A DNA stretch of 41,673 nucleotides from an uncultured bacterium. Lineage in GTDB: Bacteria > Lernaellota > Lernaellaia > Lernaellales > Lernaellaceae. Below, piece after piece: positions 1 through 41,673 of the stretch. Each line of letters begins with the position of its first letter. Positions within the stretch are counted from its first letter, which is position 1. The stretch covers positions 1-41,673 of the forward strand of contig CAZHPN010000031.1 of the NCBI GenBank assembly GCA_964534375.1, read 5' to 3'. The translations under genes and the position numbers were made by a program. The notes below the pieces were generated by a model. It was given only the letters and a program-made list of their open reading frames with translations. It was not told the DNA's origin and searched no databases.

Positions 1-1
1 T

Positions 2-157
2 TGGAGCCGTTACGTCGGCGACGAGGGCGAATCGATCGGCCTGGATCGCTTCGGAGCCTCGGCGCCGGGCGGCGAGGCGCTGGAGAAACTGGGCTTTTCG
101 GTCGCGAACGTCGTCGAGCGGGCGCGGGCGTTGTGGCGCGACGCGCGGGGCAAGTGA
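2..157 (+). CDS. tkt: Transketolase, C-terminal fragment (runs off the window start)
   Basis: Frame +2 reads WSRYVGDEGESIGLDRFGASAPGGEALEKLGFSVANVV...K*, the typical transketolase C-terminus. TGA at 155-157, directly before rpiB. Confidence 0.9.
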   Translation, partial: WSRYVGDEGESIGLDRFGASAPGGEALEKLGFSVANVVERARALWRDARGK

Positions 158-159
158 GG

Positions 160-609
160 ATGCGCGTGGGCGTCGCCGCGGACCACGGCGGTTTCGCGTT
201 GAAGCAGCAGCTTGCCGCGCAATTGGCGCAGGCGGGTCACGACGTGACGGATTTCGGGGCGGCCGCGCTGGCCCCCGACGACGACTATCCGACGCTCGTC
301 GTGCCGTTGGCGCGCGCGGTGGCCGGGGGGCAGATCGAGCGCGGCATCGCCGTGTGCGGCAGCGGCGTCGGCGCCGCGATCGCCGCCAACAAGGTCGCCG
401 GCGTGCGCGCGGCGCTGGCGCACGATGTATTTTCCGCGCACCAGGGCGTCGAGGATGACGACATGAACCTGCTGTGCCTGGGCGGTCGCGTCGTCGGCCC
501 GTCGCTCGCTTGGGATCTCGTGCGAGCGTTCTTGGCGGCGCGATTCATCGGCGGGGTGCGGCATCGCCGCCGGCTGGCGCAGATTGCAGATTTGGAAAAG
601 CGGCCGTGA
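160..609 (+). CDS. rpiB: Ribose-5-phosphate isomerase B (RpiB/LacA/LacB family)
   Basis: ADHGG, DDYP, CGSGVG and ANKVAGVRAA motifs. ATG at 160. Confidence 0.93.
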   Translation: MRVGVAADHGGFALKQQLAAQLAQAGHDVTDFGAAALAPDDDYPTLVVPLARAVAGGQIERGIAVCGSGVGAAIAANKVAGVRAALAHDVFSAHQGVEDDDMNLLCLGGRVVGPSLAWDLVRAFLAARFIGGVRHRRRLAQIADLEKRP

Positions 610-618
610 TCTCCAGCC

Positions 619-664
619 GTCTGCAAGAGCGCCCGCCGCGAAGGCGGGGGGCGCTCTTGCAGAC
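619..664. repeat. Perfect 16-bp inverted repeat (REP-like hairpin) between rpiB and tal
   Basis: GTCTGCAAGAGCGCCC (619-634) pairs with GGGCGCTCTTGCAGAC (649-664). Confidence 0.8.
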
Positions 665-726
665 CGAACGCGACGCTCGACGGCGCCGGATCAGTGCTTA
701 AGCTTGGGCCACGTGGAGGCGCAACA

Positions 727-1914
727 ATGAAAAGCAATCCACTGTTGGAGTTGGAACGGTTCGGGCAGAGCATTTGGCTGGATTTCATCGGGCGCGGCTT
801 TGTCGCCTCAGGCGCGCTGGCGCGGCTGATCGACAACGACGGCCTGAGCGGCGTGACCTCGAACCCGACCATTTTCGAGAAGGCGATCGACGGCAGCGAC
901 GATTACGACGCGGCCATCGCGGCGCTCGCCGCGGCCGGCCGTTCGGCGGGACAAATCTACGAAGCGTTGACGATCGAAGACATTCAGAAAGCGGCCGACC
1001 TGTTTCTGCCGACGTACCGGCGGACGGCCGGCGCCGACGGCTTCGTCAGCCTCGAGGTCTCGCCGCGCCTGGCCCGGAACGTGGCCGGCGCCATCGCCGA
1101 AGCCCGCGGTTTCTGGGGGCGGGTGAATCGCCCGAATGTCATGATCAAAATTCCCGCGACCGAGGAAGGGCTGCCGGTGATCCGCGAGCTGATCGCCGAA
1201 GGCATGAATATCAACGTCACGTTGCTGTTCGGCCTGGCGCGTTATCGCGCCGTGGTCGATGCGTACATCAGCGGGCTGGAGGACCGGGCCGACCGCGGAC
1301 TGCCGTTGGACCGCATTGCGTCGGTGGCCAGCTTCTTTCTCAGCCGGATCGACGTGCTGCTCGATCCGCAACTCGACGACCGGGTGGCATTGGGCGGAGC
1401 TGACGCGGCGATTGCGGCCGAGTTGCGCGGCGAGGCGGCGATCGCCAGCGCGAAAATCGCGCGCCAGATTTGCCTCCGCCTCTTTGACAGTCCGCGTTTC
1501 GCGCGGCTCGCCGCGATGGGGGCGCGCCGGCAACGGTTGCTCTGGGCGAGCACGAGCACAAAAAATCCCCATTATGCCGACGTGAAATACGTGGAAGCGT
1601 TGATCGGCCCCGAGACGGTGAACACGTTGCCGATTGAAACCATCGACGCCTACCGCGATCACGGCCGGCCCGCGCCGCGGCTGGAGGCGGATGCCGCCGC
1701 CGCGTACGCCGTCGTACGCAAGCTGCACGGCCTGGGCGTTCGCCTGGACAAGGTCGCCGGCGAGTTGGTCGAGCAGGGCGTCGAGAAATTCAATCAATCG
1801 TTCGACAAACTGTTGACGACGTTGGAACGAAAGCGTCGCGACGCCCTCGCCGTCCCCGACGAACGATGGGAAGACGAGGGCGGCGCAACCGTCGAAAATC
1901 ACCGCCGCGCCTGA
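727..1914 (+). CDS. tal: Transaldolase (type 2, long form)
   Basis: GQSIWLD, GVTSNPTIF, VSLEVSP, MIKIPAT, NVTLLF, RLLWAST and TVNT motifs. GGAGG RBS before ATG 727. Confidence 0.95.
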   Translation: MKSNPLLELERFGQSIWLDFIGRGFVASGALARLIDNDGLSGVTSNPTIFEKAIDGSDDYDAAIAALAAAGRSAGQIYEALTIEDIQKAADLFLPTYRRTAGADGFVSLEVSPRLARNVAGAIAEARGFWGRVNRPNVMIKIPATEEGLPVIRELIAEGMNINVTLLFGLARYRAVVDAYISGLEDRADRGLPLDRIASVASFFLSRIDVLLDPQLDDRVALGGADAAIAAELRGEAAIASAKIARQICLRLFDSPRFARLAAMGARRQRLLWASTSTKNPHYADVKYVEALIGPETVNTLPIETIDAYRDHGRPAPRLEADAAAAYAVVRKLHGLGVRLDKVAGELVEQGVEKFNQSFDKLLTTLERKRRDALAVPDERWEDEGGATVENHRRA

Positions 1915-1963
1915 GCGGCCTGCCGGCCGCCGCGCGTTTTTCGAGCATCGGAGGCGTCCAAGC

Positions 1964-3382
<1,419 letters not shown>

Positions 3383-3389
3383 GGGACGC

Positions 3390-4922
3390 ATGGCGAACGA
3401 CGCGCGGCCCGGCGCGACGGTGCTGGTGATCTTCGGCGCCGGGGGCGATTTGACGTGGCGCAAGCTCGCGCCCGCTTTGTACAACCTCTTTTTGGACAAG
3501 GCGCTGCCCGAGAAATTCGCGGTCGTCGGCGTCGACGTCAAGAAGCTGTCGACCGCCAAGTGGCACGATCATCTGCGCACGGGCGTCGATCGCCTCTCGC
3601 GCCGCGGCGCGACCGACAAAGCGCGCTGGGACGAATTCTGCTCGCATTTGATTTCGTTCATCTCGGCGCCGTTCGGCGACGCCGCCGTCTTCGAGAAACT
3701 GGCGAAGACGATCGCCGGCCTCGAAACGAAATGGGACGAAAAAGCGAACCGCATTTTCTATCTGGCCACGCCGCCGACGCTCGTCGAAACCCTGGTGAAG
3801 CAACTGGCGAAAATGGGCATTGCGCGGGACCGCCGGCGCGCGCGGCTCGTCGTCGAGAAGCCGTTCGGCTGGGATTTGCCGTCGGCGTCCGAGTTAAACC
3901 GCAAGCTCACCGACGCTTTCAACGAATGTCAGATTTACCGCATCGACCATTACCTCGGCAAAGAGACGGTGCAGAATATTCTGGCGTTCCGTTTCGCCAA
4001 CGCGCTGTACGAGCCGATGTGGGACCGGCGCTACATCGAGCACGTGCAGATCACGGTGGCGGAAACCGTCGGCGTCGGCCACCGCGGCAACTACTACGAA
4101 CGCGCGGGGGCGCTGCGCGACATGGTGCAGAACCACATGTTGCAGCTCCTGTGCCTGATCGCGATGGAATCGCCGGTGTCGTTCGACGCCGATGAGATCC
4201 GCAACAAAAAGCTCGACGTGCTGCGCGCGATTCACCCGATCGCGGTGGACGACGTGCACCACATCGCCGTGCGCGGCCAATATGGGCACGGCGAAATGCG
4301 CTGCGAAGTCGTGAACGGCTACCGCGGCGAAGCCAACGTCGCGCCCGAGTCGAACACCGAGACGTTCGCGGCCTTGCGGCTGTTCATCGACAACTGGCGC
4401 TGGCAAGGGGTGCCGTTCTACCTGCGCACGGGCAAACGCATGGCGGCGACGGTCTCGGAGATGTCGATCGCGTTCCGGCCCGTGCCGCACCAATCGTTTC
4501 CGGCGTCCGCGGTGGAAAACTGGCAACCCAATCGCCTCGTGCTGCGCATCCAACCGGAGCAGGGCATCATGCAGCGCATTCAGGCCAAGCGCCCCGGCAC
4601 GCGGATCGCGCTGGGCCCGGTCGATCTCGAATTCCGGTACGCGGATGCGTTCAAGACCGCGGCGCCGGAGGCGTACGAGACGCTGCTGCTCGACGCCATC
4701 GGCGGCGACGCCACATTGTTCATGCGCGCCGATCAGGTCGAGTCGGCGTGGTCGGTGATCACGCCGGTGCTGCATGCCTGGGAAGGCGCGCCGGCGACGG
4801 ATTTCCCCAATTACCCCGCCGGGTCGTGGGGGCCGTCCGCCGCGGACAGCCTGATCGCCCACAGCGGCTTCCGTTGGTATAAGCCGACCCGGCAGTCGGC
4901 GGAAGATGGCGAAGAAACCTGA
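3390..4922 (+). CDS. zwf: Glucose-6-phosphate 1-dehydrogenase
   Basis: [27 protein letters not shown] and [13 protein letters not shown] motifs. Confidence 0.97.
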
Positions 4923-5643
4923 CCACGTCGAGATCTTTGCGGATTACGACGCGCTGTCGCGCGCGGCGGCGTCGCTGTTCGCCGAGCGCGCCGCGGCGGC
5001 GGTCGCCGCTCACGGCCGGTTCAGCGTCGCACTTTCCGGCGGTCGCGCCCCGCAACGGGCCTACGAATTGCTGGCCGGGCCGCCGTGGCGCGACCGGGTT
5101 CCGTGGGCCGCCGTGCACGTCTTTTGGGGCGACGAGCGGTGCGTGCCCGCCGACGACCCGCGCAGCAACGCGGGCGCCGCGCGCCGGGCATTGCTAGACC
5201 GCGTTCCGGCGCCGAAGCATCAAATTCACGCGATCGACTGCGCCGGCGACCCGGCCGCCGGGGCCGTGCAATACGAGACCCTGTTGCGCGATTTTTTTGC
5301 CGGTGGGCCGCCGCGTTTCGATCTGGTCTTGCTCGGTCTCGGGGAAGACGGTCATACGGCATCGCTGTTTCCCGGGGCCGCGGCGTTGCGCGAGCAGGCG
5401 CATTGGACAGCGGCCGTCGCCGCGCCGACGCCGGGCCCCGACCGCGTGACCTTGACGGCGCCGGCGCTCAACGAGGCGGCGGCGATCGTTTTTTTGGTGT
5501 CGGGCGAAGCGAAGGCGGAGGTGCTGCGGCGCGTGCTCGCCGACGGCGACGACGTCGCGCAGGCGCCGGCGCTGTTGATTCGGCCGCGCAACGGCGAATT
5601 GCGATGGCTGGTCGACCGCGCCGCGGCGAGCGGCGGCGGATGA
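4906..5643 (+). CDS. pgl: 6-phosphogluconolactonase
   Basis: [14 protein letters not shown] and [14 protein letters not shown] motifs. Overlaps the zwf end. Confidence 0.95.
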
Positions 5644-5651
5644 TCGGGGGA

Positions 5652-5737
5652 TCTCACGCGGAGACGCAGAGGGCGCGGAGGATTCGGCGCGGTTATGCCA
5701 TTCAGGCTCTTCGCGATTTTCCCGCCTCCGCGGGAGA
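5652..5737. repeat. Inverted-arm short tandem repeat element (8-9-mer ACGCGGAG/ACGCAGAG)
   Basis: Left arm TCTCACGCGGAG-ACGCAGAG-GGCGCGGAG. Right arm CTCCGCGGGAGA (5726-5737) matches the left arm with 1 mismatch. Confidence 0.7.
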
Positions 5738-5743
5738 ATTATT

Positions 5744-6301
5744 TCACGACGGGCAGCCGGACAGGCAGCTATCCCAATCGGTGCGGCACGTCGCGGCGCG
5801 GGCCGCGTCGCAGGTGGTCAGCGGCTTCAGACACGCGATCGCGGCGCTGTTGCAGGTTTGCCAACATTGCGTGCGGGATAACTCGGTCTGGCAACTGAAT
5901 TCCTTATCGCAGTCGATGAAGGCGGCATCCCAGGCCACGTCGCAGGTCCAGAGGCAGTCATCCGCCGCGCACGCGGTTCCGGTGCACTTGGCGAGGCACG
6001 CGTTGTAGGTGGCGTCCAACGGGGCGATGCACTGCGCGTAACCGGCGGAACTGCAGCCGGTCGAATCGTCATTGTCATCGTTGTCGTCGTCGTCGTCCGT
6101 CGCGGAGTCATCGTCATTGTCGTCGTCGGTGGACGAGGAGTCGTCATCGTCGTCGGGCGAGGCGTCGTCATCATCGGCCGGCGAAGCGTCGTCGTCGACG
6201 ATGTAGTAGTTGTTTGTCGCGCCTTTGCCGCCGCACGCGACCAGCAAGGCGACGCCGAGGCACAACAAGGCGCCCAGCGCCAGGAAGAAATAGCGAGTCA
6301 T
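5744..6301 (-). CDS. Lipoprotein with Asp-rich linker and 16-Cys C-terminal domain
   Basis: AAGGAG RBS, ATG 6301, lipobox LLVAC, DDDASPADDD tract, Cys-rich helical C-terminus. Confidence 0.85.
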   Translation of the reverse strand: MTRYFFLALGALLCLGVALLVACGGKGATNNYYIVDDDASPADDDDASPDDDDDSSSTDDDNDDDSATDDDDDNDDNDDSTGCSSAGYAQCIAPLDATYNACLAKCTGTACAADDCLWTCDVAWDAAFIDCDKEFSCQTELSRTQCWQTCNSAAIACLKPLTTCDAARAATCRTDWDSCLSGCPS

Positions 6302-6366
6302 GGTCGTCTCCTTTTTTGTGGCGAACGCGCCTGCGCCGTTGCTCAGTGGGCCACTGCGCCCGCCGC

Positions 6367-6437
6367 GCGTCAAGAAACTTTACAAGACTTTTACATCCCG
6401 GTTGACGCGAAGCCATTCCGTTTTTATGTTAACATAA
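6367..6437. promoter_or_regulatory. Candidate operator sites in the divergent promoter region
   Basis: TTTACA direct repeat at 11-nt period (6379, 6390), inside GCGTCAA...TTGACGC. Perfect palindrome TTATGTTAACATAA at 6424-6437. Confidence 0.5.
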
Positions 6438-6526
6438 CTGATGAAAAGGCGATCGGCCGTGCGGGTTGGCCGTCGCGGAACAGATTGTCTTTCTCTTGGC
6501 GGAAAAACGCTCTAAGGGAGGAATGA

Positions 6527-6901
6527 ATGAAAGCGACGAATTTGATTTTTGTTCTCTTGGTTGCGGTGCTGGTCGCCGCGAGCTTCGCGCTGTGGGGCTG
6601 CGCCAGCAAAAGCAGCAGCAGCAGCGGCAGTCCGAGCAAGGCGGATGATGACAACAGCGGCGCGGACGACGATAACGGCGGCTCGGTGACCGCCGCTTGC
6701 GAGGCGTTCCTGGCCAAATGCAACCTCTCCTCGATAGCCGGAGAGTCGTGCAACTATTATGAAGGCCTCGATGTCGCCCCTTGCTTCACGACCGCGCTCT
6801 CCAATTACTTCAATTGCCTGTCCGCGGCGGGCTGCGTCCCTGACGCGGCATGGGAAACCTGCGCGACGAATCTCGAAACCGCTTCGCTGGCTTGCGAATA
6901 G
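6527..6901 (+). CDS. Small lipoprotein with Ser/Asp linker and 8-Cys domain
   Basis: GGAGG RBS, signal peptide with LWGC lipobox, ADDDN repeats, 8 Cys in the C-terminal domain. Confidence 0.85.
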   Translation: MKATNLIFVLLVAVLVAASFALWGCASKSSSSSGSPSKADDDNSGADDDNGGSVTAACEAFLAKCNLSSIAGESCNYYEGLDVAPCFTTALSNYFNCLSAAGCVPDAAWETCATNLETASLACE

Positions 6902-7167
6902 CGAATAGCGCTCGATTCGCGACAAGCGAAAAATTGAACGCCGGCTGCGGACGAATTGTCTGCCGCCGGCGTTGTTGCATCGCTGCGGTACGCCGCTCCG
7001 TGGCCCGGAACTTATGTGTTTTGGAGAAGGCGCAAGTGAGGGTGGTGGGGCGATAGTTCGCCACCGTCGTCATCGTTGGTCTTCGCGCCTTTCCGCCGCT
7101 TGTCGACGGTTATTCGCGATGGTATTGTCAATTCGTTCCGCGAAACCCCTGTTCCAAGGAGACGCTC

Positions 7168-7758
7168 ATGCTTCCGCTGATGATCGTTGCGGCGCTGGCG
7201 GTCGCTCTGTTTCTGGCCCTGCTCGGCATTTACAATCGGCTGGTCGCGGGCCGGAATTTCTTCAAGAACGCCTTCGCCCAGATCGACGTGCAATTGAAGC
7301 GGCGAAATGACCTGATCCCCAATCTGGTCGAAACGGCGAAGGGCTACATCAAACATGAACGCGAAACCTTGGAGGCCGTGACGGCCGCGCGCAACCACGC
7401 TGTCGACGCGAGCACGTTGGCGTCGGCCAGTCCGGGCGATCCGGCGGCGATGAAGGGCCTGATGCAGGCGGAAGGCGCGTTGACCGGCGCGCTGGGCAAG
7501 TTGATGGCGGTGGTCGAGGCGTATCCCGACCTGAAGGCGAATCAGTCGATGAACGAGGTCATGGAAGAACTCACCTCGACCGAAAACCGGATCGCCTTTG
7601 CGCGCCAGGCGTTCAACGACGCGGTGACCGCGTACAACATCGATCGCGAACGCTTCCCGAACATCGTCATCGCCAATTCGTTCGGCTTCCAGGCCGCGCA
7701 ACTGCTGGAGCCGATCGAAGCCGCCGCCGAGCGCCAGGCGCCGAAAGTTTCGTTCTGA
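7168..7758 (+). CDS. lemA: LemA family protein
   Basis: N-terminal TM helix, YNRLV, IDVQLKRRNDLIPNLVE, EAYPDLKAN and ENRIAFARQAFND motifs. Confidence 0.95.
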   Translation: MLPLMIVAALAVALFLALLGIYNRLVAGRNFFKNAFAQIDVQLKRRNDLIPNLVETAKGYIKHERETLEAVTAARNHAVDASTLASASPGDPAAMKGLMQAEGALTGALGKLMAVVEAYPDLKANQSMNEVMEELTSTENRIAFARQAFNDAVTAYNIDRERFPNIVIANSFGFQAAQLLEPIEAAAERQAPKVSF

Positions 7759-7783
7759 CCAGCGCTCCAGGCATGGCCGTGCG

Positions 7784-9748
7784 ATGATCAAACCGGCAAA
7801 AAATTTTTTCGAACTACAGGAAGAGGCGCGGCGGCGCACGGGCCTGCTCGTGTTCCTGTTCTCGTGCGCCGTCGGCTGCATCGTCGTCGCGCTGTATGTT
7901 GTTGCGCGCGTCCTGCTCGCGATCGCGGACGAACACCCCAGGGTTTCGTTTCCCGGCAACCTCGTTTGGTGGGACCCGCCGACTTTCGCGGGCATCCTGC
8001 TTGCGGTCAGCCTGCTCATCGCCGTGGCCAGCTTCCATAAAGCGCGGAAACTCAGCGCGGGCGGCAGCGCGGTCGCGGAAATGCTCGGCGCGCGCGCGAT
8101 TTCGCCCGACACGGCGGACCTCGCCGAACGCCGATTGCGCAACGTGGTCGAGGAAATGGCGATCGCCTCGGGCGTGCCCGTGCCCGCGGTTTACGTGATG
8201 GATAAAGAAAACGGCATCAACGCCTTCGCCGCGGGCCACACGCCGAACGACGCCGCGGTCATCGTGACCAAAGGCACGCTGCAGCACCTCGGCCGCGATG
8301 AGTTGCAAGGCGTGATCGCCCACGAATTTAGCCACATTTTAAATGGCGATATGCGCCTCAACATCCGCCTGATCGGCGTGTTGTTCGGCATTTTGCTGAT
8401 TGGCATCACGGGCCGCGGCCTGCTGCGCGGCATGAGCCGGTCGCGAAGCCGCGATTCGGGCTGGGCATTGATCGTCGGCCTGGCGCTGCTGATCATCGGT
8501 TACATCGGCACGCTTGCCGGCCGCATCATACAAGCGGCCGTCTCGCGGCAGCGCGAATTTCTCGCCGATTCCTCGGCGGTGCAGTTCACGCGCAACCCGC
8601 TCGGCCTCGCCGGGGCGCTGAAGAAGATCGGCGGGCTCGAAGTCGGCGCGACGATTCACGCGCACGAGGCTGAGCAGGCCAGCCACTTGTTTTTCGGTCA
8701 GGGCGTAAGGATCAGGCTGTTTTCCGGATGGCTGGCTACGCATCCGCCAATTGCGGAGCGCGTGCGCCGCATCGACCCGAATTTTGACGGCGAATTTCCG
8801 CCCGAAAGCGCGAACGCGGCCGCCCCGCTGACCGACGCCGAATTCACCGCGCCGCCGGTGATGGCCGCCGCCGCTGAAACGGCGACGTTTGGCGATCGGA
8901 CCCTGATTGCCGCGCGGCCGGCGAGCGTGGTCGCGCATGTGGGCAATCCGACCGCCGCGCATCTCGATCACGCCGCGACGCTGCTGGGCCGGATTCCGCC
9001 GCCGTTGCGCGAAGCGGCGCAAACGCCGGCCGGCGCGGCGAGCCTGCTTTACGCGTTGCTGTTTGCCGACGACGAAACCGTCCGACAGGGCCAAATCGGG
9101 ACATTGCGCGGGGCGAAGTTGGAAGACATGGACCTTGCGGCGCAACTATTCCCCGACGTGCAAGCGCTCGACGCTCACCTGAAGCTGCCGCTGCTTGACC
9201 TGGCGACGTCGGCGTTGCGGCAGATCGGCGGCGACGGCCGCAGCCGCCTTTTGCGGCAGGTCGAAGCGCTCGTGATCGGCGCCGGCCAGCTCACCTTGTT
9301 TGAGTTTTGCGTTCAGCGGACGCTTGCACGCCGCCGCAGTCCGGGGCCGGGCCGGCCCGGCGCGACGGCGTACAAGTCGTTCGACGCCGTGTCGAAAGAC
9401 CTGGCGGTTTTGCTCGCCGCGCTGGCAAACGCGGGCAACCCGACCGATCCGGATGCCGCGGGCCGGGCGTTTCTCGCCGGCGTAAGCCGTCTGCCGATGG
9501 CCGCGAGAAAAGATGTCGACATTGCCCAGCCCGATGCGCCGCCGTCGCTCGCCGCCATCGGCTCGGCGCTCGATCGCCTGGGGTTTGCCGCACCGAACAT
9601 CAAGCAGGCGACCATCGACGCCTGCGCCCACTGCGCCTTCGACGGTCGCGAAATGACCGTCGAAGACGCCGAATTGCTGCGCGTGATTTCGATCGCGCTA
9701 GATTGCCCGCTGCCGCCGTTCCTGCCTGCGGAAATGCGCGATATCTGA
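7784..9748 (+). CDS. M48 (HtpX-like) membrane zinc metalloprotease with C-terminal extension
   Basis: NVVEEMAIASG, INAFAAG, AHEFSH (HExxH), SRQREFLAD and THPP motifs. Follows lemA, as is typical. Confidence 0.92.
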   Translation: MIKPAKNFFELQEEARRRTGLLVFLFSCAVGCIVVALYVVARVLLAIADEHPRVSFPGNLVWWDPPTFAGILLAVSLLIAVASFHKARKLSAGGSAVAEMLGARAISPDTADLAERRLRNVVEEMAIASGVPVPAVYVMDKENGINAFAAGHTPNDAAVIVTKGTLQHLGRDELQGVIAHEFSHILNGDMRLNIRLIGVLFGILLIGITGRGLLRGMSRSRSRDSGWALIVGLALLIIGYIGTLAGRIIQAAVSRQREFLADSSAVQFTRNPLGLAGALKKIGGLEVGATIHAHEAEQASHLFFGQGVRIRLFSGWLATHPPIAERVRRIDPNFDGEFPPESANAAAPLTDAEFTAPPVMAAAAETATFGDRTLIAARPASVVAHVGNPTAAHLDHAATLLGRIPPPLREAAQTPAGAASLLYALLFADDETVRQGQIGTLRGAKLEDMDLAAQLFPDVQALDAHLKLPLLDLATSALRQIGGDGRSRLLRQVEALVIGAGQLTLFEFCVQRTLARRRSPGPGRPGATAYKSFDAVSKDLAVLLAALANAGNPTDPDAAGRAFLAGVSRLPMAARKDVDIAQPDAPPSLAAIGSALDRLGFAAPNIKQATIDACAHCAFDGREMTVEDAELLRVISIALDCPLPPFLPAEMRDI

Positions 9749-9938
9749 ACGGTAAATCGCCCCTCCGGAAAATGCGCTCGCCAATCATCCCGTTTCGGCG
9801 CTGTCTGTGCTTTTTCTCGTGAGAATCTTGTAAGGTTTTTCCCCGGGCGAACCTGGGAAATCCCCGATAACGGCGAAGACGTGTTGAGCGCAGAATCTCG
9901 CGCGGGTGGGGCACTGCGCCGAGTCGGGGAAGGAGTGG

Positions 9939-12053
9939 ATGGAAAAGAGCCTGAGTAATTCCGAGCTGCATCCGGATTTTGTCCTGTCGGCCCAGAAAGC
10001 CGGCCGGTTTGTCGTGTGGGACTGGGATTTAGCGTCCGATGCCCTGGTCGTCGATCGCGACGCCGCGGCCGATCTGGGATTCGGACCTGAGGCGCTCCCT
10101 CGCACCGGCGGCGAATGGTTTCGGATGGTCGATCCCGAAGACTTGACCACACTGACGGAGCTCATTCGCAAAGCGGTGCAAAACGGCGGCGAGTACCGTG
10201 CGGAGGTTCGCCTGCGGCTTCCCAATTCCGGCGAGATTCGCTGGGCCGAGACGCGCGGCCGCGTGGCGCGCGACGCTGCCGGACAGCCGGTTCGCGTCGA
10301 CGGCGTGCTGATCGACATCGACGAACGCAAGCGCGCCGAGGTTGCGGCGCGGCGACAGGACGGCTATCGCCGCCAGTTGCTGGAGTTGCTGACGCGGACG
10401 ACGACGCGCAAGGAATACCTCGACGCCGTGGTGGACGTCCTGCGCGAGTGGAGCCAGTGCCGCTGCGTCGGGATTCGCGTGGCCGATGAAGAGGGCCGCG
10501 CCCCGTACGTGTCGTTTGTCGGCTACTCCGACAGTTTTTGGGAGCGCGAAAACGGACTGTCGTTGCGCACCGACGAATGCGTGTGCGTGCGCGTCGCGGA
10601 CGGCAAGCCGACGGCGCGCGAGGCGTCCCAGATGACGCCCGGCGGCGCCTTCTCGTGCGGCGATTCCGGCGGTTTTTTCTACGGGCTCGCGCCGGCCGAA
10701 CGCGCCCGCTACCGCGGAACCTGCGTCGCGGAAGGCTTCACTTCGATGGCGATCGTGCCGATCCGCCGCGAGGGCGCCACCGTCGGGTTGATTCACATCG
10801 CCGACGAACGCCGCGAGGCCGTGCCCCCCGCGAACGTGCTCTTTCTCGAAGAAATGGCGGCGGCGATCGGCGAGGCGATCGTTCGTTTCGCGATCGAAGA
10901 CCGGCTGCGGGTCGCCAACGCGGCGCTCGAAAGACGCGCGGCGCAGCTCCGGGCGCTGACCTCCGACTCGGCACGGGTCGAAGACCGCGACCGTCGCCGC
11001 CTGGCGCAGGCGCTGCACGACGATTTGCAGCAGTTGCTGGCCGCCGCGCGCTACGGCCTGACCTCGTTGCGGCCCCACGTTCTGGCGGACGACCCGTCGG
11101 CGGTCTTGCATCAGGTTGACGGTCTGCTGACGCAGTCGATGGATTTGTCGCGTTCGTTGGCCGCCGAACTCAGCCCGCCGATTCTGATCGACCGCGGCCT
11201 GGCCGCCGGTTTGGAATGGCTGGGGCGGTGGATGCAGGAAACGTACGGGCTGCGCGTCGAATTGGCGGTCGCCGAGGGGGCGGAACCGCCGGCGGAAGAT
11301 TTGCGGTTGTTCTTGTTTCAGACCGTTCGCAGCCTGTTGCTGAACGTCGTCGATCATTCGGGGGCGCGCCATGCGGTCGTCGCCGTGCCCGGGGTGGAAG
11401 GCGGGCTCGTCCGCGTGACCGTCGCCGACGACGGGGTCGGTTTCGACCCGGCGCTGCTGCTGGGCCTGGCCGAACCCAAGAAAGCCGGTTTGTTTCATCT
11501 GCGCGAGCGGGTCGAATTCATGGGCGGGCGCATGGACGTCAACAGCGCCCCGGGCAAAGGCACGAAAATCATGGTGACCGTGCCGGTCATGGCGATGAAA
11601 GCCGTGATGGCCGCCGACGAAGGGGACCGCAATCACGCCGACGAGGCGAACGGACGCCGGCGGCTGCGCACGGAAGGGATCCGCGTCCTGGTCGTGGACG
11701 ACCACGCGGTTTTTCGCCAGGGCCTGATCGAATTGCTGCAGAAAGAGCGAGGGATCACCGTCGTGGGTCAGGCGGCGGACGGCGCGGAGGCGATCGAGGA
11801 AACGCGGCGCCTCAAGCCGGAGGTGGTCATCATGGACATCTCGATGCCGCGCATGAACGGCATCGAGGCAACACGGGCGATCGCGGCCGAGATGCCCGAG
11901 GTGGTCATCGTCGGCCTCTCGATGCACGACCGCGCCGACATGGCCGAAGCAATGCGGAAAGCGGGCGCGGCGGCCTATCTCGCCAAAGACAGTCCGGCCG
12001 AAGAAATCATCGCCGGCATTCGCCGCCATGCGCCGGGCCGGGGCGAGAGCTGA
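9939..12053 (+). CDS. Hybrid sensor histidine kinase (PAS-GAF-HisKA_3-HATPase-REC)
   Basis: WDWD/PAS region, GAF, LHDDLQQ H-box, DDGVGFD and SAPGKGT G-boxes, C-terminal receiver (VVDDH, MDISMPRMNG). AAGGAG before ATG 9939. Confidence 0.9.
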   Translation: MEKSLSNSELHPDFVLSAQKAGRFVVWDWDLASDALVVDRDAAADLGFGPEALPRTGGEWFRMVDPEDLTTLTELIRKAVQNGGEYRAEVRLRLPNSGEIRWAETRGRVARDAAGQPVRVDGVLIDIDERKRAEVAARRQDGYRRQLLELLTRTTTRKEYLDAVVDVLREWSQCRCVGIRVADEEGRAPYVSFVGYSDSFWERENGLSLRTDECVCVRVADGKPTAREASQMTPGGAFSCGDSGGFFYGLAPAERARYRGTCVAEGFTSMAIVPIRREGATVGLIHIADERREAVPPANVLFLEEMAAAIGEAIVRFAIEDRLRVANAALERRAAQLRALTSDSARVEDRDRRRLAQALHDDLQQLLAAARYGLTSLRPHVLADDPSAVLHQVDGLLTQSMDLSRSLAAELSPPILIDRGLAAGLEWLGRWMQETYGLRVELAVAEGAEPPAEDLRLFLFQTVRSLLLNVVDHSGARHAVVAVPGVEGGLVRVTVADDGVGFDPALLLGLAEPKKAGLFHLRERVEFMGGRMDVNSAPGKGTKIMVTVPVMAMKAVMAADEGDRNHADEANGRRRLRTEGIRVLVVDDHAVFRQGLIELLQKERGITVVGQAADGAEAIEETRRLKPEVVIMDISMPRMNGIEATRAIAAEMPEVVIVGLSMHDRADMAEAMRKAGAAAYLAKDSPAEEIIAGIRRHAPGRGES

Positions 12054-12161
12054 CGGTGGCCGGGCGAGGCGCCGCTACGATTCGCTGTCGAAAAAGAAAA
12101 ACGCCCGAAATACTTGTGATTCGTCGGCATCCCGCGGTTAAATTACACGTGGGGGTGAAAC

Positions 12162-12344
12162 ATGATTGGAAGCTCACTGACCGAAAAGCGGGTGGAACGG
12201 AAGAAAATCTCCGAACCGAACGAACAGCCGCTGGCGGAACAGTCGGCGCCGCCGCCGGACGAGGCGGAGGAGTCCGAGGAGTGGCGGATTCTTCACGCGA
12301 ATCGGCTCGGCGGCTCGCGGCGGTTTCGGGTCAACATCCAGTAG
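12162..12344 (+). CDS. Possible small hypothetical protein
   Basis: 60-aa acidic ORF filling the intergenic gap, no recognised motif. Confidence 0.3.
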   Translation: MIGSSLTEKRVERKKISEPNEQPLAEQSAPPPDEAEESEEWRILHANRLGGSRRFRVNIQ

Positions 12345-12394
12345 GCGCCGGTTTCAGACGCCGATAGCGGACCGGGCAGGCGGCGAGCCGGGTT

Positions 12395-12748
12395 TCATGG
12401 TTCGTCGCCGGCCGGGCGCCGCGCGGCTTTCGTCGACGCGCGCGCCCGTTTATCGGCGAGGCGTCTGGCCTTTTCACCCGCCGGAATTTTCGTCGCTCGC
12501 CGTTTTTTCTTCGGACGATTGAGCTTTTCGAGTTTGGCGATCAGGCGGCGAAACGCTTCCTCACGATTCATCGCCTGCGACCGGCGCTCGACCGCGGCGA
12601 CGGTCACGCCGGACGGACGGTGATGTATGCGCACCGCCGTCTCGCGTTTGTTGCGATGCTGGCCGCCCGGGCCGCTCGCCTTGAAGAACTCGAGGTCGCA
12701 CTCGGTCTCGAGCGTCGCGCGGTCGGTCGCGTAAGGCGGATGGTCCAT
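12395..12748 (-). CDS. arfB: Peptide chain release factor-like protein (ArfB/YaeJ-type ribosome rescue peptidyl-tRNA hydrolase)
   Basis: ASGPGGQHRNK (GGQ motif), RSQAMNR and a basic C-terminal tail. Confidence 0.85.
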   Translation of the reverse strand: MDHPPYATDRATLETECDLEFFKASGPGGQHRNKRETAVRIHHRPSGVTVAAVERRSQAMNREEAFRRLIAKLEKLNRPKKKRRATKIPAGEKARRLADKRARASTKAARRPAGDEP

Positions 12749-12806
12749 AATTTCCCTCGCATAAAATGCTTGCCATTTTTTTGCGGCGAACGCAATCTGT
12801 GCGGCC

Positions 12807-13700
12807 ATGATTGCGCATCAGGGCGAATGGGCGGCGTTGACGACCGCCTTGTGTTGGACCGTCACCGGGCTGGCCTTCGAGGCCGCCGCGCGACGGATCG
12901 GCTCGCTCTCGGTCAACATCCTGCGGATGTTCGCCGCGTTGATTTTCCTGACGCTTTTCTCCGCGATTTCGCGCGGGCGGTTTTTTCCGTTCGACGCCGA
13001 CGTGCACACGTGGTTCTGGTTGTCGCTGTCGGGCCTCGTCGGGTTCACGCTCGGCGACCTGGCGCTCTTTCGCGGCTACCTGCTGATCGGCGCGCGACGC
13101 ACGCTGCTGATCGCGGCGTTCGTGCCGGTCTTCACTGCGCTCGGCGGTTGGCTGCTGCTCGACGAAACGCTGAACGCGCGCGACTGGTGCGGCATGGCGC
13201 TGACCATCGCCGGCGTCGCAGTCGTCATCCTCGAACGGCGCGCGGATGCCGCCGCCGTGCCGCGAAAAACCTTATGGCTCGGCGTGCTGTTGGGCCTGTG
13301 CGCCGCGCTCGGCCAAGCGGTCGGGCTGGCGTTTTCGAAAAAGGGCATCGGCGATTTCGACCCGTTTGCCGCGACCCAAATCCGCGCCTTCGCCGGCACG
13401 ATCGGCTTCATGGTGATCTTCACCGCGATCCGTTGGTGGCCCAACGTTTGGCAAGCCGCAAAAGACTACCCGGCAATGCAGCGACTGACCCTCGGCGCGT
13501 TTTTCGGCCCGTTTCTCGGCGTCGGTTTTTCGCTGATGGCCGTGCAACACGCGAAGGCCGGCGTTGCGGCGACGATCATGTCGCTGACGCCCGTGTTCAT
13601 CATCGCGCCCGCGGCGCTGATCTTCAAGGAAAAGTTCACGGCCCGCGCCTTCGCCGGGGCTGCGCTGGCGGTCGGCGGATCGGCGCTGTTGTTTATGTAG
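12807..13700 (+). CDS. DMT/EamA family transporter
   Basis: About 10 hydrophobic helices in two EamA-like repeats (GEWAAL..., GDLALF, LTPVFII). Confidence 0.9.
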   Translation: MIAHQGEWAALTTALCWTVTGLAFEAAARRIGSLSVNILRMFAALIFLTLFSAISRGRFFPFDADVHTWFWLSLSGLVGFTLGDLALFRGYLLIGARRTLLIAAFVPVFTALGGWLLLDETLNARDWCGMALTIAGVAVVILERRADAAAVPRKTLWLGVLLGLCAALGQAVGLAFSKKGIGDFDPFAATQIRAFAGTIGFMVIFTAIRWWPNVWQAAKDYPAMQRLTLGAFFGPFLGVGFSLMAVQHAKAGVAATIMSLTPVFIIAPAALIFKEKFTARAFAGAALAVGGSALLFM

Positions 13701-13706
13701 GAGGCC

Positions 13707-13740
13707 GGAGCCAGGAGCCAAGAGCCAGAAGCTAGAAAGC
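13707..13740. repeat. Heptamer tandem array (GGAGCCA-type)
   Basis: GGAGCCA GGAGCCA AGAGCCA GAAGCTA between convergent stop codons. Confidence 0.7.
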
Positions 13741-13746
13741 GGATCC

Positions 13747-14781
13747 CTATTCTTCGTCAATCGACGGGGCGGCCAACTGCCCGCACGCCGCGAGAATGTC
13801 GCGGCCGCGCGCTTTGCGCAGCACTGCGGTCACATTGTGGTCGATCAGAATTTTCTGAAACTGGCGGACGCGTTCTTCGGTCGGCGGCTGACATTCCGAC
13901 CCCGCGAACCAATTGACGGCGAGCAGATTGATTTTCGGCCGCAGGTCCGGCGCCAGGCGCGCGAGGCGGTGGGCATGTTCGTCGGAATCGTTGACGCCGG
14001 CGACCAGCGAATATTCGAACGTCACGCGGCGGCGGTGCGGCGTCGGAAAACGACGGCAGGCGTCGAGCAGTTCCTTGAGCGGATATTTGCGATTGGCCGG
14101 CACTAGCTTGTTGCGCGTTTCGTCGTCCGGCGCGTGCAGGCTGACGGCGAGGCTTACGTCGAGCCGCCGGCCGAGTTCGTCCAATTGCGGCACGAGCCCG
14201 ACGGTCGAGAGCGTCACCTTGCGCGAACTCAGATTGCAGCCGTGATCGGCGTAAAAAATGTTGATGGCGTCGATGACGTTTTCCAGGTTGTCGAGCGGCT
14301 CGCCCATGCCCATGAACACGACGTTGCTGATGCGACGTTCGCCGGCGACGCGTTGCGCGGCAAGATATTGCTCGACGATTTCGCCGGCCGTGAGGTTGCG
14401 CGTGAAAGACATCATGCCCGTGCGGCAGAACGCGCAGCCCCAACGGCAGCCGACCTGCGAACTGACGCACAACGTCAGCCGGCTCAACTCGGGGATCAAC
14501 ACGCTTTCGATGCGTTTGCCGTCGGCCAGGCCGAAGGCCATTTTTTGCGTGCCGTCCTCGCCGGTCAACGTCTCGACGGCGGGCAGGCGAAGAATCTCGA
14601 ACTTTTCCGACAACCGTTCGCGCAAACCTTTGGCGATGTCGGTCATTTCGTCGAACGTGGCGGCGTCGTTTTTGTAGAGCCAGCGGAAAATCTGCCGCGC
14701 GCGGAAGGGTTTTTCGCCCATCGCGGCAAGCTCCGTTTCCAGTTTGGGCATCGTCAGACTTTTGATGCAGATTTTATCCAC
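13747..14781 (-). CDS. rlmN: Dual-specificity RNA methyltransferase RlmN (radical SAM)
   Basis: CVSSQVGCRWGCAFC, MGMGEP, SLHAP, EY and AACGQL motifs. GTG start. Confidence 0.96.
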   Translation of the reverse strand: MDKICIKSLTMPKLETELAAMGEKPFRARQIFRWLYKNDAATFDEMTDIAKGLRERLSEKFEILRLPAVETLTGEDGTQKMAFGLADGKRIESVLIPELSRLTLCVSSQVGCRWGCAFCRTGMMSFTRNLTAGEIVEQYLAAQRVAGERRISNVVFMGMGEPLDNLENVIDAINIFYADHGCNLSSRKVTLSTVGLVPQLDELGRRLDVSLAVSLHAPDDETRNKLVPANRKYPLKELLDACRRFPTPHRRRVTFEYSLVAGVNDSDEHAHRLARLAPDLRPKINLLAVNWFAGSECQPPTEERVRQFQKILIDHNVTAVLRKARGRDILAACGQLAAPSIDEE

Positions 14782-14825
14782 AGGAAGGACCCGTTTGTAA
14801 GGGACGTGTAATGGAATGGATCTTC

Positions 14826-14938
14826 GTCCGCAGATTTACGAAGATTTTCGCAGATTTCTCGTCTGTAGTCCGGCGATCTTCGGTCAAATGCGTCGTTTCC
14901 GTTCGAGAATCTGCGTCGTTCTGCGCTAATCTGTGGAC
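14826..14938. repeat. Inverted-arm decamer repeat element (CGCAGATTTN)
   Basis: Three units CGCAGATTTA/CGAAGATTTT/CGCAGATTTC, then three inverted units ending AATCTGTGGAC. Confidence 0.8.
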
Positions 14939-14952
14939 AAAAACACTCACAG

Positions 14953-16179
14953 TCACCTCAAGCCCTTTCCCGCCGCGTCGCCGGCCACGAAGCCTGTGGA
15001 AAACGCCGCCTGCAAATTATATCCGCCGGTCACCCCATCGATATCGAGCAATTCCCCGCAAACGTACAATCCGGGGACCAACCGGCTTTCCATCGTCCGC
15101 GGCTCGATCTCGTCGAGCACGACGCCGCCGACGGTGATCAGCGCTTCGTCCCAGCCGTGGACGCCGACGACCTTGAGCGGAAAATCTTTGCACAAATCGC
15201 CGAGGGCGCGACGCGTGGATTTGCCCACCTCGGCGCAGCGCTGGTCCAAGTTCAGCCCCAGCCGCTTCACGAACGGCGGAATCACGGCTTGCGGCAGCAG
15301 ACCGTTCAATACTTGCTGCAGCGGCGCCTTGCCGTTCGCGTCCAGGTCGCGGCGCAACCGGGCGTCGAGTTGCTCGCGGTCGAGCGCCGCTTTGAAATCG
15401 AGCGAGATCGCCGGCGCGCTCAGGTCGGCCACGTCGCGCGACAGATCGATCGGCACGGCACCGCCCAGCGCGTTTTCCGAAAACAGCGCCTCGCCGAAGC
15501 CGTCGGCCACGGCGCGTTTGCCGTCGCGCAACGTTACGCGCACGTTGTGCAGCAAAATCTCGAAGGGCGCGAAATCGGTCTCGATCGCCAGCGGCGTCAG
15601 CGCGGGCCGCGGCGTCGCCAGCGTGTGGCCGAGGCGTTGCGCGAAGCGGTAGCCGTCGCCGGTCGAGCCGGTGCGCGGATAGCTTTTGCCGCCGGTGGCG
15701 AGGATCAGGCGGTCCGCGAAAATCTCGCCGCGCGCCAGCCGCAGATGAAAAAGGTCGCCCGTTTTTTCGATATCCTTGACGTCGGCCTCGGTGCGCACCG
15801 CGCCGCCGTCGCTGCGCGCCCAGCGGTAGAGCGCCTGCGCCACATCGGTCGCCTTGCCGGATTTCGGGAAATAGCGTCCGCCGCGTTCGACGACACACGG
15901 AACCTGCCGCCGTTCGAGAATTTCGAGAAGGTCCGGGGCGAAGAAGCGGGCGAACGCGCCGCGCAGGAAATCGCCGCCGCGGCGGTAGCCTTCGACGAAC
16001 AACTCGACCGGTTTGTCGTTCGTGACGTTGCCGCGACCCTTGCCGGAAATGCTCACCTTGCGGCCCGTCTGCCGCATTTTTTCGAGCACGAGCGTCTTCG
16101 CGCCGGCGCGCGCCGCGGCCCCCGCGGCCACCAGCCCCGCCGCGCCGCCCCCGACAATGACGACTTCCCAGCGTTCCAT
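14953..16179 (-). CDS. BaiN/YhiN (HI0933) family FAD-dependent oxidoreductase
   Basis: GGGAAG, GRKVSISGKGRGNVTN, ATGGKSYPRTGSTGDG, GELLDIDG and GGYNLQAAFSTG motifs. Confidence 0.92.
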   Translation of the reverse strand: MERWEVVIVGGGAAGLVAAGAAARAGAKTLVLEKMRQTGRKVSISGKGRGNVTNDKPVELFVEGYRRGGDFLRGAFARFFAPDLLEILERRQVPCVVERGGRYFPKSGKATDVAQALYRWARSDGGAVRTEADVKDIEKTGDLFHLRLARGEIFADRLILATGGKSYPRTGSTGDGYRFAQRLGHTLATPRPALTPLAIETDFAPFEILLHNVRVTLRDGKRAVADGFGEALFSENALGGAVPIDLSRDVADLSAPAISLDFKAALDREQLDARLRRDLDANGKAPLQQVLNGLLPQAVIPPFVKRLGLNLDQRCAEVGKSTRRALGDLCKDFPLKVVGVHGWDEALITVGGVVLDEIEPRTMESRLVPGLYVCGELLDIDGVTGGYNLQAAFSTGFVAGDAAGKGLR

Positions 16180-16288
16180 GGGTGGGGATGCTAGTGGCGG
16201 AAGCGCGGGGCGTCAACTTCGCCGCCTGCGAAGCATGGCTTGTCCTGTGATTTGGCATTTCGCTATGCTGAGGCCAAGGAGACCGCCG

Positions 16289-17356
16289 ATGTTGCAAATC
16301 GCCGATGCCGGCCGCGCGTTGATCGTCGGATTCGACGGCGCAGGCGTCAACGACCACGTGCGCGAGGCGCTCAAGCTTGGCGTTGCCGGCTTCATCCTGT
16401 TCGCACGCAACTGGGAAAGCCCCGAGCAGGTCGCGGAACTGATCGCCGAGATTCGCGGCCTGGCGGGCGGCCGGCGGCTGTTGTTCGCCGTCGATCAGGA
16501 GGGCGGCCGCGTGGCGCGGCTTCGCGAGCCGGCGACGATCTGGCCGCCGCTGGGCATGCTCGGCCTGGCGGATGACGCGCGCCTGGCGGAAGAATTCGGC
16601 GCCGCGCTCGGACGCGAGGTCGCCGCGCTCGGCTTCGATTGGGATTTCGCGCCGGTGATGGACGTCGATTCCAACTCGGCCAACCCGGTGATCGGCGACC
16701 GCAGCTTCGGCGCCGACCCGCAACTCGTCGCGCGACTCGGGGGGGCCGTGATCGCGGGCCTGCAACGCGCCGGCGTGATGGCTTGCGCGAAGCATTTCCC
16801 GGGCCACGGCGACACCGAGGCCGACAGCCACCTCGACCTGCCGGTGCTGCCGCACGACCGCCGGCGGCTCGACGCCATCGAGTTGCCGCCGTTTCGCGCG
16901 GCGGTCGCGGCGAACGTCGCGGGCGTGATGACTGCGCACATTCTCGTCGAAGGCGTCGATCCGCGCGCGCCGGCGACGATGTCCAAGCCCATCCTCGACA
17001 TCTTGCGGAACGAGATCAACTTCGCCGGCGCGATCGTCAGCGACGATCTCGAAATGCGCGCCGTCGCCGACCGCCAACCGATCGGCGACGCGGCGGTCGC
17101 GGCGGTCCGCGCCGGGTGCGATCTGCTGCTGGTCTGCCATCGGCTGGAACGGCAGGAAGAGGCGGTGCGCGCGCTGTACGACGCGCAGCGCGGCGAACGC
17201 CTGGCGCCGCTGCGGCTGCACGAAATCAGCCGCCGCCTCGAACGGCTGCTGGCGCAGTTCCCACCGCGCCGCCCCGGCGACCTGTCGGTTCTCGGCTGCG
17301 ACGAGCACCGGCGGCTGGCCGAGCGCATCCGCCGCGCCGCCGAGCGCAACGCCTGA
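16289..17356 (+). CDS. nagZ: Beta-N-acetylhexosaminidase (GH3)
   Basis: DQEGGRVAR, APVMD, IGDRSF, KHFPGHGDTEADSH and SDDLEM motifs. AAGGAG before ATG 16289. Confidence 0.93.
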   Translation: MLQIADAGRALIVGFDGAGVNDHVREALKLGVAGFILFARNWESPEQVAELIAEIRGLAGGRRLLFAVDQEGGRVARLREPATIWPPLGMLGLADDARLAEEFGAALGREVAALGFDWDFAPVMDVDSNSANPVIGDRSFGADPQLVARLGGAVIAGLQRAGVMACAKHFPGHGDTEADSHLDLPVLPHDRRRLDAIELPPFRAAVAANVAGVMTAHILVEGVDPRAPATMSKPILDILRNEINFAGAIVSDDLEMRAVADRQPIGDAAVAAVRAGCDLLLVCHRLERQEEAVRALYDAQRGERLAPLRLHEISRRLERLLAQFPPRRPGDLSVLGCDEHRRLAERIRRAAERNA

Positions 17357-17436
17357 GGGCGCGCCGGCCTTGCTTGGCGGGCGCGTTATTTGTTGGTATA
17401 AAGAGACGTTCATCGCAACCGAATGAGGAGGAGATC

Positions 17437-18204
17437 ATGAAACGGGCTTTCTGGATCGTGGTGTTGCTGGCGATCGCGTTGCCGTGTGTGGCCTGGGCCG
17501 AGGCGTCGGCGGACGATGCCGCGGTCATGAAGGGGGCGGCGCCGGTCGTGGAGAACGTTTACACCGCGCTGAAGGCGCACGATTGGGCGGCGATGCGGAA
17601 GGATTTCACGGACCAGATGCTCAAGGCGTTGCCGGTGTCGAAGCTAGCCGACGTTTTCGGCGAGACCGAGACGTTATACGGCGCCTACGTTTCGCACTCG
17701 TTCGCCCGGACGGCGAAAAAAGATGAATGGATTATGGCGTTCTACACCACGAAATTCGCCAAGGGCGAAGTCGTGATGCAATTCACCTTCAAACAAGGCG
17801 ACCCGGCGTGGAAGATTTCGGGCCTGTTCGTTCGCCCTGGCGAAACCGGCCAACGCGCGACCAAAGAAGCGGCCGAAGCGTTGATGAAGACCTATAAGCC
17901 GATCATCGACGCCTATTTCGCCGCCTACAAAGCCCGCGATTTCGCCGGCATGGAAAAAGATTTTTCCGCCAAAATGAAAGAGCGCCTGCCGGTCGCCCAG
18001 TTCAAGGAAACGACCGAGAAGGAAATCGAAGGCACGTTCGGCGCGCTGACCGCGGCGGATTTCGATCGCATCGAAACCGAGGCTGGATTTGTCCAAGTCT
18101 TTTATCTGCTGAAACGCGCCAAGGGCCAGACCACGTTGAAGTTCGTGTTTGAAAAGGACGATCCGGCGCACAAAATTTCGGGGCTGTGGGAGAAACCGCT
18201 GTAA
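17437..18204 (+). CDS. Exported protein with two tandem DUF3887-like domains
   Basis: GAGGAG RBS and signal peptide. Two ~110-aa repeats (KDFTDQMLKALP...KISGLF and KDFSAKMKERLP...KISGLW). Confidence 0.8.
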   Translation: MKRAFWIVVLLAIALPCVAWAEASADDAAVMKGAAPVVENVYTALKAHDWAAMRKDFTDQMLKALPVSKLADVFGETETLYGAYVSHSFARTAKKDEWIMAFYTTKFAKGEVVMQFTFKQGDPAWKISGLFVRPGETGQRATKEAAEALMKTYKPIIDAYFAAYKARDFAGMEKDFSAKMKERLPVAQFKETTEKEIEGTFGALTAADFDRIETEAGFVQVFYLLKRAKGQTTLKFVFEKDDPAHKISGLWEKPL

Positions 18205-18337
18205 CGACGGCGCCGGGCCGATCGATTTGCGGAAGGCCGCGAGGGCGAATGGTCGCCAGCTTTTTCGGCCTTGCAGTCTATCCGTCGATCGGCCTCCCAG
18301 TCTTCCCGTTCGCCGGCGATTCTGCTAAAACCGGCCC

Positions 18338-19486
18338 ATGTACACAAATCGTCCGACCTTCGCCTGGATCGACCTCGACGCGCTCGAACACAACTACCGC
18401 GTGCTGCGCCGGCGCGTCGGGGCCGACACGGGCATCATGGCGGTGGTCAAGGCCGACGCCTATGGGCACGGCGCCGTGCCGGTCGCGGCGACGCTCGAAC
18501 GCCTCGGCGCCGACGGCTTCGGCGTGGCGTTTGCGGAAGAGGGCATCCGCCTGCGCGAGGGCGGCATCAGCAAGCCGGTGCTGATTCTCGGCGGCATCTA
18601 CCACGGCGAGGCGCTCAAGGCGCACCAATACAACCTGACGCCCGTGGTCATCAGCCTCGAACGCGGCCTCGACCTGGCGCGGGAGGCGCGCGAGGTCGGC
18701 CGGCGGTTCGCGGTCCACGTGAAGGTGGACACGGGCATGACCCGCATCGGCATTCCGGCTGGCGAGGCCAAAGAGGCCATCCTGCAACTCGCGCAGCAAA
18801 TGGAATTGCGGATCGAGGGCCTCATCAGCCATTTCGCGACGGTCAGCCCCGACCTCGGCCCCGATTATTGGGACCAACTGTCGAAATTCCGCCGGCTCGT
18901 GGACGAGCTCAAAGCCGCGGGCGTCGATCCGCCGATCAAGCACATGGCAAACACCGCGGCTGTGCTCGGCGCGCCCAAGCCGCCGTTCAACATGGTGCGG
19001 CCGGGGATCATGCTCTATGGCGACTGCCCGGGTCCGGGGTTCGAAAACGTGCTCGACCTGCACCCCGTGTTTCGCTTCGCGACGGAAATCGTCCACCTCA
19101 AACGCGTGCCGCCCGGCACGGCGATCAGCTATGGCGGCACGTTCGTCACCCAGCGCGAGAGCGTCGTCGCGACGCTGCCGGTCGGCTACGCCGACGGCCT
19201 GAACCGGCGGCTCTCGAACCGCGGCTTCGCGCTCGTCCATGGCCGCCGGGCGCCGATCGTGGGCGCGGTGTGCATGGACATGTGCATGATCGACGTGACC
19301 GACACGCCGGATGCGCAGGTCGGCGACGAGGCGGTGTTTATCGGCGAGCAACAGGGCGCGCGCATCACCGCCGAGGAAGTCGCCGAAACCTGCGGCACGA
19401 TCGCCTACGAGATTTTCTGCAATATCAATTACCGGGTCGGTCGAATTTATGTCAAACGGACAACCAGTCGTCCTGAAACCGTTTGA
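18338..19486 (+). CDS. alr: Alanine racemase
   Basis: VVKADAYGHG PLP-lysine motif, KVDTGMTRIG, VRPGIMLYG, GYADG and VCMD. Confidence 0.95.
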   Translation: MYTNRPTFAWIDLDALEHNYRVLRRRVGADTGIMAVVKADAYGHGAVPVAATLERLGADGFGVAFAEEGIRLREGGISKPVLILGGIYHGEALKAHQYNLTPVVISLERGLDLAREAREVGRRFAVHVKVDTGMTRIGIPAGEAKEAILQLAQQMELRIEGLISHFATVSPDLGPDYWDQLSKFRRLVDELKAAGVDPPIKHMANTAAVLGAPKPPFNMVRPGIMLYGDCPGPGFENVLDLHPVFRFATEIVHLKRVPPGTAISYGGTFVTQRESVVATLPVGYADGLNRRLSNRGFALVHGRRAPIVGAVCMDMCMIDVTDTPDAQVGDEAVFIGEQQGARITAEEVAETCGTIAYEIFCNINYRVGRIYVKRTTSRPETV

Positions 19487-20240
19487 ACGTCTCGGCGGCG
19501 CGCTGCTGGCGTTCGTCGAGGAAACGGGCCGCGTGCTGACCACGCTCGGCGGGACGTTGCGCTGGCTGCCGCGCGCGCCGCATCGCTGGCGGCTGCTGCT
19601 CAAGCAGCTCGATTTCATCGGCGTCGAGTCGACCTTCATCATCCTGCTGACGAGCCTGTTCACCGGCGGCGTGTTTTCGCTGCAAAGCTCGAAAGCCTTT
19701 GCGATGTTCGACGCCGATATCCTGGTCGGCCCGACGGTCGTGCTCGCCCTGACGCGCGAACTCGGGCCCGTGCTGACGGCGCTGATGGTCATCGGCCGCG
19801 TCGGGTCGAGCATGGCCGCCGAGATCGGCACGATGCGCGTCACGGAGCAGATCGACGCGCTGGAGACGATGGCCGTCAACCCGTTTCACTATCTGTTCGT
19901 GCCGCGCCTCGTCGCCTCGGTGATCATGATGCCGCTGCTGACCACGCTCTTCGACTTCATCGGCACGGTCGGCAGTTACGTCGTCTGCACTCGGCTGCTG
20001 AACGTGCCGGGCACGGAATTCATCGAACAGGTCGTGTACTACGTCGATTTCAAAGACTACGGCACGGGCTTGGAAAAGGCGGCGGTCTTCGGCCTGATCA
20101 TGGCGACGATCGGCTGCTACAAAGGCTTCAACGCGACGCGCGGGGCCGAAGGCGTGGGCCGGGCGACGACCGAGAGCGTCGTGCTGGGCTCGGTGACCGT
20201 GATGATCGCCAATTATTTTCTGACGGCGTTGCTGTTCTAA
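19449..20240 (+). CDS. mlaE: MlaE family ABC transporter permease
   Basis: RELGPVLTALMVIGRVGS, AEIGTMRVTEQIDALETM and GAEGVGRATT motifs. Confidence 0.92.
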   Translation: MSNGQPVVLKPFERLGGALLAFVEETGRVLTTLGGTLRWLPRAPHRWRLLLKQLDFIGVESTFIILLTSLFTGGVFSLQSSKAFAMFDADILVGPTVVLALTRELGPVLTALMVIGRVGSSMAAEIGTMRVTEQIDALETMAVNPFHYLFVPRLVASVIMMPLLTTLFDFIGTVGSYVVCTRLLNVPGTEFIEQVVYYVDFKDYGTGLEKAAVFGLIMATIGCYKGFNATRGAEGVGRATTESVVLGSVTVMIANYFLTALLF

Positions 20241-20253
20241 CCGGGGAGGGCGC

Positions 20254-21183
20254 ATGGAAAAAATCACCTTTGTCGTCAATCCGCATGCCGCGAACGGCGC
20301 GGCGGAGAAACTCTGGCCGGGCATCGCGACGCAGGCGCGGGCGCGGCTCGGCGAATTCGCCGCCGTCTTCACGGCGCGGATGGGCCACGCGACCGAATTG
20401 GCGCGGGAGGCGGCGGCCGACGGCGCGGAGTTGGTCGTGGCCGTGGGCGGCGACGGCACGCTCAACGAAGTGGTCAACGGCCTCGTGCAGGCGGACGGCG
20501 CGCCGGTCAACCCGCGAACGGCGTTGGGGCAAATCTGCATCGGCACCGGCGGCGATTTCCGCAAGACGACGGGCCTGCCGAAAGCGCCGGCCGCGGCGCT
20601 CGAATGGCTGACCGGCGTCAAGACGAAGCCGCTCGACGTCGGGCGCCTGGAAATGACCGACCACGACGGCCGCCCGGTCCTGCGCCATTTCGTCAACATC
20701 GCCTCGTTCGGCATCGGCGGCGACGTCGACGCGCGCGTCAATCGCACGACCAAAGCCTTCGGCGGCTTCGCCTCGTTCGCCTGGGGCGCGCTCACGGCGA
20801 TGTTCGCCTACCGGAACAAACGCGTGCATCTGACGCTCGACGGCGTGGACCTCGGCGAACGCGTGATCTTCAGCGTCGCCGTCGCCAACGGCCAATATTT
20901 CGGCGGCGGGATGCACATGGCGCCGGCCGCCGATCCGCACGACGGCATGTTCGACGTGGTGATCATCGGCGACATCGGCCTCGGCGAACGGCTGGCGCAG
21001 ATGCCGAAAATCTACAAGGCCGCGCATCTCGACAACCCGAAAGTCGAGGTCTGCCGGGCAAAGAAAATCGTCGCAACGTCCGACGAGGGCGTGTATTTCG
21101 ACGTGGACGGCGAGGCCCCGGGCAAGCTGCCGGCGACGTTTACGATGCTGCCGGGCATGTTGAAATTGAAGGTCAAAGATTGA
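20254..21183 (+). CDS. Diacylglycerol/lipid kinase family protein (YegS/DAGK)
   Basis: VVNPHA, GGDGTLNEVVNG, GTGGDF, NGQYFGGG and DGE motifs. Confidence 0.92.
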   Translation: MEKITFVVNPHAANGAAEKLWPGIATQARARLGEFAAVFTARMGHATELAREAAADGAELVVAVGGDGTLNEVVNGLVQADGAPVNPRTALGQICIGTGGDFRKTTGLPKAPAAALEWLTGVKTKPLDVGRLEMTDHDGRPVLRHFVNIASFGIGGDVDARVNRTTKAFGGFASFAWGALTAMFAYRNKRVHLTLDGVDLGERVIFSVAVANGQYFGGGMHMAPAADPHDGMFDVVIIGDIGLGERLAQMPKIYKAAHLDNPKVEVCRAKKIVATSDEGVYFDVDGEAPGKLPATFTMLPGMLKLKVKD

Positions 21184-21199
21184 ACGAGGAGCCGCGATC

Positions 21200-22441
21200 G
21201 TGGCGGAAAAACTGAACGTGACGCGCAGCGAAGCGCTCTTCGCCGAGGCGCAGACGTTGATTCCGGGCGGCTGCCTGGGCATTCGGCGGCCGTACAACTT
21301 TGTGCCGGGCGAATATCCCATTTTTCTCGACCGCGCGCAGGGCGGGCGGATTTGGGATGTCGACGGCAACGTTTATGTGGATATGCTTGCGGCCTACGGC
21401 CCGATCATCCTTGGCCACCGCGAAAAGGAGATCGACGACGCGGTGATCGCGCAGATGGAAAAAGGCTTTTGCATGAGCCTCGTGCAACCGCAGCAAAACG
21501 AGTTGGCGAAAAAGTTGCGCGAGCTGATTCCGTGCGCCGAGAAGTCGATTTTCGTCAAAACGGGCAGCGACGCGACCACGACCGCCGTCCGCATCGCGCG
21601 CGGTTATACCGATCGGTTGAAGATTCTGCGGTGCGGCTATCACGGCTGGCACGATTGGTGCGTCGAACAGCGCGGCGGCGTGCCTGCGAAGCTTTACGAA
21701 GACACGCACGAATTCGAGTACAACGATCTGGCCGGCCTCGACCGCCTGCTCGAAGCGCACAAGGGCAACATTGCGGCGATCATCGTGACGCCGGTGGGGC
21801 ATCCGCTGGGGCATCCGGTGCAGGCCCCCGCGCCGGGATTTTTGGAAGGCGTGCGCGAGCGGGCAACTGCCAGCGGCGCGGTGCTGATTTTCGACGAAAT
21901 CCGCTCGGGTTTTCGCGTGTCGCTCGGCGGCGCACAAAAACGTTACGGCGTCACGCCCGACGTGGCGTGCTTCGGCAAGGCGATGGCGAACGGCTACCCG
22001 CTTGCCGCGGTGGTCGGCAAGGCGCGGTTCATGGACGTCGCGGTAAGCAAGGTTTTCATTTCCAGCACGTTTTTCCCGAATTCGCTGGAGCTGGTCGCGG
22101 CGCTCAAAACGATCGAAATTCTCGAACGCGAAAAAGCGCTCGAAGCACTCTGGGCCCGCGGCGAAAAATGGTTGGCCGAGGTGCGCGCGATCGTCGCAGC
22201 GAGCGGAGCGCCGGCGGAATTGTCGGGCATCCCGCCGATGCCGTTCATCACTTTTCCGGCCGACGCCGCGAAAAAATACAAGGAACGCCGCACACGCTTT
22301 TACACCGAACTGATCCGCCGCGGCGTGTTCCTACAGCCGTTTCATCACGGTTACATCATGGTTCGCCACACCGACAAAGACCTAGCGCAAGCGGCGAGGG
22401 CGATCGAGGAGGCGCTGGCGGTGGTGAAGAAGACTATGTAG
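21200..22441 (+). CDS. kat: Class III PLP aminotransferase, probable 3-aminobutyryl-CoA aminotransferase (Kat)
   Basis: GSA-aminomutase-like fold (DVDGN, YHGWHD, LIFDEI, FGKAMANG). PGG-LGIRRPYNFVPGEYPIF and FISSTFFPNSLE segments resemble Kat as I recall it. Abuts kamE. Confidence 0.7.
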   Translation: MAEKLNVTRSEALFAEAQTLIPGGCLGIRRPYNFVPGEYPIFLDRAQGGRIWDVDGNVYVDMLAAYGPIILGHREKEIDDAVIAQMEKGFCMSLVQPQQNELAKKLRELIPCAEKSIFVKTGSDATTTAVRIARGYTDRLKILRCGYHGWHDWCVEQRGGVPAKLYEDTHEFEYNDLAGLDRLLEAHKGNIAAIIVTPVGHPLGHPVQAPAPGFLEGVRERATASGAVLIFDEIRSGFRVSLGGAQKRYGVTPDVACFGKAMANGYPLAAVVGKARFMDVAVSKVFISSTFFPNSLELVAALKTIEILEREKALEALWARGEKWLAEVRAIVAASGAPAELSGIPPMPFITFPADAAKKYKERRTRFYTELIRRGVFLQPFHHGYIMVRHTDKDLAQAARAIEEALAVVKKTM

Positions 22442-23204
22442 TCGCGGCCAACCGCCGCCGTTCGATCAATTTTTCGATGATGAATCCCGCGACGTGTTCG
22501 GCGTACGAGCCGGGGCCGAACCCGGCGTCGTAGCCGAGTTCGCGGGCCAGTTTGTGGTCGATGCGCGGGCCGCCGCAGATGAGAATGACCCGCTCGCGCA
22601 CGCCGGCCGCTTCGAGCAGTTCGACCAGGCGCGTCAGGTTCTGCTTGTGGAAGCCGCGCTGCGTGACCACCTGGCTGACCAGCGCCGCGTCGGCTTTTTT
22701 CTCGACGATGACGTCGAGCAGCCGCTCCGGCGGCACCTGCGCGCCGAGGTTCCAGGCGTCGATCATCGCATAGCGTTCGAGGCCGTAATGGCCGTGGTAG
22801 CCCTTCATGTTCATGATCGCGTCGATGCCGACGGTGTGCGCGTCGGCGCCGATGCAGGCCCCGACGACGACGAGTTTGCGGCCGAACACGCGGCGGATTT
22901 TTTCGTCCGCCGCCTCGCGGGTGATGGCGTTGGTCTCGATCTTTTCGACGCGAATTTGCGTCACGTCGACGGATTCGCGGGTGTGGCCGTAGACGATGAA
23001 AAACGAATAGCCGCCCAGATCCTCGCCGTGGACGACCGCCGGGTCGCGCAGGCCCAGCTTGCGCGCGAGCTGCCGCGCGGCCTCGGCCGACTCCGGCGAA
23101 TACGGCACGGGCAGAGTGAAACTCATCTGCACGGCGCCGTCGCCGAGGTCGTCGCCGTAGGGGCGGACCTTCGTCGGGTCAAGCAGTTTCGGGCCGTCGG
23201 GCAT
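22434..23204 (-). CDS. kamE: Lysine 5,6-aminomutase beta subunit (B12-binding)
   Basis: VRPYGD...DG.VQMSFTLP N-domain, DAHTVGIDAIMNMKG (DxHxxG plus PLP Lys), GYDAGFGPG. Confidence 0.93.
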   Translation of the reverse strand: MPDGPKLLDPTKVRPYGDDLGDGAVQMSFTLPVPYSPESAEAARQLARKLGLRDPAVVHGEDLGGYSFFIVYGHTRESVDVTQIRVEKIETNAITREAADEKIRRVFGRKLVVVGACIGADAHTVGIDAIMNMKGYHGHYGLERYAMIDAWNLGAQVPPERLLDVIVEKKADAALVSQVVTQRGFHKQNLTRLVELLEAAGVRERVILICGGPRIDHKLARELGYDAGFGPGSYAEHVAGFIIEKLIERRRLAATT

Positions 23205-24744
23205 CGATCTTCTCCGCGAGGAGGTCGTACAGCGGGTTGACGTAATCCGGGCTCTTGGGCACGACGCCGTCCTTGCCCTTGCCGCCTTCGGGCGGGCGCT
23301 GGATGTCGGCGAAACGGCCGGCGGCGATGGCCGCAAACAGGCCCTCGCGCGCGACGCCTTCGAGCATGGCGATCGCCTGGTCGAGCACCTCGGCGCCGCG
23401 CCGGACGATCCACGAATCGCGGCCGAGTTCGAGGTTCTCGCCCAGGTGCCGCGCCGCGTGAAAGGTCAGCCGCGCGTTCTTGATCGCCAACGCGCGATCC
23501 ATCAGGTACGGCGTGTGCATCGCCTCGGTCAGCATGCCGAGCAACTGGATGCTCTGCCCGGTCGCGACGCCGATCAGGTTGAACAGCGTGTGCAGCGCGT
23601 AGCCGCGGAAGATGTCGCCGGTCATGTGCTTGGTCGGCGGCATGTACTTGATCGGATGGTCAGGGAACACCTCGCGAATGAGCAGCGCCTGCGCCAGATC
23701 GTACAAGAAGGCGTCGGGCACGGCCGGGTTGACCTCAAACGCGTGGCCGAGGCCGATTTGCGCGGGCGGCAGCCCGGCGGCGAGCGCGAACCGTTCGTTG
23801 ATCAGGTCGCTGGCGAGCACGGTGTGCCCGGCTTCGATCGCGTCGGCGGTGGTCAGATAGTTGTCTTCGCCGGTGTTGATTACGATGTGGGCGTACGCGC
23901 TGATCATCCGCGAAAAATGCTGGTCGACGAACGTGCGCGCCGGGTTGATGTCGCGAAAGAGCACACCGTACATCGAATCGTTGAGCATCATGTCCAGGCG
24001 TTCGAGCGCGCCCATCGCCGCGATTTCCGGCATGCACAAGCCCGAAGCGTAGTTCACCAGTTGGACATAGCGGCCGACCTCGCGGCTGACCGCGTCCAGC
24101 GCCTCGCGCATGATGCGGAAATTGGCCTGCGTGGCGTAGGTGCCGCCGAAGCCCTCGACCGTCACGCCCTCGGGCACGTAATCGAGCAGGCTCTGCGCGG
24201 TGCTGCGGATCACCGCAATGATGTCCGCGCCTTGCCGCGCCGCCATCTGCGCCTGCACGACGTCCTCGTGAATATTGCCGGTGGCGACAATGACATAGAG
24301 CCACGGCTGCGGACCCTGGCCGAGCGTCGCGACGAAATCTTCGCGGGCCTTGATCTGCTCGTCGATGCGGCGCAGACCCGCGCGCAGCAGGCGCTCGGCG
24401 TGGGTCCGCGCGGCCTGCGGGTCGGCCGGGCGATACTTGCGCAGGTCGATCACCTTGAGCGACACGCGGCGCGCCAGTTCGGCCAGGCTCATCTGGCAAT
24501 CGCGGGCCGCCGCGGCGACCAGCGGCGCTAGGCCCTCGCCAAGCCGCGCCTTCAGGTGCGTGACCAGGACATTGGGGTAGGGCACGCCCTCGTCGGTGGC
24601 GCCTTCGAGGCCCATCAGGCGCAACGTGGCGCGTTCGACGCTGTCGGTGGTGTGCCGCTGGATTTGCGCGAGCACGGGCTCGACGATGGCCACGGCCAAG
24701 TCGCGGGCGCGGGCGATCTTCGTCGGCGGCAAATCCAGGTGCAT
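23179..24744 (-). CDS. kamD: Lysine 5,6-aminomutase alpha subunit
   Basis: YVIVATGNIHED, IRSTAQSLLDYVP, NYASGLCMPEIA, NTGEDNYLTTADA and KYMPPTK motifs. Confidence 0.93.
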   Translation of the reverse strand: MHLDLPPTKIARARDLAVAIVEPVLAQIQRHTTDSVERATLRLMGLEGATDEGVPYPNVLVTHLKARLGEGLAPLVAAAARDCQMSLAELARRVSLKVIDLRKYRPADPQAARTHAERLLRAGLRRIDEQIKAREDFVATLGQGPQPWLYVIVATGNIHEDVVQAQMAARQGADIIAVIRSTAQSLLDYVPEGVTVEGFGGTYATQANFRIMREALDAVSREVGRYVQLVNYASGLCMPEIAAMGALERLDMMLNDSMYGVLFRDINPARTFVDQHFSRMISAYAHIVINTGEDNYLTTADAIEAGHTVLASDLINERFALAAGLPPAQIGLGHAFEVNPAVPDAFLYDLAQALLIREVFPDHPIKYMPPTKHMTGDIFRGYALHTLFNLIGVATGQSIQLLGMLTEAMHTPYLMDRALAIKNARLTFHAARHLGENLELGRDSWIVRRGAEVLDQAIAMLEGVAREGLFAAIAAGRFADIQRPPEGGKGKDGVVPKSPDYVNPLYDLLAEKIDARRPETA

Positions 24745-24864
24745 AAAATAACCTCAATAACGCACACATGCCATAATAATCAATGTACGGGCCGCGACGG
24801 GCTGGGTCAACTGTCGCCGGCGGCGACCGCGCCGCACGATTATTTGCCATCGTGCTTCTGCGGC

Positions 24865-24893
24865 TTGACGGTCGCGCCGCAAACGTTTATTCA
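24865..24893 (+). promoter_or_regulatory. Candidate sigma-70 promoter for the porin-cytochrome operon
   Basis: TTGACG-N17-TATTCA about 55 nt upstream of the porin ORF. Confidence 0.4.
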
Positions 24894-24947
24894 AAGAGCA
24901 AGTTTCGCGCACACGGTCAAAATTTTTCGTCCGAAGAAGGGTGACAG

Positions 24948-26288
24948 ATGCCTTGTCCAACAAGCCGGGCGGTCGCCTTGCGGGAACGGCCGGGGCCGCG
25001 GGCGCCGGGGCGCCGCGCGTTTTGGCTGGTGTGGCTGCTGGCGGCGGCGCTGCTGCTCGACGGCGCGGCCGCGTTGGCGGCCGACGTCGCGGGCACGACG
25101 ATGACGATTCCGTATTACTATACGGAAACCTTGCAGAACAAGGAGAAGAGCTATCTGTCGCTCTACGAGTTCGTGGACGTCAGCGCGGCCAACCTGGGCG
25201 CCGACCACCTCGACATCTATTTCTCCGGGTGGGGCCGCGGCGACGTGCTGAGCAAAATGGACACGACGTACCATTCGCTCGGCGATGCGCAACTCGATTC
25301 GCTGTATGTGCGGTGGCACGACGACCGCAACATCATCGACGTGTCTGCGGGCCGGCGGCTGACGACGATCGGCGACGTCAACGAGCAGATTGACGGCGCG
25401 CAGTTCCAGTTTCAGCCGATCGAGCAATTCGGCATTCAAGGCTTCGGCGGCGTCCCGGTGTTCTCGAAGACCGGCGATTACGCGGGCAACTACTGCTACG
25501 GCGGCCGGATTTACGGCGCGTATCGGCCGTATTTCGAAATCGGCGTTTCGGGCGCGAGCTTCATCGAGAATCACGCGCCGGACCGGCTGTTCATCGGGCC
25601 GGACCTGATCATCACGCCGGCGAGCCGTGTCGATATTCTCGGCCACCTCTACTACGATTTCCTCTACTCCTCGATCTTCGACGCCGCCGGGTCGGTTGTC
25701 GTGCGGCCGATGACGGACATGAAGGTGCTCGCGCGCTGGGAGCGGGTGATGCCCTCGGCGTACCTCGGCATGAGTTCGTTTTTCTCGGTCTTTACCTTCG
25801 AGACGATCGACAAGATCGAAGGCGAGTGGAAATACATTGCGGCCAATCGCGTGGCCCTCGGGGCCGAGTACGACAACTACCAATACGACAACGCGCGGTC
25901 GGGCAACCGCTTCGGCGGCTCGGTCGGCCCGCTCTGGGGCGAAAAGCGCGAAAACTCGTTCAACGTGGGGCTCTACAAGCTGGACCGCTCCGACAACGGT
26001 TATCTCGAAGGCCGCGCGTATCTCTATCAGGACATCGTGAAAAAGGCGTACATCGCGCTCGACGGCATCTACTACAAGCTCGATCGCTCGATCGACAAAG
26101 TCAGCGAGGGCTTCGAAGGCGACGGCACGATCGGCTATCATATCATCAAGGATCTGGATCTGCAGGCCTCGGGCATTTATCTCTCGAGCCCTTACTACCG
26201 ATCCGATGTGCGCGGCCTGATGAAGCTTTCGTACAATTTCGGCACGCCGCCGCAACTGAATCCGGGTGAAATTTATGCGAAACGATAG
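24948..26288 (+). CDS. Outer-membrane beta-barrel (ExtB-like porin of a porin-cytochrome complex)
   Basis: Signal peptide, Tyr/Gly/aromatic-rich amphipathic strands, FSGWGRGD, C-terminal LSYNF. Directly upstream of multiheme cytochromes. Start codon uncertain. Confidence 0.8.
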   Translation: MPCPTSRAVALRERPGPRAPGRRAFWLVWLLAAALLLDGAAALAADVAGTTMTIPYYYTETLQNKEKSYLSLYEFVDVSAANLGADHLDIYFSGWGRGDVLSKMDTTYHSLGDAQLDSLYVRWHDDRNIIDVSAGRRLTTIGDVNEQIDGAQFQFQPIEQFGIQGFGGVPVFSKTGDYAGNYCYGGRIYGAYRPYFEIGVSGASFIENHAPDRLFIGPDLIITPASRVDILGHLYYDFLYSSIFDAAGSVVVRPMTDMKVLARWERVMPSAYLGMSSFFSVFTFETIDKIEGEWKYIAANRVALGAEYDNYQYDNARSGNRFGGSVGPLWGEKRENSFNVGLYKLDRSDNGYLEGRAYLYQDIVKKAYIALDGIYYKLDRSIDKVSEGFEGDGTIGYHIIKDLDLQASGIYLSSPYYRSDVRGLMKLSYNFGTPPQLNPGEIYAKR

Positions 26289-27321
26289 CCGATTATTGGT
26301 GCTCGCCGCGGCGCTGACGGCCCTCCTCATCGGGCGCGCGGCGTGGGTCTACGGCGGTGCGGCGGGGCCCGCGTTTTCGCACAAAATGCACCTCGACCGC
26401 GGCACGGCCTGCCTCGATTGCCACCAGGACACGCTGACCGACCACGGCCGGGCGCGCGTTCTGCCGCAGATGGCGTCGTGCGGCAAATGCCACGACATCA
26501 AAGACCACTGCGAGAAATGCCACGTCGATCCGAAGACCAAACGCCCCTGGACGCCGGTCAATCGGCGCGACATTTTCCTGCATTCGGAACACCAGCCTTC
26601 GCTGGCGAACTGCCAGACCTGCCACGTCGCCGATCTCGACAAAAAGCCGTACGTCGCCGGCGGCCACAGGGCCTGCGGCGCATGCCACGAGGAAAACATC
26701 AAGGGCCTGCAATGCGCCAAGTGCCATTACAGCATGGCGGACGCCGGGCTCAGCGTCTGGAACCAATTCCGCCACACGGACAACTTCCTGCGCGAGCACC
26801 CCGACTACGCCCGGCGCGGCGCGCGGACCTGCGCGCAATGCCATCGCGAGGCCTACTGCCTCGATTGTCACAGCAAGAAGGCGGGGTTGAAGGTCGAACT
26901 GAAATTCCCGGAAGCCGTGACCCGCAACTTCATTCACCGCGGCGATTATCTGACCTTGCACGCCCTCGAAGCGAAGACCGACAGCGCCGGCTGCGTGCAA
27001 TGCCACTCGCTGAAGGAGTGCGCGGCCTGCCACCGCAAAGACGGCGTCATCTCGTCGAATTCGAAATATTTCTTCGGCCATCCGGCCGGCTTCATGACCA
27101 AGGGCAGCGCCAATTTCCACGGCGACGCGGCGCGCCGCGACATCGTCGGCTGCGCGACCTGCCATCACGGCCGCGGGCCGGGCTACTGCGTCGATTGCCA
27201 TAACCCATCGACGGGCGTGCAGACGCATCCGAACGGCTGGCAATCGCGCGTGCGCGGGATGAATATCCACGACAAGATGTGCTGGACCTGCCACCAGCAC
27301 AGCACGGGAGGCGGCCAATGA
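26266..27321 (+). CDS. Periplasmic multiheme cytochrome c (13 CxxCH, ExtA-like)
   Basis: Counted CLDCH, CGKCH, CEKCH, CQTCH, CGACH, CAKCH, CAQCH, CLDCH, CVQCH, CAACH, CATCH, CVDCH, CWTCH. Signal peptide and HRGDYLTLH segment. Confidence 0.92.
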   Translation: MKFMRNDSRLLVLAAALTALLIGRAAWVYGGAAGPAFSHKMHLDRGTACLDCHQDTLTDHGRARVLPQMASCGKCHDIKDHCEKCHVDPKTKRPWTPVNRRDIFLHSEHQPSLANCQTCHVADLDKKPYVAGGHRACGACHEENIKGLQCAKCHYSMADAGLSVWNQFRHTDNFLREHPDYARRGARTCAQCHREAYCLDCHSKKAGLKVELKFPEAVTRNFIHRGDYLTLHALEAKTDSAGCVQCHSLKECAACHRKDGVISSNSKYFFGHPAGFMTKGSANFHGDAARRDIVGCATCHHGRGPGYCVDCHNPSTGVQTHPNGWQSRVRGMNIHDKMCWTCHQHSTGGGQ

Positions 27322-28088
27322 CCCGGCTGCAATCGGGCGCGCGCTTTCTGCCGTCGGTCGCGCTGGCGCTGTTCGTCGCCGGCGCCGTTTTGGGCTCGGT
27401 GATTTTGCCGTCCTGTTCCAAGCCGAATTCCAACGCCTTCACGGGCGCCACGACGCCGGTCGGCGCGGGGTCGATTTTCCCGCACCCGGCGAATTTTCAG
27501 GACCCCAAACTTCACGGTATCTACGCGATCGCCAACGGCACGGCGGGCTGCGCCGTCTGTCACGGCGCCAATTACCAGGGCAGTTGGACGAAGGTGTCGT
27601 GTTACAGTTGCCACCGCCTGTATCCGCATCCGGCCGGCTACCAGAACCCGTTGATACACGGCGCCGACTACCTCGCGAACAACGCCTCATGTGCGACGCT
27701 CTGCCACGGGTCGGACCTCGAAGGCGGCGACTCCGGCGTCGCGTGCGCAAGTTGCCACCCGTTGTATCCGCACCGCAACGGCTGGTCCAACGTTTATTCG
27801 CACGGCATCACTACGGTCGAGCTCGGCGGACCGCAAAACTGCGCCACCACCTGCCACGGCACGAATTTCAAGGGTGGCAATTCGATGGTTTCCTGTTTCG
27901 AATGCCACGCGATCTATCCGCATGCCGAGGGGTGGGTCTCCGGCGCCCAGCACGGCGCCTACGTGCAGGCCAACGGCTTCGGCCCGTGCTCGACCACCTG
28001 CCACGGCAGCTTCCTCGAAGGCGGCCTGAGCGGCGTCTCGTGTTACGCGTGCCACCCGAACGGCTTCGGCAACTTGAAGAAACGATGA
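27318..28088 (+). CDS. Lipoprotein multiheme cytochrome c (5 CxxCH + 3 CxxxCH, ExtC/D-like)
   Basis: ILPSC lipobox-like site. Four tandem PH..HG..C(x2-3)CHG...VSCxxCH units. ATGA overlap with the previous gene. Confidence 0.9.
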   Translation: MTRLQSGARFLPSVALALFVAGAVLGSVILPSCSKPNSNAFTGATTPVGAGSIFPHPANFQDPKLHGIYAIANGTAGCAVCHGANYQGSWTKVSCYSCHRLYPHPAGYQNPLIHGADYLANNASCATLCHGSDLEGGDSGVACASCHPLYPHRNGWSNVYSHGITTVELGGPQNCATTCHGTNFKGGNSMVSCFECHAIYPHAEGWVSGAQHGAYVQANGFGPCSTTCHGSFLEGGLSGVSCYACHPNGFGNLKKR

Positions 28089-28091
28089 CCG

Positions 28092-28366
28092 AACCGCGAA
28101 CGGATGGGATGGAACCGCGGATGAGTGGACGGGGTTTAACCGCGAATGCCCGCGAATGCCCGCGAATAATAACTGATTAAGAGCGATTCGTTTGGATTTG
28201 CATTTGTTCGCGGCCCACTATTTCCGATTGTTTCGTGCTTATGCGCGCGCATTCGTGTGCATTCGCGGTTGATGCCCAAATCCTGCCCAACCATATTCGC
28301 GTGCATTCGCGTGTGTTCGCGGTCAAAAAAACAAAACCTGCCGAACCCCCGGGCGCCTTCGCGGTT
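28092..28366. repeat. Nested inverted decamer repeat element (CGCGAATGCC / ATTCGCGTGC)
   Basis: AACCGCGAATGCC-CGCGAATGCC-CGCGAAT (28138-28167). Inverted triplets at 28241-28270 and 28295-28324. Extra AACCGCG/CGCGGTT ends at 28092, 28113 and ~28360. Confidence 0.85.
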
Positions 28367-28423
28367 GATTCATTTCGCGGTCTCCCTATGATAGGCGGCG
28401 TCGTCCAACGGAACGGAGAACCC

Positions 28424-30085
28424 GTGTCGCCTCACGAGCCGCCGCGGCTGATCGCGCGTTGCGCCTGGCTGGCCAGCCAGGGCGAAGACCAGCGTTACGG
28501 CGAAGCCTTTGTGCGCAACGCGTTGCTGCACGTGGTGCTGCGCGGGCAGGATGTCCGCCCGCTGGCGCACGATTCCCTAGAGGCGCTGCGGGCCGAAGGC
28601 CGCGTTCGCGTCCAGGGCGGCCGGCTGGCGCCCGGCGTGCGCGGCGACGATTTTGCGCGCCTCGAGGAGTTGACGGACCGGTTGCGCGAGCGCCTGCGGA
28701 TCGAATTTTACGCCTCGCTGATCGGCCAGACGTCCGAGGCGACTGCGGCCCGCTGCGAACGGCGCGCGTTGGGCCTCCTGGCGCTCGCGGAACGGCTCGG
28801 CCGCGAAAGCACGAAGCGCGAGGCGATGCTGGTGATGCAAGCCGCGTTTCTCTACGAAATCGATCAGCTTATCGCGCTGCCCGGGGCCGCGCCGGCGCGA
28901 GACGCGGCCAATTGCATCGACCATTTTTACTCGCAATTCGTGCGCCTGCGCGCGCGCGCCGCGTCGCCGTACGCCTCGCCGCGGCCGACCGGCGCCGAGG
29001 TAAAGTGGGAAAAGCTCGCGCCGGGCCTGCGCCACGGCGAACTCAGCGGCGTCTATCGCTTCGGGCCGTTGCGCGCCGACATTCTCGAAATTTCGCCGAA
29101 AAAATGGCGGCTGCGCGCCGTGGCCGCGCCGGACGAGCCCGTGCTGGCGAACGTCGCCGCGGCCGGCGGCGCGCGTTTCGCCGTCAGCGGCGGTTTCGCC
29201 CTGGCGGCGGACGACGACCCCGGGCCCGGCCGGCGCGTCGGCGAACCGGTGGGCCTGCTGGTCTGCGACGGCGAAGTGGTCGGCGCGCCGGCGTACAACC
29301 GCACGGCGCTGCTGATGGACGTCGAGGGCCTGGTCGACATCTGGCGCGTCGGGCCGATCGGGTTGCGCCTGCACATTCGCCGCGCGACCGCAGTGGCGCG
29401 AAAAGTCGACAGCGAGCGGCTGCAGCCGGGCGAGATCGCGCTGTATACGAACGCCTTCAAAAAGAAGGTCCCGCCGGCAGCGTTGTATCTCAGCGTGCAG
29501 GGCCGGCGCGTAGTCGACGTGCTGCACGAGGCCGGCGCCGCGCCGCCGCCTGGCGGTTTTTTGCTGGCGATCGCGCCCGGTCCGGCGGGGCTGGGGCCGT
29601 TCGCCGAAATCGAACCGCAGGACCCGGTGCGCTACGAGTTGCCGGCGATGCGCGGCCTGGGGTCGATCGACGCCGCCGTCGCGGGCGGCCCGGCGCTGCT
29701 CGCCGACGGCCTCTACGACGGCGACCTGGCGGCCGATGGTTTCGACGGCGAGGCGCCGCCGCAGGCGTTCGGGCCGCGCACCCGCGCCGCGCAGAACCTG
29801 CTGCCGCGCGTCGCCTGGGGCATCACCGCCGACCATCGGTTGTTCGCGGTTGCGGTGGGCGGTCGACGGCCGCAGGAGAGCGTCGGCATCGACCTGACGG
29901 AACTGGCGAAGCTGCTGCGCGAACTGGGTTGCGTCCGTGCCGTGAACATGGATGGCGGGGCCGCGAGCATGCTGATCGACGGCCGGCCGATCGAGGCGGC
30001 GCCGCTCGACGACGTGCTCGCCGACGGCGAACCCGCCGAGCCGCGGCCGCTGGGCAGCGCGATCCTCATCGTCGAACGGACATAA
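28424..30085 (+). CDS. Phosphodiester glycosidase (NAGPA/DUF2233)-domain protein with helical N-terminal domain
   Basis: GGPALL, PRVAWGIT and LAKLLRELGCVRAVNMDGG motifs. GTG 28424 follows GGAG (alternative ATG 28388). Confidence 0.75.
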   Translation: MSPHEPPRLIARCAWLASQGEDQRYGEAFVRNALLHVVLRGQDVRPLAHDSLEALRAEGRVRVQGGRLAPGVRGDDFARLEELTDRLRERLRIEFYASLIGQTSEATAARCERRALGLLALAERLGRESTKREAMLVMQAAFLYEIDQLIALPGAAPARDAANCIDHFYSQFVRLRARAASPYASPRPTGAEVKWEKLAPGLRHGELSGVYRFGPLRADILEISPKKWRLRAVAAPDEPVLANVAAAGGARFAVSGGFALAADDDPGPGRRVGEPVGLLVCDGEVVGAPAYNRTALLMDVEGLVDIWRVGPIGLRLHIRRATAVARKVDSERLQPGEIALYTNAFKKKVPPAALYLSVQGRRVVDVLHEAGAAPPPGGFLLAIAPGPAGLGPFAEIEPQDPVRYELPAMRGLGSIDAAVAGGPALLADGLYDGDLAADGFDGEAPPQAFGPRTRAAQNLLPRVAWGITADHRLFAVAVGGRRPQESVGIDLTELAKLLRELGCVRAVNMDGGAASMLIDGRPIEAAPLDDVLADGEPAEPRPLGSAILIVERT

Positions 30086-30144
30086 ACCGCAAGCATCCGC
30101 CGGTCGCGGCCGGCCGGACGGGCGTGGAAACGATCCTGTCCGAG

Positions 30145-30179
30145 CAGTGGTCAGCCGTCATTGGTCAGTGGCCAGTGGT
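30145..30179. repeat. Heptamer tandem array (CAGTGGT-type)
   Basis: CAGTGGT CAGCCGT CATTGGT CAGTGGC CAGTGGT between convergent genes. Confidence 0.7.
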
Positions 30180-30253
30180 CGCTCGTCCGCGGGCAGCGAC
30201 CGGTTGCGCGCGAGCGCAAAAGGGGTCGCGCTCCTTTTTTTCCTTTTCCCTTG

Positions 30254-31048
30254 TTACTGCTTACTCGCCTTTGCCAGCGCGTCTTTCCATTCGCCGATCG
30301 CCGCCTCGACCAACGCCCGCGCGGCGGCGGGGCTGTCGGCGTTGGCGCTGAAGGTTACGCGCAGACCCTCGGCGTCGCCGAAATACGTCGGGTTGGTTTT
30401 CACGTGCAGACCGGGGTGCTTTTCGGTCAGCCGCTGGGCGACGGCGGTCAGCGTCGATTCGTCGAGCGCGTCGGTGGGCAGGGTCGCCTCCGCGAAGCCG
30501 GCGCCGGTCAGGCGGGCCGCGAGAGGCGCGGCGAGGGCGGCGTCGAAGATCGCGCGCAGTTCGCGCGGCACGCCGGGCAGGCACCAGATTTCCAGGCCGT
30601 CCCAGGCGAGCGCCGCCGCCGGGGCCGTGCCGACCGGATTCTCGAACCAGCGGGCGCCGGCCGGCAGCCGCGCCATCTTCTCGCGTTCGGGCGTCAGGCC
30701 GTCGATTTCGATCAGTCCTTGCCGGAACAGATCGTGATATTTTTCTTCGATCCAGCGCCGCGCCGCCGCGTCGATCGCCAACGGTGCGCCGGCGGCCAGG
30801 GCGACGCCGGCGAGCGTCACATCGTCGAAGGTCGGGCCGAGCCCGCCGGTGACGACGAGGACGTCGGCGCCCCGGGCTTTGGCCTCGCGCACGGCAGCAG
30901 CGATCTCCGCCGCGTCGTCGTCGACGACCGCAATGCGCGCGAGCCGTCCGCCGAGCGAGGCGACGTGTTTGGCGAGCCAGTTGGCGTTGGCTTCGAGCGT
31001 GCGGCCGGTGAGCAGTTCGCGGCCGATCGCCAGGGCTTCGATGCGCAT
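30254..31048 (-). CDS. CinA N-terminal / COG1058 molybdopterin-binding-fold protein, stand-alone (no PncC domain)
   Basis: IGRELLTG, N-ANWLA, GGLGPTFDDVT, NPVGTAP and LPGVPREL motifs. AAAGGAG RBS. Confidence 0.88.
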   Translation of the reverse strand: MRIEALAIGRELLTGRTLEANANWLAKHVASLGGRLARIAVVDDDAAEIAAAVREAKARGADVLVVTGGLGPTFDDVTLAGVALAAGAPLAIDAAARRWIEEKYHDLFRQGLIEIDGLTPEREKMARLPAGARWFENPVGTAPAAALAWDGLEIWCLPGVPRELRAIFDAALAAPLAARLTGAGFAEATLPTDALDESTLTAVAQRLTEKHPGLHVKTNPTYFGDAEGLRVTFSANADSPAAARALVEAAIGEWKDALAKASKQ

Positions 31049-31105
31049 CGTAATCGCTCCTTTCCCGAATTCACGAATCTCCATCGGTCTGCTATGCTTC
31101 GTCGC

Positions 31106-31936
31106 ATGAAAGAACTGGAACGGCGACTCAACGAAATCATAACCGATGGCGTCAGCGGCGCAAGCGAACTGACCGCTCGGGCCGGTCTGCTCCTGCTCGA
31201 ACTCGCAACGCACGGCGGCGAGCCGGCCGCGGCGGCGGCGGCGCGCATCCGCCGTGCACACCCGAGCCTTGCGCAACTGATCAACCTGACCTGCGACGTC
31301 GAGGCGCTCGCCCGCGGCGGCGACCCGGCGCGCCTGCGCGACTTTCTCACGGACGCCGCCGACGAACGCAAGATGCGGGAGGCGCGCACCGTGCGGCACG
31401 CGGCGGCGGCGCTGGCGGACTGCGCGCGCGTCGTCACGCTCTCACGCAGCCGGCTGGTGGAGTTGACGCTGCTCGCGCTGAAGGGCAAACCGGACGTTGT
31501 CGTCGGCGAGTCGCGGCCCCGGCGCGAGGGCGTGACCCAGGCGCGGCGGCTGGCCGCGGCGGGATTCCCGACGACGCTCGTCGTCGACGCGGCGTTGCCG
31601 GCGCTGGTCGCCCCGGGCGATGTGGCGCTGTTGGGCTGCGACGCGCTGACCCCGGACGGGTTGGTGAACAAGATCGGCTCCTACCCGCTGGCGCTGGCGT
31701 GCCGCGAGCGCGGCGTGCCGGTGATCGGCTTGTGCCCGAGCGACAAATTTCTCGCGGCGGAACGGGCCGGGCTGTTCGCCGTCGCCGAGCGACCGGCGAC
31801 CGAACTCGGTCACGATCTCGACCCGCGGATCCGTGTGGTCAACCTCTATTTCGAAACCGTGCCGCTGAACCTCGTGTCGCTCGTCGTCGGTGAAGACGGC
31901 CCGTACGACCCACGCGGCGCCGCGGGCGGCCAATGA
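31106..31936 (+). CDS. eIF-2B-like (IF-2B alpha/beta/delta family) sugar-phosphate isomerase-like protein
   Basis: SGAS, PSLA, TLSRS, ESRPRREG, GCDAL, NKIGSYPLA and NLYFETVP motifs. Confidence 0.85.
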   Translation: MKELERRLNEIITDGVSGASELTARAGLLLLELATHGGEPAAAAAARIRRAHPSLAQLINLTCDVEALARGGDPARLRDFLTDAADERKMREARTVRHAAAALADCARVVTLSRSRLVELTLLALKGKPDVVVGESRPRREGVTQARRLAAAGFPTTLVVDAALPALVAPGDVALLGCDALTPDGLVNKIGSYPLALACRERGVPVIGLCPSDKFLAAERAGLFAVAERPATELGHDLDPRIRVVNLYFETVPLNLVSLVVGEDGPYDPRGAAGGQ

Positions 31937-32820
31937 TCGACCTGCACGTCCACACGGACGCCAGCGCCGACGCCCAGCATTCGCCGGCCGAGCTGTTCGC
32001 CATGGCGCAGGCGCTCGGCCTGCGCTGCCTGGCCTTCGCCGATCACAACACGATCGCCGCGTTGCCCGCGGGGCTGCGGCTGGCGCGCGCGACCGGGGTC
32101 GAGTTCATCGGCGCGGTCGAACTCAACACACACTTGGACGGCCGCGAGTTGCACCTGCTCGGCTACGGCGTCGACCCGGCGGCGCCGGCCGTGCGCGCGT
32201 GGTTCGACGAAATCGACGCCATGTTCCGGCGGCAGACCGAGCGGCGCGTGGCGCGGTTCGTCGAGTTGGGTTTCGCGCTGACGGTCGACGACGTGCGGCG
32301 CGTCGCGGGCTCGCGGCTGCCGACCGGCTCCAGCTTTCTCGACGCGCTCGCCGCGACGCCGGCCAACCGCGAGCATCCGCTGCTGCGGCCGTATCTGGTC
32401 GGGCCGAAGGCGGCCAATCGCTACGTCAACTTTTATTTCGAGGTGATGGCCGGCGACGGACCGGCGAACGTCGGCGACGAGTCGCTGCCGGTCCGCGACG
32501 CCATCGCCCGGTTGCGGGCCGTCGGCGCGGCCCCGGTCGCGGCGCACCCGCGCGATTTGCCGGAGGCGGAATTCCGCAAGCTGATTGATGCGGGCCTGCT
32601 CGGCGTCGAGGCGATTTGTTCGTATCACGACGCGGCGACCGCCCAGCGTTGGCGCGGCCTCGCGGCGCGCTACGGCGTGCTCCACACGGCCGGCAGCGAT
32701 TTCCACGGCGTGCGGACCAAGGCCGGCGTCAAGCTGGGCGATCTGCCGGGCGCGGGCTATGACCTCGTCGAGCGGCTGCGCGAAGCGCTCGACGACCTGT
32801 CGACCGGCAACAACCCGTAG
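31933..32820 (+). CDS. PHP domain phosphoesterase (TrpH/YciV-like)
   Basis: DLHVHT, ADHN, HLLGY, AHP and GSDFHG motifs. ATGA overlap. Confidence 0.9.
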   Translation: MIDLHVHTDASADAQHSPAELFAMAQALGLRCLAFADHNTIAALPAGLRLARATGVEFIGAVELNTHLDGRELHLLGYGVDPAAPAVRAWFDEIDAMFRRQTERRVARFVELGFALTVDDVRRVAGSRLPTGSSFLDALAATPANREHPLLRPYLVGPKAANRYVNFYFEVMAGDGPANVGDESLPVRDAIARLRAVGAAPVAAHPRDLPEAEFRKLIDAGLLGVEAICSYHDAATAQRWRGLAARYGVLHTAGSDFHGVRTKAGVKLGDLPGAGYDLVERLREALDDLSTGNNP

Positions 32821-33125
32821 GCGCGTCGGACCGCGAGCACGGGCGCCGGCTGGAATGGCGGCCGCCCTTCAAACTGCGGCGGGACCGCCGCCGGCGCGAC
32901 GGCCGCGGCCGGCCGGACGGCGCGGCGGCGTTCATACGGATACGCTCCCGCTTTCGCCGCCGTTTCGCCGGGCGCATGGTCCACGGCGTTGCCTGTCGAC
33001 GCCGGCGCACGGCCCCGGTCGAGTCGGCGAGGATCGGCTTGCCCCGCTTCGTGGAGCCGCCGGACCGCCGCCAGCGCGACGCACAAGACGACGGCAATCC
33101 CTGCGTTCACTACTACTTCCATCAT
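32757..33125 (-). CDS. Small single-TM hypothetical protein (paralog 1)
   Basis: AAAGGAG RBS, ATGATG start, MMEVVVNAGIAVVLCVALAA. The C-terminus overlaps the PHP gene end. Confidence 0.55.
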   Translation of the reverse strand: MMEVVVNAGIAVVLCVALAAVRRLHEAGQADPRRLDRGRAPASTGNAVDHAPGETAAKAGAYPYERRRAVRPAAAVAPAAVPPQFEGRPPFQPAPVLAVRRAYGLLPVDRSSSASRSRSTRS

Positions 33126-33470
33126 CGTCGGATCTCCTTTTTGGACCCCGCTCGAACCCGCAACATCGCAAAACCCGGGACGAACGGGATTTTGGTTTTC
33201 ATGAGCAAACAAATTCACATAGGTCCGCTGAAACGTTTTCTCTTGCGGCGCCGCGAATGGCGGACGCGAATTGTCATATTTCTTTTCACAAACGTTCGTT
33301 CTTGCCGTTCCGCGGTTTCTCCTCCTTTGCGGCGCGAGGACGCGTGCTGCGTTTCCTCCGCCTGCCGGCGCTCGCGCCGACTCCGGCTGCTTCCGGCTCG
33401 CCGTCCGGTCGCCCGCCGGCGCCGCGCGAGCGATCTCACGCCTGGCCGACGGACAGGTGCGCCAAACCCC

Positions 33471-33644
33471 TCAAGAGGGGTCGGTTAACTCCGGTTCGGG
33501 CCTCGGTCGGCTGCGCGTGTCCGCCTCCAGCGCATCGATCTGCGCCTGGATCGCACGCGCCGATTTCTCGAATTGCCACATCGCCGCGATACCCAAACAA
33601 AGGAGCGAAGCCAGCCCCACGTTGAGAACCAATCCCACCATCAT
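33471..33644 (-). CDS. Small single-TM hypothetical protein (paralog 2)
   Basis: AAAGGAG RBS, ATGATG start, MMVGLVLNVGLASLLCLGIAA. Confidence 0.6.
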   Translation of the reverse strand: MMVGLVLNVGLASLLCLGIAAMWQFEKSARAIQAQIDALEADTRSRPRPEPELTDPS

Positions 33645-33677
33645 TGTGTCTCCTTTCCTGACCACGATCTGAGATAT

Positions 33678-33694
33678 TTCAAGGATCGCGCCAA
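33678..33694 (-). promoter_or_regulatory. Candidate sigma-54 (-24/-12) promoter
   Basis: Minus strand TTGGCGCGATCCTTGAA (GG-N10-GA), with an AT-rich tract upstream. Confidence 0.45.
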
Positions 33695-33902
33695 GCCCGC
33701 ATTGGTTTTTATTGCTAGCAATTTTATATGGTTACGCCATGTTCGGCCGGCTTTGTCGCGCCCGGCGAACCGAAGAAACGAAATCAGCGATTACATTTGG
33801 TAATTGCCTTTTCGAACGTGCGCCCCAGCGCCGCCCGCCGGCGTTTTGACGCGCGTTCGCAAGGCGGGTATTCTGGAGGCGTGCCTAACCGGAGGTGTCG
33901 TC

Positions 33903-34949
33903 GTGAAACACAGCAACTGGTTATTACGGATACTGTTGGCGATCGTCTTGGCGGCAGGCGCCGGCGCCTGCGGCGCGGGCAGCGGCAGCAGCACGAGCAG
34001 CATCACGGCTGACGACGATGTTTCGCCGGCCGATGACGATGCGTCGCCGGCCGACGACGATGCGTCGCCGGCCGATGACGACGTGTCGCCGGCCGATGAC
34101 GACATCTCGCCGGCCGATGACGATAGCTCGCCGAGCGATGACGACGACACGACCCGCATGGTCCTGGTGCCCGCGGGCAGCTTTGAAATGGGTTGCGAGC
34201 CGGCGGATCAGAATTGCAACGTCGACGAATATCCGCTGCATCAGGTGGACATGCCCGATTACTACATCGACGTCTACGAAGTGACCAACGCCAGCTACGC
34301 GAAGTTTCTGAATGCGCACGGCAACGTCTGCGACGGCAACCCCTGCGCCGCGTCACCGCACGCGGGCAACGATCTCGGGTTGTACCAATCGGGCACGACC
34401 TGGTTGGTCGATGCCGGCTACGAGAACCGACCGGTGATCCTCGTCTCGTGGTACGGCGCGAATGATTATTGCGCGTCGATCAACCGGCGGCTGCCGACGG
34501 AAGCGGAGCGCGAGAAGGCCGGGAAGGGCGGGAGCGACGCCTATATCTACCCTTGGGGCAACACGTGGCTCGACAACGCGGCGAACTACGACGGCTCCAC
34601 GAATCCGTACCAGGCGGGGCCGCAGCCTTGGACGACGCCGGTCGGCTATTTCGACGGCACGAATCACGGCGGCGCGTTTCAAACCGCCAACGGCGCCAGC
34701 CCCTACGGCGCGTACGACCTGGTCGGCAACGTCTGGGACTGGGTGAGCGACTGGTACGACCAGAATTATTATTCGGAAACCCCGGCCGGCGGCTGGGTGA
34801 ACCCGCAGGGGCCGACGACCGGCGCGGACCGCGTGTTGAAGGGCGGTGGCTGGGGCAGCACGCCGGTCAGCGTGCGGAATTCGCTGCGCGATTCGGCGCC
34901 GCCGGATTCGATGCTGTATTACGAGGGGTTCCGCTGCGCGCGCGACTGA
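33903..34949 (+). CDS. Lipoprotein with SUMF1/FGE-sulfatase-like domain and Asp-rich repeat linker
   Basis: GGAGG RBS and GTG start, AGAC lipobox. FEMG, YEVTN, RLPTEAEREKA, YPWG, GNVWDWV and GFRCARD motifs. Confidence 0.88.
   Translation: MKHSNWLLRILLAIVLAAGAGACGAGSGSSTSSITADDDVSPADDDASPADDDASPADDDVSPADDDISPADDDSSPSDDDDTTRMVLVPAGSFEMGCEPADQNCNVDEYPLHQVDMPDYYIDVYEVTNASYAKFLNAHGNVCDGNPCAASPHAGNDLGLYQSGTTWLVDAGYENRPVILVSWYGANDYCASINRRLPTEAEREKAGKGGSDAYIYPWGNTWLDNAANYDGSTNPYQAGPQPWTTPVGYFDGTNHGGAFQTANGASPYGAYDLVGNVWDWVSDWYDQNYYSETPAGGWVNPQGPTTGADRVLKGGGWGSTPVSVRNSLRDSAPPDSMLYYEGFRCARD
34011..34149 (+). repeat. Coding 21-nt tandem repeat, about 6 units of DDD(V/A/I/S)SP(A/S)
   Basis: GAYGACGAY-NNN-TCGCCGGCC repeated in frame. 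Confidence 0.9.
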
Positions 34950-35143
34950 CGCGACCCGCCTTCGCAGCTCGTAGGGAATTCCCTGACCATTCTTCCGACG
35001 CCGGTTGATTGTGGTCCGGCGCCGTCGTTCTTAAGCTTCTTGCAGGTGTGAATGCGCGGCCGCGCAAACGGCGGGAAGCCGAACGCGTGGAAATCGGAGC
35101 CGCGGGGCATGCGGGTATTGGACATTCGACGAAAGGCAAAACC

Positions 35144-35632
35144 GTGAAATACGAAGAATTGGGAATCGCGTTCCTTTTGGTGGTCGCTCTGGTCGTGGGG
35201 ATCGTCGCGAGCAACGAGACGCCGGCGACGGCGGCCAATCACAGCTTCGCCGCCGCAAGTTACCGCGTCGCGGCCGTGCCGGGCGGAAACGCCGCGCCGG
35301 CGATGCGCAAAGGGACGCCGGATTATCCCTTCGCGCAGAAGTCGGAATTCATCGACGACATGGAAAAAGAACTGGGGGTCATCCACGATGAATTGGATCT
35401 CGCCGGCGATAAAGTAGACCGGATTGGCGGCGAGGCGAAGGCCGACGCCAAGGTCAGGCTCCAGGCCGTGCGCGAAAAATGGGCGCAAACGGAGAAGAAA
35501 CTCAACCAAGCCGAAAACGCCACCGACACGACGTGGCGCGGCGTTAAAGGCGATGTCGAGAAATCCGTCGACGACACGAGAGATTCCTTCGAGAAGACGC
35601 GTCAATGGGTGAACGACACGATCAAACCGTGA
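35144..35632 (+). CDS. Exported/membrane-anchored coiled-coil protein (Sll1863-like)
   Basis: N-terminal hydrophobic helix. AQKSEFIDDMEKEL...TWRGVKGDVEKS heptad pattern. Confidence 0.7.
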   Translation: MKYEELGIAFLLVVALVVGIVASNETPATAANHSFAAASYRVAAVPGGNAAPAMRKGTPDYPFAQKSEFIDDMEKELGVIHDELDLAGDKVDRIGGEAKADAKVRLQAVREKWAQTEKKLNQAENATDTTWRGVKGDVEKSVDDTRDSFEKTRQWVNDTIKP

Positions 35633-36021
35633 TCGGGGAATCGGACGGCCGCGCCGCCGTCGCCTTTTTCGCTGTAAGAGCGCCTTTCCAGGCGCGATTC
35701 GAAATATGGCGCCCCGATGAGCCTGCCCCCGCGAAGGAGGCTGTCGATTTTCCCCTGACCGGCCAAAAGTTGGAAAACGAACTTGTTCGTGGGCGCATTA
35801 TTCGCCGCTTATTCCAGCGTGGATCGCGTTTACAGGATTGGCGAGACACCTCGGCGGACGTGCGGCGTGCAGCGATCGATTTATCGACAGTCTCGAAGAC
35901 GGGGGCGGGCGGGGCTCGTGCAGTTGGAACCCATCGCCGCCGTTGACATGCCGGCGTTGGCGCCCAATTTATTGTGTTGAACGTATTGGAAAACGAGGCG
36001 CGCCAAGGCGGCCAAAAAGAA

Positions 36022-36435
36022 ATGGCGATGACGGTGAAAAACATCGAGAAAAACGGTGCGAAAGGCGAGTCTCCCTCGGAGCTGATCGACGCGCGGATCC
36101 AGGAACTGGGCGACTGGCGGGGCAAATTCCTTGCTCGGCTGCGCGCGCTGATCAAGCAGGCCGATCCCGCGGTGGTCGAAGAGTGGAAGTGGCGAGGCGT
36201 TCCCGTATGGTATCACGACGGGATGCTCTGCACGGGCGAGACCTACAAGAACCATGTGAAGATAACTTTCGCCAAAGGGGCTTGGTTGCAGGATCCCACG
36301 CGCCTCTTCAACGCCGGCCTCGATGGCAACGCCAGGCGCGCCATCGACCTCCACGAGGGCGAGAAGATCGACGAGAAGGCGCTCAAAGCACTTGTCCGCG
36401 CGGCCGTTGCGCTCAACCAATCCGCGCGCCGCTAG
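36022..36435 (+). CDS. DUF1801 (YdhG-like) domain protein
   Basis: LGDWRG, EEWKWRGVPVW, TFAKGA and FNAGLDGNARRAID motifs. Confidence 0.9.
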   Translation: MAMTVKNIEKNGAKGESPSELIDARIQELGDWRGKFLARLRALIKQADPAVVEEWKWRGVPVWYHDGMLCTGETYKNHVKITFAKGAWLQDPTRLFNAGLDGNARRAIDLHEGEKIDEKALKALVRAAVALNQSARR

Positions 36436-36500
36436 GAGTAGGCAGCCGGCGGCGTCGGGGTTGACTGTGCTCACGGCGTCGGCGTCCGCACGCGCCATGC

Positions 36501-36542
36501 ATCCCCATCCCCCAATCCCAAATCCCCAACCCCCAGTCCCGC
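36501..36542. repeat. Heptamer array ATCCCCA-type (STRR1-like), left arm
   Basis: ATCCCCA TCCCCCA ATCCCAA ATCCCCA ACCCCCA GTCCCGC. Confidence 0.8.
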
Positions 36543-36594
36543 GTGTCCCGACTGCGGGTAATACCGCGAGGTCCGCACGTGCGTCATCCCGGCG

Positions 36595-36693
36595 AACAAC
36601 GAGGGCATCGTCCCGAAATTCATGGACGACCCGGAGTTCGAGGCAGGCCGTCACTGACAGCCTGCGACAAAACGTTTACGAGGAAATCCGAAA
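36595..36693 (+). pseudogene. Frameshifted remnant resembling the C-terminus of type I restriction subunit R
   Basis: NNEGIVPKFMDDPEF, then after one extra base near 36640, RQAVTDSLRQNVYEEIRK. Confidence 0.5.
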
Positions 36694-36779
36694 GCCGGTC
36701 GCCACGAGGCAACGCTGGGGGGGCCTTTTGCCGGCTCGGCAATGGTGTGCAGAACCGGGAACGGCGGTATCGCGGACAG

Positions 36780-36950
36780 CGGGATTCGGGATTCGGGGTT
36801 CGGGGATCGGCTTCCGGTTTCGGGTTTCGGGCAATCCACAGATCACGCAGATTGCACAGATTTCCGCGGACCGGCGGCGGCATTGAGTGACCGGGGCCGG
36901 CGGGGACATCCGGGGTTTGGGACCGGGGATTGGGGACTGGGGACTGGGGC
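36780..36950. repeat. Compound repeat block: CGGGATT heptamers, CACAGATNN nonamers, TGGGGAC heptamers
   Basis: CGGGATT-type 36780-36831, CACAGATCA/CGCAGATTG/CACAGATTT 36837-36863, TGGGGAC-type 36911-36950 (inverse of 36501-36542). Confidence 0.85.
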
Positions 36951-37025
36951 CGCTCACTCACCCAACGTATCGCGCCTTCCGACTCCGACCGGGAATCGTG
37001 CGACCGACCGTTGATCATCGAACGA

Positions 37026-38573
37026 TTATTCCGCCGGCAACGGCGGCGGCTCGAACTGCGGTTTCTCGGGATTGGGAAACGCGATTTTGGGTTCGAGCGA
37101 GAAGATCCCGGCGGCGTTGACGACGAGCAGGTAATCTTCGGTGTTGTCGAGGGCGAGGGAACTGAGGCGGCGGCCAAGATTTATCCGCCGCAGTTCGCGC
37201 AGGCCGCCGCCGGCGTAGGCGATGAGGTCGCCGGTGAAATACCGGCCGGCGAAGAGCGTCTCGTGCTTGGCGCTCCAGACGAGTTCGCTGACGCCGCGGC
37301 CGACGGCGATCGTCGCCAGCGGCCGCAACGTCGCCGCGTCGAAGATTTGCACGTCGCCCGACAGCATATTTCCGGCGAACAGGCGGCCCCCGGCGCGATC
37401 GTACGCCAGCGAATGCCGGCCGCCCCAGCGGCGCAACGCGGCGGCCTGCGGCGGGGCCGCGCCGCTGCGCTGATGTGTAAGCTGGCCGACGGCGGTTGTC
37501 GCGAAAAAACCGCCTTCGCCGTCGGGCGCGACGTCGTCGAGCGGGACGTCCCAATGCGCCAGCGACCGCAAGGTTTCGGCGTCGTAAAGCCCGAGCCGGC
37601 CGGCGGCGTCGAGCGCGTACACGCCTTCGGCGGCGTAGCGCGTCACGCGCCCCGGGCGGCCGAAAAATTGCTGCCGGGCGACAAAGAGTTCGCGGTTGTC
37701 GAGGCGGTTGAGGTAGCCGTCGCCGGTGGGCACGAAGAGCCGTTTGTTCGCCAGATCGAGCGTTAGACTGGTCGGCGCGGGGCCGACCGGCAATTGTCGC
37801 ATCTCGCCCACGTCGAAGAGAAATAAGCCCTTGTCGGAGCCGACGAGCAGCCGGTCGAAGGCGTCGACTCGTGCGAACCGCAGGTCGAGGCCCAGGACGT
37901 TCTTGAATCGATGCGGGCGGCCCGTCCAGGTCAGGACGGGGTGAATGCCCGCCGTTTGCAGCCAGCGTTCGCCGGTGAAGTCCGCGCCGTGGGCGAAGAT
38001 GTCGTTCGCGCCCGCCGCGGCGGCGGTCACGACGGACAACGCGAAGAACCAGCGGCCGACCGACCGCAAGCGGCCGGCATACAACGAGGCCAGCACCATC
38101 GCGAGTCCGGCGGCCAGCAGAGCCACGACCGGCGCCAACGGGGCGAAACGCGCCTGCACGACGAGCAGCGCGGCCGCCGTCAACGCCGGCGCGACCCACA
38201 CGCCGAGCAACGGATCGAGGTCGAAGCGCAGCAGCGCGGCAGTCCAAAGCCCATATAGGAGGATCAGCCCGGCGAGCCACGGGTCGTAGGCGGCGACGCG
38301 CAGCCACACGGCCGCCGCCGCCGCGCCGACGATCGCCGCGTAGAGCGCCAGCAACAATCGCGCGGCGCGGGCGCCGAGCAGTGCACGCAGGCGGTCGCCC
38401 TGGGCGCAGGCGGTCGCCGCGGCCAGCGTCGCACCCAGCCAGGCGGGAACGCCGAGCCACGGCGCCAGAAAGGCGAGGAGCAGACCGTGCACCACGGCGC
38501 CGGCGAAAAAGTCGAGCGCGCGCCAGGCGGGGTGGAGCGAATCGGGAATGATGACGGTTCTGCGATCGGTCAA
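37026..38573 (-). CDS. Multi-TM membrane protein with C-terminal YncE/YVTN-like beta-propeller
   Basis: About 7 hydrophobic helices, then propeller blades (LAYDRAGGRLFAGN, TIAVGRGVSEL). Probable TTG start after GGAG. Confidence 0.7.
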   Translation of the reverse strand: MTDRRTVIIPDSLHPAWRALDFFAGAVVHGLLLAFLAPWLGVPAWLGATLAAATACAQGDRLRALLGARAARLLLALYAAIVGAAAAAVWLRVAAYDPWLAGLILLYGLWTAALLRFDLDPLLGVWVAPALTAAALLVVQARFAPLAPVVALLAAGLAMVLASLYAGRLRSVGRWFFALSVVTAAAAGANDIFAHGADFTGERWLQTAGIHPVLTWTGRPHRFKNVLGLDLRFARVDAFDRLLVGSDKGLFLFDVGEMRQLPVGPAPTSLTLDLANKRLFVPTGDGYLNRLDNRELFVARQQFFGRPGRVTRYAAEGVYALDAAGRLGLYDAETLRSLAHWDVPLDDVAPDGEGGFFATTAVGQLTHQRSGAAPPQAAALRRWGGRHSLAYDRAGGRLFAGNMLSGDVQIFDAATLRPLATIAVGRGVSELVWSAKHETLFAGRYFTGDLIAYAGGGLRELRRINLGRRLSSLALDNTEDYLLVVNAAGIFSLEPKIAFPNPEKPQFEPPPLPAE

Positions 38574-38644
38574 TTTCTTGGCTCCGAATTGATGATGGCG
38601 CCGCGCCAACTCGGCGCGGAGATCTGGAGGAGCTTTTGGAAATT

Positions 38645-38703
38645 ATGCGAGTCATGGGACCTATATGACCGATAGGACTTATAGGACCGATATGACGTAT
38701 AGA
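38645..38703. repeat. Nonamer tandem array (ATAGGACCN-type)
   Basis: ATGGGACCT ATATGACCG ATAGGACTT ATAGGACCG ATATGACGT. Confidence 0.85.
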
Positions 38704-38802
38704 AACGGCGGCTCTTTTCGGCGATCGGGGGCAGTTGTTCCGCCGCAAGGCGGCGCGGCTTCGCCTCTCGCTCAAGCCTTTTCGTTGTCGTTGTATCGAC
38801 GA

Positions 38803-40332
38803 TCATTTCCCGAAGCTCTCCGCGATCGCCGGCAGATCGAGTTCGAACGCGCCCGCGGCGCCGACGCCGAGCGCGCGGTCGCCGGCCATCGTCAAGCTGC
38901 GCACGCCGCGGCCGACCGGCAAACGCAACGGCGGGCCGGCCGCGTCCGGCCGGAAGACCAGCGCCTCGGAGGAGAGTTCGACGCCGGCCAGCAGCAGGTC
39001 GCGCGCGCGGTCGTAGGCGAGGCACGTCACGCCCCGCGGGGCCGGCAGGCGCGTCACGGCCTGCAGGTTGCGCGTCTCGAGGACGACGATCGCCGCCGAC
39101 AGCCAGTCGGCGACAAACAGCCGCTCGCGCTCGCGATCGTAGGCCAGGGCGCCGCCGAGGCAGGTCGGCATCGCATAAACGCCGCGCGGCGTCAACGTCG
39201 CCGGCTCGAGCGCCTCGACGCCGCGCAGCAGCGCCAGGCGATAGAGCGCCGGCGCGCCCGGCGCCGCGATCAGGTCGACGCCGACGCCCGAGCGGCGCTC
39301 GACCGCGGAATCGAGATTGGGCGCGCGCAGGACCGCGAGCAGATCGAAGCGGCCGGCCGCGTAGACGACCTGCGCCGCCTCGTCGACGAAGACGCGGCGG
39401 ATCGGTTCGTCGAGCCGCCGGCGCCGGTCCAAACCATCGGCCGGGCGAAAAACGACCCGGCCATCGCCCGCGGCGAAGATCAGCGCGCGGCGGCCCGTGC
39501 AGATCGTCGCGACGTTGCCGGCCAGCGGCGCGGGTTCGAGCGTCTCGGGCCGGGCGCTCAACCGGGTCAAGCCGGGGGGAGCGTCGGCGGCCAAGAGCGG
39601 CGCGCCATCGCAGTCGACGGTCACGGAAAGCAGGCGCGCGGAAGAGGGGAGGGGAATCGCCGGGACGTCGCCGAGGCCGATGTCCGGGACGTTGGTGATG
39701 GCGCCGCCCGTCAGGAAAAACCGGACGCGCGGGTCGGCCGGGGGCGTCGGCGCCGGCCCGCGGAAAAAGGCAAACGCCGACAGCAGCGCCGGCGCGAGCA
39801 GCACGAAGGCGACCCACTCGAAACGCCGCAACCGCCGCTCGCCGCCGACGACGAACAGCGCCGTGAGGTCGATGAAGGCCAAGGCGCCGATCGCGAACCG
39901 CAAGCCGTCGCGCGTGAGCCACGGCTGCCGCGCGACGGCAAAGCTGATGGCGAACGCCAGCGCCACCCAGGCCGCCGCCGGCCCCACCGGCCCCGCGAAA
40001 AAGAACCCCGCAAATGCCGCCGCCGCGACCGCCGCCGCCAGCGTCGCGCGATCGACCAAGCAGAGCACGCCCAGCGCTGCCGCGACGACGATGACCGTCC
40101 AGAGCCGATACGAACCGCGGCTCGCCGCCACCAGCCGGCGATGCCGCGTGCGCCACGCCGGGGGCGCCCACGGAACCACCGCCACGCCCAGCGCCAGGGC
40201 CACGGCGAGCGGCGGCCACGCGGTCGCCAGCGCCCAATACAGCAGCGCCAGCGGCGCGGAATAGACGAGGCACAGCGCGGGCGCACTCACGACGCCGTGA
40301 AGGATGTTGCTCGAGCGCGCTTGGGTTGCCAC
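38803..40332 (-). CDS. Multi-TM membrane protein with C-terminal beta-propeller (probable paralog)
   Basis: Hydrophobic N-terminal half, LAYDRERERLFVAD and RLPVGRGVRSL blades. GTG start. Confidence 0.7.
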   Translation of the reverse strand: MATQARSSNILHGVVSAPALCLVYSAPLALLYWALATAWPPLAVALALGVAVVPWAPPAWRTRHRRLVAASRGSYRLWTVIVVAAALGVLCLVDRATLAAAVAAAAFAGFFFAGPVGPAAAWVALAFAISFAVARQPWLTRDGLRFAIGALAFIDLTALFVVGGERRLRRFEWVAFVLLAPALLSAFAFFRGPAPTPPADPRVRFFLTGGAITNVPDIGLGDVPAIPLPSSARLLSVTVDCDGAPLLAADAPPGLTRLSARPETLEPAPLAGNVATICTGRRALIFAAGDGRVVFRPADGLDRRRRLDEPIRRVFVDEAAQVVYAAGRFDLLAVLRAPNLDSAVERRSGVGVDLIAAPGAPALYRLALLRGVEALEPATLTPRGVYAMPTCLGGALAYDRERERLFVADWLSAAIVVLETRNLQAVTRLPAPRGVTCLAYDRARDLLLAGVELSSEALVFRPDAAGPPLRLPVGRGVRSLTMAGDRALGVGAAGAFELDLPAIAESFGK

Positions 40333-40375
40333 GGCGCTATTTTATGCCGGAAGCGCGAAGAACGAAACCGCGGGT

Positions 40376-40442
40376 CAATGACCAGTGAAGAGTGAACAAC
40401 GAACAGTGAACAATGAACAGTTAACAGTGGACAATGAACAAT
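40376..40442. repeat. Heptamer tandem array (CAGTGAA/CAATGAA, 9 units)
   Basis: CAATGAC CAGTGAA GAGTGAA CAACGAA CAGTGAA CAATGAA CAGTTAA CAGTGGA CAATGAA. Confidence 0.9.
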
Positions 40443-40488
40443 CCAAGACGCCAGCCATGCGGCGCCGACCGGCGCGGCGCCCGGCCGT

Positions 40489-40594
40489 GTAGAAGGGGCG
40501 GGTCCCCGTGCCCGCCCTCGAGATGGCGCGCCCGCGGGCGCCATCCTTTCCCAATCCCGAATCCCGAATCCCGGGGCGGGCCCCGTGCCCGCCC
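40489..40594. repeat. Two REP-like palindromes flanking a hairpin and an ATCCCGA array
   Basis: GTAG-AA-GGGGCGGGTCCCCGTGCCCGCCC (40489-40517) and GGGGCGGGCCCCGTGCCCGCCC (40573-40594). Hairpin GATGGCGC...GCGCCATC and ATCCCGA repeats lie between them. Confidence 0.7.
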
Positions 40595-40761
40595 GCCGAG
40601 ATCGGCCTCCCCTGCGTGAGCACGCCGCGGCGGCCCGGCGAGCGGCGGACGGAAACTGCCGAGGGAAGGAACCCGACGCCTGCCCCTCGATTCCGGCGGA
40701 TTTTCGTTTCGCCGACGCGGGCGAGGGCCTTGCGGCGTTCAAAAAAAACAGGTGATCCGGG

Positions 40762-41673
40762 TTAATTCTTTTTCCGCAGTTCGAGTATCAACAATCCGTC
40801 GGCTGTCCGCAAAGTTTCGCCTTGCAGATCGAGCGCCTCGATTCGGGAAGAAAGCGTCGGATTCACACTCCGGTCGACAAGGCCCAGAAAAACGGACGGC
40901 AGCGTGCGCCCGGCGGCCTCGACCCCGCGGGCCGCGAGCAGCACGTTGCCGTTTGGATCGAGGCACAGCCCGGCATTCATGGCAAAGGCCGCCCATTTGC
41001 CGAGAAACCGAAATTGGCCGGCGAGGTCCACGCCGCTGTCGGCGAAGGCGACGGTCACATTTCTCAAGTCGGGGTTATTCCCCTTGATGAAAGCGGCCAG
41101 ACCTTCGGCGTCGACCTCGATCGCGCCGGCCGCGTTGTCGCAATCGGTCACCACGAGTTGCCCGGCGCCGAACAACTTGAGCAGATCGAGTCGCCCATTC
41201 CGGTATTCGATGTCGATGGCGCGCGTTCGCAGCCTGCGCAGTTTGGCGCCGGGCGCGCGAAGCGTCAGCCGCGAAAAATAACCATCGGCGAGCGCCCGCT
41301 GCGGATCGGGCGCGAGGCTGGCGTACGGCGCGCCGGCGGCTTCCAACGCAACCGCGAGAAACGCCTGCAACCGCTCGTCGACGGCCGCAACCGAGACGGG
41401 CGTCGCGACCGGGGAGCCGTCGACGTACGTTTCGACCGCCGCGCCGGACGGCGTCTCCACGAACCGCGCCGCCGGCGATATTTCGTAGAGCGCCAGCAAC
41501 CCGCGGGACGACCGCGTCAGCCAATCGAAGCGATAGCGCGGCGCGAGCGCCGCTTGCCATCGCGGCAGTTCGTCCAGTTCATGCCGACTCAGGGCGAGCA
41601 GGACGCGCCGGTCCTGGTAGCGGCGGACGAACGTTTCCAATTGCTCGATTTTCGCCGCTTTCGTCGGCACGAG
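40762..41673 (-). CDS. Partial protein (start beyond the window) with C-terminal LmeA/DUF2993-like domain
   Basis: Open to the window edge. EVDAEGLAAFI...LRNVTVAFADSGV...VNP pattern resembles LmeA-like lipid-binding domains. Confidence 0.55.
   Translation of the reverse strand, partial: LVPTKAAKIEQLETFVRRYQDRRVLLALSRHELDELPRWQAALAPRYRFDWLTRSSRGLLALYEISPAARFVETPSGAAVETYVDGSPVATPVSVAAVDERLQAFLAVALEAAGAPYASLAPDPQRALADGYFSRLTLRAPGAKLRRLRTRAIDIEYRNGRLDLLKLFGAGQLVVTDCDNAAGAIEVDAEGLAAFIKGNNPDLRNVTVAFADSGVDLAGQFRFLGKWAAFAMNAGLCLDPNGNVLLAARGVEAAGRTLPSVFLGLVDRSVNPTLSSRIEALDLQGETLRTADGLLILELRKKN

Follow-up and report, generated by a model that had tools for sequence, protein, structure and literature searches.

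Intergenic tandem arrays of a Lernaellaceae bacterium as probable gene-less copies of hairpin cassettes

The short tandem arrays that lie between the genes of the window, the whole 41,673-nucleotide stretch of DNA from an uncultured Lernaellaceae bacterium analyzed here, are probably gene-less copies or half-copies of hairpin cassettes that hold a four-helix-bundle or a GxxExxY nuclease gene. To our knowledge, bacterial heptamer repeats have been known for decades without an established origin or partner, and we know of no function assigned to the large families PF05635 and PF13366. The words CCCCA(A/G)T, TT(G/T)GTCA and CAACAGT are the STRR repeats of filamentous cyanobacteria. As parts, the heptamers of Xanthomonas and Nostoc and the 23S intervening sequences are known already; a literature search found no paper that joins heptamer arrays to cassette genes, and older work may state part of this.

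Results

An earlier note on this DNA had described degenerate arrays at at least eight intergenic loci, each with a different unit. Arrays were found at all of these loci, at the positions given or a few bases off; the units themselves are not unrelated, since they sort into three grammars. The 5,678 intergenic bases of the window contained 11 arrays of period 7-10, against a mean of 0.4 (maximum 3) in 200 dinucleotide shuffles. Genome-wide, 719 intergenic heptamer arrays compared with 2-6 after shuffling, so that density exceeded that of shuffled intergenic sequence, the comparison that the note had set against itself. Period-7 arrays occurred at 613 per Mb of intergenic and 12 per Mb of coding sequence, and the pattern SRCRRA had 182 intergenic matches against 6-13 after shuffling. 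The units CAGTGGT, CGGGATT and CAGTGAA/CAATGAA recurred elsewhere in the genome, as the note had anticipated (Table 1). Strict three-unit counts were 0-1 for three of its 8-10-nt units because these have 2.7 copies or mixed spacing. The commonest heptamer words genome-wide, AAAAAGG, AATGGCG, AACAGTG and AATGCGG, lack GGG, which is confined to a minority family.

Table 1. Repeat elements of the window and the genes at one of their junctions
Feature	Coordinates	Strand	Remarks
Gene-less GxxExxY-type hairpin	5652..5737	+	Arms ~5652-5678 and 5723-5737; directly 3' of pgl stop; convergent neighbours
Solo G-rich heptamer arm, GGAGCCA/GAAGCCA type	13698..13737	+	Begins within EamA stop codon
rlmN	13747..14781	-	Downstream gene at junction holding 14826 element
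Gene-less GxxExxY-type hairpin	14823..14941	.	Arms 14823-14857 and 14904-14941; in 171-bp stretch, HI0933-like gene to rlmN
HI0933-like flavoprotein gene	14953..16179	-	Upstream gene at junction holding 14826 element
Gene-less GxxExxY-type element, 10-nt unit	28131..28327	.	Single arm 28135-28169; opposite arm doubled, 28239-28277 and 28294-28327
Solo G-rich heptamer arm CAGTGGT, four-helix-bundle type	30145..30180	+	Convergent neighbours; 36 gaps genome-wide, 0 shuffled
C-rich heptamer arm, CCCCAAT type	36501..36540	+	
G-rich heptamer arm, CGGGATT type	36780..36831	+	82 gaps, 0 shuffled
GxxExxY-type 9-nt arm, CACAGAT.. x3	36833..36864	+	Nested beside 36780 heptamer arm
G-rich heptamer arm, GGGACTG type	36910..36949	+	
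9-nt semi-palindromic array ATAGGACCN	38654..38702	.	Type seen beside four-helix-bundle suffix-domain TIGR04258 genes
Long heptamer arm CAGTGAA/CAATGAA	40376..40442	+	Family of C291 four-helix-bundle cassette arms; 88 gaps, 0 shuffled
C-rich heptamer arm ATCCCGA	40549..40573	+	

The gene model and Pfam placed four of the eight loci between convergent genes (5652, 13700, 30145 and 36501-36950) and four between genes read in the same direction, with none in a divergent gap, so that the convergent setting claimed for many of them holds for half. Mirror-image arms had also been reported. They are genuine in the inverted hairpins at 14823-14941 and 28131-28327 (fold z -3.8 and -4.0, respectively). 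The 36501/36919 pair is 74% complementary over 47 nt, yet its arms face outward, opposite to the rule of the genome, and it is therefore probably two separate half-elements; the 40376 and 40549 arrays have different units and are non-complementary. Spacing of 8/9 nt makes the 5652 element too irregular for TRF and for the period detector, and it was recognized through the SRCRRA grammar. Its arms are almost identical to those flanking the GxxExxY gene at locus L180, it has 14 blastn matches on 11 other contigs, and its fold is no better than those of shuffles (z -1.1). The pairing of a heptamer arm with a 9-mer arm at 36780-36864 was found again on other contigs. The window itself was found to hold neither four-helix-bundle nor GxxExxY sequence, not even as a remnant, and an Rfam search gave no match in it.

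Across the genome we counted 201 paired elements with a pronounced polarity. The purine-rich arm led in 136 of 145 pairs, and the arm with more G than C led in 121 of 145 here and in 35 of 40 elsewhere. Among 982 strong arrays the partner arm faced inward in 269 and outward in 32; a partner was present for only ~270-350 of the 982. The enrichment at gene 3' ends that the note had proposed to look for was clear: the outer end of the element lay within 10 nt of a stop codon in 197 of 442 cases (40 expected), and elements occupied 22% of convergent gaps of 40-150 nt, against 8% and 4% of the others, with divergent gaps rarely hit. The arrays also cluster with REP-like hairpins, and in GxxExxY-type arms a T precedes the stem.

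Each of the three grammars matches the arms around one small-gene family, TIGR02436, TIGR04256 or TIGR04258. Heptamers were present at 64 of 83 four-helix-bundle (TIGR02436) loci across genomes. GxxExxY (TIGR04256) loci had period 8-10 in 28 of 37 cases and period 7 in one; their arms repeat the core SRCRRA, that is, (C/G)RCRRA plus 2-4 nt, about three times. The direct-repeat control at these loci was 11/37, a value raised by adjacent arms and by gene ends set wrongly. At the 73 suffix-type TIGR04258 loci, whose grammar consists of ATAGGACCN-like 9-mers, period 9 was seen on the upstream side of 38 and on the downstream side of 19, compared with 1 and 3 for period 7. The match between grammar and cargo could come from linkage alone. 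Protein distance tracked heptamer distance, if weakly (Mantel rho 0.20 over 66 rows in which kin are not independent). Scans with a single protein gave one locus in the genome collection and two in the viral set.

This genome has eight PF05635 and three PF13366 loci, and the note's statement that such arrays often flank four-helix-bundle and GxxExxY genes was confirmed at all 11, where an array lay no more than 200 nt from the gene on one side or both. Arrays lay on both sides of 7 of the 11, compared with 2.7% of all genes. One GxxExxY gene is truncated and one four-helix-bundle gene has an internal stop. The PD-(D/E)XK nuclease core of the GxxExxY protein (E23, D63, E73, K75, Q87 and Y91) is invariant in 31 of 31 sequences; a sequence search for a solved structural relative found none. 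The cassettes were not found to include a transposase, an integrase or a complete reverse transcriptase, and the genome has one reverse transcriptase fragment. Further candidate cargo families between arms proved to be mostly ordinary genes sitting between two separate elements. A diversity-generating retroelement, with a reverse transcriptase and template/variable repeats next to an Avd-like gene, was rejected: the Avd model scored 20-27 bits, below the cut-off of 80, and the sole reverse transcriptase fragment is on another contig. The genome is also numerically unbalanced, with ~1,000 arrays and only 11 cargo loci, which speaks against the main reading. Four relatives from the family, each carrying 2-4 PF05635 genes, had no heptamer array in the 73-140 kb sampled; the presence of cargo is therefore insufficient.

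Comparison with relatives, which the note had suggested, showed that the junctions holding the arrays are longer here by 57-175 bp in 8 of 8 cases (median 0 for 134 other junctions), and none of the eight orthologous junctions carries an array. The junction of a GxxExxY cassette measured 636 bp against 16 bp. Between the HI0933-like gene and rlmN, 5 of 5 family relatives have a stop codon that overlaps the start codon; the 14826 element, which has no blastn match on other contigs at E<=1e-3, fills this junction here. The 28138 element is 78% identical to a copy on contig C127 over 134 nt, spacer included, and its doubled arm and non-repeat linker can be aligned with the arm that precedes the GxxExxY gene of contig C16 on the upstream side. 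One hairpin family comprises 38 copies on 36 contigs that have a non-repeat loop in common. The linker match, the 14826 junction and the shared loop together make copying and insertion of the elements as whole units the most likely origin; the empty junctions, the loop and the linker also support the note's suggestion of empty non-autonomous cassettes. Flanking direct repeats were not in excess in 201 elements over permuted flanks, in a crude test given that the ends are fuzzy. Contigs of run X2 spanning the 28138, 30145, 36780-36949 and 38654 arrays showed no differences and come from the same population; no strain-level presence or absence was seen among these same-population contigs, the other three DNA runs consisting of short pieces.

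Discussion

In its full form, an element would consist of a cargo gene between two inward-facing repeat arms, the G-rich arm leading. Whole hairpins would be copied to new sites, where arm length would subsequently drift through replication slippage; an insert immediately 3' of a stop codon would be tolerated, and within an operon mRNA the hairpin could conceal the insert, as in rRNA intervening sequences. The mobiliser of the elements is inferred. By analogy with RAYTs serving REPINs, mobility may possibly be supplied in trans by the cassette proteins: the PD-(D/E)XK nuclease would recognize its own arm and cut it, and heptamer arms in single-stranded form would be bound by the Avd-like pentamer. 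More tentatively still, the small genes might form a widespread, transposase-free mobile system in which each reads its own arm code and copies or inserts hairpins directly after stops, seeding ~1,000 gene-less copies. If true, such a system would explain the heptamer excess (STRR, GGGAATC, TAACTGA) across bacteria. Cassettes with a gene, hairpins without one and solo arms, in three grammars, coexist in one genome, and for each orphan protein its own arm becomes a defined, predicted substrate, with built-in swap controls.

Instead, polymerase slippage biased towards 7 nt could have expanded simple repeats where they stand, with template switching producing the mirrored copies; cassette genes would then share the arrays simply by collecting in the same gaps. 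Slippage is a hypothesis cited in the available part of Rehm et al. 2015 (PMC4692102), and the wide range of heptamer copy number (2 to 30 units), the many solo arms and the mostly unique spacers (86 of 130 without a match elsewhere) agree with it. However, local slippage would not give a 38-copy family with a common non-repeat loop, and the fixed polarity of the arms, the near fixation of the 10-mer family at 2-3 units, periods that are cargo-specific across phyla and the two-sided flanking of cargo genes all count against it. The shared loop and the C16 linker already weaken this explanation, which we consider improbable. Alternatively, the elements could ride on a RAYT (Y1 HUH) transposase or a reverse transcriptase, the small genes having slipped into the loop. 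The genome has seven PF01797 matches, one RAYT gene adjoins a member of the 38-copy family, and the arrays keep company with REP-like hairpins; HUH chemistry is expected to leave no target duplication, and none was found. Yet six of the seven RAYT matches have no nearby array, so that the RAYT link raised in the note was not upheld, and such passengers would not explain three unrelated arm grammars each tracking one cargo family across phyla. We regard this explanation as very unlikely.

The hairpins might also be domesticated rather than selfish, retained for an RNA job such as RNase III cutting or stabilizing operon mRNA near 3' ends, with the cargo proteins bound to them as regulators. The long stable stems at 14823-14941 and 28131-28327, the position at stop codons and the excess in convergent gaps fit this proposal, and in vitro an rRNA intervening sequence is cut by RNase III in its heptamer-bearing stem, as described in the portion of PMC4990558 at hand. 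Against it, 100 co-directional elements showed no strand preference (G-U 96 versus A-C 75, p 0.13), the sense strand folded better in just 49 of 99, and the sites are not conserved in relatives. A U-tract followed the stem in just 5 of 201 elements, by which intrinsic terminators were rejected as well. The common RNA-level role envisaged in the note was not supported in transcript-specific form, and we give an RNA function little credence. Three metatranscriptome contig sets yielded a few exact pieces (151-271 nt; X5) of the cassette between carA and carB and none bridging it. One RNA joint across that cassette combines a ~90%-identical piece with filler of uncertain source and is therefore likely to stem from another organism.

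The probable cassette derivatives resemble several described repeats. The intergenic heptamers GGGAATC of Xanthomonas and GGGGA(C/T)T of Nostoc (Rehm et al. 2015, PMC4692102) are words of the same kind as CGGGATT and GGGACTG of the window. They share the period-7 excess in non-coding DNA, the G-rich strand near stops, the convergent inverted pairs and the rarity in divergent gaps; here, however, there are dozens of words, many without quadruplex ability, and 8-10-mers with the same layout. The parts of that paper available to us report the GGGAATC repeats without a mobile-element link and with stable flanks, and name no partner gene. In ORF-bearing 23S rRNA intervening sequences (S23p/PF05635), as far as the accessible text of PMC4990558 extends, a four-helix-bundle ORF occupies the loop of a terminal-inverted-repeat stem, with tandem GACAGAT heptamers upstream whose number varies between strains. 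The filled cassettes of our genome likewise have a stem around a PF05635 ORF, of which the window copies retain the stem only; unlike the intervening sequences, the elements lie between protein genes, are mostly gene-less and have two further cargo families.

REPINs, according to the sections of Bertels and Rainey 2011 (PMC3116915) consulted, are extragenic inverted doublets with many gene-less copies in each genome, a few copies flanking a candidate mobilizing gene. Our elements are also extragenic inverted doublets that form hairpins and occur in multiple copies with a common spacer. Their arms are tandem short words instead of palindromic REPs, and the flanked genes encode a PD-(D/E)XK nuclease and an Avd-like protein in place of a Y1 transposase. 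They differ from MITEs, the non-autonomous transposons of the DDE type, in the lack of target-site duplications by the crude test above. The main text of MacGregor 2015 (PMC4679880), as available, describes TAACTGA repeats of Beggiatoaceae as intergenic heptamer sets in operons with orientation fixed to the next gene, proposes a mobile element or a binding protein and identifies neither; it contains no mention of 'four helix', 'intervening sequence' or 'GxxExxY'. Unlike the elements here, these repeats are a single word described as direct repeats. In genome annotation, arms such as those reported here can be miscalled as small RNAs or as an 'inverted repeat'.

Abundance and layout of the arrays

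Gene calling in the host genome (6.3 Mb, 64% GC, 381 contigs, of which the window is contig C31) with a self-trained codon model yielded 4,761 genes and 81% coding sequence; the window genes were checked against Pfam. Every array named in the earlier note was present in the sequence, and the expected excess over shuffled intergenic sequence was found both in the window and genome-wide. A periodicity scan revealed 11 arrays of period 7–10 in the window gaps, where 200 shuffles gave 0.4 on average. Across the whole genome, the intergenic counts were 719 (period 7), 31 (period 8), 252 (period 9, partly low-complexity noise) and 61 (period 10), compared with 1–6 per period in each of five shuffles. 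Period-7 arrays are ∼50 times denser in intergenic than in intragenic sequence and occur on 225 of the 381 contigs.

The words differ from locus to locus, as had been claimed, yet the window arrays fall into three grammars (arm word types), each linked to one kind of cargo gene. Location between convergent genes, described as frequent, applies to four of the eight window loci; the other four are co-directional. Array frequency is highest in convergent and lowest in divergent gaps, and the outer array end lies within 10 nt of, or overlaps, a stop codon in 197 of 442 cases (40 expected). Of 145 inverted pairs in this genome, 136 begin with the purine-rich arm and 121 with the arm that has more G than C; the latter also leads in 35 of 40 pairs flanking four-helix-bundle genes in other genomes. 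Among 982 strong arrays, a complementary partner was found inward for 269 and outward for 32; since this is a minority, most arrays are solo arms. The outward-facing 36501/36919 pair probably represents two half-elements.

Arrays and other features of the window
Position	Feature	Remark
5652	GxxExxY-type array	too irregular for repeat finders; recognised via motif and blast
14826	GxxExxY-type array	
28138	GxxExxY-type array	
36837	GxxExxY-type array	
13700	heptamer-type array	
30145	heptamer-type array	
36501	heptamer-type array	C-rich arm
36780	heptamer-type array	G-rich arm
36919	heptamer-type array	
40376	heptamer-type array	
40549	heptamer-type array	
38654	suffix-type array	
36562-36657	31-codon open frame	between the arms at 36501 and 36780; resembles the end of a real protein, without a start or clear paralog
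14774-14782	TTATCCACA	outer edge of the 14826 element; presumably a DnaA-box-like word, but also matches the GxxExxY arm start and may be chance
40488-40516	GC-rich hairpin	preceded by GTAG
40574-40594	GC-rich hairpin	second window copy
34006-34144	21-bp unit, 6.6 copies	Asp-rich in translation; start of an FGE-sulfatase-domain ORF
22434-24744	B12-dependent D-lysine 5,6-aminomutase alpha and beta genes	an aminotransferase gene faces them

Filled cassettes and their arm words

The genome holds eight matches to the four-helix-bundle family PF05635 (five above cut-off; an internal stop in one) and three to PF13366 (GxxExxY; one truncated). Ten of the 11 were scanned with NCBIfam and bear the names TIGR02436, TIGR04258 or TIGR04256. 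The association with such genes, suggested in the earlier note, was borne out: an array lies ≤200 nt away on at least one side of all 11 loci, and on both sides of seven, versus 2.7% of all genes (a baseline from intergenic arrays only; two gene ends are estimates). None of the 11 lies in the window, in agreement with the statement that it encodes no candidate enzyme.

The match between arm grammar and cargo holds in other genomes as well. Of 93 four-helix-bundle loci given, 5 were not located and 5 were too short; heptamer arms accompany 64 of the remaining 83. At 37 GxxExxY loci (39 given, 1 short, 1 not located) the period was 8–10 in 28 and 7 in one; an inward-pointing tandem (C/G)RCRRA core occurs in 24 of the upstream and 26 of the downstream flanks, and one with the reverse orientation in 6 and 4. 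Suffix-type loci (73; 80 fetched, 7 short) showed period 9 upstream in 38 and downstream in 19, with no array in 33 upstream and 49 downstream flanks. For four-helix bundles, protein and heptamer distances are weakly correlated (rho 0.20, with one duplicate row and non-independent kin).

Heptamer arrays reach a density of 101 per Mb in this genome, against 0–3 in six family relatives and 0–75 in seven class relatives. Density increases with the PF05635 count (Spearman 0.66, n=13; non-random samples of 73–356 kb each); heptamer arrays were absent from the samples of four family relatives that do have PF05635.

Several loci may extend this picture. A 111-aa ORF between GCGGAAT-type arms (G000 C192:790-1122), HEPN/DUF86-like by eye, is possibly a further cargo. 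In family relatives, 8-nt T-rich arrays precede three weak PF05635 matches (L082, L083, L088) and may represent a fourth grammar. The suffix-type four-helix-bundle gene L008 (G000 C71:16400-16939) has a 9-nt array upstream and apparently also inside its CDS.

Evidence for insertion and copying

The array sites compared are empty in the orthologous gaps of relatives. The stop and start codons of the HI0933-like and rlmN genes overlap in all five family relatives with both genes at the locus (seven searched); in the window the genes stand 171 bp apart, with the 14826 hairpin within. Eight of 142 syntenic junctions carry arrays (one a GC-rich false positive) and are 57–175 bp longer than in relatives, which lack an array there; the other 134 have a median difference of 0, with nine exceeding 50 bp. 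The GxxExxY cassette on contig C166 measures 636 bp, compared with 16 bp at a relative's site.

Multi-copy spacer families comprise 35 of 102 elements with 11–70-nt spacers, against 11–15 in shuffles. One hairpin family, represented 38 times on 36 contigs, has a common loop, and many of its copies share flanks. A copy on C127 aligns with the 28138 element through the spacer (78% over 134 nt); the doubled arm plus linker of this window element aligns to the upstream arm of a GxxExxY gene on C16 (83.5% over 91 nt). Blast returned no match to the 14826 element elsewhere in the genome, 86 of 130 spacers are unique, and no target duplication was seen.

Proposed mechanism and relation to known systems

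The arrays are genuine, exceed chance and belong to a widespread cassette system of which little has been described. Grammar, polarity and position are common to the elements, orthologous sites are empty and loops are shared; movement of the elements, and its agent, we infer. The window arrays are probably gene-less copies of hairpin cassettes resembling the 23S rRNA intervening sequence (IVS). Such copies would have spread as whole units, whose arms would then grow or erode by slippage. A common role at the transcript level, also raised in the earlier note, is argued against by the lack of wobble-pair or folding bias toward the sense strand, of a U-tract at the elements and of conservation of array sites.

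Tentatively, GxxExxY or four-helix-bundle proteins might serve the gene-less copies in trans. Residues E23, D63, E73, K75, Q87 and Y91 are invariant in 31 of 31 GxxExxY sequences, and we take them to be an intact PD-(D/E)XK core that includes a QxxxY motif. The four-helix bundle protein matches the five-chain structure 2GSC. PF13366 is placed in the PD-(D/E)XK superfamily, with function unknown and multiple transfers (PMC3424549), and PF05635 is described as Avd-resembling (PMC10053308).

Heptamers also adjoin a four-helix-bundle ORF within an rRNA intervening sequence that is cut by RNase III (PMC4990558). REPINs (PMC3116915), in which doublets lacking a gene rely on a flanked enzyme, provide a model for the present case. 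The cassette system works like a REPIN, but on IVS-like hairpins; on the features tested, it does not qualify as a REPIN, IVS, MITE or DGR. The GGGAATC and GGGGA(C/T)T repeats of Rehm 2015 (PMC4692102) have the same polarity and pairing as the arrays here, and its accessible text names no partner gene for them. The full text searched yielded no paper that ties such arrays to these gene families outside rRNA, and the term "GxxExxY" is scarce in it; as this text is part of the literature, absence from print is not proven.

A RAYT-family gene (G000 C33:6105-7201) lies between a hairpin of the 38-copy family and a different heptamer array. The GC-rich hairpin with two window copies, presumably REP-like, occurs seven times genome-wide under a relaxed pattern.
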